Shown here: positions 1-64,000 of the stretch, piece after piece
How positions within the stretch are numbered: the stretch's first letter is position 1
Layout of the letters: every line of letters begins with the position of its first letter
Source: Psammoneis japonica
Taxonomy: Eukaryota
Length of the DNA: 64,000 bases
Direction: 5' to 3'
Assembly: GCA_008632985.1 (NCBI GenBank)
Contig: QPGO01000011.1
Span: 310,001 to 374,000 of the forward strand
The notes under the pieces: generated by a model
The model's database searches: none
What the model was told of the DNA's origin: nothing
Seen by the model: the letters and a program-made list of their open reading frames with translations, nothing else
Position numbers and translations under genes: made by a program

Positions 1-1
1 A

Positions 2-850
2 AGCAAAACCCTCCAGTCGCTCGAGCTAGTTGCAGCAACCCAAAGCAATCAGGATCAGATATCTGCACGTTCCAAGAGCAAGTTGGGACGACTGGTTGCC
101 AACGACGTACACCCTTCACGCTTACAAGCCCTGGAGGAGGCCATCAATAGATCCGGAATCCCTCAATCGCTCATTTCTCGTGTCACGTACACAAACTTTG
201 ATGCATCACGCTTTCCCTATCCAAAGTCTGGAAAGCTGTTTGATGCTATTATTGCTGACGTTCCCTGTTCTGGTGATGGTACTATTCGAAAAGATGCACA
301 CATTCTGCCGAATTGGACGCCGTCGACCTCCAACGCTTTGCACAGCTTGCAGGTTCGAATTCTATCGAGAGCCTTGGAGCTAGTCAAGGTTGGAGGAGTC
401 GTTTGTTACAGCACCTGTAGTCTCAACCCGATAGAAGATGAGGCAGTTGTGGCTGCCGCCCTCAGGGAAACACAAAAGCAAAAGAAAACAGGGGATGCGA
501 AAAGGAGAACTGAAACGGAAGAATGCTCAGCGACAGAAATCATGGAATGGCCGTCAGAAATTCTGCCCGGATTGACTCGTCGGAGCGGAGTGGCTTCTTG
601 GAGGGTTGCGGACTACACTGGTGAAGAGGATATTGGAAAACGCGACGACCATGCAAATGCTGATGCACCGATGCTTCGATGGCACCGTACATATGAGGAT
701 GCTGTGGGGAGTGGCATGGTTGATGCGGAACCAACAATGTGGCCAACCGAAGCAAATGAACAGCTGCACTTAGAGCGATGTACACGCCTGTGGCCTCAAG
801 ACAATGATTCTGGTGGCTTCTTTGTTGCTCTTCTAAAAAGAAAGAACTAG
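2..850 (+). CDS. NSUN2/Trm4-like RNA cytosine-C5 methyltransferase, 3' part (5' end outside window)
   Basis: Frame is open from base 2 (SKTLQ...). NOL1/NOP2/Sun motifs DAIIADVPCSGDGT, VCYSTCSLNPIEDEAVV and RLWPQDNDSGGFFVALL. Confidence 0.9.
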   Translation, partial: SKTLQSLELVAATQSNQDQISARSKSKLGRLVANDVHPSRLQALEEAINRSGIPQSLISRVTYTNFDASRFPYPKSGKLFDAIIADVPCSGDGTIRKDAHILPNWTPSTSNALHSLQVRILSRALELVKVGGVVCYSTCSLNPIEDEAVVAAALRETQKQKKTGDAKRRTETEECSATEIMEWPSEILPGLTRRSGVASWRVADYTGEEDIGKRDDHANADAPMLRWHRTYEDAVGSGMVDAEPTMWPTEANEQLHLERCTRLWPQDNDSGGFFVALLKRKN

Positions 851-1130
851 TTTCCATGATGAGTATTATTCACCCGTCTTTCGCTTGTCAACGGTATTTG
901 ACGATTCCAAATGACTCCATTCCACACCATAGTGCAACAGATGGTGTGCCAACATAACGTTGATCACGCGTGAGGATAAGAGGAACATTGTATTAATACG
1001 TCCGGGTGTTTCATCTATGAATTATCATCTAAAATACTTCTGATTATGAAAGCAGAACCTTAACGAGCAGTAATGCCTTCATCGCCAATAGGGCCGTGGT
1101 CAGTCCTCATCGTCAGACTCAAAACGAGGC

Positions 1131-2402
1131 TCAGTCTTCATCGTCTGCCTCGTTATGCGGTGCAACATGGATAGTGAGGTGTCCGCCTCGAAAATTGTAT
1201 TGCATTCTCAAGGGAACATCACTTTTCATGTATATCTTCACCTTGGGAGCTAAGGAAGTCGAGACCCTCTGGCAACCGGACAATGCCCATCGATCAAGCC
1301 GTAGCTTCGCATATTCGTTGCATTTCATATCAAAGTTGGCTGCATGTGGTTTGAGGATATAATTGAAACGTTTCACTACCGGGTCTCGATTTTTCTCCAG
1401 GGCGAATTTCATTCCTTCTGGGGAACATGAAATATCGATATGGTTTTCAGTCGAAAAGCTATGAAATAAATCAACAATCTTGTTGAGCTCTTTGGCTTGC
1501 ATTTGAACCACGCACGGGAACTCAGTATCCGGGATAGTTAGATTGTTCGCGATGTCGTCAAGCACTTCGTCAAGCTTGACCTCATAGGGTTCCGGGGAGT
1601 CATCAGTTCTGTGACCGTTCTCTTGATCAAATTCAATTCTTAGAGTAGAGTTGGACAATACCTTCATCAAAAGAACACCATCTTTCTTTCTGACCTTCAC
1701 CAGTCCTCCATAAAGAGACCTTGCGTTTACATTGAACGAAAATTTCTCCCGACACTCATAGCTAGAAAAGAACAATCGTGTAAGCTTCAGAACAACTAGA
1801 TACTTCTGGTCGCAGCCCATGATCCGTACATCGATCTTATCGCAGTCGCAATGAAAGTTTACATTGTCACCAAGGCATTTCAGAGCTTGGACTACCCACT
1901 TGAGCCTCCTTCCATCCAACACTGAAGCAACTAACAAGCAAGGTTGGGACTCAAAATGGATTCGCTGCCTTTCACTTTTCCAATACTCTGACGCGTCAGA
2001 TGCCATGCAATGCTTTTCCCAGTCCGTACAATCAGCGACAGGAGTATCACAAGCATAGCAGTAGCAGAGATCACAGGCTTTGATATTCTCTGACGGCCCA
2101 CCCTCCTCATCTCCGTCAATAACAATTAGCTCCTGGCAAAAGCGATGAACCGGACAGTGACATCGAATGTGGGGAAGCGGTTGAGCATTAGCTGTTCCGA
2201 CAAACTCGACATCAGCCTCTTCGACGGCATCCTTTTCGTGTGGGGCAGCTGGATTGTCTACGTCAGATTTCGCTCCGTTTGGGACAACCTCCATCACAAC
2301 AACATCGTCCTCGTCGCCGTCGTCATTCTCGCTATCGATTCTTAACCTTTTAGCTGTTCTCGGCTCTCCCGAAGAAGCCTTATTGTGCACTAAATCTGCC
2401 AT
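1131..2402 (-). CDS. Divergent PCNA-like sliding clamp domain fused to an N-terminal acidic and Cys/His-rich (putative Zn-binding) region
   Basis: C-terminal ~260 aa follow the PCNA pattern (LKWVVQALKCL..VNFHC..., LVVLKL...FSSYEC, IPDTEFPCVVQM, VKIYMKSDVPLRMQY...GHLTIHVAP). N-terminal LPHIRCHCPVH...CDLCYCYACDTP..DC..W..HC. Confidence 0.7.
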   Translation of the reverse strand: MADLVHNKASSGEPRTAKRLRIDSENDDGDEDDVVVMEVVPNGAKSDVDNPAAPHEKDAVEEADVEFVGTANAQPLPHIRCHCPVHRFCQELIVIDGDEEGGPSENIKACDLCYCYACDTPVADCTDWEKHCMASDASEYWKSERQRIHFESQPCLLVASVLDGRRLKWVVQALKCLGDNVNFHCDCDKIDVRIMGCDQKYLVVLKLTRLFFSSYECREKFSFNVNARSLYGGLVKVRKKDGVLLMKVLSNSTLRIEFDQENGHRTDDSPEPYEVKLDEVLDDIANNLTIPDTEFPCVVQMQAKELNKIVDLFHSFSTENHIDISCSPEGMKFALEKNRDPVVKRFNYILKPHAANFDMKCNEYAKLRLDRWALSGCQRVSTSLAPKVKIYMKSDVPLRMQYNFRGGHLTIHVAPHNEADDED

Positions 2403-2860
2403 CGCTCCTTTCGTTTCTTACTTCCCTTTTGCTGTCCTATTAGAGTTTCAACAGAGACAAAAATGCCAGGCTGCATAGCATCGCACGTCATCATCGTCAC
2501 CATTGCGCACTCACGGTCGCGATCGTCGCAATGGTAAGCACCGCCGAAACTATCGGTGCCGGTACAGACACGATGACAGGATGGACACAATACGAGGACC
2601 AAGCTACGACTCTATTTTGGCAAGCCTTGATGACCAAGCGCAAGGCAGGCAGGAGAACAGGCAGCAAATTCAAAATACCTCGGCAAGATACAGACTGTAA
2701 CAATTCTGGTACCACAAGTAGCCCGCAGACGGCTCCCACCAAGCTACGACAAGACTTCTATCGACGCTCTCGCACGGAATGCCTTGACTACCACGGTAGA
2801 GTGAGTACCATTTACAATGAAACCTTAAAATCCTATAAATGACAAAGTACAACTAATCGA

Positions 2861-5800
2861 TCAATTTTTTGTCTTGTCCTGCTGGGATCCTTCTACCATG
2901 GAAATCAATTCCTCGCAAACGCTCTTCATCTCGTCTAGTTCTTTGGTGAGCCGTTCCTTCTCCGCAACTACAGTAGCAAGACTCATATGAGCCGTGCTGC
3001 AGTTTGAAGTCGCTTCTTCCAGTTTCATGCGCATTTCGCTTTCGGAAGACTTTAGTGACTCGATTTCTCTACGATGTGACTGGGCCTTTCGAGCAATGTT
3101 GGCTTCGCATGCTGCAAGCGACGCCTTGAGCTGCGCCAGTTCTGCAGATGCTTCTGCCTCCTTCGTGGCTTGCTCTTTTCGACACGTGTCGGCTTCTTTC
3201 TTAGCAGCGGTGATGTCGCGCTCCAATTTTGATATTCGTTTTTTCGACGACTCATACTCGTGTTTAAGATTCAGATACGTCTCGTTGGCTCGTCCAAACT
3301 GTTCTTCTGCGGCGGCAATCATTTCTTCTTTAACCTTCTCGCATGCTATGTGGCGTTCCTTCCGTTCCAATTCCATGGCTTTCTTGTGCTCTACACACAA
3401 GCGCTCAATCTTTCGTTCTGCCTCTTTAACAGCTTGGCGAGCACTTGCTGCATCCTCCTGTGCCTCTTTTACCACTGCAAGTTGCTTGCTAAGCTCAGTA
3501 TCTAAAGATTTCACTGTTGCGTTGGCCTCTGCTAGCTGGCTACCTAATGCGGCGATAATTGCCTCCTTTTCGCTTACAACTTTTTCCTTCTCTTGGGAAC
3601 GTTGGTTGTGTTCGACCTCGATCAGATCTAGCTGTTTAAGCATATCGTCAATTTCGGACGCGTGTCCATCTCGTATCTTTTTCAATTCGCTTTCATACTT
3701 CTTGCGGTCGCTTTCACTTTTCGTCTTGTATTCTTCAAGTTCCGCCTGAAGCTGTTTCTCTTTCTCGTCGGATGTCATGGTCTCCATTTCTTGTCTCTGC
3801 TTCTCGAGTTCCTCTTTCATACTTTGTGTCTCTTGCTTCCATCGGCTGATATCGTTTTCATGGATCTCTTTTGCTTTCTGCATCTCTTGATGATGGGTCT
3901 CGCGAATGCTCTTTAGTTCTTTTTCAAAATCTCGTGAGCGAGCCTCGTTGTCACTAGCATCGCGTTTGGTCCGCTCGAGACATGCCTCAAGCTCATTCTG
4001 CGTTTTGAGATACTGCTCCTTTTGCACTTCCAATTCCTTGGTATGTTGACCCCTTTGCTCCTCGAGAGCTACCTGAAGATCAGCCTGGTGCTGCCGGTCA
4101 CTCGCCATCGCCTCGCTTTCAAATTCCAACTTTTGTTTCAGCAACTTCTCGTTCATTTCTTTTCGAAGTGCCTCCATCTCTTCTTTCTGCGCTTGAATCT
4201 CCGTAGCTTTTTCATTGATGGTTTGTTTTGCACTTTGTATGATACTGTCATGGCCCGACTGGTTTGTCAGCAACTCCGCCCGAGCCCAGTCTAGTTCTTG
4301 TTCAAGATGTCGAATGGTCTCTACCTGCTCGTCGATCGCCGCCTGCTTTTTACACTCAACTGCAGCTAGACAAGCTTGGTGATCTTGTTCCGTTTCCTTC
4401 TTTTGTGATTCTAAAGCTTGTTGATTCTCTTCTTCAATTCTCTTGAGTTTATCCTCTTGGGCTTTCAGCTCCTCTCCATGCTTCTGCAGAATCGATTGGA
4501 CCTTGTTCTCATACTCCTCCTTATCATAGTCTGCCTTTGATTCGACTGAGGCTATCCTACTCAGCAACTCCGACCGAGCCCACTCTAGTTCTTGTTCAAG
4601 ATGCCGAGCAGTATCCTTCTGCTTGTCTATCTCGACCTGCTTCACACGTTCAATTGCGGCTAGAGAAGCTTGATTGTCTTGTTCCATCTCCTGCTTTTGA
4701 TATTCTAACGCCTGCTTATGCTGTTCTTCAATGCTCTTGAGTTGATCCTCTCGGGCCTTCAGCTCCTCCTCATGCTTCTGCGACAATATCTTGATCTTGT
4801 TCTTGTACTCCTCCTTATCCTGATCGGCCTTGGATTCGATTGAAGATATCCTGTCCATCAATTCTCGACACTGTTTCATCGATTCCTCTCTCTGGAGTGA
4901 CGCTTCCTCTTCCTTGGCGCACTCGCTCTTCCTGCGTTCTTCTTCCAGTCGTTGATCCAGATCAGCCTTAAGCCGTTCAATTTCTTCCTCGTGCTCCGAC
5001 ATCCACTGTGATCCGTGTTCGATAAGTTGGTTTTCGGCCTCCTTTTCCAGCTGCTGAACAGTCTCTTTCCGCGCCGCCTCAACGTCTTGCTTTGCTTTGA
5101 GTTGCCACTGCCGTTCTGCTTCTTCGACTGCGTCAGCGACTCGAGCCTGAAGTTCCGCAAGCGTAAAGGTTTTCGTTCCCGAACCTTTGCTATCTGCGGT
5201 AGACACAATACCCTCTTGGTGAACCTTCCCAAAGTGATCACTCGGAGACAAAATCTCGGTAACATTATCGTGCTCTTTTGTCGCCGATTCAGCTTGAAAC
5301 AAGAGCTGTTTCTTGAACTCGTCTGGCAAAAAGGCGTAATCCTCGTCTTTCATTAGCTTTTCATCCATGGGAGTTTCAGGGGGAGCACCTTGATTTGTCA
5401 CAGGCGTTTTCTCCAAGCGATGATCATCCCGCGATTCGTGTGAAAGGATAACTGGCGTTGAAACTTGTTCCGTTGACGGCTGGGTATCTTTGCTCTCTGT
5501 ATGATGGTCATCTCTTTTGTCGGCATCACCTTGTTGCAAATGATCTGTCGAGTCCTTTTCGTCGCAAGAAGTTGACACGGGGCAACAGAAAGACACAGTA
5601 CTCTTTACGTTCATGGCCTGTTCTTTAGAGGGCGTGTTCGCATCTCTGCTTTCGTCAAGAGGAATGTCATCAGGGTTCGGTCGGTTGTTCTCCTGGTCTG
5701 CCTTCGCGTTGCCTCCCGGTGACGCAAAGAGACTGTTTCCTTTCATTCCTCCCTCCGGTGTTTCAATCTCAGCTTCTCCTCCAAAGGGACAAAACAATTC

Positions 5801-5950
5801 TCCTTGATCAAAAAGACTTCCAATCTGCTGGAGAATGCCGGGAGATTTTACATTTTCCGCTAACGACGAAGAAATAGGCTGTTGAATGAGAGACGACGAG
5901 GGCGTAAGTACCCCGTTCACTTCTCCACCCGTGTCTTCCGAGCAGACCAT
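2861..5950 (-). CDS. Large coiled-coil protein with a TACC-like C-terminus and an internal 98-aa duplication
   Basis: ~1030-aa E/K/Q-rich ORF. C-terminal LTKELDEMKSVCEELISMVE resembles the end of the TACC domain. 294-bp internal repeat (tcagcaactccg at ~4267 and ~4561). Confidence 0.7.
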   Translation of the reverse strand: MVCSEDTGGEVNGVLTPSSSLIQQPISSSLAENVKSPGILQQIGSLFDQGELFCPFGGEAEIETPEGGMKGNSLFASPGGNAKADQENNRPNPDDIPLDESRDANTPSKEQAMNVKSTVSFCCPVSTSCDEKDSTDHLQQGDADKRDDHHTESKDTQPSTEQVSTPVILSHESRDDHRLEKTPVTNQGAPPETPMDEKLMKDEDYAFLPDEFKKQLLFQAESATKEHDNVTEILSPSDHFGKVHQEGIVSTADSKGSGTKTFTLAELQARVADAVEEAERQWQLKAKQDVEAARKETVQQLEKEAENQLIEHGSQWMSEHEEEIERLKADLDQRLEEERRKSECAKEEEASLQREESMKQCRELMDRISSIESKADQDKEEYKNKIKILSQKHEEELKAREDQLKSIEEQHKQALEYQKQEMEQDNQASLAAIERVKQVEIDKQKDTARHLEQELEWARSELLSRIASVESKADYDKEEYENKVQSILQKHGEELKAQEDKLKRIEEENQQALESQKKETEQDHQACLAAVECKKQAAIDEQVETIRHLEQELDWARAELLTNQSGHDSIIQSAKQTINEKATEIQAQKEEMEALRKEMNEKLLKQKLEFESEAMASDRQHQADLQVALEEQRGQHTKELEVQKEQYLKTQNELEACLERTKRDASDNEARSRDFEKELKSIRETHHQEMQKAKEIHENDISRWKQETQSMKEELEKQRQEMETMTSDEKEKQLQAELEEYKTKSESDRKKYESELKKIRDGHASEIDDMLKQLDLIEVEHNQRSQEKEKVVSEKEAIIAALGSQLAEANATVKSLDTELSKQLAVVKEAQEDAASARQAVKEAERKIERLCVEHKKAMELERKERHIACEKVKEEMIAAAEEQFGRANETYLNLKHEYESSKKRISKLERDITAAKKEADTCRKEQATKEAEASAELAQLKASLAACEANIARKAQSHRREIESLKSSESEMRMKLEEATSNCSTAHMSLATVVAEKERLTKELDEMKSVCEELISMVEGSQQDKTKN

Positions 5951-6767
5951 TTGATTCCCGGTAACTAAAGCTGTGGGAGAAGAATAGCGATAGCGCAATC
6001 CTGTTATTATAGCGGACAACAACAGTCGAATGAACAAGTCTTTGTCGTGCCGATTTTGTGAGTCCGCGCAACGCAAAAGGCAACGAATTTGCAGATACGT
6101 CATTTGAGAACTCCAAAGTATATATGCGTTGATTATACATGTAAAAGATGTCTTAACGGAAAAATTGATAATAACATTTCCTCAACATTGAATAATAAAG
6201 CAGCGCAGCTGTTGAATTCATTTCGCAGGGCGGACGGACGATTGTCGCGCAGAAACAGCGCAGCAAAAATTCCAAAATCGGCGAATACCAACACCATGGC
6301 AACCAATATAAAGACGGCAATCCAACATACCGCGGTATGGTTTCTTCCCGATCGACATGGCCATTGCGATGATGAACTCTCCCCGTCTCATGATGCTTTG
6401 CTTCTATCTACAGGATTCCTTGTCTCCCTTCCATCTTTCTGACTGCACCGAAAAAAGGAATTATGGAAGCCTTGCGCCATACTTCCACCTTCCACATCCA
6501 GCTATCAGATACCTCGTGATGCTGCTACGTGCTTTAGCATCAGGTTTCGTGGATAATTCCTTGTTTTTACTGCCTCAAATTCTTCGAATATCTACTAGAG
6601 GATGGAGTCTCAATGCGTTGGTTCGAGAATCGTGTTGAGTTGGTGCTATTTTACTTCCTATCAGCATCACAATACAGGCAACCGAAAAGAGTTGCCAACA
6701 AAAATATTGTGCGCCATCCCTGATTCATTCGCTGTTAGAGGTTAGCGAATAAATCAGCTCTTCTTTC

Positions 6768-9330
6768 CTAGTCTACAGTCACAGCCTTTGCGAGATTTCG
6801 AGGTGTGTCGGGATTGATTCCTCTATTGACCGATCCAAAAGGCAGGGCACACAAGTCATAAGAGATCTCACTAAACAACAATAACAGAACAGTATCGTTG
6901 TCGATTCAAAGGACACTTACCGGAGCATAGCAAGCTCATAGGCTATCAGCTGCAATGGCAAGACCGCTCCCAATGCAGTCATTGGGCCATTACGAGGAAT
7001 AACAATTGGGTTGTCATCGAGACCTTCAGCAAGAGACAGCTTATCCGTGATGACTGTAAGATCAGCACCTCGGGCCTTCACCTGAACAAAAGCACAGAGA
7101 TCGTCTTTATTGAGAACGGAACGGAACTATGATTTGGATCGACGACCAAGTCGATAGCCTACATAACAGCAACTTACCTCTTCAGCAGCAGTCCGCATGT
7201 GCTGGGCGTGCTGGTCATCGAGTATTAGCATGATAATGGGAGTCGCACCCTGCTTTCCGTTCTGATCATTCTCAATAAGAGCGAACGGTCCATGTTTCAG
7301 TGCGCCTCCAGAGTATCCTTCGGCGTGGAGGTAGCACATTTCCTTGATCTTGAGGGCACCCTCATGGGCGACGGACTCGGCAAAGCCTGTTGCGACAAGG
7401 CGAAACAATATATGAGATGACAACATCATTGCAAACACGAGAAGCGTCGGATTCCAGTTTCAATATCTCACCTTTGCCTAGAACAAAGCAATGCTCCTTG
7501 TTCTTGAGCTTCTTGGCTACCTCTCGGCATTGATCGCGGGATTGCATAGCCATGCCAAACGTAATCGGGAGTCGCATGAGGGCTTCCTTCAGCCGCGTTG
7601 TTTCGACTGAAGGGCTCAACCCCTCCATTTTTTCTCGAGCTTGACGAAACCAAAGTGCGATGAGAGCGAGGACGGTCACTTGAGTAGTGAAAGCCTTCGT
7701 TGACGCTACGGCGTTTTCTCTTCCGGCATTGCAGTAAACTCCGAGTTTGGTAGTTCGGGCAATGAGACTGCCAACAGAGTTCACCACACTCATCACTGTC
7801 TCTCCCTTATCCATAGCTGTCGTTACTACGCGGTGGACATCCTTAGTCTCTCCGCTTTGAGAAATGACGAGAACCCCCGTCTCGTCTGGGCGCTTTGCAC
7901 AAGGGAAGTCTTCAGGACCTGTTTCAGCCGCGTCGATAGAGACGACACTCTCAAAAGAGCCCAAATGCTTCATCAGGCGTTCCCCATACCTTGCCGCATG
8001 TAAACTCGTCCCGCAGGCGCTGAGAGTCAAGAGCTTAATCTTGGATAGTTTGTCGAAACTCTTCTCGAGACCACCCAACACAACCTCGTCGGGAGACAGG
8101 CGTCCGCCGAAACCAAGAGCACGGGCCATTGCCTGAGGTTGCTCGGATAACCTGAGGAAAGGGAATCGTATCGGTGAGTCCAAATATGAATACAAACGCA
8201 TTGAAATCAAGTGCTGCTCTCTCACTCGTCCTTACTCTTTGAGTGTCCAGTGTGGATAAGGTTCAGGCGACAGTTCCACCCCATGGTCTGGAGCGTGTTC
8301 CATTCGCGTTAAATCAAGGGTTCTCCCATCAGAATACAAGACTGCGATCTCCCCATCCTTGAGGCTTATAAAGTTCTTTGTGTAGCGGTTGAACGCCGAG
8401 GTTTCACTTGCAACATAGGTACGATCATCAGCGACGCCGAGAACCATAGGAGAGCCGTGGCTAGCAACAACAAGCTGATCGGGAGTGTCTGCACACAAGA
8501 CAGCTAGACCCCAAGTACCGTCGCACCTCATTAATGCTTTCTCTGTAGCGTCCTTAACAGAAGAGCCGTCTTCGTCTCGGTAGTGGCCAATGAGCTTTGC
8601 GATGACTTCTGAATCCGTTTGTGACGAGAAGACATGACCCCAATCCTCGAGTTCCTTTCTGAGCTCGTTAGCGTTGTTGAGTGTCCCATTGTGTACGAGA
8701 GCGATTCTGCCCGAGGAGTCGAGATGCGGATGGGCATTTTCGTCTGTTTTGCCCCCATGAGTTGCCCACCGAGTATGCGCAATGCCAATGGAGTGTCCGA
8801 CAGATCCGACACTTTTGGAGGACACCAAGTCAATACCATCCGCCTTATCGCCGTCGCTGGCAAACTTTGTCACAACCATGTGCCCTCCTCTTGATGGGAC
8901 TGTTGCTAAACCGGCACTATCATACCCACGGCTTTTCAATATTGTCAATCCTTCCATAAGGTATTGCCTGAATGCGAGAAGAGGCGTGATCAAACGGCAT
9001 GTTAGGAGGTATGTTTGGCTCCATCTGACGACGGCCCTGAACAACATTACAAACTCACCTGGCATCGCGTTTCTCGTTCTCTCCTCCTACAACACCTGCA
9101 ATACCGCAGCATTCAGTCTTTTGGTGGCGGTCTTGTGAGCACGCCAAAGTGGCAGCGAGTGCCGCCGCTCCGGCCAACGCAACCCGACTATCCTCGCTAT
9201 TACATTGGGTAGTTGTAGCTGCTGAATTGATCTGGCAAGATGACAGCGCTCTCGTTATCAAGGAGGAGGATAGTGGCCGGCGTCTGGACAAGGCTCCTCG
9301 CTTCAGAGCTGTTGCAAAAGCTTTCCTCAT
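6768..9330 (-). CDS. GFAT: Glutamine--fructose-6-phosphate aminotransferase (GFAT), multi-exon, with an N-terminal presequence
   Basis: [68 protein letters not shown] and terminal [15 protein letters not shown]. About 5 GT-AG introns. Confidence 0.95.
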
Positions 9331-10311
9331 CTTTCGTTCGCGTTTTGAAATTTTATGAGACGCAGATGAGCACGGCAAAAAATGAATTTTGTGACCTTAT
9401 GCGTGCTGGACATGGGACCGATATTTTGACGTTATTTAGTATGACTCAAATTGTGCTTCGTGACTGAAAGACGAACCAGTAACGTCTCGAGAGTTGATAG
9501 TAAAGTCAATGCAAAACATGTGATCCGTTAAAAATCGGTTATATATCGGCAACTCACACGTGCATGCCAGAAAACACGACCTGACTTCACACGCGAAAAA
9601 TTTGCCACTGTCGGAAATTGATCAACGAATGAAAACCAAGTCGTGGGTTCGAGGGCGTGTACAGTACATACAGTAGGGCCTACACCCTATGTGATGGTGA
9701 TTCGTGCTGGATGCGCTGGCATGGTGCGTACGGCGACATGTAGGTCGTGGCACAACCAAGCCAACACAGCACTTACGCAATACAGTGGGTAGAGAGAGCG
9801 CTCTAGCACCCGGTTTTCTCTGTCCCGTCTGCGGTACTCCAGCGTTGAGTTGTTAACTTTTCAATACTTACTAGAGTAGAGAGTGACGAGCGCTCAGAAT
9901 AAAAGAATAGTTGCAAAGAGAATGTTGTTCTCAAAGCATTCGCACTTGTCAGACTGGCAGACCTTCGTGGTTGGTCTTATTATAAAACACTTTTTGGCAG
10001 TGCTACAAAAGGCGAAAAATTGGCATCAAATTGACTTACTGTTTGTGTGCCAAGAAACATACAAATCACAAGTCAAATACAGAAACAGCATGGAGGAGTA
10101 CTGCACCGGTAACCTTGTGTAAAAATTTTTGATTTGCTTTTTCTCCCTCCAACGACAGACCTTCGTACGTTTGCTTCCACGCGCATCGTCAACTCGCATG
10201 CGATCGACGTGCACCTTCGAAATTCCAGACGTCAATGCTATCAACCGCTACCTTCTCCATTCTGTTGTGTCAACACAAAACATCACCGCCGTTGTTGCAG
10301 GCACAGTCGCG

Positions 10312-12635
10312 ATGGCGGGTGCTTCAGCAAAGATGGGAAGCACTGGTTTCTCTTCACCCTCCTCAATACTAGACGGTATTCCTCTCTGGGACATGGATGG
10401 TCCGCAGATGTCCGCTTGGATCCGTTCTGTCCATGCACTCTTTCCCAAAGCAGGTGAGTGTATGCGTGGTTGCACTTGCTACCTCGCTGTGGAGAAATCA
10501 AGTACGCACGCTAAGGCCTCGTATGTTCCCCTTTAGTATCTGCTATGCATCTTGCCGAGAAGGGTGATGCGGAACAGCATGCACGAAAACACACGATTGC
10601 AACTCAGCTTCTGAAGAACATTTCTGGTGCAATCTCGACCCTCCTGAAGCCATCCGCTTCCTCGTCTCGATCCGAATCAACTCCTCCCACTAAACGAATC
10701 AAGACGGAGCAACCCGCACCAGAAGCGAATAATGATGTTTACAGTATCTGGTTTATGGAAAAGGAAGATATTCCCAATAAGGATGGAGCAGTCTTGGCTC
10801 AGCTTTCAATCGCGTCACTCGTAAATGCCTTGGGAGGCCACGTTGGAGGACTTGTGGATTCGAAAAACAAGCCCAAAGACGATACCATCAAGGCAGACTT
10901 GGTCCTACCAACTGCAGAAAACATTACCTTTAGCCAGCTCCAGAACTACGCACTCGCGTTGAAACATACAATTGCCACCCGTGCCGAACGAGATGTCCTG
11001 ACCACGACTCCACTCCGAATTCAACAAATGCTTTGTCCCGAAACGGAACCACATGAATTCCGGGCCATTCGAAAGCGTGTCTATGATACTGTGGTGCTTG
11101 GCAAGGGCCTCAACACTACGGTAGACGAAGCGGAAGCCAACGTTCCAGTAGCGACCAAGGCTGTCTTGCACGATGCCGAAAAGTTCAAAAAGTGCAAGGT
11201 TTGCGAGAACAACGACCAATCCCTCTTTGTGTTGGATCGGAAGAATGGAGACGTCATCTGCACGCGGTGTGGTACGGTAGCCATGGGATCGCTTATGCAC
11301 GAGGGTAGCATGTACCGCAAGTTTGAGGGAGAAGAAGATCGGAATCATCATGGAGATGCCGCGAATCCACTCTACAGCAATGCGCACAACATGAGCACAA
11401 CGTTGGGTGGAATGAACATTACATCGTCGGCAGGTAATGGATGGGGCACACAGTCGAGGGGATTGGAAAACATTTTGAGAAATGCCCACGCCTACACGGA
11501 AATGAACATTTCTCAGTTTGGTGAGAAAGACCGTCGAACACGTGTAGGCTACAAGGATCGACAGAAACGAGATGCCTTTATTCAAATGTCACATGTCGGT
11601 GACGCTCTGAATCTTCATGAGGCTGTGGTACAACGTGCCAAGGAGCTGTTTGCGGGATTTCGTGACGACCGTGAACTAGTCCAACAGTTCAAAGGCGTTG
11701 TGGCCGCTTGCCTCTGCGAAGCGTTCGAACAGCTCAGTCGGGACGGAAAGCAGATATTGAAATCGATTGAAAAGGAAGAGGAGGCCGCCGTTACTACTGT
11801 GGATGGCGAAGGCTCTTCACAGCAAGTTTTGCATAACAGCCGGGCAACTCGGCGTAATGACTTGCATTCTGCAAATCTCGCAGGAAAGGGTGGGCTGCTA
11901 CTAGATTTCTCTGGTGTCCAGAAGGAAAAGAAGAAGGGTGACCCAAGCGCAACTAATAGTCAAAAGGGTGGTTCTCCCGTGCCACCAGAGCATGCCTCGG
12001 AGCTCAAGCCTGCGCCAACTTGGGATTTGGACGATTGTCGCTCATGGTTGTTGGACGCCTGCAAATCCATTGCGAAGCAGTGGAGCGAGGATCGCAGGAA
12101 CCCTGACGAATCCAAGTCCAAAAATATACCGGAAGGCTCACCGGATGAACTAGAAGGTATGCTTGTAGAGCACGCTTTGACGTTGTGTGATCAGTTGGAA
12201 GCGGAACTGAAATCCAAAAACAACGGTAACAGCTCCAATGGTGCTGGAGCTGCCCATGGCAAGAAGGTGGTCACTCCGCGACTAGATAATTTAGGGACGC
12301 TCAGTATACGATGGCAACATGCTCACGAACGCGGTTCAGGTGGCAAAGGTGGGGTCGGCAATAGTGGACGCACGACCTTGGGGACCAAACCGGGAGAACG
12401 CCAGGGAAAGCAAAGAACCGCTGGACAGGTGCTAATTTTGAAGACATCGAAAAAGTTGGGAGCGATGCTAAAGGATCCCTTCATAGGCGAGGCCTTCCAT
12501 CGCGAGCTCCGTGCTTTGGTGGGTAGGCAAGAAGCAAGGAAAAAGAAAGATATGCGCGACGAAGCAGCTCGGCAGCGATTCCAACAAATGAAGAGGAAGC
12601 CGTGGCTTCAGGCACGAGCTCAAGCTACTGATTAG
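10312..12635 (+). CDS. TFIIB-related protein (Zn ribbon plus cyclin fold) with long extensions; intron ~10454-10536; start uncertain
   Basis: CKVC...DRKNGDVICTRCGTV Zn ribbon, then HVGDALNLHEAVVQRAKELF...GVVAACL cyclin-like repeat. Confidence 0.75.
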
Positions 12636-12749
12636 AAATTACATCGTGAATTGCTGGGGTGCATAATACGTTTTAAGGGCCTATGGCATTGATTTTTACA
12701 TAGAATGAGTGTACCATGTACACTACTGCGCTTGCCTAAGTGTTACACA

Positions 12750-15320
12750 CCCCGACGTTCTTCAATGCAGTTTTGCCTTTCGTTTGTTGACTTTGTTGAC
12801 ACCCAACGGAGTTTGCACTTTGCACAGGTCATCATGAAATGCAACTCCTAGAGATGGGACACAATTAGATGACGATTCATACACATGTTTTTCACATGTT
12901 TTGTTTGGTCCTGGTCAACTGGCAACACAAGAATGAAAGAAGCAAGTGCTGCAAAAGCAAAGTGGTGATTCAATCAAGTTCCCTGAAGTCAGACAGCATC
13001 AGCATGAGAGGAGTCAATGGTGTCTCACCCTGTGTTTGGCCCAAGCACGCCAATGATTTGTGAACTCAGAACTTGTTTTTCTCATGCACCCCATGGCTTT
13101 CTGCAGCCATGTGTTCACCCAGTGAACTGTCAAGCTCTTGCAATGTGTTTCTCGTGACATTGCTCAAGTGCTCTTTACACTGCTGGAAATTGCTCATCTG
13201 TGGCTTTTGCACTGCGTGTTTGCAAAACACAGTGTGGCATCTGGTCTTTAGGTGCTTGGGGGAGCTTGGCAGCTGCTGCATCATGAACTGCTTTTTGTGC
13301 AAGCAGTGGTTGTTTTGAGAGCAGCACCCTGATCAGGAAGACCAGATCACAAAAGAGATGCACTGGACGACGCATTTTCCTGGTCAACCACAAGAATCCT
13401 CCAGCAGGGCACCAGGTGCAGGCATGCACAAAGAGCAACACAAATGAAACTTGTTGTTGTGTGAGCATCTTTGCTGGGTGGACAGGCATCATTGGAGCTT
13501 GCATGTTGTGAGTGTCTCAGCATCTTCAAAAGACAGGTGTGTGGGTTGTTGTGTGCTGTTCTGAACAAGCTTGGCAACCCCAAAGAGATGTCCAAAAGAG
13601 AGCTGGCAAAGCTCCATTTTGCAAAGTCAAGTGCCATTGGAAAGCAGCCACAGAAGGAGTTGCTCTCAACTTGGGTGGGAATGAAGCTGCCATGCAAAAA
13701 CCCAAAAGAGAAGGGGGGGCACTCTGTTGGTTTGTCCACATGAGCCAAAGCAGCCAGCAATGAATTCTTCTGATGATTTTTTCCTCAGGCCAAGTGTCAA
13801 ACAGATCTTGCTTGTGTTGACAGTGCTCTCTGCTGCCAGCACTTGCAGCTGTGTTTGCTCAAACTGCTCAGTTGGAACCTCAAAAGAGGCTTGTGCAATT
13901 TTCTGAACTGTTGCATTCCCCCTCCCAAAATTGATGTGCATTTGTTTGCAAGGCACCAAGCAGAGCTCTGTGGAGTTTGGTCATCATCTTTGGGGCAAAC
14001 TTTGACAAACAAGGTGAGCAAACAACTCCAAAACATGTGCTTGCTCCTGCTGCCAGTGCACAGTGTGTGCAGAACAAAAAAGCTGTGGTTGCCCTGGCTC
14101 CAATCATCTCAGAAAGCTTGTTGTCTCCTCCCATTTGCCCAACCCCCTTCTCATCTGTGCCACCGCATCTCCCAGCCAAGCAAAGCCACAAAGCAAAAAC
14201 CAGAGATGACAACAAGACACAAAAGCATTGTTGAGATTCTCCCATGTTCAGCTGTTCACACCTGGTCAGCCTCTTCAGATTGCCTTCAGAAAAGCCAAAG
14301 CTGAGCCTTTTGCGAATGGTTGCTGATGAGAGAGTGCAGCATCTCTGCACCTGACGTCTCTGCGTGTCTGCACATCTTGCTGCATCTCTGATGTTTTGCT
14401 GCATTTCTTCACACATGACTGCAATCGTGCTTTGTTCCTCAAAGGAACTCTCACCTGTTGACTCAAGACCCCTGTGGCACACATTCACAGCCGTGAGCAC
14501 GGGTTGTGGTGAACATGACAGCCTCTCTGCAGACCTCATGCCACAGCCAGCTCATGTCCTTTTTTTCACCCTGTGTGCACACCTGCGCACACTTTGCTTT
14601 TTGGTTTTTTCCATGATGCCTGTGAACAGTCTGATCTTTTGTCGAAGCACTCCAGCTCTGGGTGGGACCTCGCACTGCTGAGCTGTGACCTGTGACATCG
14701 ACAGCTTTTTGGATCACACCGCATGTCACACAGCCATGTAGAAAGGCGTGAGACTTTTTTGAAATTTTGTGTCATTTTGTGGTGCACTTGTTGAGCAATC
14801 CGTCTAACAACTTTTGACATTTTTTGTTGCAGCACGATTCTACAATGTCTTGAGAATCACGTGGGGCAGGCACATTTGCGCAAAAACGTCGAGTGGCAAC
14901 AGGCAGCATTGCACCACAAACTTGGCCGTTCATTTGATGTTGAAGATGAATGTGTCCGTTGATTAAATTCTCACACTGCAGAGCTCACATGCAGAATTCC
15001 ATGGGCCCAATGTCACACGGAGTCCCGCCTGGAGAACTGGAGCCCGTGTCTGTCTTTAATTTTCTTCTTGCATGTGCTGCTGCAGGCCAAGAGTGCAGAT
15101 GTTTGCAGCTCTGGATGATGACCAGTGGCACCTGTGCTCTCATCGGGGGGGCCAGCTGAGTTTTCATTTTGCTTGACAATGCAGGGGTGCTGAAATGATG
15201 TGTGCCCACATGATGGCGCACGTGGTTGGTTGCCACACCTTCGCGGACAAAAGAGCTCGACATCGGACTGCTGCAATTTTGTTCCGAGGTCTCATGGGGC
15301 AGGTCCAATGCTGCACTAAA
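12750..15320. other. TpA-depleted hypermutated block 1 (probably TE-derived; contains a MITE)
   Basis: Only about a dozen TA dinucleotides in ~2.6 kb. TG/CA-rich. Six-frame ORFs are essentially Tyr-free and Cys/His-rich. Confidence 0.9.
14644..15050 (-). mobile_element. ~407-bp MITE of the GACGCGTTCCAG-TIR family, heavily TpA/CpG-mutated, 4-bp TSD TGTC
   Basis: Aligns by eye to the reverse complements of 39497-39780 and ~62350-62437. Flanked by tgtc at 14640-14643 and 15051-15054. Confidence 0.85.
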
Positions 15321-15398
15321 GTGTGACCATCTGACCACATCGGACTGCTCTAATTTTATTCCGAGGTCTCAATCATGGGGCAGGTCCAACGTTGTACT
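15260..15398 (+). repeat. ~60-bp tandem duplication straddling the block boundary (15260-15317 and 15337-15398)
   Basis: acatcggactgctgcaattttgttccgagg...ccaatgctgcact versus acatcggactgctctaattttattccgagg...ccaacgttgtact. Confidence 0.9.
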
Positions 15399-15636
15399 CT
15401 CTAGAGAGCTGCTCTGTAGTTACATTACTTTAGTAGAGCGAGATGTGTACTTACATGTTGTTCATTCGTTGCCACGTCATCCCTCATAAATGCTGACTCA
15501 TAACCAAAATTTGCGGTTTGCGTCGTTCATGCTTTTCTGCGCTCACAAAGTTTACTTCTTCTTCGCAACTCTGCGTCCGTGTCGTCATTCTTCGTCGGCG
15601 GTGGCGTTCAGTAAAGACACAGTTTACAAATTCACC

Positions 15637-16743
15637 ATGAAGTTTGTCAGAATTGCTCCCCAACAAATCCTTGTTGGGTTGTTTGCATTGACCCATTCGG
15701 CTAGTTGCTTTTTTCCGCTATTCTCCACGTCAGCTTCCAAAGTCGGCGCCGCAAAACCGACCATTTCAGTGAACAAAGTGGCGGTAGCTGGTGCCACTGG
15801 AAGAACAGGCAAGCTGGTTGTGGAGGAAGCATTGAGTCGCAACATGCAAGTTGTTGCGCTCGTTCGTGATTTGGAAAAGGCGGGCAAAGAGTTGCCCGAA
15901 TCAGATTCATTACAAGTTGTGGAGTGCAAGCTCGACGACGCGAAAAAGGTTAGCGAGGCTGTCAATGGTTGCGATGCAGCTCTTTGGTGTGCTACGGGAT
16001 TCTCAGATGCTCCTGGTTCATCCACCTGGCAAAAGATTCAGGGTCTTTTTGGCATTGCTTTTACCCCGAAAAAGACAATCGACGCCGTTGGAGTTCAGAT
16101 CTTGGCGGATTGTTTTGAGGGTAAAAAGGATTCGTCGGTACCACGTATCGTGATGCTTAGTTCGGCGGGAGTAACGAGAACACAATGGGACGAGGAGAAG
16201 AAGGAGCTTTTCCCAGGGAGTGCTGACATACCTATTGTTAGACTGAATCCGTTCGGTATTCTCGATGTAAAAGCGGAGAGTGAGGAAGCGTTACGAAAAT
16301 CTGGTGTCCCGTATTCAATTGTCCGCCCATGCGGTCTGAACGACGATTGGCCAGCTGGTTCGCGGCCTGTATTTTCACAAGGGGACGTTGCCGCAGGAAG
16401 GACAAACCGTAAAGATCTTGCAAAAGTTCTCGTGGATACCTTGAGAACGCCCGAGGCAACAGGAAAGACTTTTGAAATGTTTACCCTATCCGGTTACCAG
16501 CCTCCACTATCCATTTCTGAGCCTCTCGGTGCACTTCAGCTAGACAGTCACGGGCTCCCATCATTAGAAACAGTGTCCGCAACTTATACAGCAATGCAGC
16601 AGCTTTTGCCAGGAGAGAAGCAAGACTCTGCTGGCCTTGCAATGGGACAAACCTACGACCAGCTGGACTCTGATGAAGAAGGGCGATTTGGCAAAAGAGG
16701 CGAAGAGAATCTTGCAGCAGCTCTCCCTACTGTTGCGTCATAA
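15637..16743 (+). CDS. Plastid-targeted NAD(P)-binding Rossmann-fold protein (atypical SDR, Tic62/NmrA-like)
   Basis: Signal peptide ending ASC-FF, VAVAGATGRTG nucleotide-binding motif, SSAGV and YSIVRP motifs. Confidence 0.85.
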   Translation: MKFVRIAPQQILVGLFALTHSASCFFPLFSTSASKVGAAKPTISVNKVAVAGATGRTGKLVVEEALSRNMQVVALVRDLEKAGKELPESDSLQVVECKLDDAKKVSEAVNGCDAALWCATGFSDAPGSSTWQKIQGLFGIAFTPKKTIDAVGVQILADCFEGKKDSSVPRIVMLSSAGVTRTQWDEEKKELFPGSADIPIVRLNPFGILDVKAESEEALRKSGVPYSIVRPCGLNDDWPAGSRPVFSQGDVAAGRTNRKDLAKVLVDTLRTPEATGKTFEMFTLSGYQPPLSISEPLGALQLDSHGLPSLETVSATYTAMQQLLPGEKQDSAGLAMGQTYDQLDSDEEGRFGKRGEENLAAALPTVAS

Positions 16744-16840
16744 TAGTTATGTACCATTTAAATAAGTCACAGTAGAAGTAGAAACAATCAAGCTAGCATC
16801 CCATATAATATTTTGAAGCTACATTTTCATCAACGTGCAA

Positions 16841-18272
16841 CTACCTTTTCAGAACGGCTGAGAGTGCTCCGTCCAAATCCTCAATTAGGTCACTGCAACT
16901 TTCGACGCCAACCGACAAACGAATCAGAGAATCATCAATGCCGAGCAATTTGCGTTGTTCGTCTGGCACCGACGCGTGCGTCATGAGTGACGGAGACTCT
17001 GCCAGAGACTCTACAGCTCCTAGGGATTCAGCCAACGCAAAAACATGGAGCTACAGAAACGAAAAGAGGCGAGAGTAAGCGAACACGTCACAAAGAGGAA
17101 AAGAGCGGCAATAGTCACTCACGTTCTGCAAGAAAATAGCAGCTTCGGGTCTGGAGCCAACACAATAAAATGTAACCATCGCTCCGAACCCATGCTGCTG
17201 CTGCTTTGCAAGCTCGTGTTGAGGGTGTGATTTCAAACCCGGATAAATCACTTTTGTGACGCCCTTGTGGCTTTCGAGGAACAGAGCAATGGCGTGAGCG
17301 TTCCTGGCTGCCGCTTCCATTCGTAAGTGCAGCGTCTTTAATCCACGGTGAGCTAAAAAGCAATCAAATGGTGAAGGGACGGCGCCAATACCATTCTGGA
17401 CAAAGCGGAGGCGGTTATACAAGTCTTCACGATTGGTGCAAACAACTCCCATGACTACATCAGAGTGACCACCAATGTACTTTGTGACGGAATGAACCAC
17501 AAGATCAGCACCCAAATCAAGCGGTGTCTGAAAATATGGTGAACAAAAAGTATTGTCGACTGCCAAGATACAGTCGTCTCGTTTCGCCTGGGCTACACTC
17601 ACAATGTCTGAGATCTTTAATGTTGGATTTGTAGGTGTTTCCAACCAAAGCAATCTTGCACCTTCTTTCTCCTTGACAGCCGAGGGAGAGAATTCGCCAA
17701 ACTCGACAGTAATACCCATGGTGGTTGCCACAATACGACGTAGATAACGCTGCGTTCCACCATAGACATCGTCCACGCAATAAATGGAGCTCCCCGATTC
17801 CAACAGGTGCACCACTGCAGATGTAGCCGCGCTGCCTGAAGAAAACGCTACACAGAACTTTGCTTTCTCTGCTGAAGCCATGGCTCGTTCAAAAGCTCCA
17901 CGAGTTGGATTACCCGTTCTTGAATATTCGTAACCCAAACCAAAGCTATTTGGGTCATTCGGCGCAGTAGCCAAACCCGGCGTCGATTGCACAAAAGTAG
18001 TAGCAAGGCTGATCGGCACAACCACAGCCCCTGTTGAATTCGCTTTCTCGTTCTTTTCCCTGTTCGACTTTGGCTCTCGATCGTCGTGAATATGGACATA
18101 GGCGGTCCCCTGTCCACGGTAGGGGTCTGAAACGAGAATCGAGAGTCGAAGAAAGGCGTATCAGAATCGAGTCAAGAAGTTTTGGGAACACACGCAGCGA
18201 CGCAACACGAAACTTACCTGCTTCCTCTATAGCACGTCGGACATCCTCGTCGATTTGACTGGCGCTTGTCAT
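16841..18272 (-). CDS. CTH: Cystathionine gamma-lyase (PLP-dependent Cys/Met metabolism family), 2 introns
   Basis: YSRTGNPTR, DDVYGGT, WLETPTNP, VDNTF, HSVTKYIGGHSD (PLP lysine), LAESLGAVESL, LIRLSVGVE. Confidence 0.92.
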
Positions 18273-21200
18273 GGTGGAAACAATTCTCGTCTTGACAGCT
18301 GGGTGTCAACAAATGAAATTCTGTTGAGCTGAAGCCTATTCGTTGGGTGCAGTGTCTCGAAAGCGAAATGTTTGAGCTCGAGCTCTTGACTCTTGATCGG
18401 GGGTCGATGACACCGCACCGCACGACGAAATTCTCACTCACACCAAAAGCATTCGCACGACTCAGCCACAACATGCCCTGGGCCCCTCCCTCACCGTCCA
18501 TCACATCATGTGCCATGAAAAACTGAAGATGTTGAAGAGACAAGATCTTGTCTTGTCGTCGACGCAGCAAAACAATTAGCATTTTGGGTGGGAGGTGAAT
18601 GGCAGAGGTCACAATGACTGCCAAGTTGCGCGCAGACTTTGGCGGCCACAGAAGGAGGAAAGGTGGTGCTGGGTGGGCGGGCACACGATTGATGGAAAAA
18701 GGTGATGGACCAATGTGGGGGCAAGGAGGGGGGCAGCAGAGCAAGGTGACAGGCTTGTTGCTGTGGTGTGGCAAATGTTGAGTGTTGGCACTCTGGTTGT
18801 CTGTTGACAAAATCAGAAAGAACAAGGGCCCCCAACAGGCGAGTGCCAGCTGCAGTGCCATCATGCCTCCTCGAGATCCAGGACATTTGGCACAACCTGA
18901 GTTGTGGCATGCAGCTTGAAGTCAAGGGGGGGGGGGGGGGAGAGAGCAGGTGGGGCAAGAAATGGTGCACTGGTGCACAAAAGACACAGCAGCAAGGCAC
19001 CCGCTGCAGCAAACACAGGTTTTGCTGTTGGAAAAACAAAAGATTTGCATTCTAGACATCTCCATGGTTGGCATGAATTGCAAGTTGCATGGAAGGAAGT
19101 TTAAGTGCCGCGCATGTTGCACTTTGTTGAAAGGCAAAGTCAAGCCACAAAGACTCTTCTTGTGCTCAAAGCAATGTGAAATGAAAAGCAAAGAGGGGGG
19201 CCTCGCTGGGGCGGAAGAGAAGTCCCGGCTCGGTCCACTCGCCGGGACGAGCTGGTTGTTTGTTTTGCAGTGGGCTCAACTTTGACATCAAAGCAGTTGA
19301 GAGCAAACTCCAGATGCAGTTTTGACATGAAATGACCAGTTTCTCAAGGATTTTCCTTCACCCAGTTTGTGCTGTGGTGCGAGTGCTGTGTGTGGACAGC
19401 AGCAGCAGCTCGGGGGGGGGCAGCACCAGGTGGCAGCCCAGATGCATCAGCTTGCTCTTCAAAAGAGCTGCAGTCACAACCCAACAAACCCAGATGGCAG
19501 TTGCCAGAAGCAGATCTCTTGCTTGAAGTGAAGCTGCTGCTGAGTTGTTTTTGCACATGAAGAAAAACAACAAGAAAGCTCATTTTCAGCTGTGCCAGCG
19601 GGGCTGCTGGGTTTGCAAGTGAGAGCAGGGGTCGTGCTGCAAGCTGGGGTGAGCAAAGTCACTGGAGACAACTCAAACTGGGGTCATGTGCATGATCTTG
19701 AAAAAAGGGAACAGGAGCACTGGATCAAAAGAAGAGAAAAAAGCACTGCACAGGCAAGGGCAGCACCCTGCCGAGGCAGCAAAAAGCACGCCAATTGGCT
19801 TTGCTCCCCAGATGCACCAGCTGCTCCCCTGCAAAAGAGTTTTGTCATTGCTGTGTTTCTGTCTTGTGCTTGTCATCAAAGTTTTGCATGCACTGGACAA
19901 GCTGATGATTTGAACAAGGTGCTGAAGCAACACACAAACATGGAGTGTGCGCGCATGGAAGTGTGCCGCGTTTTGTGAAGGAGTTTCTGGCAATGCAGAG
20001 CAGCAGAGAACCTGCTGTGCAATTTAAAACCACACACAGATGGGTCATGGCGAGAAGGGAACAAACTGCAAAGCATGGTCATGGTGTGCAAGCACAAAAC
20101 TCTTTTTCTGTGTTCTGCATTTTTGATGCACTGGCCGAAGGACTGCTTCAATCTTGACATCTCTCAGGCTTTGCTTCTGACAAAGTGATGAGGACTCCAA
20201 TGTTTGTGCCATTGGCTGCAGGCGTCCCATCACCTGTCATTGTTTTGTCTTTCGCTGGTGTGAACACAGTGGCACAACAACACAACATGCACATGCAGAT
20301 GGGTGTTGTGTCATTTTAAGGGGCTTGGGTGTTGTTTCATTGGTCTTGTGTGATGTTTTGTCAGCGGGCATTGCATTGATGTGTTTTGGCCAATCAGAAA
20401 ACTCTTCCTAAGATTTGCGACATTTTTGTCAAAGGAAAAGAATAAATGAAATGCTCTTTCTTTTGTCACAATGACAAATTGCAATTGGCCATGTCGAAAC
20501 AAAGGCAATTTATGAATGTCCCATGTGTCATGACATGATGTGATCACATTCATTCCATGACTGGGTCACAATCATCACAACACTGTCGCGTGGCCCTTCA
20601 AAAACACGATCAGCAAACTCAGCGTCGCACAATCATGCTTCTACATTCACGAACAATTTTTACAACTCCTCACATGCGTTCTCATCAAAGAACACTTTTT
20701 TAGGAAGTGACGTCATTTGTGCTGTTTTTTTAACAACTTTCAATGCCTTCTATCTCGAAAACGAGTCAGAATCCCCCCCCTTTTCTCGTTTCCAAAACAT
20801 CTCTTTTACTCAGCTGCATGACATGAGCGAATCATAAAAAAAGAATCATTTTGGAGATGTTTTTGCTTTTGTGCAATCGTGTGGCATGTCACGAGCTCTT
20901 TTTCTGAATTTTGGTCTCAACTTCATGATCGGTGTTCCATGCATGGCAACGCAGACAGAACCCTGAAACCATCGTTTCCTCATCCACCTTCATGCATTGC
21001 ACTTGGTCCACAAAAGTCAGACCCATCCATCCGGTTTGAAAAATCTCGCTTCGTTTGCTCCTCCTTTCGCCGACCAACGAGGTCCCATTTTTTCAAAATT
21101 CCGAAAAACAAGTTAAAATTCCAGGCCCTGATCGGCACACAATGCTTGGTTGACATGCACCTGACTGCAAGATGCCTCTCCGGGTCCCTCCCCGTGAGGC

Positions 21201-23479
21201 GAAACACTCAACTGGCCGCACCATGAGAGCGCAGGTCCATCAAGCCCAAAAAGCCCGCCGCCAAGCACCAAGAAGGTGCAGGACACTTGTTCTTTGACAC
21301 CCATCATGAAACTTTTTTCGACAAAACCTTGCAAGTGTGCTGTCAGACCACAAAAATGACACCATGCTGAATGAGAAGAAAGCACCAATGACTGTGATTT
21401 GAAGCTGTGAGCAACCTGGCTGCCATGCTGAAGAACACACACCAGAAGCCACCCCCGCACACAGCATGGCGCAGCGCCAGGCACAAAATTGTGCACATCA
21501 GAGAATGGAAAAAACTTCAAGAATGGAGCATGATGGCAAAACTTCCTCTCTCTTCTGGCTGGTGTGGTGATGGTGGGAGAGCAGCCTTGCTGCCGTGCAT
21601 CAAAGCATGCCAGACAGTGGCGCTTCTGCAGAAGAAGGTGCAGAACAAAACAAACACATGTGCCACAACCAAGTTTGATGATTTCCCATCACCCTCTTGT
21701 TGTGCTCATTTTGTTGCAGCAATCTGAGTGATGGCTGGTCTTTGTGAAAATTGGCAGCAAAGAACAAGAAAGCACTGCAAAATTCTGCCGGGCCACCCGG
21801 AAGCTGCTGACAAACCTGAGGAACATCTGCAAAAGACAAAAACCAAGCAATGACACCAAGATCTTGCATGCTTTCATTGCCCTGTGACAAAGCACTTGCC
21901 TTTGCAGTCCAAGCAAGAACAACAGCTTTTTTGTGAAAACAACCAACAAGTGCACAGCAGTGCAGCCATTGTGTTGAGTGTGGTGCTGCTGCTGCTTGAC
22001 ATGTGGTGACACCGCACATTGTGGCTGAAACAGGGAGGGGCATCTCCAGTGTAAATTTTTTGCACTTTTTGACTGCCCAGTTGCTCGTGTGTCAGCATTT
22101 TGTTGAAAATTCTGTGAGCACAGAGTGGTGCAGCATTGCACACCTGAGATCAAAAACAGCCAAGCCCAAAATCCAAAGGTGAGGCAAACTGACAACTGAC
22201 AACAGCTGCACCCACACAATTGTTGTGCAATGTCACTGCAAAGGTTTCAAGCAGCATGGCCTCAATCTTGCCAACAGAGAAGATGGCCCATTCATTGGAT
22301 GAATGTTGCCACATTTGGGTGGTGCAATGGCTGCATTCCAGACATGCACAAACGGCATGCATGTGCCACCCAACAGAACAGGAAACCACAAAATGAAACA
22401 ATGAAACATCTTTGTGCACAGAGACAAGCAAAAGCACCCTGACAAAAGATGAGCAAGGCACTCAAATGCACAGTTTGTGAGGTGGTGGGATTGACACAAT
22501 GGCACAATCAGCTGGGCTTTGGCACACACAATGTCAAATGCAACACCCAATGACTTCCGTTCCAAGATGGTCTCAGCAGACACTCACAAGACTTGTTCTG
22601 GGAGACCATTCTCAGGACCAAAAACATGCACAACTGGACTGAACTCGCAGAAAATGAAGGATCTTGTCACAATTTCCATCTGGCACCCAGATGCAGAAGT
22701 TGCAGCTGTTGCTGTGCAGATTGCTCAGTGCTGCTCCAGCAGTGCTGGAACCCACCTTTGCAGTGTGGAGCAGCAGACTGCTGGTGGCCACTGGAGGTGT
22801 TAAACATTGGAGGAGAGGCTTTTTTTTGCAGGACACACAATGTTGCAGGGAAGGACACACTGATGATTGTGGATGACCTGGTGAATTTGTGTTGCAGCTC
22901 AAGTTGAGTTGCAAGTCTGGTGCTCATGCTTTAGCTTCTGCATCCAACTGACACAATGACAGCAGTTGGCAGCATTGGGAAGAAGTTTGCAAGCCATGTG
23001 GTGAGTTGGGGGTTCATGAGACCGAGTGCACACCAGCTGGCAAGCCACAATTCTCCAACACAGAAGCTGAAATGGCTGGCTGGTGGGAAGTCATCAGGAA
23101 TCCCAGGGTGTGTGGTTTGTGTCAGCAGATTGTTGTGACAAACAAGCCAGCTGGATGAAAGCAAAGAGACAAGCTCTTGAGGGCTTCTTGCTGCCTGTGA
23201 GGAAGCTGCCAAGGGTCTGCTGGAGGAGGGTGTGGCAAAGTTGTGTCAGGCTGGGACAAAATGGGCGCAAGGGGACACAGCTGAGTGCAGAAGCACAAAA
23301 GACTCACAAAGGAGTGGGTGCAGGACACCATTGCCAAGTCAGGATGACAGGCAGATGGCCACACAGAAAGCACCAAGAATTGGCGAGCATGTCAGAAAAG
23401 AAAAGAATGTTTGGGCCAGAGATGCAGGTGCTGGCATCTCTGAGGCAGGAGAGTGTGCCAAAAGAGCCAGAGCATCCAT

Positions 23480-23875
23480 CAGGAGACACAATGTTGGAGA
23501 AAGACAAGGCAATTTGGGGCAAGCAATGTGATTGCCATGTGAAACAGAGCACAATCTGCAAGATGCAAAAAAGGCAAAGGCACTCAACACAATTGTGGGA
23601 CAGCGCACAAAGAGGCTGTTCATCACAGTGAGGTTGAAGGTTGAAGGAGTGATGGAGTTTGAGAGGGTCACTGAGAAGTGAAATGTGTGGTGGCGCTGTC
23701 TGGGGTTTTCAAACCAATCTTGTTTTTGATGCAAGTGGGAAGATGTGCCAGCATGACCAGGAGGCGGTCAAGGCTTGGAAGCACTTTTTGCTCATTTGTC
23801 AAGATCATGAGGGAGAAGCACTTCAAGATCATTGTGATCGGCTCTCAAGGAGTGTTGTCAAGATGGCCGAAACAT
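23480..23875 (+). mobile_element. Degenerate Ty1/Copia (diatom CoDi-like) gag fragment
   Basis: KAIWGKQCDCHVKQ..IC, shifted-frame KAKALNTIVGQ, LVFD...AVKAWKHFLLICQ...LQDHCDR. Resembles diatom Copia gag once C/H are restored to Y. Recognised from memory only. Confidence 0.45.
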
Positions 23876-23899
23876 CCTGCAGCAGAGTCATCCTGGAAG

Positions 23900-24170
23900 A
23901 AATCAGTGTCAGGGTCAGTGATCTGCCCCAGATGCCAAATGCATTGTCAACAAGTTGCTTGCAACAAAAGAGGTTGGAGCCAAACTCCTCCATTGTGAGT
24001 GCAGCTTTTTTGGGGGCACAACAGAGTGTGGCACACAGGAAAGGGGGGTGCACCCATGGCCACTCCATTGCATTGGCACCATGTGCAGTGTTGCTAAACT
24101 CGAAAACATTGTGCTTCATGACTGTTTGAAGTGCTTCAACGAGGGCTTCTGTTGGGATGTTGTTGCAGGT
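23900..24170 (-). mobile_element. Degenerate Penelope-like reverse transcriptase fragment
   Basis: LQTVMKHNVFEF, shifted-frame QCNGVAMGAPP, CATLCC and FCCKQLVDNAFGIW match the PLE RT pattern N.F.F...Q..G.AMG.P...A.LY...Y.R.VDD.F.IW with Tyr->Cys/His. Confidence 0.7.
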
Positions 24171-26461
24171 GTTTTGATGCGATGCAAGTGGCAGTGAGGG
24201 GATCTCCCTCACAAAAAGCTTTGGCAGTTGGGACATTCAAACAGCGGGACTTGGTGTCAGAAACAAAGAGGTCGCAGTTCCATGGGATGTCCGTCATTTT
24301 TGCGGGTGCAGCAGGGGTAGGAAAGCAGCCCTGTTGCCATGTCAAAGCACACTGGACATCAGTGCTTCTGCAGGAGAAGCAGCAGAAAACAACAAACACA
24401 TGTGCCACAACCAAGTTTGGTGCTTTCCTGTCACCCTCTTGATGAGTGGCTTTTGCTGTGGCAATCTGAGCGATGGTTGGTTTTTGTGAGCATTGGCAGC
24501 AAAGAACAAAACACTGCAACTCAGGGTGTCCAAAAGCTGCCGACAAACCTTGAGACCCACACAAAAGAAAAACCAAGCAACATGAACACCAAGATTTTGC
24601 ATGCTTTTGCTGCCCCATTGTTGTCACAAAACACTTGCCTTCACATCTCAAACATTTGCAGCTTTGTTGTGAACAACCAACAGTTCAGCAGTTGTGTGGA
24701 CATTGTGTGGCATGGCGCAACTTGAAATGTGATGGCAGCATGCATTTGACTGGCCAGTTGCTCATGCATCAGCATTTTGTTGAAAATTCTGAATGTGAGA
24801 ACAGAGAGTGGCGAGCACTGAGATCAACAATGGCCAAGCCCAAAATCCAAAGATGCGGCAATCTGACAGCCAACAAAGCAGCAGCTGCACCTGCAATTGC
24901 CGTGCAATGTTGACACTGCAGAGACATCAAGCAACAGCATTGTCCCAATCTTGCAAACAGAGAAGATGGCCCATCCATTGGACGAATGTGGAGTGTGGCC
25001 ACGTTTTGACAGAACAGCAGATTGGCCGCTGGGTGAGAGTGCTTTTGGGTTTTGAGCAGAAAGAGGTGCTCCTTGACATCTGCAAGGGAAATGCTGCCAA
25101 GCTGGCAGTTGATGACAGCAACCTGCCCATGGCAAATCACTGCAAGAAATGGATCAGATGCTGTGCACCAGACATGATGGCAGATTTCTGCCAACTTGTT
25201 TGCAACTTGATGTGCACAACCAGCATTGTGGCTTTCAGACATGGTGACAGGTCTGCCAACTTGGAATTTGCCAATGCATGGCAGAGCTCAAACAAGAGGA
25301 GGGCACAGCGAGGGAGAAGGCAAAGCAGACATTGCTTTTGGCAAACCAAAGAAGCGCACACCAGAACACCAGGGCATCACAAGCAGAGGAGCATTCTTCA
25401 GGCTTGGCACCAGCAGGAGTCACGCCAACAGGGGCAGGTGCTTGCCTCAAGGTGGGTTGAACAGATGTTTGGAGCAAAAGGCTCAGCAAAGAATCAAGGT
25501 TCATTTGCAACCCAGAAAGTGTCGAGAGATTTTGAGTGCAAAAACCTCAGCCCAGCACTCCCTTGCCCAGCCAGTGTGGCTGAGACTTTTTTGAAGCAAG
25601 CTGCACCAACTTTTGCCCAAAATGGAGAAAAGTTTCTCAAGGCTGTTGCAAGCACGAAAAAGCACTGGGCTGCAAAGATCTCTTGGACAAGAGAAAGGCC
25701 CAACAGAAGGGCAAGAGAAGGAGGAGGTGGTGGTGCATTTGCACTTGGTGAGCTGTTGCTTGCAAGGCGCACGGGCACTTGTGTTTTTGTGTGAAATTCG
25801 AAAACATGCGGTGGCGCCATGTCCTTGCGCCGCTCCTGAGAGATGTCTAAAACATGTGTTAAACACACAATGATGCGATCGGAGTAGCCATTTTTTGAGA
25901 CTGACCACCAAGATGCCAATCCAATGCAAACCCGGCTCACATTTTTTGGTTGGAGTTGCGTTCGTGTCTGTGATCCCGCCAAAAATGGGCAATAGAGTCT
26001 GTAGAAATGACAAATTAAATATAAGATTGCTCGTAGAAAATTTCGGATTTTTGAAACTGTTTCTATTGAATGAAATACTTTAAATGCTGTATACTTTATA
26101 TTTGTGCTCCTATTCAGAATTAACCACAACGGATATTTTCAGCAATAGTGACGAGTGCGTTGTAGAAATGAATATATATCATTATTAATAGAAATACAAA
26201 TCTAATATCTATTCATCACTTTAAATAAACATAGAAAGGTTTCTGGCGGAGTGCCTGTTTCAACACGACTGAAGAAGGAATATCAAGCTATATGAATGAA
26301 GTTTATATAACCCCAATTGGCTGACGTTTGGCACGCACCACCAAAAAAATCGAAGCCGGCACTGTGCCACATCGTCACTACGCACACCAACTTCCTTTGC
26401 ACCTGCATTGTTTCACCTGTTGCTGGTGACAACCTACGTCCTTTTCTAGAGTAGACTCTAC

Positions 26462-27370
26462 ATGACAATGAAGAAATCCGTAATCTCGTTGACCTTCTGC
26501 TTGCTGTGTTCATCGGTGTTTTCTGCTGAATCCGATTCACAGAAACCCGCTGCAGAAAAAGACTCCTCTACGACTCCTCAGAGACACAATTTGAGAGGCC
26601 TCGAGCTGACCCTAGGTCCGCCTAAAACGCCTATCACTATTAGTGAGATTTCTCAAGGAGCAATTGCAAACTCCCAACATTACAGCACATGCACCCCGCA
26701 CGAATTGGAACCTACGTTGGGGTTCAACCCGGTGCCGTTTTTCGGCGACACTTATTGCAGCTCAGACGACGACTGCGTGGGCGCTCGCTCAGACGGCCTG
26801 CGGCCCTGCTGTAGTCCTTATTATTGCCGTTGTCTCATTAGTGACGTGGACGTGTGTGACTGCATTGACGATACACCCTCTCCTACTGCAGCTCCGACTC
26901 CACAACCGACCCCCACGTCGATTGTACTTGAATATGAGGATCCCGTAGGTGCCAGTTTGGTGGTTGCCTGGAGGCAGTGCTCGAACACTCCAGAGTGTGA
27001 CGGGGAGCAGGGCTATGATTCCGACCTTGCCTGCGATTTCGACAATGACTGCGCGGAGGGTGCCACGTGCAGCGTGTGGTGCTCGGGCATGGACTTTTAC
27101 TGCTACAACGAGACTGCATCAGTACGTGAAGAAAAATGCGTCTTGTCAAACTGTAACGGCTCTACCCCGGACTGCAACTGTGTGGATGAGTTTGGCCCCG
27201 AGTGCGGACCGTGGGTTTGCAAGGACATGGATATGGAGCTCTGGGGATCGTGTACGGATGTGGCCTGTGAAACTAATGCCGATTGTATCGGCAATAATAA
27301 TCTGGATCGGGATAGGACTTACACGTGCGTCCATTTGTGGAATCCGGCCAATTGTGGACTTGCACGCTAG
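26462..27370 (+). CDS. Secreted Cys-rich protein with a Pro/Thr linker (cell-surface/extracellular type)
   Basis: Signal peptide, HNLRG motif, TPSPTAAPTPQPTPT linker, several C-x2-D-x-D-C modules. Confidence 0.8.
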   Translation: MTMKKSVISLTFCLLCSSVFSAESDSQKPAAEKDSSTTPQRHNLRGLELTLGPPKTPITISEISQGAIANSQHYSTCTPHELEPTLGFNPVPFFGDTYCSSDDDCVGARSDGLRPCCSPYYCRCLISDVDVCDCIDDTPSPTAAPTPQPTPTSIVLEYEDPVGASLVVAWRQCSNTPECDGEQGYDSDLACDFDNDCAEGATCSVWCSGMDFYCYNETASVREEKCVLSNCNGSTPDCNCVDEFGPECGPWVCKDMDMELWGSCTDVACETNADCIGNNNLDRDRTYTCVHLWNPANCGLAR

Positions 27371-27651
27371 AGATCAAGTTAATTAGGTCCATGGCACGTT
27401 TTTCCGCGTGTATGGCTGATTCTTAAATAATACATGTTTAGTCGAAAGAAAGATAAATTTACGACGAATCATAAAGGTTATCTTTCATAGTACGAAAATA
27501 ATACACTGGAAATTGTTCATGACTTGGAATTACTCCCACGACTAGCTTTAAGCTACAGCAGCATCTTTGCTGTGAACCTGAAGATTCTCTTGGGGCTGCT
27601 CACTCCCAAGTTGGGAGGTATGCTTTTTCTGGAAAAACTGTTTCGTTCGAG

Positions 27652-29164
27652 TCACAAGAACACCCGGCCAATCCCTGCTCCCCACTTCACTTGAAAGAAA
27701 GTAAACATCTGCTGTATCGACTTTGGAACTTTTCTTGTGCCGCCAAAGAAAATACCTCCAATTATAAAGAACACCGCGGAGGTTAGCAAGAAGACAATCA
27801 TTGTGTAACTCATGCTTTGTGTATAAATTCCACCCTTTCCATATGTTCTTCCGTTGACTTTGATTCGAAGAATAGTTCCTTGCTTTGAAGCTCTGACCAA
27901 GTCCGCTTTCTCAGCAGGTTCCATGTCGGTCTTGCTTTGAAACTTGTAGCACTTTCAAGATATCCAAGTAGTGATAGCATTTAAAATAGAAAGAAAGGTT
28001 AGAACAGGGAACAGTTTCAGAGGAAACTTCCAGAGTATTGAACACACAGCACCCTCGTACCTGGTTGCAATTTGTGTACCCTGCGTCGCAGTCATTAGAA
28101 AGAAAGGTTAGAAAAGGATCAGTTTCACAGGAAACTTCCACAGTATTTCACGCCAGACAGCACCATCGTACCTGCGTCGTCGTAGCAATTGTATCCATTT
28201 ATTTCTTCGTCACCTTCACCATCATTTTCGTCATTCAGCCAACGTCTATGCTCATCGGCTTGACTGTTATCATTGTCATTGTTTAGATTGTACGCCCTGC
28301 AAGGTTGACAGACTTTATAAACATTCATGTATTCATTCCACATGTCGAAAATGGCTTCCCACGAAGCTGCCTCACTTTCGCCATAGTCGGAATCTCCGTA
28401 GTAGTTGTAATAATACAGCTTGATATAGTCGGACACAGTGTAATTTGACTCTCGTGTACACTGGCTATTCTCATACAACCCCCACGTTATGTTACCTTCC
28501 CCTTGAGGCCTGGTATCCAAGTACAATGTTGTGCCATCGTCTTCAAATGTGTAAGAGAGCTGACGACAATATGTTGGCCAGGTGCTGACATATTTCTGCA
28601 TAAATTCATAAGTGTCGCTATCCCAAATGCAATATCCCTCATGTTTGAAAAGCTGTTCGGCCCAATCGTAGAGACCGTACGTTTCCTTGAATACTCCAAC
28701 GAGCTTGAAATGTGTTCCTGGCTCGTGGCAGTTCATTTTCGCGCATCGCCTTGTCGTGCAGGAAGATTTATCGTACTCTCCCGTTGAAAAGTCATAAAAC
28801 TGGTATTCTCCTATTTCTCCTCCTCGGTATCGAGGATCAACATAGGCGGCCCAGAGTAGCTGCGTTTACAGTCCTCGTCCTCAGAAAGTTTCCGTTCGTC
28901 GTTGTTGCTTCCTGAATCATCCACGTCGCAGTCAATATACATACCAAGATACCTCCAAGCAAGGGAGTACGGTTCGTAATCATTCCCGTTTCTATCGACA
29001 AGCAAGGAATCAAAGTCTTCATTTGACGCGAGATCTCGTTCTTCTTGGCTTTCGTGTGCTGGCATCGGCAAGAAGGAACGCCATTTTCCATCGAGTGACG
29101 AAGCTAAAGCCGATGACGTGAAAGAGAGAGCGACGCTAAGGACAGTGGCACGGTTGAGATACAT
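27652..29164 (-). CDS. Signal-peptide, single-TM protein (YSLAWRYLG / EQLFKHEGYC type); 2 introns around a 20-bp micro-exon; 1-bp frameshift ~28860
   Basis: Continuous reading after a frameshift (CKR-KLLWAAYVDPRYRGGEIGEYQF) and splicing (YNCYDDA-GYTNCNQ-CYKFQSKTDM). C-terminal TM helix. 3' end approximate. Confidence 0.75.
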
Positions 29165-29949
29165 TGTTTCAGGGTCTTTCGGTTGTTGACCGATAGGATA
29201 TTCGATTCGGAACTTCTCTGATCTTGAAGCGAGGAGGGTAAAACGAAGCGGTGGGCAAAAAGAAAAAGTGAGCGTTTTCCACCGTACATACGGACAGAGC
29301 TCTAGGCATAATTTAAATTGTTGTATATTGAATAAATATGATTTTGTTACATAGTAAAGACAAACGAATGAATATTCATATGGAGCTTTATTAATAAAGT
29401 AATGAATCACTATGATAAGATTAGTTGGTTGGCGATAAATGACTTCATTAATGGTTTTTAAAACCGATAAATGAATAATCAGAAATATATATATAACATA
29501 TAATTCAACGGCTTTGACTACCAGCAAGAACCAATGAAGAGAGGGTTCTCGCTCACAAAATGAAAAGAAATCAAACACGACGAAGTAGGTTGGCTTTGGA
29601 AGCAATGACGAAGGGAGGGCTCCGAAAGAAAACTTTCGTGGTTATGTCTCTCAGTATTTCGCCTGATTGTCAAGAAGAATCATAGAGCATGCGATCCATA
29701 GCTGTTCGGTCGCAGCGACAACAGAACGGCACGATCGGCAATTCGCAAGGACAATGCCTGTGTAGGGGTCTTTCTGCATAATGTTCTTCCTCTCAGGGCT
29801 TTCTCTTCTAGAAAACAGGTAAACGTGTAAACAGAACCTGCCTACACTGCTTTTACATATTCCATTCCTTGACAATTGTCTGCTAGAAGTACTATATTGT
29901 AAATACTGAGCAGCGACAAACAGCTACAACCAGTAGCCGCGCCACTTCT

Positions 29950-30951
29950 CTATGGAGAGATAGTTGATTTTGATGCCGCACGTATAGCTCCTTCGATACA
30001 TTGAATGGCCTCATTGGACGGTTCTGCCTTGTGATTAAAGTAAATTTCAAAAGTAATTCTCTCCTTCGGGACCCCTGCTTGCAGGAGCCCAGTCTGCCAT
30101 TCGTTGACCATCTGACCATTGCCAATTAAGTGGTAGTGGGTATCCTTGATGCTACAGTAATCGTCGCTGGTAACCACTTCCATACTCTTGTCAGAGTAGC
30201 CAACACGCCCTTCATCATCAGTAATCACCGGTATGTATTGAAATTGACCTTCGTATGCTTCCTCCCACGACGACAAATAGTCTTCGTAGATAACTTCATT
30301 AGGAAACCGAAAGCTCGATATCAAATCAATTTTCTCGTATGGATAGCTTCCAAAAAGTAGTTTTTCTACAGCTCCAACACAAGGGCCAACACCAACTCCT
30401 GTAGAAATCATGACGACCCGTTTTGTGTTCTCGGATATTCCTTGGACGATGGGGACCTTAAATTTTCCTCCTAGCCGGAGTGGGGTACCAGGCTCGGCAC
30501 CGGCAAAGGCTTTGGATTTGGCGCCAACAACTTTGATGAGAATATTCATGGAGTTATGGGAAGCACTGCTCACTGTGTATGGGCCTCGCATCCAACCATC
30601 GTTCTTTTCTGCGTCAGCCATGGTTTTGTCATCCACGTTTCCGTGGCGGCTACTGTCATACTGAATTTCCAAGGCCAAAACATTCCCTGGCAGGTAGTCA
30701 AAAGGTCTTGCATCACCTTGCTTCGGCTGGATATGGAGAAGTACCACAGATTCATCGTTTCCCACTGGTTCCGCTTTCAGCAGCACAACTTCTCGCTTTT
30801 CATATTCTGGAGCGCCAGATTCGGCGTGCAGCTGCGTAAACCTGATGTCCTTCGGGGAGACAAAGAATGATGGACGTTGGACTGCAGGTGAAAAAGCCCT
30901 TGCCAACGGCGCGGTGGTGGACCCGATCAAGAATAGTAAGAGTCGCAACAT
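29950..30951 (-). CDS. Plastid-targeted FNR-like FAD/NAD(P)-binding oxidoreductase
   Basis: Signal peptide ending ARA-F, then YLPG, RGPYTVSS, MISTGVGVGP, LIGNGQMV and ITFEIYF motifs. Confidence 0.85.
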   Translation of the reverse strand: MLRLLLFLIGSTTAPLARAFSPAVQRPSFFVSPKDIRFTQLHAESGAPEYEKREVVLLKAEPVGNDESVVLLHIQPKQGDARPFDYLPGNVLALEIQYDSSRHGNVDDKTMADAEKNDGWMRGPYTVSSASHNSMNILIKVVGAKSKAFAGAEPGTPLRLGGKFKVPIVQGISENTKRVVMISTGVGVGPCVGAVEKLLFGSYPYEKIDLISSFRFPNEVIYEDYLSSWEEAYEGQFQYIPVITDDEGRVGYSDKSMEVVTSDDYCSIKDTHYHLIGNGQMVNEWQTGLLQAGVPKERITFEIYFNHKAEPSNEAIQCIEGAIRAASKSTISP

Positions 30952-31280
30952 GTTTGATAAAAATGGAGAAGGGAGAAAATAGACTAACCAAGCTCTTGTG
31001 GGAAATTGAAAATCAACAAGATGAATGGAAGGCATGTTGCATGTTTGTTCGTTGGCTTGCTGCGGCGAGTTTTCTTTTGATGAATATCATTCTCTAATAC
31101 CGTTTAAATTTTAAACTTGTTAGTATCGCGAATTTAGAGCAATCAAATGTGACTAGCAAATTTCAAACCCATCGCCCATCGGATCTCCAATCTCCAATCT
31201 CCACGCGACAGAACAATGGTGGTTTGGGTGGCGGCACCCATAGGCCTGTACGATCCTCACCTACGACTTCAAAATTCATC

Positions 31281-31706
31281 ATGAGAAGCAACGGCTACAA
31301 CGCCTTCTTTCGTCAGGTCCTCCTTCATTGGGTTCTAATGATCTCCCTGATACCACTATTTCATGCATTCTCCGTTCACCGAGTTCAACTTTCGACGGTT
31401 CAACCTACTCTGGCAATGCGGCGGCGCTCATTGTGGTGTTCCAAACAACAAGAAGAAGAAGGTCCTCTTTCACCGCTCGAAAAAGAAATGGAGGATCTCA
31501 AGTCGAAACTGGATTGGATTGAAGCATTGGAGGAACGAAATCGAGCTCAAATAGAATCTTTTGTGGATGAACAAGATCAATGGGATTCGATGGAACCAGA
31601 AGAACGTGACATCTTAGAGTCCAAGGAAGCTATTCTAGCGCGAATGGATACGCTCTCTGAAGAACTCGTCCGACTGTGGATGGGAGTCAAGTCAAACGAA
31701 GGATAG
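31281..31706 (+). CDS. Small probable plastid-targeted coiled-coil protein
   Basis: Hydrophobic signal ending HA-FS, basic transit-like peptide, acidic helical C-terminus (IEALEERNRAQIESFVDEQDQW). Confidence 0.65.
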   Translation: MRSNGYNAFFRQVLLHWVLMISLIPLFHAFSVHRVQLSTVQPTLAMRRRSLWCSKQQEEEGPLSPLEKEMEDLKSKLDWIEALEERNRAQIESFVDEQDQWDSMEPEERDILESKEAILARMDTLSEELVRLWMGVKSNEG

Positions 31707-31909
31707 GTTGATAGCATTACCACTATTTGGTGAGAGTGGTTCCTACCATAGTAGAGAGCAGTTTGCCTAGATTCATTCCAACACGCGTGAACTGAAGGAT
31801 GCCGGAAGAAAAGTTTGTACTAATACAGTACATACCGCAGTAATGTTTCAGCATTATGTTATATTCGCTAATGCTTGGTTTGTAGCTGTCGTTTTCGTAC
31901 AACAGGAGA

Positions 31910-33300
31910 TTACTCTGTACTAGTTGCGTTCAATGCCTTTTCCAACGCAAGCGCAATCTCTCGAGCACGAGGTCTCTTGGCATCATCGTGCGTAAAACAT
32001 CGATACATTGCATCGACAACGGCAGATATCGCTGGGTCGGTACTGTTTTTGATTTCGATTGGCAGCTCCGGGACAAATCCATTAGAAATTCTGGGCTTCC
32101 ACCAGATTGGTTTCAATTTGCTTGCAACATACATCGGGGTGTCCCAGTCGTCAATAAACTCGTAATTTGTCAGTATTGTGTAAAGACGTGCCCCAAGGAA
32201 TAGACATCAATCTTGTCGGTTAGGAATCCTGATTGACATTCTTCCGGAGCTTGGAACTGAATCATTTCAGATACAGAATGGTTATGGCCAAGATAGCGAA
32301 TGAAGTAAGAATGGTTATGAACGAGGACGGACAGTAATCCATTTGTCGCGCGATCTCCAATTTGATCTGACTTACCGGTCCACAGCGAGGTCTTACAAAT
32401 GCACATGTCTCCTTGGTGTCTCTGTCCCATCGCGACAACCGCGCTGCGTTAAAATCGTGTAAGAAAAACGATTTCCCATCTCTGGAAATGAGAATGTTTG
32501 GTCCCTTGATATCGTGATGGACTAGCGACGCGACGCGATTGTCGTCAATCCCGTGCACGTCCGCCAAGCCCTTGGCGACATCTAGAGCAAACTTGAGTTT
32601 TTGTCTCGAAGAAAAGTTGACGTGAAGTAAATGATAACGAATGGAAGCACCCACGTTGTTTATCGTGGATTGTCCACAATATCCGTAAATGTCCATTACA
32701 TAAGGGGACGAAGAGAGACGTTCCAGTGCTATTGCGTCGATTCGATTCTGTTCCGCCCGATGTGCGGTAAAGGGGGTATTAAGCCTGAAAAAGAGAGGAG
32801 AGAAAAAATGAGTCAGAACATCAAATACCAAGAGAGACCTGATTCGATACGTCGAGAAAGCATAGGGAAACCCACTTTTGCATTTTGAGCGCGTATTGAT
32901 GCCTCTGGTCCGTGTCTATTCTAAATACATCCCTGAAATTGCCAGTGCCCAAATGCTTTTCAATCTCGTCTGATAAGTCATGCTCGTGTACCATGTTGCA
33001 GGTGGGAAACGACTGAGACTGCCACTTTGCCATTTTAACACACCGCTTCTTTGCGCCCAGCGTCATATTGTACGATTTGCCATCTCTGGTAGGAGGGTAG
33101 TAATCCACTGGGATAGGTCTGGTCTCGAACGAATCTAGTGGATTGGGTTCTGCAGTCATTCCAAGAACAAGTCGACCCATTGGAGGACTCGAGTCAATTG
33201 TGATTGTGCTTTCATAATAGACAACACGTTTTTCGGTTCAGAGCCCCACGTCTTCGTATTCTTGTGTAGCTCGTCTCCGCTCGACTTATTCCAATGAACA
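31910..33300 (-). CDS. Protein kinase-like gene with introns and probable homopolymer frameshifts; 5' end uncertain
   Basis: LGTGNFRDV, YALK, HHDIKGPNIL, DFN, APEE, KIDVYSLG and RP.A.EI subdomain motifs. Confidence 0.75.
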
Positions 33301-34236
33301 GCTGCGTGCTCATCTGGTAGCACGCATTGAGCACCATCAGTGCAAGGCAACAGAGCATCAGCTTGCTCATGTTGAAAATTCTTTACCGGTTCGATGCAAC
33401 AACAACTTAAAGTGACTTGAGAGGTGAGTGATGATCGAGTTGACACATCTTGGATCGATGAAGAAAGTGAAATTGTGTCTTGTTTTGGCGTTTTTCAATC
33501 TTGTGGCTTGGTGAAAGCATCGGCTCGCTTGTTGGCTGGCCGAAAAAGGCGGGAACAGTCCATTTAGATCTCTGAAATGATAGAGCTTGACGCCCTGGCC
33601 AAAATTTGGGGTATGATTCTATTTAGTCTCTTTTAAGACAAGATAGATATTAGAATCGTCGCATATCTAAATCTTGTTCACTCACCTGGTACTTATCATT
33701 ATGCATAAGCTAAGGAAATGAAGGAATTCAATATAGTTTCAAAAGTACGATTCGATATTGAACGGAAATTTTATGTGCAAATAATGCTTCAAGCCTGAAT
33801 ACTGAATACCAACATTCATTAGCTTGCTTGCGCCATCTCGCAATGGGCTACTGTAGTTATGCGATATTTGAAGTTTGCGAATGGCCGATGGCGGCATCAT
33901 TCGCTCTGTGTAGAGCTAGAGCATAGTAGAGGTACAATAGTTATTGTGTGCTATTCTATCTAGAGAGAAGGAGAGAAACACGCAGAGTACAACTGTAAGG
34001 CTGGTGGCTGGGTTGCGATTGTGTGCCTGTCTCTACTAGGTAGAGTAGTCTTTGACAATTTTCAATTTGAAAACTTTAATGTGAAAACGAATTGCAAGTG
34101 GCGCTTTGCAATAACAAACTTGTTGAACGGAACCCTCGGGGTCAGTAAGTATGGTGCACTCTAGCGGCAGGTCTTTAAATCGAAATATATGTGAGAGAAA
34201 TTTGTTTCACAAGAGCGACATGTATCAATCATATAT

Positions 34237-35012
34237 TCATTTGCTAGACGAGTCGCCATTCTCAGTAGCAGAATGAGAAATGGGTGTAAGATCCTTTTCA
34301 TCCACCTTGCCATTGCCATGCATTTCCACACTTCGCTGCATGACGGATATGTTGTACGCCATGTCGGGTGCCTTGTAGACCCCGAACCCGAAACAATAAG
34401 ATTGGCTCCCGCCTTGGCTGCGGCGTCGACCGTTTTTGGTTTGACACCACCATCCACTTCAATGTCGAGCGACGGAAACATGTTCCGAAGCGTCGATACC
34501 TTGGTCATCATTTCTTCAATAAAGGATTGTCCACCCTTTCCTGGATAAACCGTCATGATCAACGCCAAGTCAATGTCTTTCGCATACTTGATAATTCCTT
34601 CGACGGGTGTATCTGGACTGACGGTCAAGCCTACCTTCATGCCGTGTGATTTAATCTTGTCAATGACATCTTGTGTAATACCTCGCGGTTCGGTAGCTTC
34701 ATAATGAAACGTATAGCACAACAAACTATCGTCGGAACAACTTGCTTTTGCCTTGGCTACTGGTTCGATCCATTGTTCGGGATGCGCCGTCATCATGTGA
34801 CAATCAAAGTGTGTGTCGGGTAAGTGCCTTCGTAGACATTCAATCACGTACGGACCAAAGGAAATGTTGGGAACAAAATGTCCATCCATGACATCCAAAT
34901 GAATGTATTGGGCACCCGCGGCAATGGCACGTTTCGCCTCGTCAGCCAAGCATGCCAAATCACAATCCAAAACGGACGGGCCGATTTTTGCTGGACAGCA
35001 GTGAAAAACCAT
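34237..35012 (-). CDS. RPE: Ribulose-phosphate 3-epimerase (no presequence); one G apparently missing in a homopolymer ~34380
   Basis: IGPSVL, HLDVMDGHFVPNISFG, DCHMM, MTVYPGKGGQ, IEVDGG, AGANLIVSGS. Restoring one G gives GSGVYKA...SSK*. Confidence 0.93.
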
Positions 35013-35330
35013 AGTGATGATGCTGTGTTGAAGAAGTGCTCAACCTGATGATAGAAAATACAAATACAAGTGCTGGTAGCAGCAACGGCAACGGCAACGG
35101 ATGGTGTTGTGTTGTGTGGGGTGGTGTTGTGGTGTGTGTATAGCGGTGCCGTGGTGTCGATGTTGATGTCGGGATGACATTTTTGGGAAACGCTTGCGTC
35201 ATCATGACGCAACAGGATCTTAGGCAGATCATGATCTTATTTCTTTTTTGTGGCGCTCGGCGCTGATCTTCACCGTAACCACAATCAATGCACAACAAAG
35301 CACGACCAACCAGCTATTGCCACCACAATC

Positions 35331-36372
35331 ATGACAAGCAATGAACCCACCCTTGTGGACTGCAAGATGCAGTGCTTCTTTTGGCATTGTGGGTTCGAGG
35401 GTTGTGGTCCCATGTTCCGGACGATTGGCGACATTGTCAAAAACAACAAGGACTTCTCAACAAAAAGATCGAACCCCATGTTGGTCCTCTGCAATTCCCC
35501 AACACGAGCAAGGAGGAATTGGTGTGGGCGGCTGCGTCACTGGCACCCCAGACGACATGCAAGACCCCCCAGAAGGCTTGGAAGAAATTGTGGTGCCGGG
35601 ATGGCAATGTGCGACAATTGTTCATCACGGCGATCATGCAGGAATGCCCAAGTCGTGGGGTCAGTTGTGCAAGGAGTGATTCTGTCACAAAACTTGCTTC
35701 CTGCCAAGGGTTCTTGGGACTTTGTTCGCTGCGAAGCTTGCTTGAATTCTGTTGCCTGTGGCACCGACCAGAAAGATCCAGAGACTCAGCTCTTTGCTCC
35801 GGTCGAAGACACCGCACCCGTTGGGAAGCCTGGCACAAAAATGGTCAGAATCTGTCTGAGCTTTGATGGAAATTGTGCCTTGGCATTCAACCATTGTTCT
35901 GCCGTTTTCCGAAACAAACTCAAAATGTCTGCCGCCTGCGGCGACTCGCCCATGAAGAACGATGTGCCACAGGAACGCTGCGACAAAATCCTGCACTGCA
36001 GTCTGGACATTGGCCTTGGCAAGAAATTCCAGCTCATGGGAAGTGGTTGCAATCCTGTCATGCACAAAGAGCCTCACACGGTGGGGACAACACCCAAGTT
36101 AGTTTGGAGCCTTCGAGCAAGGAAGAAGCCGATCGCGGTTGTTTGCCGAACTTGGCCAGGGGGGCAAAGTGATGATGCCCTTGGCAAAGCAGTTTTGGGG
36201 GTCCCATCACGGATTGCTCATTGACAAATTGGGTGTCCACTGGATGTTTGATTTTGAAATTCCAAAGGACGATGGAGAAGGAAAGAAGGAAGCCGATGTC
36301 CGGAGACCACAAGAATGTGCACCACAATTGGACGATGCGGCTGCAAAAGAGGCCAAGAAAGAGAAAAAATGG
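35331..36372 (+). pseudogene. GyrI-like small-molecule-binding domain + PhnB/VOC (glyoxalase-like) fusion pseudogene
   Basis: GLEEIVVPG.QCATIVHHGDHAGMPKSWGQL...RCEACLN (GyrI-like). ICLSFDGNCALAFNHC..VF, CGDSPM, DKILHCSL and FAELGQGGKVMMPLAKQFWGSHHGLLIDKLGVHWM (PhnB). Frameshifts; Tyr replaced by Cys/His. Confidence 0.8.
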
Positions 36373-36833
36373 GGCGATGATGCACTGCCATTTGTGGCTC
36401 AATCGTGTGGCAGCTCAGATGAAAGAAACCTGTGGCAGCCTGAAATGTGTGTCGGGTGCCATTGTTGTGGGTTGGAGCAATGTGCTGCCTCCCTTTCTTG
36501 TTTTGTGTCTCACCCTTGGCCTGAGTTGGCTCTTGGTGAAGACATTTGGACACAAGTTGTTGTCTTCCATTGCTTCTGAAGCTTTGCGTCATTGTCAACG
36601 ATGCACTGTGGGGCCCCACTGCAACCTCAGCTGGCGACGATTTGAGATTGCGTGCATCGCTGGATGCATGGGCACACGGGTGCAATCTAAAAAAATCTTT
36701 TGCCACACATGATCTTCAAAGCATCTTGGATGACTTGCAGTGTTCTTTGTTGTTGTCATCTGCTGCACTTTTAATCTGTTGTCATTGCTGTTGTTTTTGT
36801 CATCATTGGTGCAGTGCAAGAACAGCATGGCAC

Positions 36834-37037
36834 CCAAACAAAACATGTTGATGGTGAAACGATGGGACGAGCTGTGTCGTTGTTGGTTTGGTCGATTTTG
36901 TTCATCCGCAGTTGCCTCTTGACAGTGAAACCACCAAACAAAACATGTTGATGGTGAAACGATGGGACGAGCTGTGTCGTTGTTGGTTCGGTCGATTTTG
37001 TTCATCCGCAGTTGCCTCTTGACAGAGTGAAACCACC
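36834..37037 (+). repeat. Two-copy 100-bp tandem repeat
   Basis: caaacaaaacatgttgatggtgaaacgatgggacgagctgtgtcg... repeated with period 100. Confidence 0.95.
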
Positions 37038-37278
37038 AACAACAAGTCACTCCATGTCGTTCGTGGTGTCCATTCATCCATGCCCTTTTGCATCAAGTGC
37101 GTGTCAGAGAAACAACACAAGATGATGATGAGGATGACAACAAAATTGCAGAGATTGCAAAAAACAATGCATTTCTTGATGAGAGCTTGAGTGCATTTTG
37201 ATCCAGACATTGAGATTTTGCAACCAAACAATCTCCCCACCAATTGAGTGCATGCCATGTCTCCTGCATTAAAACAAT

Positions 37279-37957
37279 TTAGAAGAAACCTTTGTCCTTG
37301 AAATGAGAAGCCCGCTTCTTGGCACGTTCCTTGGACAGGTGACACACTGGTTGTCCTCATCGAACATGCATCCGACGAACTTGCCATCAACCTCAGCTTC
37401 GGAGGCTTGGTGATCACGGCCATCTGTGCTGGTCATGCCACAGACCTTTGCTCCAGCATTGGTCAAACAAAGGCACAGTTCTCTGGCAGCATCACAGCAA
37501 AAATTGAAGCAGGGCTGTTGGTCGCCAACTCCAAAGATGGCCTCTTTCTTTCCCCTTCATGTCAACATTTGGGAGGGTGTCGCAGAGCCCATGTGAACAG
37601 TCAACAATGAGAGGTGACTGGGTCACTTGGCTTTGGACATCAGGTCATGGCAGGTGAAGTGCACCATTCATCCCAAGCGGTTCCAGAATGCTCTGTTTTG
37701 GAGTCTGTCTGCCACGTGGGTGCTCCAACAATCAAAGCATCAGCTCGTCCAGCAATGTTGTCATCAGTTGCATCGCCAATGTCATTTGATTCAAGGCCAG
37801 ATGCATCAGAGATGTGCCCAGCATGAGTTTCAGTGTTCCCTGTTTGAGAAGAACACCAAATGCTGATGGCATTGAGAGCAGCAGAAGAAGAACCTCCAGC
37901 AGATGGAGCAATCAGGGTGAAGGCACTGGTGGCAAGAATGAGGAAAACGATGCCAGT
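37279..37957 (-). pseudogene. fld: Plastid flavodoxin pseudogene (one intron ~37589-37664, frameshifts)
   Basis: ATSAFT presequence, IWCSSQTGNTETHAGHIS, ALIVGAPTW...SGTAWDEW, LCDTLP, AIFGVGDQQ, CDAA.EL, AEVDGKFVGCMFDEDNQ, ...KGFF*. Confidence 0.9.
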
Positions 37958-39496
37958 TTAAATCTGTGTGGTGTTTTGCTTCTTGGTTGCATCAAAATGC
38001 AACACTTGTGAGATGGAAAGGGATGGTGTGTGCTGCCCTGAAGAGTGCTCAGGTGTCAATTGATGACATCATTGATGTGGGACAGAAAGCGCAGCACGTG
38101 GATGACCCGTGCTTGATCCTTGAATCACAAAATGAGAGCCACAGAGTGCCTTGACACTGGCAGCTGCCTGAATGATTTCTCTGTGCCTCGCTCCAATGTT
38201 TTGTGTTTTGTGGCTTGCATCTTGGATCTTGCTTGGATTCATGCATTGCGCATGCACTCTGGTGCACAATTTTAGGATCTTTGAGTGACGACACATGGGA
38301 CGAACACCAAACACCCCACACCAGCACATGCTGCACATGTGCGCACACATCACACCCCCAACATGTTGGCACACAGCATGCAGATTGCACAGAGTTGAGG
38401 CACAGGACAGAAATGAAAGATGGTCAGGCCAAACCAATCCTCAGGCAAATGACAAACCAAGCTGGCAAGGTGGCAGGGCATGCTCTGGGTGGTGACAACA
38501 GGAAGAAATTGATGAAAACCTGCCAGAGTTGACAATGACATTGATGCAACAGTTGAGGTCAAGCACACAGTTGTGAGCTGGGGAGCAGAGCACAGCGCCA
38601 CAGGGCGGCTGTGTCTTCTTGGATTGATGCCACCACCTGTCTTGGCACAAAAAAAGGGTCAATTTTGCCTGCTGTGCTCCAAGTCTCTGGTCTTGAATTT
38701 CCTGTGTGACCCACTCAACTTGAGCATTTTGTGAAACCTCTTGGCAGCTCTTGCTCCTGTCTTGCTTTTGCCCTCACCCCCCCACCCCCCCCAGGGACAG
38801 AGAAGCACCCAAGGTGCAAAAGCATCATCAATCGCCTGCTCTTCAAACCATTGTCTGTGGCAAAAACAGAGTGATGTCAGTTGTTCCTCATGGCACTGGG
38901 CAGATGAAAATGACAGAGCTGGCTTTTTTGCAGCACATTTGTTTTGGGCTGGAATTGAAGTGCAAAGAGGATGAAACACAGCAGCAACAACTCTGCAGCT
39001 GATGCCACCCTCCACTTGTGACCAACAAAAAATGTTTGAAACTTTGCACTTGTGTTGTGTCAGGAGTTGGTTTTTGAGTGTGTTTTGTTGAAAACAGGGT
39101 TCTTGTGGTCACACATGGGAACATGAGGTTGGGCCTCACAGCTGCAGAGCACACCCCCGGCCGTCCTTTCTCCACAAAAGCAACAATGTCTCACCTTTTT
39201 TTGTGGTCCATTTTTTGTGTTGCTTGTCTCACCTCTGCTTTGTGACTTTGACAACAGCACATCAATTGCAAGGAGACATGAGCTTTGTTCCTTCCTGCAA
39301 GCCTCAGCACAGCAAACCTCTGAGCTGATGTTTCCACCAGCTTTGAGTTGTTGACAAAAACTGGCACCTGAAATGAGCAATTTGCTGGATGCTTGTTTTG
39401 TCACCAGGCGCCAAAGTCATCAAGAAAGAAAATGATGTGGCACTTGCAACACTTGCCAAAAGGACTTTGGCGCAGCTGTGTGGAAGGTCGCATGAC

Positions 39497-39780
39497 GACG
39501 CGTTCCAGCCCTAGGTGGGACTCCGTGTGACATTTGGCCCGTAGAATTCTACGTGCGAGCTCCGTAGTACGAGAATTTAATTAATGGATATATTTATCTT
39601 CAACATCAAATAAACGGCCAAGTTTGTGGTACAATTATGCCTCTTACCACTCGACGTTTTTGCAAATGCACCTGCCCTACGCGATTCTTAAGACATTATA
39701 GAATCGCGCTGTAACAAAAAATGTCAAAAGTTTTTGGACGGATCGCTCAATAAGTGTACCGTAAAATGACACAAAATATC
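39497..39780 (+). mobile_element. Young, unmutated copy of the GACGCGTTCCAG-TIR MITE, truncated at the assembly gap (N at 39781)
   Basis: Starts gacgcgttccagccctaggtgggactccg after flank ...gcatgac. Normal TA/CG content. The left flank (~39401-39496) reappears after the N without the element. Confidence 0.85.
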
Positions 39781-42700
39781 NTCACCAGGCACCAAAGTCA
39801 TCAAGAAAGAAAATGATGTGGCGCTTGCAACACTTGCCAAAAGGACTTTGGCGCAGCTGTGTGGAAGGTCGCATGACATGGAGCCCAACAACAAAGGCAT
39901 CTGGGTTGTCAGATGAGGGTGCGGACTCACAAACAAGCACAGTGCCACAAAAAGCAGATGCCAAATGGCACTCTTGCTGGATTGTTCCTCTGTGACCCCA
40001 AGTGCAGTGAGGACTTGCCTTCTTCTTCATCATCGTCTTCTTCTTCTTCTTCTTCTTCTTCTAACTTTCAGAGTGCTTGTGGCTGGAGTTTTCAAGAACC
40101 TGCAAGTGCCAGCCAATGGTCCACTCATTCCTTGAATTTGTGGGAAGTCACATTTTGTCCTGCTTGGCAGCTCTTGCCAGCAAAGAACACTCTCTCAAAC
40201 AAATGCCATCTGTGACAAGGTGGGGGGTGGTTGTCATCACAGCAAGCTGTGTGGTTGATGATTTGTTGATTTTGTGATGGACCTGGGACCTGGCCACACA
40301 AGTGACATTGAAGCAGCATGCAGAAGAAGTCAAGGGCACATGATGGGTTCATGGAGTTTGTGAGTGCAGAGGATTGTGTTTGCATCTCAAAGGCCAAGCT
40401 TTGTGAGAGACAATTCAGCCACTGCCAACAAAAGAGGCTTTGCAACTTGCTCTGGACTGGACAACAGAGCATGCCAAGAAGCAAGAGAGGTTGTGCTTGC
40501 TTCACACAAGACCAAGACTCTTTGCCCCAGCCTCCATGGAAACAAGCAGAGCACACACAGCAGCCCAAGCCAAAATCTCAGCTTTTGCCATGCTGCTGCA
40601 GGTCAAGATCATCACACATGGGAGCCAGTGCCAACCTCACACAACGTGGAATTGCCGCCAAACAAACACACCTTGGTTGAGACCACTGCCGCTGTTTGCA
40701 GCATTTTGGATGCAAGTGGTGGTGATGAAAGCTCAGGCTATGAGCCACTGCATGATGTCTTTGTGAACAGCCCCTGGTTGCCACACCTGGTCTTTCTTTG
40801 CTGGAAGCCTTGCCAAAGATGAGCCACTACCTGCTGCCAGCAAGCACCAACAAGCCCACTGCATTTTCTGGCATCACTTTTGAAGAGGCAGAGCACCCCT
40901 GCCCACACCTCAGCTGCCAGCACACTGGCTGCAGATGAAGTTGTTGATGACAACACAAATCCACATGTGGCCAGCCAGCTTTCCATCCTTCTCAAACAGG
41001 CCACACTTCTCAACTCTTCTCCTGTGTCACATCTGATCATGCTTGCAAAGGCAACAGCACAAAAGCCATTGCTGGTCCACCCACAGATGAAGATGGTGCC
41101 CCTCTGCTGCTGTCACAGGGTGGGCACTCTCTCAGCACTGTCAGTTTTGATGAGTTGTTGGGACAACTGCTGAGCTGAGATGCACTGCACCATGCACATG
41201 TTGGCAGAGGGAGGACAGCTCTGGAAATGTGGCAGCTGCACAGACCAGGGCTTCACTCAATTGCCACAAGAGAGCAGCTGCAAAGAAGAGCCCATGGTTG
41301 ACTTTTTCTGTGCTGTCTTGCTGCACTCAATCAAGCCAAACCCTTGAAGAGTGGGCAACACTGACAGAGAGTGGTGTTTTTTGCATCGTTGTCACAAAAA
41401 CATCATTGTGTTGCCAACTTGCAAGACAAATTTCAGAAGCCAAAGGGCCAATCTGCAAAAAAGGTTTGTGCTGCCAATGCCTCTGCACTCTTGTGGATGA
41501 TGGGTGCATGATGTCTTGAGGTGACTGGAGTTCCTGAAAGCCAGAAGCATTCTTTTGTGGCGTGGCCATTGTGTCAGAGGATGTTTTGGACAATGACATG
41601 AGACCTGGCCTGTGGCTTGCTCCCTTTGTGCATGACAAGCACTCCAAGCTTCTTGCTCATGAGCACCCAAAACCATGGAAAGCTCTTTTGTGGGCTGGAC
41701 ACATCAAATCTCTTTGTCCACAATTGTGCATCAAGATTTGTGCGCATTGTGCAGCAAAGGACTGGGGCTGCTCTGCATTGAAATTTGACTTCTTTTGCAG
41801 CACATGCTTGTTTGGGAAGAGTGGCAAATGTGATTTGTCCATGGGCCATGCCAAAGCCATGCACTCAGCTTTAGAAATGGTGTGGCATGCTGCTGGACCC
41901 AGCACACTTTTGATTGAATGTCAGTGCCCCATTGGCACAGCCATGGGCCACGTTGATGGAGTGCATGTTTCCACAGATGCTGGACCAACATGGCATCCTG
42001 CCTTTCCTTTCCCCAAGAATGATCAAGAGACACTGTCAGCTTTGAAGAGCATGCTCTGGAGTTCCATGTCAAGAGCATCTTTTGGACATTGATGGCAGCA
42101 CAATGAGACCCAGACTGTTGTCTCCTTTTTGGCAACAGCGCCAAGTTGACAGATGCAGAGATGGCAAGTGCTGCATTGGCAGCAAACACAACATGTTCTT
42201 GCTCCTGTCAGATGACTCAACCAAGTGTGCCACTGAGTGCCAATGCACTCTGAGCAAAGTCCATCCCATGACGGATGCCACAGCCATTCCACTGGACCCA
42301 CACAGCTTTCCTGAGATTGTGGTGTCTGGACCGCTGCAACTGGAAATTTGATGAAAAAGCAGCACATGACAGTCTCACCAAATTATTTGATGTTGCAAAA
42401 AGCAAGACAGCAATGCTGCTGCAACATTCTTTGGGAGGTGTGCCTCATTTCATGCCAGCAAGCCTTGGTCAGTGCCAAATGAGAGGAAGCCAACTTGCAT
42501 CTGCTTTGCATCAGGCATGGGTGCATGGACGGTGGTGCTTTCATCAATGAGTGGCCATGACGTGCCGAAAATCATGCAGACTCCTTTATCTTCTCTGCAC
42601 CCACCACCAGAGATGGAGTGGGAAGAGGTGTCGCATGATGAAATTGAGCCAACGAAATCTCAGAAACGAAGCACAAACGGCCACCACGTGTTTGCCTTGC

Positions 42701-43186
42701 TTGTGCTCGTCAATCTGCACCTGGATTCCAGATCAAGATCATCTTGCTGCACAGCACACTGGGTGGAGCAAGCTCATTGACGTGCATGCCACGGAGATTG
42801 TTCACATTCGGCCCGTCTCACTCAACATGCCTCAATGTGTGGGTGGCGATTTACACTTTTCCTGTGGAAGTGAGGTGAATTCGTTCTAATCAACGGCATC
42901 CAGTGTCAACCTGTCGCTGCAGAAAGATTGGCATCGCAAGGGGTCCATCTTTTTGCATCTCCCACGCCAAGAATGTCAACTCTATTTCCGTGACTGTCAA
43001 TGGTGTCCCCATTGATCGCAAGGTCATTGGCTGGGATGTCGTGGCCAACACCCCGCGTCATCACGATGCACCACCACCAACTTGCCTAGGACGTATCATT
43101 CCAGTGTCTGTCGTGATTCACGCAGATCAATCAATCAGAGCATGATGCCAAGTAAATCCTAAATTCTAGAGGAAACTAAAAATATC

Positions 43187-44473
43187 TTACATGTCCGCTG
43201 TGCTGAGCCGATAAGCGTGTTCCTTCTTCCTCTCGACACTGTATTTCCTAGCTAGCACCTTGTCTTCAAACCCATTCCCACGATCTACGCCGTCCCAACG
43301 ATATCCTGGCTGGATACCAAATCGGTTTGGCTTTGGTGGGGGTCCCTTATATCTCGGTTTCAGAGGAGCCGCCGGTCCACCGCCTCCTGTCTTGCTTGTA
43401 GACGCTTTCTGTTGCTTCTTGTACGCATATGCAGCCATGGGGTCTTCCGCCCGAATCTCATTCTTTCTCATATCTTCTAGACCTCCATGATCAGCCCGCC
43501 GCGCAAAGGACTCTGTTTGCATCTGGCTTAATTCCTGTTTTGCATGTTCTTGTTGCAGTCGTTGTTTGCGTCCCATGTTAAGTAGCTTGGACGCCTCCTC
43601 ATCCAATTGTTTCGGCTGCTCTGGCTTCTCAACCACCTTGCCAGACTTGTCTCTATAGACGGTTTCTCCCATCCCGTGTCGATCCACCATGAGCTGTGCA
43701 TCTCGCTTCTTTTCCCTCTGCAACCTTTCTTCTGCCTTGCGGAAATCACTCGATTGCTGCAAACCCGCCGTGTGACCCGAACTCATTTTCGCTCTGCCAT
43801 TGCTACTGCTATCGTCGTCAGAAGAGTCGTGTCGACGGCGTCTAGGAGGAGATGGACTCTCATTGTCTGAATCATGTCTACGCCTTCTTCTAGGAGGAGA
43901 AGAGCTATCGTCTGAATCATGTCTCCGGCGTATTTTTGGAGGAGAATCCTCATCGTCGTCTGAATCATGTCTACGTCGCTTACGAGCCTGCACGCTGCTG
44001 TCACTGTCTGAATCATGCCTTTTTCGACGAGGTGGTGATGCGCTCGGCGAGTTGTGACGGTTTCTTTGTCTCGGTGGCGAATCTTCTCTGCTATTATCGT
44101 CGTCATCAGAATCATGTTGGCGTCTACGACGAGGTGGTGAATCATCATCATCATCATCAGAATCATGCCGTCTTTTTCTGTTCGAGTCGCTATGGTCAGA
44201 ATCACGACTATCCACTACCTCCCATTCCTGCTTATTGTCCTTTAGTATTTCTTCAGAGTCCAAAACAACAACCGGTTCTTCTTCGAAATCGTCATTGTCT
44301 TGTACAGGAGGAAGCTCGTCGCATCCATCGTCATGAATGACTTGCAGAGTAGATTCGTCTTTTTTGTGTTGTTTCTTTTTCTTTTTCTTCTTTTTCTGTT
44401 TCTTCTTGTCTTTCCTCGTTTCACTCTCTACGGATGTGTACTTGGACAAGTAATCCAACTTGGAAGACGACAT
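43187..44473 (-). CDS. BUD13: Pre-mRNA splicing factor BUD13/CWC26 (RES complex)
   Basis: DYLSKY N-terminus, RRRHDSD repeats, ETVYRDKSG, DPMA, PNRFGIQPGYRWDGVDRGNGFE. Confidence 0.95.
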   Translation of the reverse strand: MSSSKLDYLSKYTSVESETRKDKKKQKKKKKKKKQHKKDESTLQVIHDDGCDELPPVQDNDDFEEEPVVVLDSEEILKDNKQEWEVVDSRDSDHSDSNRKRRHDSDDDDDDSPPRRRRQHDSDDDDNSREDSPPRQRNRHNSPSASPPRRKRHDSDSDSSVQARKRRRHDSDDDEDSPPKIRRRHDSDDSSSPPRRRRRHDSDNESPSPPRRRRHDSSDDDSSSNGRAKMSSGHTAGLQQSSDFRKAEERLQREKKRDAQLMVDRHGMGETVYRDKSGKVVEKPEQPKQLDEEASKLLNMGRKQRLQQEHAKQELSQMQTESFARRADHGGLEDMRKNEIRAEDPMAAYAYKKQQKASTSKTGGGGPAAPLKPRYKGPPPKPNRFGIQPGYRWDGVDRGNGFEDKVLARKYSVERKKEHAYRLSTADM

Positions 44474-45964
44474 ATTAGTATTACTGGTAAGGCTGTTATC
44501 AGTCTCAAGTCTCACCTTTTCGCTGCTTTACGCTTTGGTAAGTGGTAGAGTGTTATGAAGGTTATGGGTTGCCAGTTCTGTGCGTGTGCAAAAGATTGGA
44601 AGATGCGCGAAACACAAAAAGATCGTACGCGGAACTTCCCTCCGACACAGAATATAACGGACGGTGGCAAGTAAAGTGCGTGTGTCTGAAGCGCCGAAAG
44701 AAACGACGTTGGGAACCGAGCGTGGTTGTTGACGACGACACATGCGAAGAGGAGGATGGCTGAAAAATGGCCATTTGAAAACTTTGTATCCGTTGAGCCA
44801 ACACCTTCATTGCACTCGCAAAACCTGATCCTAACAATCGTGAAATGAGTCGTGCTTCGGAATTCGTGTAGAATCTACGCATTCCCTAGTATGTAGCTGA
44901 GCGTGATAGCTTGAAGCTGAGCGTGGCGGCTGCGATCGGAACATCACTCACTGCTCACAATCCATCGAAACAGAGGATTGTCAGGGTTGTTTTTGGGGTA
45001 AGAACGAAGGCCGCGGTTTGTATTGTATGCTTTCTCAACCATGGACTTTTCTATAGCCAAGCCAGACAACGCCTTCGTGATGCCTGTCACCGCCATGATC
45101 GCCGTCGACTCGGAGCAGTAGTGTTCTCAGTCTCGTGTCGTGGAGGAACTGTAATGTCGTGTTTGGACTCTGTCTGGTGTTTGTTCAGAGTCCATATTCG
45201 CCGCGCAGATTCTCCAAGACATGAGATTGAGGGTTTCGTGTCGACGGTTTGATACCCCGATTGTGGAGCGCCGCACATGCCGTCCGTCTGATTGTCTGTT
45301 TTCATTCGTAGGTTGAGGAGGAGTGTATCAGTGTCCATGATGCTGTTCTTTCCTTCAATATCTATGATTGGAACTTTCATGATGATGGATAATTGTGGTG
45401 ATTGGTAGGGTTACGCTGGATTCTGCTTGGGTGTAGTTGAGTTCATTGTCGTTATTGCGTATGATATGCCGGGTTCTTCCTCCAGTACAAAACGATCCTT
45501 GGTGACGAGAGCGTTCTGAGACATGAAAAAAAGGAAGCAAGCACTAGAACCGGGACTCTGTCAATGTTACTGTGGAAATGCCTTCCCGCAGGACAGGGGG
45601 TGATCGGCTAGTGACTTTGTTATCCACCAAAGTCTATACCGTGTGGTATTATTGAGCATTGAAAAAAGAAAAGAGGCCAAACTAAGAATAAGGAGTGAAT
45701 AGCATCTGAGGTGAGAAAGGGTATAAGACCCTGCTAAGTGGTGTAAAAGGCGAGCTTAGTAGTACGGCATCCCCCTCCTCGGGCACAGCTGCCCTGGCTC
45801 AGGCCCACAGAACGAGAAAAAAAATACTCTCCACCAAAACCCCGGGGCAAAAGACCCCTACTCAACAATCTTCCAGTTCAAGGCTTTGTATGTATTAAGG
45901 TACAGTACAGTAGTATTTCCTTTCTTGTTTTTTGGTGTAACTTGAAGACTTTAAATTAGAAACA

Positions 45965-46135
45965 AGCATACTACGATGCGCTCAATACGCGATACTGGTA
46001 GTGTCATGATAGCGACTGTAATGAACTCTATGCAAATATTATGGTATGAGGTATTGACTGACATAGCTGCGATGAACCAAAAGGGCTGAGTCGATGACAG
46101 GTAGGGCTCCATAGTTGGTATGGCGTCACTCTCAA
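45965..46135. repeat. Diverged duplicate of ~50875-51047 (probably paralogous gene relics on the minus strand)
   Basis: Shared tacgatg.gctcaatacg.gatact, gaactctatg, tgacatagct and gctccatagttggtatggcgtcactctca. Confidence 0.75.
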
Positions 46136-47239
46136 CGTCACCAGTGAGAGAATGATCATCTTATCTGCGAGGTCCATTATGATATGCCATGGCGAATGTT
46201 TCTTCTCGGCAATCGGCAATTGACATAAAGTTCGCCACCCCTTCGGCATGTCTTCTCTCCACGAATTGTCAACAATCAAAGTAGCTTCGTTTCATGTGTT
46301 CATTGAGTTGTGGCGCCTTTCAGCTCCGAATCCACCCGCCTTCTGCAGCGCTGCTTTCGCATTGTCAAGTGCTCCAGATCATATAAGAAGATAGAAAGAA
46401 AGAATTCAATAGAATACTTACAATATGACCTCTGCCAGTTCGAATTGCAACTGCCATGTGTTCTCTCTCGAAGTTTGCGTCCATTTTCTCCGGCAGGTAT
46501 GGCTTGTAGGTGTCTATCCATTTCGCTGTTTGTAGCATTTCTGCACCGTTCAATCCATTGTCGGTATCAAACCTTTTGGTAATACCTTCTGCTGCAGCAC
46601 TTCGTCAATTACGAAAGACATATTTAGAGTCAGAGACTTGGGAATTGCCGGCAGAACTCTTGACGACTTCGAGTATCTAAGTCGGCCCAATTGAAATGCG
46701 CGATGATAAAGCGATGCCGCATCGACAGAAGGGAAGTATTGGATATGATCCCTGAAAATCGTTGCGTATGCGAAAGACGCAAGGCTAACAAACACCATCA
46801 AGTGCTAAATGAGTGGAGCAACAATATGAGTATTCATGCCAAACAATTGATTGTCGAGAACACTTGTATGAAGTATGATTAGACCGATTCATGCTACTCT
46901 CCATTCACAAAGAATGACCTATTCGACTGATTTAAATGCAAAAGACACCACCGAGAGAACCGAAGCAGTCGGCATGCGACTTCACATGCTCGCAGGTACT
47001 GTACGGCAGGTGCTTTCCTCTCTGCCTCTGCCTCTGTACGTACTTCATCGATGACTGGGCATGTCGCTTGATTGTGAATTGTGATACTTTAGGAGATTCA
47101 AGTGACGATTTCTTCACCTCGGTGCTCTCTTGTATAAAGTATATCATCGAAATGGAATTCTTCTATCGGTTTGGCCTTGTTAATCTGTCTGTAGATAAAA
47201 TGTAGACTACGCCATTGTCATTCCGCAGGCAGCAAGGTT

Positions 47240-47976
47240 ATCCCCGCTCGCGCTGTGCATAGCATGCTATGCACAGACATTTTTGCGAATTATCGCCAAA
47301 ATCGCGCATGTGCATAGCATGCTATGCACAACACAATTTTTTGGCGCCTTTTGGTCATCCTATTAATCAACTACTTTGAAGTGTCTGGAAAGACCTTATT
47401 GTGTCAAACATGTCAGACGCCTTTGACGTTCCTATTGACCCACTTGAAGCGGTTGATGTGGTACACGTGTAATGAGATTCAGCGATTCACGTAGAAATGA
47501 CGTAGAAAAATACTTGTGTAACTCCTCGTACAAAAGCTACGCATTAGCCTCGCCAACAAGTGTCTCCACTTCCAAGGTCATTGGAACAAGAAAGCTGCTA
47601 TTTTAAAGGCTGTCCAATAAACATGTTAACAAGTATTGACTCATCGTCAATAAACGCTATCTATGTCCTAATGAAACGAGGTACTTGGAACTTGAGCGAC
47701 TCAAACCTTGTGCATAGCATACTATGCACAACGTAGAATTCTACGTAAAAAATCCCGCCAAAATTGACCAACTTCTGTGGCATTAAACAGCTATGTAAGC
47801 CCCATGGCGGAAGCTGTCCTTTTCAGCCTGTTTCGATCGTCGAGTGTACTGAAAGGTTCGGTATGTGTCAAGAAATGTAATGTCTCGGGGAAGTTTCGCG
47901 ACACCTCTGAAACGTTGTGCATAGCATACTATGCACAGTGCGCGCGGAGTGGGGTTATGGTAGACAGAGATGGAAT
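47240..47976. repeat. Palindrome-rich putative transposon end: four TGTGCATAGCAT(G/A)CTATGCACA copies plus ACGTAGAATTCTACGT
   Basis: Copies at 47254-47275, 47309-47330, 47709-47730 and 47916-47937; 16-bp palindrome at 47731-47746. Confidence 0.85.
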
Positions 47977-49571
47977 CACTCTCCATCGTGAGTCTATGCG
48001 TCGACCGTTCTTCGCGCGCGCGCTCGCACGCACCCGAAGGTCTCCTCATAGACTCTCGCGGAAGTAAGACGGACGATGTACCAGGGTCGTATGTAGGCCG
48101 TTTGTTACGGTGCCGTTTTTCCGTCGCACCGGCGGGACATGCTGTACATGCCGCAAGCTCATTGCTGTTATAGGCATGAACGACTCCCAAGGCTATCTAG
48201 CACTGTAGAATGAATCTTTTGTTGGGACGTTTCGAGCACAACATGACAAAACCCCACAGCCACACAACTGCTGCACAGCTTCTCGTTCCATCTTTCACAA
48301 TCGGACGTGTTGGTCCTTTTCTCTCGGCTCGATCGCGCTGGCCACACATGGAATGCCAGCTCTCCTCGTTCGTTTCTGTGGTCAGGGTGATGCACCCAAC
48401 ATTTGTTCCACAGTTCATCAATCACCAAGAACTGCCACACCAGCAGGTGATCGCAAGCCAGTTGCTGTGGAAGCCAAAAAGAGACGGGAGGAAGATGCAA
48501 GCAGTGAGAACATCCAAGACACAGATTTCAAGATGAGTCAACAATTGTGAGCAAAATCACAACACCAACTTGCCAATTAACCTTTGCGCACATTCTTTCG
48601 TGTCTCCTGTGTGCATGTGCTTGTCGCTGTGACCCTGTTTGTCTCATGCCATTGCTAGAGACATTCACACTGTCGCGAACTGATGAAATCCTGTGCGAAG
48701 CACAAGCCCCATTGAGTGAGTTTGAACACCAACAAGTGACAACATTGTCACAGGAGCTTGCCTCCTTTACTCAGCGGCACTGAACGAGCACAGTCAATGC
48801 ACTCAAATCTACCCAAGCGGCAAGAAATCGACACAACCGTCCAAAAATCTCCAAAAATGTCATAAAACAGCGATGCCCAACCGAAAATGAGACACCAGAC
48901 TGTCTTTGCCTCAAATCTCAGAGCTGTGGTCAAACCACGCCTCATGCAGACACCAATGAACAACACCAAGGCATTGCATGGACTGAGAACCTGTGTGACA
49001 ACGAGGAAGAGCCCAACCCGTGAGTGAGCACATTTCTGGCAAAAAATAAAAAGCCATTTCCCACAAACGACAGAAACAACGGTTGTGCTGCAAGAAAGAC
49101 AATGCCATTGCAAGACAATGACGAAAACATGCACAAGTTTCCATGTCATAACTTGCAGGGCGCAACGGAGCGGAACATGCGACGACAATCAACGACACAT
49201 GTCAGCACCTGCCGAAAAAGTGACGATTTTGCACTCAGTCAGTCTCGGGGATTAATCAATCAAAAATTTGCCAATTTTCTCCGTTCCAACACCATGGTGC
49301 GCTTCAACAGCGAGCATCCGAGTGACCACTGAACGGTGCAAGGCATGGCTGTCGACACGCCGATGAAATCGATCATCGTCGGAACGGCACATTTTCTGGT
49401 GTGTTTTGTGTAGAAAGCTCTGTAGAGCGTTTCGCCAAATCCAGGGAGGCACGGTAACAAATTTTGAGCCAGCGTCCGTCTCACTTCCGCGAGAGTCTAT
49501 GAGGAGACCTTCGGGTGCGTGCGAGCGCGCGCACGAAGAATGGTCGACGCACAAACTCACGATGGAGAGTG
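47977..49571. mobile_element. Non-autonomous Mutator/MULE-like element, ~99-bp TIRs, 9-bp TSD AGATGGAAT
   Basis: TIRs 47977-48075 and 49473-49571 (about 5 mismatches). agatggaat at 47968-47976 and 49572-49580. Interior ~48210-49400 is TpA-depleted. Confidence 0.85.
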
Positions 49572-49843
49572 AGATGGAATGAAGTGAGTTCAGCCCGCGA
49601 CGTGTTCGGTGTTCGGGCTTGGGTTCATTGCCAGATCGGAAGTGCGAGGCGCACGCAATCTTGACGCACGTAGAAACATCGCAGGCCTCTTTTCCCCAAA
49701 TGAAAACCGTTGTGGACGTCACTTTTTTTGAAAATCCGCGAGAGAGCGGCCAAATGGGGAGGTCCACGTAGAAATGCGTAGAACCTCCTTTCCCCATTTT
49801 GGCGATTTCACACGACAAAATTGTTCTCGCGATTTCGCGCGTT

Positions 49844-49927
49844 GGGGAGTGGGGAATGGGGAGTGGGGAATGGGGAGTGGGGAATGGGGAGCGGGGAATG
49901 GGGAGTGGGGAGTGGGGAAAGGGGACT
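49844..49927 (+). repeat. 12 x 7-bp GGGGART tandem array (G-quadruplex-prone)
   Basis: ggggagt/ggggaat units read directly. Confidence 0.95.
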
Positions 49928-50449
49928 GGGACATGAGGAGGCAGGACTGGGGCATGGGGTACAGTGCTGGGGCATGGGAGCAGGGGGGCTTGGACGGGGG
50001 CAAGGAAAATGATTGCTTCGTTTCGGTGGCAAGCACTTTGGATCGCAATGTGAGTCAAACGCTTTGGAAACGAGTTCCTTTCTCACATCCTGGCTTGGTT
50101 GCTGCTGCTGCTGAAAAGGCAAAGTCATGTCGGAATAAGATTAATCGCGCATCATAGAAAGTCGTGGTTGCGAAGATACGGTGACGGTCTCTTGCGCTTG
50201 CGTTTCTCGGTAAAAGTCACATCGCCCGCAGACACTGTCAATTCGAGCTTTGCGCTTTGTTAAGTAAGGGTAAGCATCTTACGAAGGACGTACGATTGGA
50301 GGCTGCCCGCATGCTCTTGGAAATCATGGGGCCGTTGTCGACACTACTCGTAGAAGATCAGAATGGAATGACTCAAGTGTTGCAACACTCATTGGGGGAG
50401 AAAGACAATGTTTTTCAGCCTCTTTGTGAAATACGGGGCCTCTATTGAA

Positions 50450-50650
50450 AGACCACTTGGACGCAAAGGAGTGACACCTCCACAATGTGCTGCAGCCGTT
50501 CAAAACAGGGTCAAGACGCTCTTACGGCATTGCAAAGAGTGAAAGCAAACGGAGATTTCAATGTAACGAAGCTTCTCTTGTAGCATGGGGCAAGCATAAA
50601 TGCTCGCGATCACACAATGGAACAACGCCTCTTTTCTAGGAGTACTAGCA
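50450..50650 (+). pseudogene. Possible ankyrin-repeat gene remnant
   Basis: GDFNVTKLLL*HGASINARD reads like one ankyrin repeat with an in-frame stop. Confidence 0.4.
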
Positions 50651-51481
50651 TGCATTTTGCAATGGGCGTCGGCATGAAGCTGAAGGCATGTTGCCCATGG
50701 AGCGAGGAGGTAACATTTCGGCGGCGTAGAGTGCTTCGGCGGAGCTTTGGCAATACCTGCATGGGCGTTTCATATAATTTGGGATTTAGATATTGTAAAC
50801 GAGAATGTGCACAATGGGATTTCGTCAGTTCTTGCGTTTCACAAGTTTATGAGAAATTCGAAACAAACATACTCTAGTACGATGTGCTCAATACGTGATA
50901 CTCTAGTAGTGTTATTATAGCAATTGTGAAGAACTCTATGGATTTATCATAGAGCGCATTGAATGACATAGCTATGCACAGCGAATCGAGAAAGGATTAA
51001 GTCGATGGCCGAGGTAGAGCTCCATAGTTGGTATGGCGTCACTCTCAGGACTGAAGACTGAAGCACTGGAAGAAGCTATCATAGCACCAGCAGCCTATCT
51101 CATCCGCAAATCTCATCGCCGATCCGCATCTTTGTTCCTGCCATCCTCAATATTAGTAGCGTCAATCCTCATCACCATGGCGCAACAAGAACAAACCGTA
51201 GCTTTCCATGGGCGCTTGTGGAGGCTGTTCCCCACCCGTAGAGACTCAAATTCGTACGAGTTGTGGTCCATGCCTCAGTTTATGGCGTTGTACAGACAAA
51301 AAGCGCAAAGAACCCATTGAGGTGAAATTCAAACTGTGATTGGGGCAGAGAGATCATCGGCCGTCGCGGCCAAAGTTCTTTCGAAAACGTATGTGAAGCG
51401 TGGGAGCATTCTCGTAGCACGGGCGCCAATAGGTGTCTCGTGAAAGTGGAATCCAACCACAACGCATTTCGAGTTAGCAAT

Positions 51482-52574
51482 CTACCTTTTCTGCACTTGC
51501 AAAATAGATATCCACCACCTTTGTCCTTTCATTCTCGTCCAGCAATTCATCTTTTCAGCAAAGTCCAAGGCTCTCAACGATTGGCTACTTGTAAGTCTCT
51601 CGAATTCATTCCTTGTGGGCAAGAGATGTGGAACAGTACTGGCGTCTTCTGTATGTAATTTCAAAACAAAATTGGCGCCAAGGGGGTGCGTGATAAACAT
51701 GACCCCGTTCACGTGCAAGCATTCTGCCAGGGCTGACATGAGAGAATCTGAAAGACAAGAGAAAACGATGTTGGATGGAATCGTAAGATGCATACAAAAC
51801 CGACAAAAGCCATGCCGACAAATGTCAACAGAACTTACCGGTATCGTAGAAATTACCAAAGCAAGCATTTGTAATAACTCCGTCGAAGGCACCTCGATAG
51901 GCCAATGTGTCTCTATTCGGCTGCACGGCAGAAGCTCGATCGGCAGGGTTTTCTTTTCCCAGAACACACTCTACAAACTCGGCATTGACCACGGTAATCT
52001 CATGCTGATTACCATATTCCTCAAGAACCGATATAGCTCGACGTTTGGCAATATCTACCATTTTTTGACTCAAATCAAGCCCCAAAAGGTGTAGCCTCAC
52101 CCCAACTTCGTTCGCAGCACGGACCAGAAACGGAAATAGCGCGCCGGTACCACAGCCAACATCCAAGACATTATAAATCGCCTTGTCGGGTTGGCTGCTC
52201 ACTGTTTGTCGAATGATTCGATTGGCCAAGTATTCGAGAATGGGGACAACTTCGGGTGGAGTTGCATCACTGGATCCAAAAAAGTCTGACATGTCATCAA
52301 AGACTTGTTGTTGATGTACAAGAAACTGTGACTTTTCGGTTGCAGCGTCAGCATAGGTGCTTGCAGCAGCTTGTTTTTGAGAGGTTTCCTTTTGCATCCT
52401 TGCCAAGTCGTCCTCGTGCTGAAGAGACGATCCACGCGAGGCAAACAATAATCCACAGTCACGGAATGAACTGGACGGATGAATCGAAAATGCAGTCACA
52501 ACACAAGATTTCTGTGTCGTCAGTCGAAAGCAAAGAAGCAGAGTCAACAGCAGGTTCCGCAACCGTGGAGACAT
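51482..52574 (-). CDS. Class I SAM-dependent methyltransferase with a signal/plastid presequence; intron ~51755-51839; 3' end uncertain
   Basis: VLDVGCGTGALFPFL, GLDLSQKMV, FDGVITNACFGNFYD, FITHPLGANFV. Confidence 0.8.
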
Positions 52575-52987
52575 ATCAGAAGGAATTTTAGCAACAATAG
52601 GAGGAGACGATGATGGCTTCAATGAGATTGGTTCGTGTCGCGCTGTGCTCGGTGATTACCTGCCTCACGTTTGCCTCGATCCTCGATCATGGTAGGGCCC
52701 TCTGAGTTCTGAGTGACGTGAAAAGCTGTGAGACTTGATTTTTCGAAAGATACGATATCATTTTACTTTATCCAGTTATGAATAGTAACAAAAGCGTTTT
52801 ATTTCCGAATTTATTAACGATGATTCCATCACACATCACGCACACCCACATCCCATAGGACCACTTGTGAAGGGGTGGTGTCAACTGTCAACGAAGCTTA
52901 CAAACAAACTCTCGAAGTCTCGAAGGATCAAAACCATCAGTGAACTAACTGAAGCACTATTTTGGTCTTACGCAAACGAACGCAAAG

Positions 52988-54488
52988 ATGTCCGGATCCT
53001 CCAGCAGCGACGACGACGAAGAAGAGAAAATCACTTTATGATGATCTTCGTGATACCGCAGCGAATCTTACCCGTGACATGCTTCTCGAGTTTTCCGAAT
53101 CTACAATCGAAGCAGTCTTGGAAGCTGGAAAGTCCGTGCCGTGTTTCGGGGCCTGCGTGGTCCTGCTGCACCGACTCTCAGAAGCCGTTAGAGATTCCCA
53201 GAGAAACAAGGAAAGCTGCGAACGGATAGGCGTTTGGGCGAAGGGCATCAAGGCCGCGCTGGTCATGGCATGGCCCACGGTACAGAAGACCGACGACTCG
53301 CAAGCGATGCTCACCGTTATGGTGACAACGGCGGAGGATGTCGGCAATCTGAGGACGATGGTGAAGTCCTACAACCGCCGAAAAAAGGCCATACAGCTCG
53401 TCACTGCTTCCGCATTCAAGACCAAATTTGAAAAAGCGGAAAGGAATGCCGAAACGATGCTCGATTGCCTCGTCGCTTGCCTGCAGGCTGTCCAGTTGAA
53501 GATCACCGCCCAGAGCGTCGGAAACCTGAGCGCCATTCACGGAATTCAGCTCATCAATAGAAGCCAACTGGACAATGTGGCCGAAAAGCAAAATGAACTT
53601 GTCGAGAATGCCAAGAAACAGTTTGACAATATTGCAGGGCAGCAGAATGATCTTTTCGAAAGTGCCATGAAACAGTTGAACGAGAAGCTAAATAATCTCG
53701 ATAGCCTCGTTGCTAGCTTGCAGGACGTCCAGTCGAAGATGGCCGCCAAGAGCGACGACAACGCGAGCGCTATTCACGGAGTCAAGCTCATCAGTAGAAA
53801 CCAACTGGACAATTTGGCCAAAGAGCAGAATGAACTTATCGAATATGCCGAGAAACAGTGGGACAAGAGTGCAGAGCAGCGCAATGAGCTTGTCGAAATT
53901 GCCATGAAACAGCTGAACGATAAGCTAGATGATGTGGCCAGCCAGCAGAATGAACTTACCCAACACCTCAAGCAGCAGCTGAAAAGTGCTAAGAAGTTTG
54001 AAGAGGCGGTTGGAAAAAATGTGGAGAGTTTGCAGCTTAGATTGAATGCGACATACATGGATCATAGCGATCCTTATTCCTGTAATATGGGACCGATGAC
54101 AGCGTTCCATTTGATTGGAGGTAGTCAGAGCCCTGAGTGGGACATTGCTAAAATGTCGCTTGCCCGCCCTGATGTCCTCACTGAGACAGAATATAGGGAG
54201 ATCGTCAAGAGTCTGTGGAAGGCAATGCCAGCATGTCAGATGCGTGCTAACCCTGCATCACGTCTTACGGATCCTTATACCATGCTCAATACAGAACAGA
54301 TTAATTTAGGGCTTGTCCGGTCGAGCATGCAAGGTGCTATCAGAAATTTGACTGGTATTCTGAAGCTTGATGAGCGGGGTGTAAAGCTCTGCATCACAAA
54401 TGTGACTCCGGATGGTGCCTTGTTTGAATTGCAGTGGCCTTCTACTGGTCCATTTCGCAAAGCATCGGAAATCAACACCATGGCTTAG
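52988..54488 (+). CDS. MLKL-N-terminal (four-helix-bundle)-like domain + duplicated coiled-coil protein; probable extra A near 53030
   Basis: SVPCFGACVVLLHRLSEAVRDSQRNKESCERIGVWAKGIKAAL resembles the MLKL_NTD pattern. Two copies of SAIHG..LI.R.QLDN.A..QNEL. Confidence 0.6.
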
Positions 54489-54869
54489 GAGGTGAGAAGT
54501 GACCAATCATTGCGGACAAATTGAATTGTGTCAAGGTTTCTTTTACTTTTAGTGTACACAGAGTGACCCCACATAAGAATCCACGAGTAGTGTAGCCAAA
54601 CAAGATTGCATGTGAGACCGCCATTGACACCGCTTACGATTTCCTCTAACGGCACCATCATACCTTATTTCGAAAGGCAGTAGAATGGGAAGTGATGCGC
54701 TTGTGCTCTTTTGCGAACCGTCAGCTAGACCGATCATGCACACATGCGCTAGCCTGGAGCCAGGCGAAGACATCACGATCGCATCCACTTTTCAGAATAT
54801 GCTAAATCGAAACAATGAATGAAGAATCTGGCTCGAGGCAGGGCTCTTAAATCTTCTGGATTTTAAAGA

Positions 54870-57800
54870 CAGCCGACAGCCAGCTGTGACATGGCTCGCA
54901 TCACTGAAAGTCCACAGTGGTGAACGAGCTGAGAGCGGCCACGATTGGTTGGGACGCATGGCTTCCTGTTGTTGCAGTCTTGCTTTCTCCTTTGTGCTTT
55001 CCAACCTGCTTGCGCACACTAAAGGTCCTTGCGGCCACTGCATTCTATCTCAAGTCACCTCCATTCACATGTGCCATCGCATGGATGACACCATTGGTGT
55101 GGGGATTTGCACCACGGTTTGTGATGCAATGACCATCAGGATTTGCTTTGCTGCTGCATGACATGCAACTGATGTGCTTTGTGCCACTTTGCATTTGAAC
55201 ATTGCACTGGGTGAAGGAACCCAAGATTGGAGTGAAACATGCCGGCACAAAAAACAAAAAACCGGAAGAGACGCAATGCTTCCTGCAGAGAGTGGAAGAA
55301 CACTCCAGGCAAGGAGGAGTTCAACGTGGATTTTTGTGAGGTGCTGCCTTTTTGTTTGCAGTTTGTGCCACCATTGGAGAAGCTGCTCTCCAAGGAACAA
55401 AGCTGTGCATTGCTTGTGTTCAGCAAAATCAAGTGGGACGCTGGCTGAGCAGTGCATGACCACACCAAAAGTGGCAACGACGATCATGATGGTCATGCTG
55501 AAAACATCATCATCATCAAGGGTGCAACAAATCCAGAAAAGTTCAAGATTGCTGGCAATGTTGGGGCTGGGGCAAGGCAGTGGATGGCAATCAAGGAAAA
55601 GGGCAGCTGCAGAGGATGGTTGACAAAGGGGCCGGACCATCAGCTGGTGGAGCAGCCTTTCCCAAGTGTGCATTTTGGTTGGACCAAGTTGCCATTTTGG
55701 CAGATCCAATTGTTTTGGTTGACCAACCACCAACCAATCAAATGAATTTGATTGACCAAATTAACAACTGCAAAATGTCAGCCAAACTCATTTTCATGTC
55801 CATTTTCACACAAACGATGCTGGTGCAGTTTCTACAAAATTTGTGCAGCATGTCGACATGCTCGCTTTCCAACAGAAGATTCTCCCAAAAGCGCGCCAAA
55901 TCCTGCCAGCCAAAATGATGTTTTGGGGAAACAAAATCACTTTGGTTGCAAGCATCAATTTTGTCAACAAATTTGCACCAACCAAAATGCCCATTTTGGT
56001 CGACCAAAATGTGCACTTGGGAAACACTGGTGGGAGAAGAGGCATGAGTGAGCTTTGTGTGAAAGTCATTGCACCAATGACAAAGCATGCTCGTGCTGCT
56101 TCAACCTCCAAGAAGCTCTTGCCATGCCAGTGAGTGAAAAAAAAAGGAAGAAGAAAGCTGCTGGAAGCAAGCTGCCAACTTCGTGGTGGATGTTCTTCCT
56201 CTGAAAGCAGCACGGAGGAAGTTTGGCAGCTCCTTTGTCTCGCGGGCATGAGGGTGATGTTTGGCTCACAAGCTGTGTGTGGCGGGCATGATTGAGAAAA
56301 CAGCAGCCAAAAAATGATGTGCTGTTTGTTGCAACAATGCTCCTGTCTCACAAGCTGGCAGGCTTTCAAGCCCTGTGAGCACTGCATGGCAAGTTGTGGA
56401 ACAAAACGCAAATGCAAAATGGCGGTGGCATGAGAAAGTTTTGGCAGAGGAGATTGGTCTGGTGGCGACTGAGGATGAAACGGCCAGAGAGCGGCTTGTG
56501 TCTGTCATCAACGACTTGCAGGATGATTCGACGACTTTTTCAGTTGCAGGACAATGTTTTGGTCGCAAAAAACCCTTCATGACAACATCAGGAGCAACTG
56601 TGATGGCTCACCCAACCTGCTGTCAAATTGGGGATGGTCAGATCCCATTGAAAATGCAAAACAATGTCTGTGACCAACTTTGTGGCACACGAATGAAGGA
56701 CGCGACAATTAAAGCCAGACGCGAGACTGGCTGGAAGCCTTGGGCGGAAGGCCTGTTGACCAGAGAAGCAACTCAGCATTTGGAGAAAGATCTTCCAGAG
56801 ATTGCAAATGGCTTTGGAGAGCATTTTTTGATGAGCCAGGCGATCTTGACTCTGTTTCAAGCGAGATGCGCGCCATTCTGCGGCAATCAAACTTGACAGC
56901 ACCGCCAAGTTCAGACAGACCTTGTGCTGTTGTTGGCAATTTGGGCCCAGCAAGCTTGCTTGGTGAAGGCAAGGAGGGGGAGGAGGGGGGTGCTGCAACC
57001 CCATTGCCGTGCAAGAAGCGAAAGATTGAGGATCCATGGCAAGTGAAGGCGTTGCGAGAACTGGCGGCTGGCAATGTCCAAGCATTTGCAGAGCTGGAGC
57101 TTGTGCTGCTTTCATTTGACAGTGATGGCAATGATGCAGAGAATGTGACAAAGAGAGAGTGCAGGAAAAGGGACATTCAGCCATCAATGGAAACTGTTGA
57201 GTCGGTGACGATGATGAGCATTTTCAAACTCAAGGCATCAAGGATGAACTTGCGACTGGTCCGAGACAAACTCGTTCAGCACCAGCGATGGTTCAAGCCA
57301 AAAGAACTTGTCTTGCATCTCTGCCCCATCTTGTGCCCCAATGTGTGCCCAGAGATCATGCAGCGGCATCAGCATTTTTGGCACAAGCATCTCAAAATGC
57401 AAGAAATTGAAGCATTTCACGCAGCACATGAGGACAAGCTCTTTGCACTTGAGAGCTGGGCATTTGTCCTCCTCTTGCACCACCCTTTTGAGCCCCTCTT
57501 TCAAAAAATTGTGAGTGTGCCAATGGCTTGTGTTCAATGCCATCTTCCTTTGTTTCTTGCTTGTTCTGCTTCTTTTTCCTTGGACTCTCTTTTGTTTGTT
57601 GTGCTTGGCTTGCCATGCTTCTCCTTTTTGACCACATCATTGTTTGGCTTCTTGTTTTTCCTTGCATCAGAACCCAAGCAATTTGTGCACAGTGGCGCTT
57701 GTTGTCAAGGACTGCATGTTGCAGGGACAAGGCATTGACCATTGCAGGGACAGACTCCAATGCATCCTCCACGAAGAAGGTTGTTGCTGCTGCGCACTTT

Positions 57801-60800
57801 TTCAACATTGCCAAGCTTGCTCCATCAGTTGGTGGATCTCAGTTGTCACAGACCTGTCACAAATTTCCCTGAATTTTTCAAGATCCTCTTTGAATTTGTC
57901 AATGTCTGGCTCATCTGACATCTCAGCAGACCCAAATCTTGGCAAGATCTTTTGAAATGTGCCAAAACCATTCTCTTGTTTGGTTGCTGCAGCACCCATT
58001 TTTGATCTCATTTCATCCAACTCATCTTTGGATGCATTCTGCAGGGCGCAGATCAGTGCACTGAAGTTGTGCATCATTCTGAAGCAGTTGTTTCCATCAA
58101 ATGATCTGCCGCAAAATGGGTTGTGCTTGGTGCCAATGGGGAGGCTTGCCGCCAGTGACTGACTCCAGAGCACTCTTTGCATTTCCCTCAGTGGTGTTTG
58201 AGGCAGGAACCAATGTCAGACAACAGACCCTCTGGAGCAGGGCAGATTGTCTTGAGTTGTGAGAAATGTTGAGCTGACTCACACTCCTCTCTGTGTGTTT
58301 GCAACAGGGACACTTCTGCTTCAAAGTTTGGCAGAACTTGATTCCAAGCTGCTCAGAGCAGCTCAGCTTTTGCTCTTTTTTCCTTGGTGCTCTTGAGACT
58401 CTTGCTTTCAAAACATGCAATGAGGAGAGAAGGGCATGACTGAAGTGTCAGCTGAAGTCAAAGATTTGTTGATGGCTGGCCCACTTGTCTCAGCTGTTTG
58501 CTTTTGTTTCTTCTTTGTTTTGCTCTTTGGGATGTTCTCAAGCTGTTGCTCAGCTGCAGCAGCCATGTCCACAGCTCTGTTCCTGCAGCTGCATTCTTTG
58601 ATTTTGACTGCACCAGTGCTTCAAGGGAAATGTTGCAGAGAAAGCAGAGGGGAAGGGCAGAGGTGCTGCATCCTTGCAGGCCAAGGGTGTTGTCAATGAG
58701 TTGAGCATCACCACAAAGAGGAATGGTGTGAAGCACGCAAGTCTCTGGCTTCATCTGATCAACCTTGGTCTGCTCCATTCTTGCACAAAAAGGCATCTCA
58801 ACCTCCTTGTTTGTTTCTGTGTGTCAATGGACCACAGCTCCCATGCATGGTTGTTGACAGCAAGAAGGGTCTTGATGTGGGTGCTCTCTGTTGTTGAAAC
58901 AGGGGCAACCGGCTTTTGGCTTGGGCTGGAGGAGGGCATTCAGCTGCTTTGTTTTTTGCCAACAGACTGATGTGGTCATGTTGCTCCAGCCATGTTGTGT
59001 GCAAACAACACTGGACAAGAGCCTCCTTTTTTCAAAAGAGGTGGGTGTCAAAAGCATGTTTTCAGTTGTTGAGCAACTTCTTTCTCAGGCTTTCACATGT
59101 GTCTGGTGCGTCAAGATTGGCAATGAGATCAAGCAAGTTGGGGCTGCTTGGGTCTGTGCTGCTCACAACTGCAGCTCCAAACTTAAATTGCCACAAACCC
59201 TTTCAGTTTTCAGAAATCAGCCAAACCACAGCATGCAGTGCACAAAATGTGCAGAGTTCCACGCCACACTTTGCCACGTTGTAAATCAAAATGACATGCT
59301 GGTGCAAGCACAGCAAAAAGTGTGATGGGTGGAGAACACATTGACATGAGAAATGAAAGCAGTTTGGTGCCACACAACTGTTGACAGACACCTTGCATGT
59401 CCACGCACCTCAAAACTTTCACTCACTGAGGTTTTAAAAATCAAAAATTTTGGACAGTCCTCATTTTGTCAGATCATTGTGTGTTGTCAAGCATGTCTTT
59501 GCAATCAGCCAATTTGTCAACTCAAGATGCACCCTTGTGCCAAACAGGCCAGGAAACAGATTGTCTCTTTCCTTTGTGCTTTTGCCATGGTTTCAACTTT
59601 TTAACACGTCAAAGTGCAGGCTCAACTTTGTGCCAAGCACTGCAGCATGCTGTGGTTTGGCTGACTGAAAGGGTCAATGAGTGTGCCGTCACTGAGTCTG
59701 GTTGCTGTTGAGGACTTGACAAGAATGCCTTTGTTCGCCAGAGCCTCAACACGTGGACAAATCACACCACTGACACTCTCAGCCAGAGGTGCCTGTCACC
59801 ACATTTTGTCCTTCTTGCCATTGCTGTTGTTCACTTTCAACACGCGCATGGTGTTGTCAACTGGCTTTCTGAGAGTGCTCTTCCTGTCATGAAATGAAAG
59901 CCCAACCAGCATGCTGAGCAAATCATTCATTGCAGCAATCTTTCATTCTGCCATCCCACCCATTTCCCACAGCTCAACCTGTTTCTCTGTGGGTTGGGCA
60001 CATGTGGAATCTTGTTGTGTTTCTTCTAAATTGAAAGAAGAGTGGCTTGCAAGCAAACACTGAACAGACTTTTCCTGGCACACATTTCATTTGCACAAGC
60101 ATCTTCATGGCCACAATGTGATGGTGGGCACCAATTGTTTTGACACCCCCTTGGCAACTTTTGAGGTTCTCATCCACCACTTGCTGTGCCACACCCTCTT
60201 GCACTTGGGTTTGGTTTCATGATGCCTTTGTTGTCTCACACCTCCTCTGGAATTGCATGACTTTGTGTCCCATGTGCTTGAGAGTTTTGGCTGGAGCCAT
60301 GCTTTGGATGTCAGTGTCGCCACTGACGTCACTGGCATCACTGGCATCACTGGCAACAGCTGGCCAATGAAACTTCTTGAGACCCTGTCAAGGACTCCTT
60401 CTTCCAAGTTTTGCAGATCTCTGCCACAAGCTGTGGCATCAGCAGTGGCGCTGGAAACCACACCACAGGGGGGTGCTCAATGCAGAAGAAAAGTTGGGTC
60501 ATGAGGATTGCTTGTTTTCTCCATTCCTGGCACATCATCTTTTTAGGACAGACTGGGGCAGATGTGGGCTGGGGAAATGGCCCAGTCAGTTGACTCTCCA
60601 CTGCACTCTCTTCTTGGTGGCTGGTTTGGCTGAACCTTTGGCTCTTCTTGAGCTGAAGTTGCAGCTTGTTGAGAGCTTCCTTTGCGTGGTGCTGGCTTTT
60701 TGCAGCACATCTGCCAGCAACAAGCAAACAAAGGCAAAGTCCTTCATCACAGGATTTGCAGCTCCTGGTGTTGTCAATGTGTCTCCACCACAACCAAAGA

Positions 60801-61740
60801 ACTCATGCAGCAATGCGGCTGCCATGCAGCAAAAATTTCTGTTGGGGGATGATGAGACAACACAAGTTGAGTGCTGATGGGTTCCAATCCCAGGTGGGAC
60901 TCCGTGTGACATTGGGCCCGCAGAATTCTGCGTGCGAGCTCTGCGTTGGTGTTGTCAATCAATGAAAATGTGAATGATCGCCAACAGAAAAAGAGGCAAT
61001 TTTACGAGCGCATCTCCTCCTTCACACTTTAAGTGCATGAACAACAGTTTGCATGGGCACATTCTACAGACATTAAAGAATGTGCCCAGTGCATTTTTGT
61101 TGTCACAAATGTTGAAAACAAAAAGCCTTTGGCTTTGCAAAATGGGAAGTGTGAAACAATCATTGACCACTCAGTGGTTGGTGATTGCAGACTTTTTCGT
61201 GTCGGTCCGGCAGTCAGGCAGTCGGGGGGTCGGGGGGTCGGGCAGTCGGGGGGTCGGGCAGTCGGGTTGTCCATCTGAATTTGAAAGTGTGTCCCTTGGA
61301 TTTTGAAAGGGTGTGGGTTGTTTAGTGCAGATGAATTCTTCGGATTCTTGGAGTTGTCATTGAGGACATGAGAGGTTGTGGGGACATCCTAAAAAATCGA
61401 TAAATTCCCTGCGACGGGCACGTGGCACGGTTTTTCGGGAGAGCTCGAAAGTTCTGAAAAATTGGGATTGACGGCGTGGCATGTTCAAAAATGCATTCAA
61501 TCACATCCCTGGTCCGCGCCTTCATGTTGCGCGAAAGCACAACGTGGTTTTGTGCTGTTGCCAACAATTGACAAAGCCGGTCATTTGACACCTGACCTGA
61601 CCCAACTAGCCAAAGCAGGCTTTGATGATGGTGTCTGGTGGTTTGACAGTGTCAAACAACCTGAGGTGGCTTTCATAAGACAAACAGCAAGAGGATACAT
61701 TTTTGGTCGTGAAAATCGCCACGTTGCAGAAAAGTGCAAC
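54870..61740. other. TpA-depleted hypermutated block 5 (unassigned TE/gene relics)
   Basis: TA nearly absent over ~6.9 kb. CpG is retained in ~56400-57300 but rare in ~57800-59000. Confidence 0.9.
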
Positions 61741-62437
61741 GCGGTTTCTACTGGAATTGACGCAGAATTCTACAGGGTTAACATTTTGAGCGCCATTATT
61801 TAAATGTTGACATTCATGCCGAATGAGGCATTTGACATGCAAATGCTATTTTCATATAGCATACGATGACATAGATGTATATAAAATCCTGGCTGCACTT
61901 TCCTACAACGGTGTGGAGAATGAAAGGGAAATGTCTGTGACCCAAAAATCGTGCACTGTTGCACAAAAGCGCAACGATGCGCGGACCAGGGATATACAAA
62001 GATAATTTATCGTGAATTCTACACGAAAAAGTCATATTGGGGAAAACATATCGAACAATAAGTGAGTTTGTGCGATGCGCTATTATGGCGATAAATTGGA
62101 AAAAAAGAGTGTCCGTGCACCTCGCTACAGCCCCAAAAATGGCATGAGACATCAAATATAACGGTCATCCGCGTCACCGGTGCGGTGGCCACGCCACTCA
62201 GCCGCCACAATACCGGCCCCGGCGGTAGGGCCCTACGTACGTACAGGCAATACAGCATGCAACGGCACACATACACCCACACCCACAAAGAAAGACAAGT
62301 GGTCAATGCTCCCCGCAGGCCTGGTTTCGTAGAATATCACACGTAGCCATCTACGTGCGCGACATACGGCGCGATCCAAAAAACTATTGATGTCACAGTT
62401 CAGCACCACGAGGTCCCACCTAGAGCTGGAACGCGTC
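60876..62437 (+). mobile_element. ~1.56-kb non-autonomous TIR element of the GACGCGTTCCAG family, 4-bp TSD TGCT
   Basis: Left end gatgggttccaatcccaggtgggactccgtgtgac; right end ...ggtcccacctagagctggaacgcgtc. tgct at 60872-60875 and 62438-62441. Internal 8-bp GTCGGG(CA/GG) array ~61201-61266. Confidence 0.85.
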
Positions 62438-62444
62438 TGCTGGA

Positions 62445-64000
62445 CACTTGCCCTTGTTGATTTTTGAGAGACATGTCTTTTTGTGCACCCATTCAAAGTT
62501 GACCACAGAAACTCCCAACTGATCCAGAAATGACCTGTCCTCTTCTGATTGATTCTTGACATTTGAAGCCAACCACCATCTTTTGCCTGGAGCCAAATGA
62601 ATGGTGATGATGATCAGGGTCCTGCATGCAGTGCGCAAATGCACGGAGCCAATCTTTAACAACTTGCTTGGTCAAAGACTGACACTTTGGTCTGCAAGTG
62701 ACAAGATTGACGACATTTTTGTGCAACATGTCAGCCACATGTGGCGGCAACAAGATCCGCTCAAAACATCATGACTTCAGGCATGAGGGATCAATCAGTG
62801 ATGTTTTGATGCAGCAACAGCAACTTGCCAATTTTTGTGCAGCAAAACATGCACATTTTTTGCACTGAAGCTCTTGAATTTTAGCCCAAGCAAAAAAAGA
62901 AAGAAGGAGGTGGCTTTCAGCACTGCTGCAGATTCTGTGTGCTGATGGCATCACAGTGCAAAATGCATTTCTGCGCAGCACGGTGGTCCCACTCCAGGAG
63001 TGTCATGTGTGGTGCAGCAGCCATTTGAAACCTGGGTGTTGCACACCTGGGTTTGCTGGCACAGGTGTGGCACACTCGTGTGAAAAGAGGGGGTCACATC
63101 CTGCTCATTTTTGTGAGTGTGACACCTGCACCAAAGTTGCAGCTTCCACACCTGGTGGCGCTGTCAGTGCAGTGGGCACATGTGCTCATTTTTTTTTTGC
63201 TTTTTGCCAGCAGCAGTCATTTGACAGAAGCATGATGTGAGCCCCTCCCTTGGCCCCTCCCTTGTCGTCGCACAAAAACAAAAACAAAAAAACGTTTTTT
63301 GTTTTCGTGACACGCGCGACAGCCTTGTCATCAAACAGCAAACAAAAACACCCCTTGCATGCATTTCTGCACCAAACCACGCACGTGCGGAGCCACGTGC
63401 TGTCAACACCGGCTTCAGTCGACAGCAGCAAACAAAGTGGGCAAGACATGCAATGGTGCGCTCGAATCCATTCATGACGGCAATTGTCAATCAATCATGA
63501 CGCAAGTCACTGCAGTCAATGACATTGGTTGAATGTCATCTGCAGCACAAAAGATGAGATGAAATGTGGTGGACCATGCGCAGAATGCTGGTGCAACAGA
63601 TTGGTTGTCAGAAATGCGCTGTTCTCGTGTCATGTCGTCACAAGTGCACATCATGTGAGGCGACTGTAGAGTGATGGCCAAGGCAAAAGTAGAACCTCAC
63701 ATGGCCATTAAAAATGTGGCAAATTGAATGGTCACGTTCTTTCCTCCCTTTGTCGCATCTCATGTGCAGAATGCAGCGGATCGCATTGTCATGCTTTTGT
63801 TGTGTGGTCACAAATGCACGCCACAAGGCATCCACAGTGAAGGACAAGGCCACAGCAGAACTGCACATGACCAATGTCAATGTGGAGAATGAGATGGAAA
63901 AGCTTGTTCCTCCTCATTCTGCCAGAAGGGGCCGCATCACGTCGATGTGTCGATGCATCAGTCATGGTCATCACAGGTGGTGGATTTGTGCATGGAAAGA
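62445..64000. other. TpA-depleted hypermutated block 6 (runs off the window)
   Basis: Only a handful of TA in ~1.55 kb; TG/CA-rich. Confidence 0.85.

Follow-up and report, generated by a model that had tools for sequence, protein, structure and literature searches.

TpA-depleted blocks with a TpA-to-TpG/CpA hypermutation signature in a genomic window of the diatom Psammoneis japonica

A single 64-kb stretch of the Psammoneis japonica assembly (the window) was analyzed, and both block composition and copy comparisons were read from its assembled sequence. The named relatives of two genes flanking blocks are all diatoms. Eight segments, making six to seven blocks, are nearly devoid of the dinucleotide TpA. 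They cover 26,934 bp, or 42% of the window, in agreement with the roughly 27 kb (about 40%) of sharply bounded, almost TpA-free DNA reported in the first-pass annotation, and their borders resolve to about 100 bp.

Block 1 (12881–15317) is intergenic and is located between an open reading frame (ORF) at 10545–12635 and an NmrA-like gene at 15490–16743. It retains 7 TA (observed/expected ratio, o/e, of 0.044) and 37 CG (0.26), with TG at 1.79 and CA at 1.85. Block 2 (18338–25848) consists of two segments, 18338–20317 and 20836–25848 (TA o/e 0.034 and 0.019; CG 0.37 and 0.23), on either side of a TA-bearing islet at about 20318–20835. In block 3a (35316–39496), TpA is erased (7 TA, 0.026) and the loss of CpG is partial (96 CG, 0.38); block 3b (39782–42852) contains 6 TA (0.031) and 29 CG (0.15), with TG at 1.91 and CA at 1.85. 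A weaker zone of TpA depletion is found at 48207–50136, with its core at 48207–49047 (TA 0.14, CG 0.84). Block 5 (54865–61607; 18 TA, 0.04; 120 CG, 0.31) includes the longest TA-free run (56710–59184), and block 6 (62438–64000), measured over the segment 62422–64000, contains 5 TA (0.047) and 42 CG (0.46), with TG at 1.88 and CA at 1.90. Block 6 continues past the end of the window.

A decayed coding relic in block 5 (56441–57375) shares about 30% identity with two unnamed ENA proteins (P0242 and P0243) in an alignment that crosses one frameshift. The relic has no Pfam match and gave only a weak hAT/ZBED lead (score 0.76–0.78). None of 12 read-through frames of the blocks, including the six-frame read-through of block 2, matched Pfam, and among 130 ORFs the five with matches were all sub-threshold and none was convincing.

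Within the blocks, 69 TA remain (o/e 0.04), compared to 1,574 (0.60) across the other 37,066 bp. CpG is also reduced (544, o/e 0.34, vs 1,980, o/e 0.97, elsewhere in the window), and TG and CA together are in excess (5,921, o/e 1.76, vs 5,397, o/e 1.17, outside). The two products are balanced between the strands (2,997 TG and 2,924 CA). The o/e values of AA (1.25), TT (1.30) and AT (0.80) in the blocks indicate no depletion, which bears out the earlier observation that ApA and ApT persist. At flank densities, we calculate that the blocks would contain about 1,144 TA, 1,439 CG and 3,922 TG plus CA, such that the deficit of TA and CG (about 1,970, of which CpG accounts for about 895) matches the surplus of TG and CA (about 1,999). 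The three longest TA-free runs in the window measure 2,474, 1,530 and 1,490 bp; by our arithmetic, if TA occurred at the 4.2% density of the flanks, the chance of a 2.4-kb gap would be about e^-105.

Among sliding 500-bp windows, 98 of 255 in this stretch combine TA below 0.2 with TG/CA above 1.5, compared with 1 of 1,420 in a control set of 80 metagenome loci (385,561 bp) surrounding orthologues of one flanking gene. The window thresholds of a recent preprint on the alga Bigelowiella natans (Mettrop et al., bioRxiv 10.64898/2026.01.13.699255) are passed by 26 of 64 1-kb windows here, in clusters of 7, 8 and 6, and by 1 of 349 in the 80 control loci. This metagenomic set around relatives (~385 kb) contained no such blocks, which indicates either that the process is not diatom-wide or that such contigs miss repeat-rich DNA.

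Two members of a TIR family allow a direct comparison of mutated and unmutated DNA. Copy A (14644–15050, plus strand), an element of about 407 bp with inverted termini and an approximate right end, lies at the edge of block 1 and is mutated. Copy B (39497–39780, plus strand) is truncated and unmutated, with 22 aligned TA and 18 aligned CG. Their 283 aligned positions contain 35 transitions and 7 transversions; 32 of the 35 transitions fall in aligned YR dinucleotides, and the identity is 94% in the RY alphabet and 84% at the nucleotide level. The 22 TA of copy B are read in copy A as TG (11), CA (7), TA (2) or other (2), and its 18 CG as TG (3), CA (6), CG (8) or other (1). Conversion from B to A therefore amounts to 18/22 for TA and 9/18 for CG, with only 1 and 2 changes, respectively, in the opposite direction. 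The first-pass annotation was right that TA is replaced by TG or CA between paired copies, but it left out the CpG depletion in the same blocks and treated the CpG route as background only. Copy B is followed by a single N (39781) and is flanked by a 96-bp duplication (39401–39496 = 39782–39877). This overlap and the N may mark where short-read contigs were joined across an insertion that is heterozygous or repeated.

A third member of the family (60876–62437, minus strand) is 1,562 bp long and bounded by inverted termini, with arms that match copy A. Its 60876–61600 half is TpA-depleted, and its 61600–62437 half has normal TA and CG. Counts of TA in 100-bp windows starting from 60900 to 61500 are 0, 4, 0, 0, 2, 1 and 0, and those in windows starting from 61600 to 62300 are 3, 4, 9, 3, 9, 3, 7 and 6. 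In the left half, TA is gone and CG is retained. A 103-bp inverted repeat (47976–48078 and 49470–49572) has its right arm inside the weaker zone, and this arm differs from the outer one by two TA→TG changes, two changes of CG to CA or TG, one C/T difference and one transversion. An old internal duplication in block 2 (C, about 21450–22350; D, about 24200–25050) displays 99 transitions, 42 transversions and 120 gap columns. Its TG:CA pairs are discordant in 19 cases and concordant in 123; we calculate that about 24 discordant pairs would be expected if about one-third of the TG/CA sites had arisen from TA or CG and mutation had struck each copy independently of the other. Even when compared in the RY alphabet, the blocks share few repeats within the window.

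The directions of change are TA→TG/CA and CG→TG/CA, as read from three small pairs of 283, 103 and 691 aligned positions. In the copy comparison, A→G occurred at 18/44 TpA, 1/57 ApA, 3/32 CpA and 0/29 GpA, and C→T at 9/36 CpG, 2/32 CpA, 2/23 CpC and 0/24 CpT. An excess of A→G at TpA over the other adenine contexts is thus present in the window's copy pairs and, with the near-equal TG and CA counts, upholds the earlier assignment to A→G at TpA on either strand. Polymerase eta, which the first-pass annotation had offered as a candidate for its WA hotspot, is a poor fit with ApA left untouched (1/57), and the same count speaks against the U/A preference of ADAR. APOBEC enzymes give C→T, and ADAR has RNA as its substrate and edits after A too; single-strand RNA editing is also at odds with the equality of TG and CA.

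These agents belong to a broader alternative, in which the blocks were foreign or selected DNA (e.g. viral) that was poor in TA and CG at the outset, or were shaped by GC-biased gene conversion, polymerase eta errors or ADAR-edited retroelement RNA. The targets described in the available part of the preprint (10.64898/2026.01.13.699255) are viral, and no convincing Pfam match gives an origin to most of the block DNA. However, within one TIR family and within one inverted repeat, mutated and unmutated copies coexist in the window and differ exactly at TA and CG sites, GC content hardly shifts (0.491 in the blocks, 0.468 outside), the window's ORFs and read-through frames yielded neither reverse transcriptase nor viral domains, and no viral contig matched. 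We regard this alternative as the least credible of those considered.

The loss of TpA is at or near saturation in every segment except 48207–50136, and the CpG o/e spans 0.15–0.84. TTAA is relatively resistant, and conversion is complete at ATAT, GTAC and ATAC/GTAT. Retention of CpG is highest in GC-rich surroundings (GCGC 0.72 vs TCGA 0.24). Clustering of TG versus CA into strand runs was not found (z = 1.56, in a diluted test), which lends no support to processive action on a single strand. The change is TpA-specific, strand-symmetric, sharply bounded and in situ, and TpA is lost faster than CpG.

A sequencing artefact could in principle mimic this pattern if the blocks carried 5mC at CpG and some modified base at TpA that were misread as T and G, with TA and CG still present in the DNA. 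Methylation is known to cause nanopore miscalls, of 5mC as T and of 6mA as G. However, the 96-bp (k-1 style) overlap with a single N suggests de Bruijn assembly of short reads, the chemistry of which would read these bases correctly, and 72% of sampled 31-mers of 35000–44000 (84% block) are present in the contigs of one run, although the assembly may itself have been built from this run. Strand-specific miscalling at palindromic sites would also be expected to yield a mix of calls with TA and CG among them. Furthermore, the blocks are truly old, as judged by their many transversions, indels and frameshifted relic 30% identical to its relatives, and Illumina data of another alga show this spectrum to be real there, according to the accessible text of the preprint (10.64898/2026.01.13.699255). 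An artefact is thus highly improbable.

The earlier statement that no such eukaryotic pathway had been described is superseded, since the signature is already described in that preprint. Its available portion reports that NCLDV and virophage DNA integrated in B. natans undergoes TpA→TpG/CpA hypermutation de novo: of 231 de novo mutations in the two viral regions, detected with Illumina data, 230 are A→G or T→C, with the GC-biased ones all at TpA; in the NCLDV region, 1 of 211 mutations is neither A→G nor T→C; and the de novo rate in mutation-accumulation lines is about 1000-fold over background. As far as this text extends, the two cases share A:T→G:C change only at TpA on both strands with TpG and CpA as products, regional limits beside normally evolving genes, clusters of TpA-poor, CpA- and TpG-rich windows, and many targets without annotation. 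They differ in the host (a diatom, Stramenopila, here; a chlorarachniophyte, Rhizaria, there), in the extent of TpA depletion (o/e 0.04 and near saturation here, Rho 0.45 in the B. natans NCLDV region), in the targets (at least some of them TIR transposon copies, not recognisable viruses, here; integrated viral DNA there) and in the type of evidence, a long-term signature in assembled DNA as opposed to de novo mutations. Additionally, CpG is co-depleted here, whereas the part of the preprint available makes no mention of CpG and reports nearly no C→T. The CpG loss therefore represents either a second process or a real difference between the two systems.

Taken together, we consider it probable that two transition processes rewrote old intergenic, at least partly DNA-transposon-derived insertions in the diatom nuclear genome. 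The fast process would be a region-targeted A:T→G:C hypermutation limited to TpA on either strand, of the same kind as the de novo process in B. natans. Each TA would become TG or CA and cease to be a target, so that TG and CA would be absorbing. The slow process would be ordinary CpG→TpG/CpA decay of the 5-methylcytosine-deamination type in silenced, methylated DNA. The depressed CpG o/e with a matching TG/CA gain, and the best CpG survival in GC-rich contexts, resemble such decay; in contrast, 5mC deamination cannot remove TpA, and CpG loss is slower than TpA loss in most segments. The co-location of the two losses suggests a link to methylated or silent chromatin, and CpG-context methylation of a diatom retrotransposon is mentioned, as data not shown, in the available part of an earlier study (Maumus 2009, PMC2806351). 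With one TIR element half-mutated and most blocks single-copy within the window, targeting may track silent or methylated chromatin and not sequence homology.

In the fast process, an ADAT2/TadA-like deaminase with activity on DNA would convert adenine to inosine, and an ADAT/TadA-like DNA adenine deaminase is our favored candidate enzyme. The natural substrate of ADAT2/TadA is tRNA A34 following the invariant U33, i.e. a UpA context. Such an enzyme would resemble ADAT2/ADAT3, TadA, TadA-derived base editors, APOBEC3 and ADAR in that a base is deaminated in a defined 5' context and the activity is usable against foreign nucleic acid; we know of no natural ADAT shown to hypermutate chromosomal DNA regions. 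Alternatively, T of TpA in silenced DNA might be oxidised by a TET/JBP-type dioxygenase to 5-hydroxymethyl- or 5-formyluracil, since in double-stranded DNA TA→CA/TG fits A→G or opposite-strand T→C alike. Both modified bases mispair with G, yielding T→C, and the 5-hydroxymethyluracil of dinoflagellate DNA prefers TpA. A thymine lesion nevertheless appears very unlikely, as near-saturated conversion would demand very efficient mispairing, and deamination is favored by the preprint authors in the text available (10.64898/2026.01.13.699255).

A single dual-specificity deaminase (ADAT2-like, acting on A plus C or 5mC in DNA) might instead convert TpA and CpG in one targeted pathway. Both losses map to the same sharply bounded blocks, the TA/CG log-survival ratio is by our arithmetic about 2.9 in the blocks and about 2.5 in the A/B pair, and the accessible preprint text (10.64898/2026.01.13.699255) cites amphioxus and trypanosome ADAT2 acting on both A and C. 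On the other hand, between blocks the CG o/e varies from 0.15 to 0.84 and the TA o/e only from 0.02 to 0.14, the half-mutated TIR element has lost TA yet kept CG, B. natans hypermutation is essentially without C→T in that same text, and the target base is 3' in TpA but 5' in CpG. We therefore consider a single enzyme unlikely, and retain two processes as the preferred reading.

Fungal RIP introduces C→T mostly at CpA, creates TpA and acts on duplicated sequence over its whole shared length. The blocks resemble RIP products as a permanent, dinucleotide-specific transition hypermutation that inactivates selfish DNA and leaves sharp compositional blocks. In contrast to RIP, TpA is destroyed and TG/CA created, an opposition already recognized in the first reading of this DNA; moreover, most blocks have no second copy in the window, and in one element the mutations cover only half the length. 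It is conceivable, although doubtful, that diatoms and chlorarachniophytes share an inherited heterochromatin-coupled adenine-deaminase defence that erases TpA to saturation, spreads with the chromatin domain and bears a TTAA-resistant fingerprint, i.e. an ancient SAR-wide counterpart of RIP with opposite chemistry. Spreading with the domain, rather than by element borders or homology, would account for a TIR element that is only half converted.

No report of TpA-erasing hypermutation in diatoms was found in the literature searched. New here are a second, distant lineage, near-saturated erasure, a co-located slower CpG decay, a TIR family with mutated and unmutated copies, and the relative resistance of TTAA. 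If real in the diatom, TpA-targeted hypermutation would be a mode of genome defence in at least two distant algal lineages, and among diatoms there are species amenable to genetics in which transposon methylation is known. Beyond the available preprint text, the window indicates that near-complete TpA erasure is possible and that a boundary can fall inside a single transposon. The TTAA-sparing fingerprint can be compared with the B. natans de novo mutations to ask whether the same enzyme is involved. Such blocks also conceal transposons from homology-based annotation. Finally, the window contains 32 ORFs of at least 150 residues, compared with 19 expected; the blocks remove two of the three stop codons, and spurious ORFs are therefore inflated.

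The window was screened with a 500-bp sliding profile and a list of the gaps between successive TA dinucleotides. Eight TpA-depleted segments were delimited, at 12881–15317 (block 1), 18338–20317 and 20836–25848 (block 2), 35316–39496 and 39782–42852 (blocks 3a and 3b), 48207–50136 (a weaker segment), 54865–61607 (block 5) and 62422–64000 (block 6); the profile and the gap list both reproduce the TA-poor blocks between stretches of normal composition described in the first-pass annotation. The 26,934 bp of blocks contain 69 TpA (observed/expected 0.04), compared with 1,574 in the other 37,066 bp (0.60), and the longest TA-free runs measure 2,474 bp (56710–59184), 1,530 bp and 1,490 bp. The depletion is near saturation, with ratios of 0.02–0.05 in all segments except the weaker one (0.14). 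CpG is also reduced (544 in the blocks, 0.34, vs 1,980 elsewhere in the window, 0.97), to an extent that varies between blocks (0.15–0.84), while TG+CA is enriched (5,921, 1.76, vs 5,397, 1.17). The block ratios of AA, TT and AT are 1.25, 1.30 and 0.80. Assuming that the blocks originally had flank densities, about 1,075 TA and 895 CG were lost (about 1,970 in all), which matches a TG+CA gain of about 1,999, as predicted by conversion of TA and CG to TG or CA. The GC content is nearly constant (0.491 in the blocks, 0.468 elsewhere in the window) because the two conversions offset each other. Block edges are sharp, being resolved to about 100 bp, and the blocks occupy the intergenic space to within about 150–600 bp of the adjacent ORFs. 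With cut-offs of TA below 0.2 and TG/CA above 1.5, 98 of 255 sliding windows passed, compared with 1 of 1,420 (with 70% GC) in 80 metagenomic loci (385,561 bp) that surround orthologues of one flanking gene.

Direction and specificity were read from three internal copy pairs. Copy A (14644 to ~15050, at the edge of block 1) and copy B (39497–39780), the mutated and unmutated members of one element family with terminal inverted repeats (TIRs), differ by 35 transitions and 7 transversions over 283 aligned positions; of the 35 transitions, all but 3 fall within aligned YR dinucleotides. The 22 TA of B appear in A as TG (11), CA (7), TA (2) or other (2), and its 18 CG as TG (3), CA (6), CG (8) or other (1); thus 82% of the TA but 50% of the CG sites are converted, with only one (TA) and two (CG) changes in the opposite direction. 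The replacement of TA by TG or CA between paired copies, claimed from the sequence at first reading, is therefore borne out. When the adenines of both strands are counted, A→G occurred at 18 of 44 sites after T, 1 of 57 after A, 3 of 32 after C and 0 of 29 after G; an excess at TpA over other adenine contexts had been set beforehand as the check on the claim, which thus passes it. C→T occurred at 9 of 36 sites before G, 2 of 32 before A, 2 of 23 before C and 0 of 24 before T. Identity between A and B is 94% in a purine/pyrimidine alphabet and 84% in nucleotides.

The second pair is a GC-rich 103-bp inverted repeat (47976–48078 and 49470–49572) with a (CG)n-like core, which brackets about 1.4 kb and may represent transposon termini or a regulatory feature. 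Compared with the outer arm, the arm in the depleted zone shows two TA→TG changes, two CG→CA or TG changes, one other transition and one transversion. The third pair, duplicates C (~21450–22350) and D (~24200–25050) inside block 2, is TA-free in both copies, which are separated by 99 transitions, 42 transversions and 120 gap columns. Of their aligned TG/CA sites, 19 are discordant (TG against CA) and 123 concordant; about 24 discordant sites would be expected if one third of TG/CA sites came from TA or CG and the copies were hit independently. No TA→CG change was seen among the copy pairs, which fits a first hit that abolishes the target on both strands, and TG-only or CA-only tracts, a sign of strand-processive action, showed no significant clustering in the blocks (runs test, z = 1.56).

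The blocks have thus been subject to a TpA-specific A:T→G:C transition process that acts in situ, is strand-symmetric and is regionally bounded. Alongside it runs a CpG→TG/CA process, which trails the TpA process and has advanced to different extents in different blocks. The copy pairs, the steady GC content, the spared ApA and the strand symmetry contradict an origin from foreign DNA natively poor in TA and CG, from GC-biased gene conversion, from a Pol eta-like polymerase or from ADAR editing followed by reverse transcription; the sparing of ApA in particular speaks against the polymerase suggested in the first-pass annotation.

The TIR family provides the clearest evidence on the targets of mutation. 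One 28-nt terminus was found at four sites, in mutated form at 14644 and 60876 and in unmutated form at 39497 and 62437. The last of these closes a 1,562-bp family member with inverted termini (60876 on the plus strand to 62437 on the minus strand), the left half of which is TpA-depleted with much CpG kept, and the right half normal; fully converted block restarts directly beyond the right terminus. A mutation boundary can therefore fall within one element, and the half-depleted copy could be a snapshot of spreading, a recombinant or a nested pair of copies. From the TIR copies and this element, TA-normal islets in the blocks are read as young insertions. When the window was compared with itself in the RY alphabet, no other repeat family shared between blocks came to light. 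Block 2 also encloses an islet (20318–20835, about 500 bp) that bears 1–3 TA per 100 bp and has no match elsewhere in the window.

Copy B stops at the only N of the window (39781), and both are bracketed by a 96-bp duplication (39401–39496 and 39782–39877) with two mismatches, both CG/CA. The overlap and the N look as if two short-read de Bruijn contigs had been joined through a k-1 overlap where an insertion is heterozygous or repeated, in which case the mismatches would represent CpG transitions between alleles within a block.

Convincing Pfam domains are absent from the blocks: among 130 ORFs of at least 100 aa there were five sub-threshold matches, taken as chance, and translation of blocks 2 and 5 in all six frames, straight through stops written as X, gave no Pfam family. 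Scans for tRNAs and Rfam families across the window found none, and ORF 24799–25791 was not recognized by the ESM Atlas. ORF 56713–57735 had three weak phmmer matches among 1.84 billion representatives, two of them ENA proteins and the third a repetitive protein that was set aside. Judged by its alignment to the ENA proteins (about 30% identity across one frameshift), 56441–57375 in block 5 is a real, decayed coding relic. The two relatives themselves yielded no above-threshold Pfam family, PDB sequence match, further relatives or viral_contigs locus. The ESM Atlas links them weakly (0.76–0.78) to hAT/ZBED-type RNase-H-like transposase domains, a possible affinity that we regard as a lead rather than a finding; the AlphaFold model of one of them has a mean pLDDT of 40, too poor for use. 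Long ORFs exceed Markov simulations (at least 150 aa, 32 vs 19 ± 4; at least 300 aa, 3 vs 0.32 expected), partly because TGA is the sole remaining stop codon. Cys, His, Gln and Trp abound in their products, which contain no Tyr, and gene predictors will probably call false genes in such blocks.

A base-calling artefact, in which modified bases in the blocks were misread, is unlikely. The join at 39781 resembles short-read assembly, and 72% of the 31-mers sampled from a stretch that is 84% block are present in the contigs of one sequencing run, which may be the assembly's own source. Moreover, strand-specific miscalling of a palindrome should spare some TA and CG, and the transversions, indels and 30%-identity relic show that the blocks are truly old.

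The contexts of 58 surviving TpA were compared as NTAN densities in the blocks relative to the flanks. TTAA retains a relative density of 0.40 and accounts for 19 of the 58 survivors, CTAA/TTAG retains 0.20, and the remaining contexts do not exceed 0.06, with zero survivors in ATAT, GTAC and ATAC/GTAT. This bias may be an enzyme fingerprint.

The first-pass annotation knew of no described eukaryotic pathway with this signature, a statement that is out of date. In the main text of a preprint on Bigelowiella natans (Mettrop et al., 10.64898/2026.01.13.699255), 230 of 231 de novo mutations in two hypermutable viral regions are A→G or T→C, every one of these GC-biased mutations lies at TpA, and the rate is about 6e-7 per site per generation, with only some lines affected. 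That text reports no NTAN-type context beyond TpA; its supplements could bear on the point. By the preprint's own thresholds, 26 of the 64 1-kb windows here qualify. Of six features that define the B. natans process, five were compared and three of these are found here. A fourth, a lack of C→T change, is contradicted by the window. On the fifth, foreign origin of the targets, the window offers TIR copies, both mutated and unmutated, and a weak hAT/ZBED link, together with the lack of Pfam and viral_contigs matches. The host is a diatom, not B. natans. Full-text literature searches and term look-ups in diatom transposon papers found no diatom report of a TpA-erasing signature. The present case is a new member of this recently described kind, in a second lineage. 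It adds that TpA loss can approach saturation and is coupled with CpG decay, that the targets include transposons of which young copies are still unmutated, that a boundary can fall inside an element, and that TTAA is resistant.

We prefer a reading in which the same silent domains are subject to two processes, because CpG loss varies between blocks and trails TpA loss, both in the A/B pair and in the half-mutated element. The fast one would be TpA hypermutation of the B. natans kind and the slow one ordinary 5mC-type CpG decay. The natural context of ADAT2/TadA enzymes is U33-A34, which fits a TpA target. Adenine deamination by an ADAT2/TadA-like enzyme, as proposed in the preprint (10.64898/2026.01.13.699255), is the favoured candidate for the fast lesion; for the slow process, CpG-context methylation has been reported for a diatom retrotransposon (Maumus 2009, PMC2806351). 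A single dual A/C deaminase could possibly produce both losses, but these are decoupled here, and the B. natans spectrum, as given in the preprint's main text, opposes it. Oxidation of the thymine in TpA, which would look the same in the sequence, is an unlikely source of the fast lesion; that route would act through mispairing of 5hmU or 5fU. For the two-process reading, we infer that targeting is by chromatin and not by homology, because the window holds no second copy of most blocks and a boundary cuts one element.

The flanking ORFs encode ordinary nuclear housekeeping proteins: an NSUN/RsmB-type methyltransferase, a PCNA-like protein, two GlmS domains, an NmrA-like reductase, a Cys/Met PLP enzyme, ribulose-phosphate 3-epimerase and Bud13. 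The named relatives of the NmrA-like and Bud13 proteins are all from diatoms (e.g. Nitzschia, Cyclotella, Fistulifera, Cylindrotheca, Mayamaea and Attheya), with identities of at most 59% to named and 65% to unnamed matches for the former and at most about 47% to full-length matches for the latter. The host is therefore a diatom to which nothing in the protein collection is closely related. The NAD(P)-binding, NmrA-like protein (15490–16743) is extended at its N terminus, where a signal-peptide-like stretch precedes the motif ASCFFP, which we take to resemble the diatom plastid-targeting motif ASAFAP. Two large ORFs with no Pfam domain contain internal tandem repeats: 2861–6103, within 3643–5084 (4267–4558 vs 4561–4852, 79.5%), and 52962–54488, within 53429–53943 (53460–53696 vs 53697–53933, 82%). 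Additionally, a dispersed repeat of about 200 bp with 75% identity is found in TA-normal DNA at 45953–46134 and 50854–51047.

Follow-up and report, generated by a model that had tools for sequence, protein, structure and literature searches.

The window, the whole stretch of 64,000 nucleotides that was analysed, is sharply bimodal in its content of TA. TA-poor non-genic blocks make up ~23 kb, about a third of the window, and lie beside gene islands that keep the dinucleotide. We consider that the blocks were probably produced by region-targeted hypermutation of TpA, and that two copies of a small transposon within them, one old and one young, probably represent the same element in its converted and unconverted states. 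A preliminary description had recognised the conversion in the old copy of this MITE (a small transposon with terminal inverted repeats, TIR). That part stands, but the effect is wider than was seen at the time, since it takes in whole blocks rather than the transposon alone.

The window is from a eukaryote, and the one conserved enzyme tested resembles those of diatoms most closely. The blocks contain 53 TA in 23.2 kb (2.3 per kb), whereas the 36.5 kb of gene islands contain 1,507 (41.3 per kb). CG is also reduced, to a third (16.4 per kb in the blocks versus 53.2 per kb in the islands). The two losses are balanced by their transition products; i.e. relative to the islands, the blocks have 75.8 fewer TA+CG and 78.3 more TG+CA per kb, and G+C is unchanged (0.48-0.50 in the blocks). 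In 1-kb bins, TA O/E falls to 0.00-0.08 within the blocks, whereas bins of the gene islands have values of 0.4-0.8. TA-free gaps have a median length of 15 bp, and 31 of them reach at least 250 bp; these 31 total 22,199 bp, with a maximum of 2,474 bp. The block edges are sharp, on a scale of 100-300 bp. The AT-rich non-coding parts of the gene islands retain TA, with O/E values of 0.8-1.0 (1.00 at 33601-34000), which argues that the process is not a genome-wide bias. The loss of TA is uniform among the blocks, but their CG O/E ranges between 0.06 and 0.55, and this combination fits two processes or two rates. The region at 48-50 kb is TA-poor with normal CG. The coordinates of the blocks and of the other features are collected in Table 1.

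Table 1. Positions of the TA-free blocks, transposon copies and assembly features in the window
Feature	Position	Strand	Remarks
TA-free block with old copy	13001..15100	.	3.3 TA per kb
Old full-length small TIR transposon (MITE)	14636..15052	+	TA O/E 0.15, CG 0.66-0.70, TG 1.6, CA 1.8-1.9
Terminal repeats of old copy	left 14650-14668; right near 15020-15047		right repeat decayed
Part of old copy alignable to young copy	14761..15047	+	84% identity
TA-free block	18401..25800	.	1.2-2.5 TA per kb; TA-bearing islet 20401-21000
Old internal repeat pair inside block 18401..25800	21553-22306 and 24297-24989
TA-free block	35401..42900	.	1.8-2.8 TA per kb; CG O/E down to 0.06; broken only by young copy
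96-bp flank, first copy	39401..39496	.	repeated at 39782-39877, 98% identity
Young copy	39497..39780	-	23 TA, 18 CG, TA O/E 0.95; terminal repeat 39503-39521
Single N	39781..39781	.	join of two haplotypes or contigs
96-bp flank, second copy	39782..39877	.	single copy in empty-site contig
TA-free block	55001..61100	.	longest TA-less stretch 56710-59184 (2,474 bp); ORF remnant 56713-57738
Third, decayed relative	60876..61180	-	~66% identity to both others; TA O/E 0.17, CG 0.53
Terminal repeat of third copy	60882-60900
TA-/CG-rich end piece	62330..62437	+	homologous to left end of old copy; terminal repeat 62413-62431, minus strand
TA-free block	62601..64000	.	continues past window end

A MAFFT alignment of 14761-15047 with the reverse complement of 39498-39780 gave 84% identity over 287 columns. 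Within the counted core of 278 columns, which includes 274 aligned positions, 43 columns differ (34 transitions, 5 transversions and 4 gap columns). The young copy has 22 TA in this core (23 over the whole of 39498-39780), compared with three in the old copy. At 18 of the young TA sites the old copy reads TG or CA, each explained by a single transition; two TA are kept in the old copy, in the contexts TTAA and CTAT; and two sites are ambiguous in the alignment (ATAA versus AGCA, and a terminal CCTAGG versus CCTGGA). One TA of the old copy is new, at a site where the young copy reads CA. The preliminary count of 19 of 23 TA converted, with 2 retained and 2 ambiguous, was therefore correct to within one site. 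Its estimate of about nine changes from CG to TG or CA also agrees with the alignment, in which a young CG faces an old TG or CA at nine sites and the opposite is seen at two. The TA positions of the young copy number 44 (16% of the aligned positions) and hold 18 transitions (binomial P = 8e-7); comparing transitions at TA with those at the other positions of the pair gave P = 3e-10 (Fisher test). Agreement had likewise been claimed for the other end of the element and we confirmed it there: 62356-62437 matches 14732-14644 on the minus strand with 76% identity, and TA and CG in the former correspond to TG or CA in the old copy. The extent first given to the old element, 14761-15032, was too short, as it runs from about 14636 to 15052 and has both terminal inverted repeats.

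The young copy is itself cut short by the single N at 39781, and it lacks the other ~120-bp end. The 96-bp flank repeated on either side was most probably duplicated by the assembly where the insertion is heterozygous. Both of the differences between the flank copies are CG versus TG. One contig represents the empty site, running from 39400 directly into 39782, and a comparison of the run contig with the window around 39781 found that 21 of 2,392 letters differ on the left and none on the right. We rejected the reading of the 96-bp repeat as a target-site duplication, since it is explained by the empty-site contig together with a haplotype switch at the N. The existence of the empty site also means that the young insertion is polymorphic and recent. 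Neither insertion lends itself to reading a target-site duplication: the sole fresh one is cut at the N, and the sequence flanking the old copy has decayed too far.

The full element is ~415 bp and, judged from this size, is apparently without transposase coding capacity. The terminal-repeat motif TTCCAGCYCTRGGTGGGAC has four occurrences with up to 3 mismatches, where 0.04 are expected, and these face inward at the element ends. The terminal inverted repeats, the high copy number and the small size are those of a MITE. All four pieces of the family in the window are in or at TA-free blocks, and the end piece closes a TA-bearing island (61400-62437). A transversion in the terminal repeat is common to the old and third copies; hence some of the differences are subfamily marks and do not reflect decay in place. 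Public-run contigs on the young copy have a summed depth of 180,972, compared with ~55 for unique DNA, and the family is present at roughly thousandfold depth. Among 1,960 contigs of run X1 aligned to a 9-kb stretch, 281 have at least 99% identity and 535 have 95-99%.

These data support TA loss as the direction of change, with the TA-rich copy being near the source sequence. The preliminary description had reached the same polarity, mostly on other evidence. It had relied on a palindrome that is intact in the TA-rich copy, but this is a weak polariser: the third copy is converted and still perfectly palindromic (CGCAGAATTCTGCG), and if all four steps change, a palindrome is expected by chance in a quarter to a half of cases in either direction. 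We give very little credence to the reverse polarity, where TG/CA would be ancestral and a RIP-like C-to-T (G-to-A) process acting on the repeat would have made the TA-rich copy. Two sequences alone cannot be polarised, the TG/CA positions of the old copy hold 29 of the 34 transitions, and a family this highly repeated is a RIP-type target. However, the young copy would then need nine further TG/CA-to-CG changes, whose chemistry is the opposite, and its composition is ordinary (TA O/E 0.95, TG 1.09, CA 0.85), without the TA excess and the CA/TG deficit of a RIP-like C-to-T product. Nor can independent random mutation yield 281 contigs that are at least 99% alike to the young copy, whilst many near-identical pieces are expected from recent transposition of a TA-rich source. 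The reverse polarity also sits poorly with a young copy that is a recent polymorphic insertion, and with unrelated, single-copy, non-genic DNA around the old copy that is just as free of TA. Finally, the three-copy comparison has only one clean site, reading TA, CA and TG; TA is the only state one step from both CA and TG, which favours TA loss at this site.

With the direction taken as loss, there are three further explanations of the blocks to be considered. A genome-wide mutation bias against TA and CG would be plain in neutral DNA, with selection retaining both steps in genes. It has in its favour that TA is mildly low in the gene islands too (O/E 0.4-0.8), that the related metagenome loci have similar values (0.5-0.8) and that the blocks are non-genic as such a bias expects. 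We nonetheless regard it as improbable given the TA retained in non-coding AT-rich stretches of the islands, the sharp block edges, and the young insertion and the island at 61400-62437, which are unconverted within blocks. From the block densities we estimate that an equilibrium O/E of 0.02 requires TA loss to be ~100x TA gain. Alternatively, selection could keep the blocks without TA and CG if a nuclease, a chromatin protein or UpA/CpG transcript sensing reads these steps. The near-absolute depletion and the context bias of the surviving TA fit this idea, and joint avoidance of UpA and CpG is known from RNA viruses. Selection is decidedly improbable, though, when a transposon that landed in a block had its own sites converted alike with nothing else conserved, when the two copies of an old repeat were resolved differently at the same sites, to TG or to CA, 18 times, and when haplotype variation is highest in the blocks (~0.6-0.9%, versus 0.2-0.6% alongside).

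An artefact, with modified bases in silenced DNA being misread as G or T or with the copy at 39.5 kb being misassembled, is very unlikely. Modified bases give systematic miscalls in some sequencing chemistries, and the N and the duplicated 96-bp flank beside the young copy are an assembly fault, but this fault touches the junction only and the letters of the young copy match pieces at huge depth. Moreover, contigs built from exact 31-letter words of the public run, which is possibly from the sample behind the window assembly, reproduce the TA-free DNA at ~99% and span the block edge at 42.9 kb. Modification of a palindromic step on both strands would be expected to give conflicting strand calls and not a clean TG or CA, and fixed substitutions are what the mass balance and the two transposon copies look like. 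Of other candidates, UV photoproducts at TpA and GC-biased gene conversion were rejected because neither is specific to the blocks; gene conversion would, moreover, leave CG in place. Effects of the transcription or replication strand were rejected as TG and CA are balanced.

A further view of the conversion comes from the old internal repeat pair. Adjacent double transitions between its copies are of the TG-versus-CA kind in 18 cases, with the other seven kinds together accounting for nine. This excess is predicted by independent decay of a self-complementary step. The pair also has CG versus TG/CA at 12 sites and CG in both copies at none, and separating TA from CG ancestors within it gave no resolution. 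As CG ancestors alone could give the excess, the polarity from this pair applies to self-complementary steps as a class rather than to TA alone.

The surviving TA in the blocks (n = 53) comprise 19 TTAA, 16 CTAA/TTAG and no ATAN, where ATAN makes up 30% of the gene-island TA. This context fits an enzyme with a neighbour preference, and suggests that TAT and TAC would be hit most and TAA least. A neighbour-preference model from the surviving TA gave the correct conversion strand at 7 of 11 pair sites, which is not significant. There was no strand bias in TG and CA and no runs of either (z -1.4 to +0.9); i.e. there is no trace of long single-strand tracts.

A Pfam scan of 50 block ORFs found no TE or viral domain, the three matches obtained being at chance level and far below the curated cut-offs. 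The case for foreign or mobile targets is thus built on the copies of the transposon and a single old repeat pair. The 341-aa ORF remnant (56713-57738) was the query of an exhaustive HMMER search, which returned three weak matches (best whole-protein E 1e-8), with 30% identity over 206 aa to an orphan protein of 347 aa; among the five members of this family in the follow-up, none had a function. Rfam and tRNA scans found no RNA genes in the window.

The best match to the pattern in the window is the regional TpA-to-TpG/CpA hypermutation of Bigelowiella natans. In mutation-accumulation lines of that alga, two integrated viral regions had 231 mutations, of which 230 were A-to-G or T-to-C, all at TpA, the mutation rate of the viral regions was ~1000x that of the genome, and 124 clusters of TpA-poor, CpA+TpG-rich windows were found; the authors propose an ADAT2-like candidate (Mettrop et al., 2026; bioRxiv 10.64898/2026.01.13.699255). 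The two cases share the dinucleotide and the outcome (TpA to TpG or CpA), a restriction to regions adjoining normally evolving genes, a non-constitutive mode of action, the TpA-poor/CpA+TpG-rich clusters, and degraded coding sequences that are nearly TA-free. In the window, the A-to-G/T-to-C changes at TpA are joined by a second class at CpG, and the regional confinement is seen in the bimodal 1-kb profile, the sharp edges and the TA kept in non-coding island DNA. The cases differ in the host (a rhizarian chlorarachniophyte there, a diatom-like stramenopile here), in the targets (giant-virus and virophage inserts there, non-genic blocks with a TIR transposon family here) and in the degree of depletion (partial there, with rho 0.45 for the large insert; saturated here, with O/E about 0.02). 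The B. natans process was measured in mutation-accumulation lines, whereas here it is known from a footprint alone. The B. natans report makes no mention of CpG, the decay of which accompanies that of TpA here, and its Results and Discussion describe no neighbour preference, in contrast to the context-biased surviving TA of the blocks.

The other known systems each match in part. RIP in ascomycete fungi defends the genome by introducing many transitions into mobile DNA at a single dinucleotide, and it divides the genome into gene islands and mutated blocks. However, it converts CpA to TpA and so raises TA and A+T, whereas here TA is destroyed, G+C is ~0.49, there is neither a TpA excess nor a fall in G+C, and a family at thousandfold depth has untouched copies. 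The decay of CpG by deamination of 5-methylcytosine in methylated transposons of vertebrates and plants resembles the window in that CG changes to TG/CA within presumably silenced non-genic blocks, and here it is graded among blocks and still segregating between haplotypes. In addition to the nine sites versus two in the transposon pair, CG versus TG/CA accounts for 23 of the 40 differences with the best support when the window is compared with the run contigs. Seven more are TA versus TG/CA and, unpolarised, have the TA in the contig in six cases, in blocks with ~2 TA per kb. CpG methylation of diatom transposons has reportedly been described in one study (PMC9998398). CpG decay nevertheless accounts for only half of the converted steps here. 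The A-to-I deaminases (ADAR, ADAT2/3, TadA) act on A after U or T and produce A-to-G changes, but in their known roles the substrate is RNA, and the preference of ADAR differs from the neighbour pattern suggested here. No A-to-I deaminase gene was seen within the window.

The window shows the direction of change, its confinement to blocks and the mass balance. Housekeeping genes occupy islands of ordinary composition, and in a model based on region-targeted hypermutation, the intervening non-genic blocks of 2-8 kb would have had nearly every TpA, along with about two thirds of CpG, converted to TpG or CpA. The old copy would have entered its block before or during the mutation, with losses of ~86% in TA and 56% in CG, whilst the young copy would be a recent, still polymorphic insertion into a block that had already been converted. 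As to the enzyme, the targeting rule and the timing, we infer A-to-G hypermutation at TpA of the B. natans kind, for which a plausible chemistry would be the deamination of adenine to inosine in DNA, aimed at silenced mobile or foreign DNA. The CpG loss would be ordinary 5-methylcytosine deamination in the same silenced blocks. The process may act in episodes, or only at an uncommon stage (sex, for example), and a thousandfold repeat could then still have untouched copies.

Metagenome loci around one gene were used to look beyond the window; 75 were returned, of which 39 diatom-like loci were profiled and 36 omitted. There were no TA-free bins in the 39 loci (lowest 1-kb TA O/E 0.44), which as short gene-centred contigs are weak on how widespread the blocks are. 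A metagenome scan with the conserved element end gave no matches. Our tentative suggestion, to which we would give somewhat less than even chances, is that diatoms, or this lineage, have a DNA-level defence that erases TpA fully in silenced blocks and is kin to the rhizarian process, perhaps being old and SAR-wide. In the boldest version of this suggestion, a single chemistry would turn TA and CG alike into TG/CA, its substrates being 5-methylpyrimidines, or else both amino bases, at pyrimidine-purine steps that are self-complementary; this would explain both the coincidence of TA and CG loss in the blocks and the exact balance.

There are practical consequences. As the blocks are almost without TAA and TAG stops, they contain many long spurious ORFs that gene finders will call; in three blocks there are 139 stop-to-stop ORFs of at least 90 aa. 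The transposon family would be a tractable test system, with roughly a thousand copies of a small element that range from untouched to fully converted, and the genome also offers fresh insertions in the heterozygous state as well as block edges that span a few hundred bases beside housekeeping genes. To our knowledge, the sole prior report of a targeted adenine-to-guanine mutator acting on nuclear DNA is a 2026 preprint on one alga. A saturated footprint in a second, unrelated and ecologically dominant lineage would, if true, move this process from a curiosity to a candidate general defence of protists, directed against their mobile and viral DNA.

An alignment of 14741-15060 to 39480-39800, the latter read on the other strand, gave a homologous core of 278 columns, in which we counted differences; BLAST within the window pairs 14761-15047 with 39780-39498 over 287 columns at 84% identity. 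The 43 differing columns of the core comprise 34 transitions, 5 transversions and 4 gap columns. There the young, TA-rich copy has 22 TA, 16 CG, 16 TG and 17 CA, and the old, TA-poor copy has 3 TA, 10 CG, 30 TG and 31 CA, its TG and CA together being nearly double those of the young copy. A single transition separates a young TA from an old TG or CA at 18 sites; of the remaining young-copy TA, two are ambiguous in the alignment and two are kept in the old copy, and the conversion count of the preliminary description stands. The 44 TA positions make up 16% of aligned positions yet receive 18 transitions (binomial P = 8e-7). Young CG faces old TG or CA at 9 sites, the reverse occurring at only 2. 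In all, the old copy has lost ~86% of its TA and 56% of its CG, against changes at a few percent of other positions (7 transitions in 198). The claimed agreement of the other end also holds: 62356-62437 pairs at 76% with 14732-14644 of the opposite strand, with TA and CG present where the old copy reads TG and CA.

The 19-letter terminal motif TTCCAGCYCTRGGTGGGAC has four matches when up to three mismatches are allowed, against 0.04 expected by chance. The element is a TIR transposon too small to accommodate a transposase, and all four family pieces are located in or at TA-free blocks (non-genic stretches nearly without TA). Between 60876 and 62437 (1,562 bp), family terminal repeats lie at both ends, facing inward; the left 300 bp are TA-free and decayed, TA and CG are ordinary in the right 1 kb (61400-62437), and a G-rich tandem array with units like GTCGGGG (~61205-61265) lies between them. 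This is either a longer transposon relative crossed by a block edge or an old fragment beside a younger insertion.

Features of the window, with the composition of gene islands (gene-bearing DNA of ordinary composition) and TA-free blocks; O/E, observed/expected
Feature	Position	Strand	Remark
Gene islands	1-13000, 15101-18400, 25801-35400, 42901-48400, 49901-55000		O/E: TA 0.4-0.8, CG ~1.0, TG/CA ~1.1-1.3; G+C ordinary; per kb (36.5 kb): TA 41.3 (1,507 total), CG 53.2, CA 71.9, TG 74.3
TA-free blocks	13001-15100, 18401-20400, 21001-25800, 35401-39300, 40001-42900, 55001-61100, 62601-64000		O/E: TA 0.00-0.08, CG 0.06-0.55, TG/CA 1.7-2.0; G+C unchanged, ~0.49; per kb (23.2 kb): TA 2.3 (53 total), CG 16.4, CA 110.7, TG 113.8
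Terminal motif	14650	+	motif match
Terminal motif	39503	+	motif match
Terminal motif	60882	+	motif match
Terminal motif	62413	-	motif match
Old element	~14636-15052		both terminal inverted repeats
Young copy	39497-39780	-	one terminal repeat only; ends at the window's single N, 39781
Third, decayed relative	60876-61180		~66% identity to both old and young copies
341-codon open frame without any TA	56713-57738	+	inside the longest TA-free stretch

One public sample supplied three coded runs, whose contigs we mapped onto 35000-44000 at 80% likeness. Contig depth was ~55 on unique DNA and summed to 180,972 on the bin with the young copy. The 1,960 contigs of one run, X1, divide into 281 at least 99% alike, 535 at 95-99%, 779 at 90-95% and 365 below 90%. 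Because unique DNA is covered by only a few long contigs, most X1 pieces, of which the longest were itemised, probably come from the transposon. Given this pile-up of depth and pieces on the young copy, the family is therefore present in the order of a thousand copies, much of it close to the TA-rich sequence.

Two copies of a 96-bp direct repeat (39401-39496 and 39782-39877, 98% identity) enclose the young copy; they differ from each other at two letters, both CG versus TG. A target-site duplication was rejected: an X1 contig (3,097 letters, full depth of 55.3) passes straight from 39400 to 39782, an empty site with one 96-bp copy, and it disagrees with the window at 21 of 2,392 letters to the left of the N and at 0 to its right. 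At the N the window therefore passes from one haplotype (or source contig) to another, and the other allele lacks the young insertion. Letter by letter the young copy is reliable; its outer end and true flank are absent from the window.

Two sequences alone cannot polarise a change. The palindrome left intact in the TA-rich copy, previously taken as proof of polarity, is weak evidence: the third copy has a perfect converted palindrome, CGCAGAATTCTGCG, where the old copy reads TGCAGAATTCCATG, and with all four steps changed a palindrome arises by chance at 1/4 to 1/2 in either direction. The direction itself, loss of TA, is settled by other evidence, drawn from composition, near-identical pieces, polymorphism, a three-state site, a repeat pair and the surrounding DNA. 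The young copy is unbiased (O/E: TA 0.95, CG 1.49, TG 1.09, CA 0.85) and the old copy is not (TA 0.15, CG 0.70, TG 1.56, CA 1.88). A RIP-like C-to-T process is expected to leave TA in excess and CA and TG in deficit; fungal RIP runs in the reverse direction to the change in the window, which lacks the rise in TpA and the fall in G+C that define RIP. Numerous near-identical TA-rich pieces can come from recent transposition of a TA-rich source, and cannot come from independent random mutation. The polymorphism of the young insertion, seen in the empty-site contig, marks it as recent. One site, in the palindrome's right half, has a different state in each of the three copies (TA, CA and TG), of which only TA is one step from both others. 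Reverse polarity, with TA gained from TG and CA, thus conflicts with several results. Inside a TA-free block, an old repeat pair (24297-24989 against 21553-22306; 669 aligned positions, 77% identity) has, among adjacent double transitions, TG against CA 18 times versus 9 for the seven other kinds combined. This is as predicted by independent decay of a self-complementary step, and supports the class of change rather than TA specifically, because CpG ancestors alone could yield the 18 sites.

The whole-window average (O/E: TA 0.38, CG 0.69, CA 1.42, TG 1.41) conceals two states. From islands to blocks, TG+CA rise by 78.3 per kb and TA+CG fall by 75.8 per kb, so that gain and loss match. TA-free gaps of at least 250 bp number 31 and total 22,199 bp, the longest being 2,474 bp (56710-59184), against a median gap of 15 bp. 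AT-rich non-coding stretches within islands keep a TA O/E of 0.8-1.0, and TA loss therefore characterises the blocks rather than non-coding DNA at large. Inlays with TA and CG inside blocks are the young copy and the island 61400-62437, which ends in a family terminal repeat. A 600-bp islet within the block 18401-25800 (20401-21000) has intermediate TA (16.7 per kb) and CG; family terminal repeats were not found in it. A genome-wide bias masked by selection where genes lie, selection against TA and CG themselves, and an artefact each conflict with several of the results.

Across blocks, TA loss is uniform and CG loss varies tenfold. At 48-50 kb the DNA is TA-poor (O/E 0.21-0.28) with normal CG (0.82-1.03) and a TA-free gap at 48206-48578; it may be a block caught early, prior to CpG decay. 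We infer two processes, or two rates, of which TA loss is the faster. The same stretch holds an inverted 103-bp repeat (49470-49572 against 48078-47976, 94%) and ORFs 48748-49185 and 49252-50079, which have no Pfam match. The TA surviving in blocks is no random sample: TTAA accounts for 19 of 53, CTAA/TTAG for 16 and ATAN for none. Relative to islands, surviving density is 0.47 for TTAA, 0.21 for CTAA/TTAG and at most 0.06 for all others, with zero survivors at ATAT, GTAC and ATAC/GTAT. A multiplicative model fits roughly, in which the A of each strand is hit according to its 3' neighbour (T and C > G > A); for the transposon pair it gives the correct strand of conversion at only 7 of 11 sites. 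The context bias is an observation, not a motif. Context has a mild effect on CG survival (GCGC 0.67, TCGA 0.18). Each block has TG and CA in balance and without runs; the two strands are therefore affected equally, and long single-strand tracts have left no trace.

Between the window and X1 contigs (35.1-42.8 kb), we classified the 40 best-supported of 501 differences: 23 are CG versus TG/CA, 7 TA versus TG/CA and 10 other, and four or five rows near 37.07-37.13 kb may stem from a paralogue. In 6 of the 7 TA differences the X1 contig carries TA where the window reads TG or CA. Because so few TA are left in the blocks, these seven segregating sites, which may be losses or gains of TA, hint that the rate per site is very high.

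Pfam matches identify housekeeping genes in the islands: an RsmB/F-type methyltransferase, a PCNA-like protein, glutamine-fructose-6-phosphate aminotransferase domains, a TFIIB-ribbon protein, an NmrA-like protein, cystathionine gamma-lyase, ribulose-phosphate 3-epimerase and Bud13. The PCNA-like ORF (1131-2402, minus strand) has both PCNA domains at modest scores (E 8e-11, 5e-8) and an N-terminal extension of 160 residues; it has no relative at E <= 1e-20 in a large protein collection, and so is probably a divergent PCNA paralogue or sliding-clamp relative. Tandem duplications at 79% lie within ORFs 2861-6178 (4561-4869 against 4267-4574) and 52953-54485 (53668-53943 against 53429-53706), which have no Pfam match; the duplications suggest repeat-containing proteins. 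The best named matches of the cystathionine gamma-lyase (17051-18025) are diatoms (74-77% identity), with oomycetes and eustigmatophytes at ~60-63% and no identical protein in the collection searched; this one gene is the basis of the diatom-like placement. Of 75 metagenome loci found with it, 39 chosen as diatom-like were profiled and 36 left out; none of the 39 has a TA-free bin, no 1-kb bin falling below a TA O/E of 0.44.

Among 50 block ORFs there is no credible Pfam match, three having chance-level matches under the cut-offs. Because TAA and TAG are nearly missing, blocks are rich in long open frames, with 44 (18400-25800), 47 (35400-42900) and 48 (55000-64000) stop-to-stop ORFs of at least 90 aa on both strands, often overlapping; such spurious frames are a trap for gene prediction. 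The 341-codon frame matches a 347-aa orphan protein from an environmental assembly (30% over 206 aa, BLASTP E 2e-13), one of a family of only five members with no known domain. These relatives are real but weak, so at least part of the block DNA was formerly coding.

A literature search returned fungal RIP papers and one direct precedent (bioRxiv 10.64898/2026.01.13.699255), and no such process in diatoms in the literature searched, which lay mostly outside subscription journals; publication elsewhere is possible. In that preprint, two integrated viral regions in Bigelowiella natans mutation-accumulation lines mutate ~1000x the rest of the genome, by A-to-G or T-to-C in 230 of 231 changes, all at TpA and restricted to some lines; the genome has 124 clusters of windows poor in TpA and rich in CpA+TpG, as well as a set of degraded coding sequences that are nearly free of TA and enriched in transposon domains, and an ADAT2-like adenine deaminase is put forward. 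Chemistry, regional targeting and footprint are common to both. The host lineage differs, as does saturation (O/E ~0.02 in window blocks versus 0.45 in the large viral insert), and the targets here are blocks with a TIR transposon and no recognisable viral genes, rather than viral regions. CpG decay accompanies TA loss in the window, whereas a term search of the preprint gave no mention of CpG, diatoms or stramenopiles.

The conversion of TA in the old copy relative to the young one is thus confirmed, and its interpretation supported: TA and CG are lost context-specifically into TG/CA, within non-genic, sharp-edged blocks, and the unconverted copy is recent. The pattern probably reflects a targeted TpA-specific mutator, adenine-deaminating or other, that would be aimed at silenced mobile DNA and may act in episodes, with ordinary methyl-CpG decay presumably running alongside.

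What the first reader, a model, noticed from the sequence alone, without database searches (positions are those of the whole stretch)
35331..36372. Bacterial-type GyrI-like + PhnB fusion gene pseudogenised with TA lost but CpG kept
No intron is evident in this two-domain gene. FWGSHHG (cat cac, 36205-36210) stands for PhnB FWG.YYG and ICLSFDGNC for YLSFDGNC. The likely stop TAG is now TGG (36370-36372, after KEAKKEKK). CpG is plentiful in this stretch, so TpA erasure is uncoupled from, and apparently faster than, 5mC deamination. Both domains are mainly bacterial, so this may be a horizontally acquired gene targeted as foreign or duplicated DNA (inference).
Basis: partly seen in the sequence, partly recalled or inferred. 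Interest (0 to 1): 0.75.

Follow-up and report, generated by a model that had tools for sequence, protein, structure and literature searches.

The report
Host gene killed by TA erasure
The only copy of a bacterial-type but long-resident gene in this probably diatom genome sits at the edge of a DNA block where nearly every TA has been mutated to TG or CA while CG decay lags behind, so a rarely reported mutation process seems to have reached an ordinary gene rather than a foreign one.

Summary
The gene is a real, intronless GyrI-like + PhnB/VOC fusion (49% and 55% identical to its nearest homologues). It has 0 Tyr in 349 codons, five frame breaks and a probably lost stop. TpA is gone (1 site, O/E 0.02). 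CpG is only partly kept (O/E 0.61 against 0.80-1.12 in seven neighbouring genes) and still differs between strains. The gene is the left edge of a 7.7-kb TA-erased block. Against intact paralogues, the core lost both TA (1/109 kept) and CG (3/144), the right edge lost TA only (0/10 against 10/19), and three transposon copies lost about 70% of TA with no net CG loss. So TpA erasure runs ahead of CpG decay, but in the same domains. The 'recent foreign or duplicated gene' reading is not supported: the gene is single-copy, has a Seminavis robusta homologue, and no GTDB genome matched its clade motifs, while a duplicated gene and 95-98% repeats nearby are spared. Best reading: collateral loss of a resident gene to a regional TpA>TpG/CpA mutator like that of Bigelowiella natans. 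This scan already noted the process, and its TA-before-CG order, on other pieces of this genome.

The parts
34161..35014 (-). Ribulose-phosphate 3-epimerase gene, not TA-erased; head-to-head with the decayed gene. Has a one-base frame break in a G4 run near its 3' end that may be an assembly error
   Evidence: Pfam PF00834 E 5e-58; TA O/E 0.50, CG 1.12; translation; X2 contig is 1 base longer over 34142-35031
35012..35330 (.). Divergent intergenic region with normal TA; the last TA before the erased block is at 35315, 16 bases before the ATG
   Evidence: 11 TA, O/E 0.50; CG 0.85; TA positions
35331..35810 (+). GyrI-like small-molecule-binding domain, decayed; frame breaks at 35496, about 35550 and 35677; 0 TA
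   Evidence: 79/162 aa identical to S. robusta CAB9530169.1; Pfam PF06445 E 4.7e-5, 24.1 bits, under the cut-off of 26, on the piece 35500-35676; 156 bits with an HMM of 7 homologues
35811..35840 (+). In-frame linker, no former stop codon, no intron
   Evidence: codon list
35841..36261 (+). PhnB/YjdN-like VOC (glyoxalase superfamily) domain, decayed; frame breaks at about 36087 and about 36137 (the second reads as a 2-base tandem duplication)
   Evidence: 77/141 aa identical to P0001; homologues hit PF06983/PF00903; 170 bits with an HMM of 14 homologues; NCBIfam YjdN E 0.0015 on the last piece
36262..36372 (+). Charged C-terminal tail ending in a Lys-rich motif; TGG at 36370-36372 is the likely former stop; next in-frame stop is TGA at 36577
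   Evidence: translation; similar tails in P0042, P0006, P0002, P0004; the former stop is inferred
36784..37277 (+). TA-erased 5' fragment of an ApbE-fumarate-reductase-type gene whose intact paralogue is on contig C13 (682.5 kb)
   Evidence: blastn; Pfam ApbE and FAD_binding_2 on the C13 ORFs; TA 1/8 and CG 7/24 kept
39266..43100 (+). TA-erased copy of a melibiase/alpha-galactosidase-type gene, intact on C13 (694.6-697.9 kb); core of the block and its right edge
   Evidence: core 39266-42600: TA 1/109, CG 3/144 kept; 42601-42850: TA 0/10, CG 10/19; 42851-43100: TA 3/6, CG 11/15; Pfam Melibiase on the C13 ORF
39401..39781 (.). Young 381-bp high-copy insertion with a 9-base direct repeat and normal TA and CG; absent from the X1 haplotype
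   Evidence: joint 39400-39782 and very high summed depth; TA O/E 0.77, CG 1.22; flanks
43187..44527 (-). Bud13 gene, duplicated on C13 yet not erased; bounds the block on the right
   Evidence: Pfam PF09736 E 2e-35; TA O/E 0.58, CG 1.02; TA 26/43 and CG 47/58 shared with the C13 copy over 43101-44300
47974..49572 (.). Inverted-repeat transposon-like element used as an early-stage control: most TA lost, CG unchanged
   Evidence: TA 91 in the least-hit copy against 24/29/21; CG 78 against 82/79/80

Best explanation
The stretch is the genome's only copy of a resident GyrI-like + PhnB/VOC fusion gene, probably once a small-molecule-binding or detoxifying protein (inferred from the domain families). 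It lies at the outer edge of a silenced domain (35316 to about 43000) whose core is made of dead duplicates of host genes. In such domains a strand-symmetric mutator turns TpA into TpG or CpA, quickly and nearly to completion, while CpG decays to TpG/CpA more slowly, most likely by 5mC deamination. The gene was reached late or sits where methylation is weaker, so it shows the intermediate state: TA about 97% gone, CG about 35% gone. Shown: the spectrum, its direction, the order TA before CG, the core-to-edge CG gradient, single copy, and a diatom homologue. Inferred: silent chromatin as the guide, outward spread, 5mC as the cause of CG loss, and DNA adenine deamination (A to inosine, read as G) as the most likely chemistry (about 55% among mechanisms; oxidative or other attack on the T of the same palindrome cannot be told apart from sequence).
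For: Direction and order from intact paralogues: core TA 1/109 and CG 3/144 kept, with 90 TA and 114 CG becoming TG/CA; right edge TA 0/10 against CG 10/19, Fisher p 0.005. Early stage: three transposon copies keep 16-21 of 85 TA but 56-60 of 71 CG, with no net CG loss; 19-21 of 51-54 shared hit sites are resolved oppositely (TG against CA) between copies, so copies were hit independently. CG O/E along the block: 0.59, 0.64, 0.41, 0.58, 0.32, 0.16, 0.10, 0.10, 0.70, with TA at 0-0.17 throughout (young insertion left out). In the gene, 9 of 86 TA-restoring transitions give the conserved residue, against 10 of 355 other transitions (p 0.005). Not a read artefact: the independent X1 contig covers 35679-36863 with 8 substitutions, none restoring a TA. 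CG decay is live: 16 of 30 listed in-block differences to X1 are plain CG<>TG/CA, 8 in each direction, two of them inside the gene. Single copy. Controls spared: Bud13 duplicate, 95-98% repeats (TA 114/123 kept), young insertion. Precedent: bioRxiv 10.64898/2026.01.13.699255.
Against: No intact copy of this gene was found, so its own TA and CG losses rest on O/E values and protein conservation. CG-restoring changes are not significantly enriched at conserved residues (6/123 against 10/355, p 0.26). The edge effect is modest over 264 kb: CG O/E 0.59 within 200 bp of an edge, 0.25-0.40 further in, and some CG-rich erased tiles lie kilobases inside blocks, so position alone does not explain CG retention. 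The left boundary falls within tens of bases of the ATG, which also fits targeting of the gene as a unit or an insertion junction. A gradient does not by itself show spread in time. No methylation, chromatin or RNA data. Some frame breaks may be assembly errors (three of five lie at C4/G4 runs; X1 has 5 gaps, net +3, over 35679-36863, places not shown).
Confidence: 0.66

Rival explanations
1. The gene died or was silenced first for its own reasons (dispensable, frameshifted), then became its own target of the TA mutator; adjacency to the duplicated segment is incidental.
For: The erased zone starts at the ATG (last TA at 35315). Five frame breaks. Ten non-TA, non-CG transitions also hit conserved residues. 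In B. natans a single-copy, transcriptionally silent region is hypermutated.
Against: CG retention falls from the gene toward the block core and is mirrored at the right edge; there is no TA-containing gap between gene and core. Active genes on both sides would set the same boundaries under spreading.
Confidence: 0.2
2. One reading: a horizontally acquired or duplicated gene recognised as foreign and hypermutated for that reason.
For: Both Pfam families are bacterial-type; the PhnB clade is sister to Bacteroidota sequences at SH-aLRT 97 in a quick tree. Mettrop et al. propose targeting of foreign DNA.
Against: Single copy. S. robusta has two GyrI-like homologues. 0 of 26 pattern hits in 185,579 GTDB genomes encoded a relative. 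Best named bacterial PhnB identity is 54/130 against 77/141 for the unnamed clade. The ApbE-bearing gene on C13 is intact, the Bud13 duplicate and young repeats are spared.
Confidence: 0.07
3. The whole stretch from about 35316 rightward is one inserted, gene-capturing segment (Helitron- or Pack-like); the gene was carried in as cargo, its donor locus was lost or is unassembled, and the segment was erased as mobile DNA.
For: The block is a mosaic of host-gene pieces from two places 12 kb apart on C13; 44.2-50.4 kb has a rearranged copy at C11:176-181 kb.
Against: No second copy in the assembly, and no extra depth from 80%-alike contigs over the gene, whereas the C13 paralogues do show up over 37.0 kb and 42.3-44 kb. 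No match upstream of the C13 paralogue. No element ends were looked for or found at 35316. The upstream region looks like an ordinary divergent promoter (inspection).
Confidence: 0.05
4. Sequencing or assembly artefact from modified bases.
For: One likely single-base assembly error in the neighbouring RPE gene.
Against: X1 contigs carry the same TA-free sequence at over 99% identity; changes are directional against paralogues; G5/C5 runs are not clearly short in 264 kb.
Confidence: 0.02

Closest known systems
TpA hypermutation of integrated NCLDV and virophage DNA in Bigelowiella natans (Mettrop et al., bioRxiv 10.64898/2026.01.13.699255; read: parts 1-3 of 5 of the text, abstract to conclusion, plus passages; supplements not seen)
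   Same: TpA>TpG and TpA>CpA on both strands, confined to regions; a single-copy region can be hit; TpA-poor, CpA/TpG-rich clusters include TE, host-like and unannotated genes.
   Different: Here a probable diatom; 40% of 264 kb is erased nearly to completion (18 blocks), against Rho 0.45 in the B. natans NCLDV region; the targets here are a host gene and dead host-gene duplicates, not viral DNA; a slower CpG decay follows in the same blocks (the preprint's text has 0 occurrences of 'CpG' or 'diatom').
Fungal repeat-induced point mutation (RIP; mechanism recalled, and summarised in search listings)
   Same: Regional transition hypermutation at a dinucleotide, destroying genes within or beside silenced repeats.
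   Different: Opposite direction (RIP makes TpA from CpA; this removes TpA); here a single-copy gene is hit and 95-98% identical repeats are spared.
DNMT5-dependent CG methylation of transposons in Phaeodactylum tricornutum (PMC9998398, passages read; PMC12344493, passages read)
   Same: CG methylation restricted to TE-rich, H3K9me/H3K27me3-marked regions would give the CpG>TpG/CpA decay seen in the blocks.
   Different: 5mC deamination cannot remove TpA; methylation was not measured here.
GyrI-like domain (PF06445; SbmC, BrlR effector domain) and PhnB/YjdN VOC domain (PF06983, PF00903)
   Same: Both domains are present; P0008 from a JGI/IMG set has the same two domains; P0008 matches PDB 1u6l (E 4e-27) and the BrlR-type domain 5xbi (E 5e-4).
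   Different: Order is GyrI then PhnB, the reverse of P0008; S. robusta has the GyrI-like domain alone; this copy is decayed. No intact protein with this order was found.

Membership tests
GyrI-like (PF06445) | Pfam score above the curated cut-off (26 bits) | tested here: inconclusive
   24.1 bits, E 4.7e-5 on one unbroken piece; 21.8 bits in the genome search
GyrI-like (PF06445) | Full-length homology to proteins that pass the cut-off | tested here: met
   79/162 to P0042, 71/148 to P0008 (71.2 bits PF06445); 156 bits with own HMM
PhnB-like VOC (PF06983/PF00903) | Direct Pfam hit on the window's pieces | tested here: not met
   0 hits on four pieces at E up to 10; none in the genome search; expected for broken pieces, as intact homologues score only 25-37 bits
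PhnB-like VOC (PF06983/PF00903) | Full-domain homology to proteins that pass the cut-off | tested here: met
   77/141 to P0001, 170 bits with own HMM
YjdN equivalog (NCBIfam PRK10148) | Score over 122 bits | tested here: not met
   P0008 46.8, P0001 52.3, window piece 19 bits
B. natans-type TpA hypermutation | TpA>TpG and TpA>CpA, both strands | tested here: met
   33 TG and 28 CA in the window transposon copy
B. natans-type TpA hypermutation | Confined to bounded regions | tested here: met
   18 blocks, TA O/E 0.02-0.16 against 0.58 outside
B. natans-type TpA hypermutation | Target of viral origin | tested here: not met
   targets identified in this block are cellular genes; 37300-39265 stays unidentified
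B. natans-type TpA hypermutation | About 1000-fold raised de novo rate, on in some lines only | not testable with these tools
   needs mutation accumulation lines
B. natans-type TpA hypermutation | ADAT2-like DNA deaminase (only proposed in the preprint) | not tested
   no search for deaminases was run
Fungal RIP | C>T transitions that create TpA | tested here: not met
   TpA is lost, not gained
Fungal RIP | Triggered by duplicated sequence | tested here: not met
   single-copy gene hit; repeats and Bud13 duplicate spared
5mC-deamination CpG decay | CpG>TpG/CpA excess in silenced regions | tested here: met
   114 of 144 paralogue CG in the core; 16 of 30 listed strain differences
5mC-deamination CpG decay | 5mC present at the locus | not testable with these tools
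   no bisulfite or raw signal data
Recent bacterial gene transfer | Closest relatives are bacterial, absent from related eukaryotes | tested here: not met
   S. robusta homologue; none in GTDB motif scan; tree

The most novel reading that the evidence does not exclude
This alga runs a chromatin-guided, homology-independent DNA editor that erases TpA before methylation decay sets in, spreads outward from dead duplicates until it meets an active promoter, and thereby removes single-copy host genes: a third route of programmed gene death beside RIP and CpG decay. It strips Tyr and TAA/TAG stops, can make only TGA as a new stop, and is accompanied by an excess of 2-3 bp tandem duplications.
Probability: 0.35. 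Interest if true: 0.85.

Novelty: new variant of a known kind. Interest (0 to 1): 0.62.

Why it matters
A TpA-specific A:T>G:C mutator turned up in one preprint only, on viral inserts of a chlorarachniophyte (paper searches; no diatom report among the listed results). This locus adds that the process in a probable diatom goes to near completion, precedes CpG decay in the same domains, needs no second copy, and can take out the only member of a host gene family. That makes it a possible driver of lineage-specific gene loss, a source of mis-annotated Tyr-free 'genes', and a testable handle on the enzyme: edges like this one, with TA gone and CG half kept, mark where the process should be active most recently. 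The gene itself is ordinary.

Tried and rejected
Pfam on the unbroken long ORFs of the finding: no domain. Word-indexed homologue searches with the decayed frames: 0 of 414 and 0 of 14 candidates passed; phmmer over cluster representatives worked (39 hits). ESM Atlas gave only sub-0.9 VOC-type leads. PDB search with the GyrI alignment: 0 hits. No RNA holder listed for the locus; this says nothing on expression. An erased or intact copy upstream of the C13 paralogue: none, scores at shuffle level. Systematic homopolymer shortening in the assembly: not evident (G5/G4 ratio 0.18 against about 0.2). Whole-genome duplication: 26000-35300 has no second match. The metagenome scan with P0008 gave 32 loci at 25-64% identity, PhnB half only, none with the GyrI half. 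The careful tree did not finish; the quick IQ-TREE tree (82 rows, 143 columns) is used. The stretch 37300-39265 was not identified. A direct Pfam run on a back-mutated protein was not done; HMMs built from homologues and per-codon counts were used instead. Earlier-finding search by sequence with P0008: nothing.

Full report
Observation. The window alternates between ordinary gene-rich DNA (TA O/E about 0.55, CG about 0.95) and sharply bounded blocks with almost no TA. The finding begins 16 bases inside such a block: the last TA is at 35315, and 35331-36372 holds one TA (O/E 0.02, about 33 expected) and 42 CG (O/E 0.61). Seven of seven control genes in the window have CG O/E 0.80-1.12. So about 97% of TA and about 35% of CG are missing, a rate ratio near 8 if both decay exponentially (rough, as the gene's own starting values are unknown). 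'CpG kept' is true only relative to TA. The quoted motifs are at the stated places.

The gene. Phmmer over 1.84 billion representatives with the longest unbroken piece gave 39 hits, of which 19 were scanned with Pfam and 16 hit PhnB-like or glyoxalase families. One hit, P0008, carries both PhnB and GyrI-like domains, in the reverse order. Searching with it gave six GyrI-like proteins, among them Seminavis robusta CAB9530169.1 and its paralogue CAB9521356.1. Frameshift-aware alignment gives 79/162 identities to the S. robusta protein over 35325-35807 and 77/141 to P0001 over 35838-36261, with five frame breaks. Read with X at the breaks the gene has 349 positions, no stop and no Tyr (homologues 2.7%), and scores 156 and 170 bits against HMMs built from 7 and 14 homologues. 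The linker has nine in-frame codons with no trace of a stop, so the fusion is real and intronless. Nine of 86 possible TA-restoring transitions give the conserved residue (six Tyr), against 10 of 355 other transitions (p 0.005). CG-restoring ones give 6 of 123 (Arg to Cys, Gln, Trp among them), which is not significant (p 0.26). The former function is inferred from the families only: small-molecule binding (GyrI-like; weak match to the BrlR-type domain 5xbi) plus a VOC-fold domain (1u6l).

Is the sequence real? An independent run, X1, covers 35679-36863 in one contig with 8 substitutions, none restoring a TA, so the erasure is fixed DNA and not a read artefact. The frame breaks are less secure: three of five lie at C4/G4 runs, the intact RPE neighbour has a similar one-base break, an X2 contig is one base longer there, and the X1 contig has 5 gaps (net +3) whose places were not shown. 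G/C runs are not clearly shortened overall. Decay of the gene does not depend on the breaks, given the loss of all six conserved Tyr.

Foreign or duplicated? Neither is supported. DNA and protein searches of the assembly (own DNA, P0008, P0042, P0002, two Pfam families) found only this locus, and reads laid at 80% likeness add no paralogue depth over the gene, though they do over the neighbouring duplicates. The assembly may be incomplete. A motif scan of 185,579 GTDB genomes with the GyrI alignment gave 26 pattern matches and 0 relatives; this scan finds close relatives only. In a quick tree of 82 PhnB domains the gene groups with P0001, P0006, P0007 and P0008 (SH-aLRT 99) inside a diverse 19-row clade (98) that holds none of the five named bacterial rows and is sister to Bacteroidota-containing rows (97). 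An old bacterial origin is likely; a recent one is not. That the host is a diatom is itself inferred from this homologue and from earlier notes of the scan.

The block. Downstream of the gene lie a 5' fragment of an ApbE-fumarate-reductase-type gene (36784-37277) and a copy of a melibiase-type gene (39266-43100), both intact on contig C13, then Bud13, intact in both places. These give direct counts: in the core (39266-42600) 1 of 109 TA and 3 of 144 CG survive, 90 and 114 having become TG/CA; at 42601-42850, 0 of 10 TA but 10 of 19 CG survive (p 0.005); in the Bud13 part 26 of 43 TA and 47 of 58 CG are shared. The right edge thus mirrors the finding at the left edge, and CG O/E falls from about 0.6 in the gene to 0.10 in the core and rises to 0.70 at the right edge. 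An earlier stage is seen in the inverted-repeat element at 47974-49572: TA counts are 24, 29 and 21 in three copies against 91 in the least-hit copy, CG counts 82, 79, 80 against 78, and over a third of shared hit sites are resolved oppositely between copies. A 381-bp insertion absent from X1 keeps normal TA and CG inside the block, so erasure takes time. Of the 40 differences to X1 that one search listed (464 more not shown) I dropped 5 that come from a paralogous contig; 30 of the other 35 lie in the block: 16 plain CG<>TG/CA (8 each way; two in the gene), 4 rows in CA/TG switches of unclear origin, 2 at TA, 8 other. Difference density is 29/3577 in the block against 3/1532 over RPE (p 0.01). 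Over 264 kb of the contig, 40% lies in 18 erased blocks; CG O/E is 0.97 outside, median 0.26 in 174 in-block tiles, and 20 of 174 tiles reach 0.6 or more. The finding is therefore in the CG-rich tenth of erased DNA but is not unique. Against the edge reading, the genome-wide edge effect is modest and some CG-rich erased tiles lie deep in blocks.

How it most likely works. A regional, strand-symmetric mutator converts TpA fast; CpG decay follows in the same domains, as expected if they are CG-methylated silent chromatin (in Phaeodactylum DNMT5a-dependent CG methylation marks TE-rich regions; PMC9998398, passages). Duplication is not sufficient (Bud13 and 95-98% repeats are spared) and not necessary (this gene). 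I read the gene as collateral loss at the domain edge, bounded by the active RPE promoter (0.66); silencing of the gene as its own unit is the main rival (0.2). The chemistry is not shown; adenine deamination is the simplest, and TpA being palindromic, attack on T cannot be excluded.

Relation to what is known. Mettrop et al. (bioRxiv 10.64898/2026.01.13.699255; parts 1-3 of 5 read; passages) measured 230 of 231 mutations in two viral regions of Bigelowiella natans as A>G or T>C, all at TpA, and proposed an ADAT2-like deaminase. The spectrum here is the same; the host, near-complete depth, cellular targets and trailing CpG decay differ. It is not RIP (opposite direction, no homology trigger). 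Six paper searches listed no report in diatoms; most subscription papers are not covered. The scan's notes already describe this process, and TA going before CG, on many other pieces of this genome; they gave me the preprint, and are not counted as support.

Verdict. Observation partly confirmed; kinetics supported; horizontal-transfer targeting not supported. New variant of a known, barely described kind. Interest 0.62: the process is striking, and what this locus adds is the loss of a single-copy host gene at a domain edge.

Noticed in passing
window 39797-42600 against G000:C13:694600-697500: The erased melibiase copy has 40 insertions and 8 deletions relative to the intact paralogue; 25 insertions are 2-3 bp and 15 of 33 insertions of 2 bp or more are exact tandem duplications (binomial p 3e-6). 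May be a second signature of erased domains or the neutral indel bias; the Bud13 control was too small (4 insertions, 3 deletions).
   Followed up: partly
window about 34376 (RPE, minus strand): One-base frame break in a G4 run near the 3' end of an otherwise intact RPE gene; an X2 contig is one base longer over this interval, so probably an assembly error.
   Followed up: partly
window 39401-39781: Very high-copy 381-bp insertion with a 9-base direct repeat, polymorphic between strains, with the window's only N at its end.
   Followed up: partly
window 36841-37041: Tandem duplication of about 100 bp inside the erased fumarate-reductase fragment (both halves match the same C13 stretch).
   Followed up: no
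window 44206-50386: Nested multi-copy elements with a rearranged, inverted copy at G000:C11:176268-181644 at 89-96% identity; mostly not TA-erased except 48207-50135.
   Followed up: partly
G000:C11:270000-275000 (L062-L063): A 4-5 kb erased stretch with CG O/E 0.66-0.88, a stronger case of TA lost with CG kept than the finding.
   Followed up: no
P0008 (JGI/IMG, 340 aa): Intact PhnB + GyrI-like fusion with the reverse domain order, closely related in both domains; suggests a rearranged or repeated fusion in this clade.
   Followed up: partly
window 37300-39265: Two kilobases of erased DNA with only short weak matches elsewhere in the genome; not identified.
   Followed up: partly
erased blocks in G000:C11:210001-474000: G6 and C6 runs are about twice as frequent, relative to G5/C5, inside erased blocks as outside (16 and 17 runs; small numbers).
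   Followed up: no

Follow-up and report, generated by a model that had tools for sequence, protein, structure and literature searches.

Was this gene killed by the loss of the dinucleotide TpA, or was it already dead when that loss was written onto it? The question is raised by a flavodoxin gene of the diatom Psammoneis japonica, which lies in a stretch of 64,000 nucleotides of contig QPGO01000011.1 that was analyzed as a whole and is here called the window. A domain search characterizes the window as gene-rich eukaryotic DNA (PCNA, glutamine amidotransferase/SIS, Cys/Met lyase, ribulose-phosphate epimerase and Bud13), and this gene-rich DNA is interrupted by blocks of a few kilobases that are nearly without TpA. 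A first-pass annotation, made from the letters alone, had described the flavodoxin gene in one of these blocks as destroyed by TpA mutation, its splice acceptor included. The features on which the argument turns are collected in Table 1.

Table 1. Features of the flavodoxin gene and its surroundings (positions in the window; strand where it applies)
Feature	Position	Strand	Remarks
TpA-erased, CpG-poor block with the flavodoxin gene	35320-42980 (about 7.7 kb)		left TA edge sharp; CpG loss fades there
Second host-type pseudogene, GyrI-like plus VOC/PhnB (YjdN-like)	35330-36400	+	left edge of the block
Stretch beside the flavodoxin stop codon with an unmutated relative in the sample	37033-37161 (129 nt)	+	records 8 (run X1) and 12
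Flavodoxin pseudogene, exon 2	37279-37588	-	Tyr98 to Cys at 37511; Cys103 kept; stop codon TAA kept
Exon 2, invariant Trp to Arg	37314	-	homolog alignment
+2 frameshift	37339-37343	-	common to window and short-read contig
+1 frameshift	37548-37551	-	spliced message would terminate after codon 129
Tyr codon (Tyr in 130 of 130 homologs)	37582-37584	-	TGC (Cys) in the window, CAT (His) in the X1 contig
Flavodoxin intron	37589-37664 (76 nt)	-	divides a Trp codon (TG/G); donor GT kept (GTGCAC)
Flavodoxin pseudogene, exon 1	37665-37957	-	signal/transit-like leader, FMN phosphate loop, Trp56; without Met
Exon 1, Tyr to His	37816	-	homolog alignment
Exon 1, Tyr to Cys	37855	-	homolog alignment
In-frame TAA at the Met position of homologs	37958-37960	-	start codon lost, not via a TA step
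Older copy of a small repeat	14761-15047		18 of 22 alignable TA sites now TG or CA (7 TG, 11 CA)
TA-rich young copy of the small repeat	39498-39780		23 TA; inside the block

The flavodoxin pseudogene and its clade

Judged by its sequence, the minus strand of positions 37279-37957 is a pseudogene of a clade II (iron-responsive type) diatom flavodoxin. The NCBIfam model FldA matches exon 1 at E 1.6e-10 and exon 2 at E 7e-15, both as fragments that score under the curated cut-offs, and the locus is matched by diatom flavodoxin homologs in tblastn; Pfam applied to the two exons alone gave no match at E 0.01, the best E of a later run being 0.016. The six motifs named in the first-pass annotation (IWCSSQTGNTE, AGHI, LCDTLP, ELC, KVCG and NQC) are all present on the minus strand, and its reading of the locus as a dead plastid-type diatom flavodoxin is borne out by the FldA matches, the two frameshifts and the missing start. 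The leader resembles the ASAFAP signal of diatoms, a likeness visible in the alignments alone. A second top match of the protein search (P0002) was dropped as a low-complexity repeat.

The intron that divides the Trp codon ends in CATGG rather than TAG, as had been claimed, and the acceptor triplet TGG is one TA to TG step from TAG; AG occurs three times inside the intron and not at its end. The position of the intron is backed by ten fetched proteins that read into it or stop at it there. Six of these ten read W-Y-V, which implies a donor beginning with GTA, as against GTG in the window.

Clade II flavodoxins carry His57 and Cys103 and are induced by iron limitation, and those of clade I carry Asn57 and Ala103 and are linked to oxidative stress (Graff van Creveld et al. 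2023, PMC10287166). With Tyr98, Cys103 and position 57 numbered by alignment to 2FCR, the pseudogene has Cys at position 103, as in clade II, and at position 57 a Gln codon (CAG) that is one change from His and two from Asn. In a quick IQ-TREE analysis of 52 rows it falls within the His/Cys group, apart from the Asn/Ala rows, as sister of two Seminavis robusta copies with a modest support of 85, on a long branch (0.97) and in no starred set. These two copies are also the closest named homologs. Set against the clade II FLDA proteins described in that study, the locus is alike in its FldA matches, its plastid-type leader, Cys103 and its place in the tree, and differs in having no start, a broken acceptor, two frameshifts, Cys for Tyr98 and Gln for His57; of the features of the clade, an intact frame and the FMN-stacking Tyr98 are absent from it. 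About half of the taxa surveyed there, mostly from transcriptome data, appear to encode one flavodoxin clade only (PMC10287166). Since many diatoms are apparently of this kind, loss of the clade II gene would be unremarkable in itself, and its value as a finding is limited.

Loss of tyrosine and other damage in the gene

Tyrosine columns were defined in an alignment of the 79 full-length sequences among 118 fetched homologs, a column being kept where Tyr occurs in at least 40% of them, which gave ten columns. The pseudogene reads Cys in seven of these and His, Arg and Trp in one each; the Trp is a natural variant found in 13 of the 79 homologs, and eight of the nine changed columns therefore read Cys or His. 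Among the homologs, Cys or His fills 5 of the 632 cells of the conserved Tyr columns, which fixes the direction of change from TA to TG or CA by protein conservation, as the first-pass annotation had argued. Its statement that conserved Tyr residues now read Cys or His holds overall, with the exception of the KVCG column, which is weak (Tyr in 39 and Phe in 37 of the 79 homologs). No Tyr is left in the pseudogene, as against at least seven in each of the 79 homologs, and the FMN-stacking Tyr98, which is Tyr in 130 of 130 homologs, has become Cys. The gene span of 679 nt holds a single TA, that of the stop codon, where the TA frequency of the TA-normal parts of the window predicts 28.7 (P ~1e-11), and the process has thus reached a host-type gene, as had also been claimed. 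The Tyr pattern is far beyond chance; the 7:1 ratio of Cys to His, taken within this gene alone, is not significant (P 0.07).

Damage of other kinds was assessed over 167 columns against 130 full-length homologs, drawn from 208 fetched, a residue being scored as aberrant when no more than 1% of them carry it. The pseudogene holds 30 aberrant residues, as against 2.3 ± 2.2 in the intact homologs (n = 130; maximum 11). Taken codon by codon, nine of the 30 need a TA step, six a CG step, one either of these and 14 neither, and on these counts the claim that the gene was destroyed by TpA mutation is not supported as it was worded. The 14 residues of the last class include the replacement of an invariant Trp by Arg, of Gln by His and of Leu by Phe. 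Some of them may be native to the lineage, since the closest homolog is 58% identical to the read-through (130 full-length homologs, from the best 120 of 1289 and of 491 matches).

The expected yield of dinucleotide erasure was gauged by simulation in back-translated homologs. Erasure of TA created 14.9 new aberrant residues, and erasure of TA together with 67% of CG created 23.2 (about ± 4, maximum 35), the latter more than the 16 residues of the pseudogene that are assignable to TA or CG steps. The observed 30 lies inside the simulated range, so that the total alone is no proof of extra damage, and the case for damage beyond TA and CG erasure comes from the codon classes and the indels. The two frameshifts and the lost start codon are not TpA events. 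The first-pass annotation had missed both frameshifts, the absent start codon and many of the non-TpA changes.

Three invariant codons have been altered via TG to CG or TA to CG, at 37314 (Trp to Arg), 37400 (Lys to Glu) and 37418 (Tyr to Arg, a residue other than Tyr98). As a lead for further work, these changes would fit a weaker A-to-G activity at CpA, and such an activity may regenerate CpG and so explain why the blocks never exhaust their CG.

It is conceivable, though we think it unlikely, that the TpA mutator itself killed the sole working clade II flavodoxin as it spread in place from neighboring repeats across live single-copy genes, and that the remaining damage came later. Loss of either the TAG acceptor or Tyr98 to a single change would have been sufficient. 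The 14 residues that neither step explains, together with the two frameshifts, point instead to long neutral decay; selection would also oppose hits on a useful gene, and fixation on both haplotypes would need the gene to have been dispensable beforehand.

Haplotypes, copies and the order of events

The read data comprise three runs (X1 to X3) of one sample from one study, none of them on record as RNA; X1 may be the sample of the assembly itself, and no second strain is represented. A contig of X1 (record 7, depth 55.3) spans 37008-38700 and differs from the window by 15 other letters and 3 gap letters in 1692. Gap letters lie at 37024 and 38117, which makes both frameshifts common to the window and the contig. 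None of the 14 listed differences (of 15) restores a TA; the contig shows the same damage and not the intact TA-containing gene that, by the first-pass annotation, would refute its reading. A second haplotype thus appears dead in the same manner as the first. From position 35399 on, 14 of the 24 listed differences set CG against TG or CA, in both directions (40 of 82 rows listed; the five of the relative described below excluded).

At the level of this sample, the independent contig with its 15 other and 3 gap letters refutes an origin of the pattern in the assembly or in a reverse-transcribed copy of ADAR-type hyper-edited RNA, both of which we consider extremely improbable. An assembly artefact could draw on probable long-read indel errors nearby, such as that at a G run, and on the one N in the window. 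An edited RNA copy is contradicted by the retained intron and by the joint presence of TA to TG and TA to CA changes, which cannot arise from one edited strand. Indels of 1-2 bases relative to the short-read contigs occur at 35713, 36087 (the G run), 36300, 36553 and 38117, several of them at base runs. The assembly thus probably carries long-read indel errors, and single frameshifts elsewhere in the window need checking for this reason.

One Tyr codon, at 37582-37584, has taken opposite outcomes in the window and the contig (Table 1). On the simplest reading, one TA would have been alive there when the haplotypes split and would later have been resolved both ways; the swap could alternatively have arisen through a CG intermediate. 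If the opposite outcomes at 37583-84 are direct, this TA outlived the shared frameshifts, and an invariant Tyr (at least one) that seems to have kept its TA past the frameshifts argues against a mutator that struck a working gene. A second CA/TG swap between window and contig is found at 38601-38602. These two swaps in 1693 nt compare with about 36 expected had TA loss followed the split, which places nearly all of the TA loss, like both frameshifts, before the split. As both are that old, their relative order cannot be read from the end state.

The number of gene copies bears on the same question. The depths of neighboring allele pairs add up to 67.6 and 65.8; for one diploid locus with this many differences about 57.5 is predicted, near the 55.3 seen over the gene. 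Across 37232-38471 the depth equals that of record 7 exactly and no other contig was placed at 80% likeness, by a method that drops some records. The gene is therefore probably, as far as depth and read placement indicate, one locus that is dead on both haplotypes. This depth and the want of a second contig are what would be expected if the mutator had killed the sole copy, and the retained intron, which speaks against a retrocopy, favors the same sequence of events.

The flavodoxin may also have been a redundant duplicate, carried by a segmental duplication or as passenger of a mobile element and silenced and mutated as a repeat, with an intact clade II gene at work elsewhere and hence no loss of function; we rate this as somewhat unlikely. 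Relatives of the 129 nt beside the stop codon, and of pieces at 38489-38552, exist elsewhere in the sample. The Seminavis robusta homologs come in two copies, and transcripts of at least two clade II copies are known from several diatoms (PMC4460010). An intact source copy would be expected, by estimate, to be about 82-87% identical, close to the 80% floor of read placement, and a distant paralog would be missed. Against a duplicate, record 7 alone adds depth over the gene, though pieces of less than 90% likeness were placed nearby; the other 359 letters of the 129-nt relative found no placement on the flavodoxin; and a Pfam search of the block, run on 68 reading frames at E up to 0.5, gave no transposon domain, though decay may hide one. 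Homolog searches seeded with homologs returned no protein more than 58% identical (again from the best 120 of 1289 and of 491 matches), a result with which a paralog is still compatible. An intact clade II gene somewhere in the genome, whatever its relation to this locus, is a possibility that we take seriously while leaning towards its absence.

The relative of the 129-nt stretch keeps both CG and TA, and its 5 listed differences (of 11) all give CG or TA in the relative. Its depth in run X2 is 70.6, as against 7-17 at the epimerase end; an Atlas search of 37031-37198 gave no match. Run X2 comprises 30 million letters, its longest record measuring 16 kb; its share of the words, 0.22, is about that of the epimerase gene, and its cover within the block is confined to this relative. 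It resembles a transcriptome, but is not on record as RNA. Run X3 gave no match to the window.

TpA-erased blocks and the process behind them

Six blocks in the window, 23.7 kb together, have observed/expected ratios of 0.03 for TA, 0.27 for CG and 1.79 for TG/CA, compared with 0.60, 0.97 and 1.16 in the 33.8 kb outside them, the flanking genic DNA serving as no more than a stand-in for the ancestral composition of the blocks. The TA that survives in the blocks is found in particular flanks: none of 50 is in an RTAY context, as against 423 of 1428 outside (P 6e-8), and 32 of 50 are in a YTAR context, as against 236 of 1428 (P 3e-13). TAC and TAT are fully lost and TAA is kept most. From this contrast in survival, the preferred target appears to be an A preceded by T and followed by a pyrimidine. 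Strand choice by flank in pairs of repeats goes in the expected direction in 9 cases as against 4, which is too thin to use.

A small repeat present in a young and an older copy (Table 1) gives the same signature: besides the TA sites, 9 of 18 CG sites have become TG or CA and about 13 of 203 other sites have changed. The young copy keeps its 23 TA inside the block, so that the process would appear to act slowly, or in episodes, compared with insertion. That copy lies between 96-nt direct repeats (39401-39877), an arrangement due either to a target duplication of unusual length or to an assembly join; the only N of the window is at 39781, at the edge of the copy, where an assembly join is possible.

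The second host-type pseudogene of the block, at its left edge, matches GyrI-like (E 1.6e-4, Pfam), YjdN (E 1.2e-4, NCBIfam) and PhnB-like (0.93) models. It holds 1 TA in 1071 nt and 43 CG where 71 are expected; with TA nearly gone beside CG partly kept, TA loss is seen to run ahead of CG loss. The same observation lends support to a mutator that came first. This pseudogene seems to be a domain fusion and stands head to head with the intact epimerase gene; its VOC part is in a single frame in the haplotype of the contig, but is interrupted by a CpG-derived stop. As a query for homologs, its mixed-frame reading yielded none among 381 candidates.

Repeats of other kinds occur in and around the blocks, and no credible Pfam domain of a transposon or virus was found in 132 frames of the other blocks and intergenic parts, nor any viral domain in the 68 frames of the flavodoxin block searched for transposons above. 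A 100-nt tandem duplication at 36834-37039 is 97% identical and has no TA in either copy, and is therefore younger than the erasure of TA. In the block at 18.6-25.9 kb, two copies that are 70% identical (21572-22306 and 24316-24989) are both TA-erased and gave no Pfam match. Inverted repeats of 103 nt, 94% complementary (47976-48078 and 49470-49572), flank 1.4 kb of TA-poor, CG-rich DNA, and this element (47976-49572) is possibly a young DNA transposon partway through TA loss. Outside the blocks, two related AT-rich stretches that are 75% identical (45953-46134 and 50854-51047) have kept their TA (17 and 19).

The nearest described counterpart comes from mutation-accumulation lines of the chlorarachniophyte Bigelowiella natans, in which two integrated viral regions undergo TpA to TpG/CpA changes at about 1000 times the background (Mettrop et al., bioRxiv 10.64898/2026.01.13.699255). 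There the targets are NCLDV/virophage DNA; as in the diatom, the changes affect both strands and are confined to regions, and genome-wide clusters that are TpA-poor and rich in CpA and TpG include some with host-type domains. The diatom, a stramenopile, differs in that erasure is nearly complete, the observed/expected TA of its blocks being 0.03 as against 0.45 in the Bigelowiella NCLDV region. It also differs in losing CpG alongside, in that its blocks of a few kilobases lie between ordinary genes, and in its target, an intron-bearing host gene; both recognizable genes of the flavodoxin block are of host type, as against viral targets in Bigelowiella. The T-A-pyrimidine preference seen here is not reported in the available text of the preprint. 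The Bigelowiella rate was measured in living lines and the diatom signature is known from sequence, by which the locus would seem to work like the Bigelowiella process while differing in host, completeness, target and the accompanying loss of CpG. A rate of the Bigelowiella order would let TA hits precede other damage once a region is targeted, as killing of the gene by the mutator requires.

Repeat-induced point mutation (RIP) of ascomycete fungi (see PMC2621366) makes TpA from CpA, by C:G to T:A changes, and is triggered by sequence duplication. In RIP as in the diatom blocks, transitions specific to a dinucleotide ruin silent or repeated DNA region by region and can extend to neighboring genes; RIP is opposite in direction, the blocks losing TpA and gaining CA/TG. 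As to a duplication trigger, the flavodoxin is at single-locus depth with no paralog placed, but the stretch next to it does have an unmutated relative. DNMT5-dependent CG methylation of diatom transposons (Hoguin et al. 2023, PMC9998398) accounts for the CpG to TpG/CpA component of the footprint and offers no route from TA to TG/CA; by analogy, it points to methylation and silence of the blocks.

A long-dead clade II flavodoxin in a silenced block, written on by three mutational processes, is the reading that we hold to be probable, with appreciable doubt. A region-targeted mutator acting on both strands would have converted TpA to TpG or CpA throughout the gene, sparing the stop codon alone; methylated CpG would have decayed to TpG/CpA; and ordinary substitutions and indels would have accumulated without selection. 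The end state, the direction of change, damage of all three kinds and its sharing by a second haplotype are seen in the sequences themselves. The simplest chemistry for the first process would be that an enzyme preferring T-A-pyrimidine deaminates adenine in DNA and leaves inosine, which is read as G. Tyr codons are TAY, the best target of such an enzyme, and hence no Tyr survives, Cys being the usual replacement, and TGG stands in place of the TAG acceptor. The enzyme may be of the TadA/ADAT type and guided to CG-methylated silent chromatin. Loss of function or silencing would have come first, and the TpA process would then have locked the loss in beyond reversal instead of having dealt the initial blow.

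The same footprint might be produced without adenine deamination, by T to C changes due to oxidized or modified thymine or to an error-prone polymerase at silent DNA, which we think rather unlikely. In sequence, A to G at TpA is indistinguishable from T to C on the opposite strand, and a natural TpA-specific DNA adenine deaminase has yet to be demonstrated, the ADAT2-like deaminase being put forward as a hypothesis in the available text of the Bigelowiella preprint. The flank effect, on the other side, resembles that of an engineered TadA variant with a YAC context (PMC13109818), as a likeness and not as proof. Adenine deamination of an already silent gene is retained as the simplest account. 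The more far-reaching proposal, in which a natural DNA adenine deaminase of TadA/ADAT type, aimed by silent chromatin instead of by the pairing of repeats, spread over single-copy host genes and fixed the loss of the only iron-responsive flavodoxin on both haplotypes, is doubtful.

In the openly accessible literature, a search for TpA hypermutation in diatoms found no report, the Bigelowiella preprint being the sole relevant match, and no flavodoxin pseudogene of diatoms was named by title among the 20 matches listed of 219. The locus offers a case in which the direction of mutation is fixed by a conserved protein without an intact DNA copy, and provides a clean marker in a diatom of a TpA mutator that in print has been found for one unrelated alga only. 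Should no other clade II copy exist, the organism would be unable to replace ferredoxin by flavodoxin when iron is short. That a working flavodoxin gene was killed by TpA mutation is possible but unlikely; were it true that the mutator removed the sole clade II gene, a genome defense would have permanently erased a core trait of low-iron acclimation.
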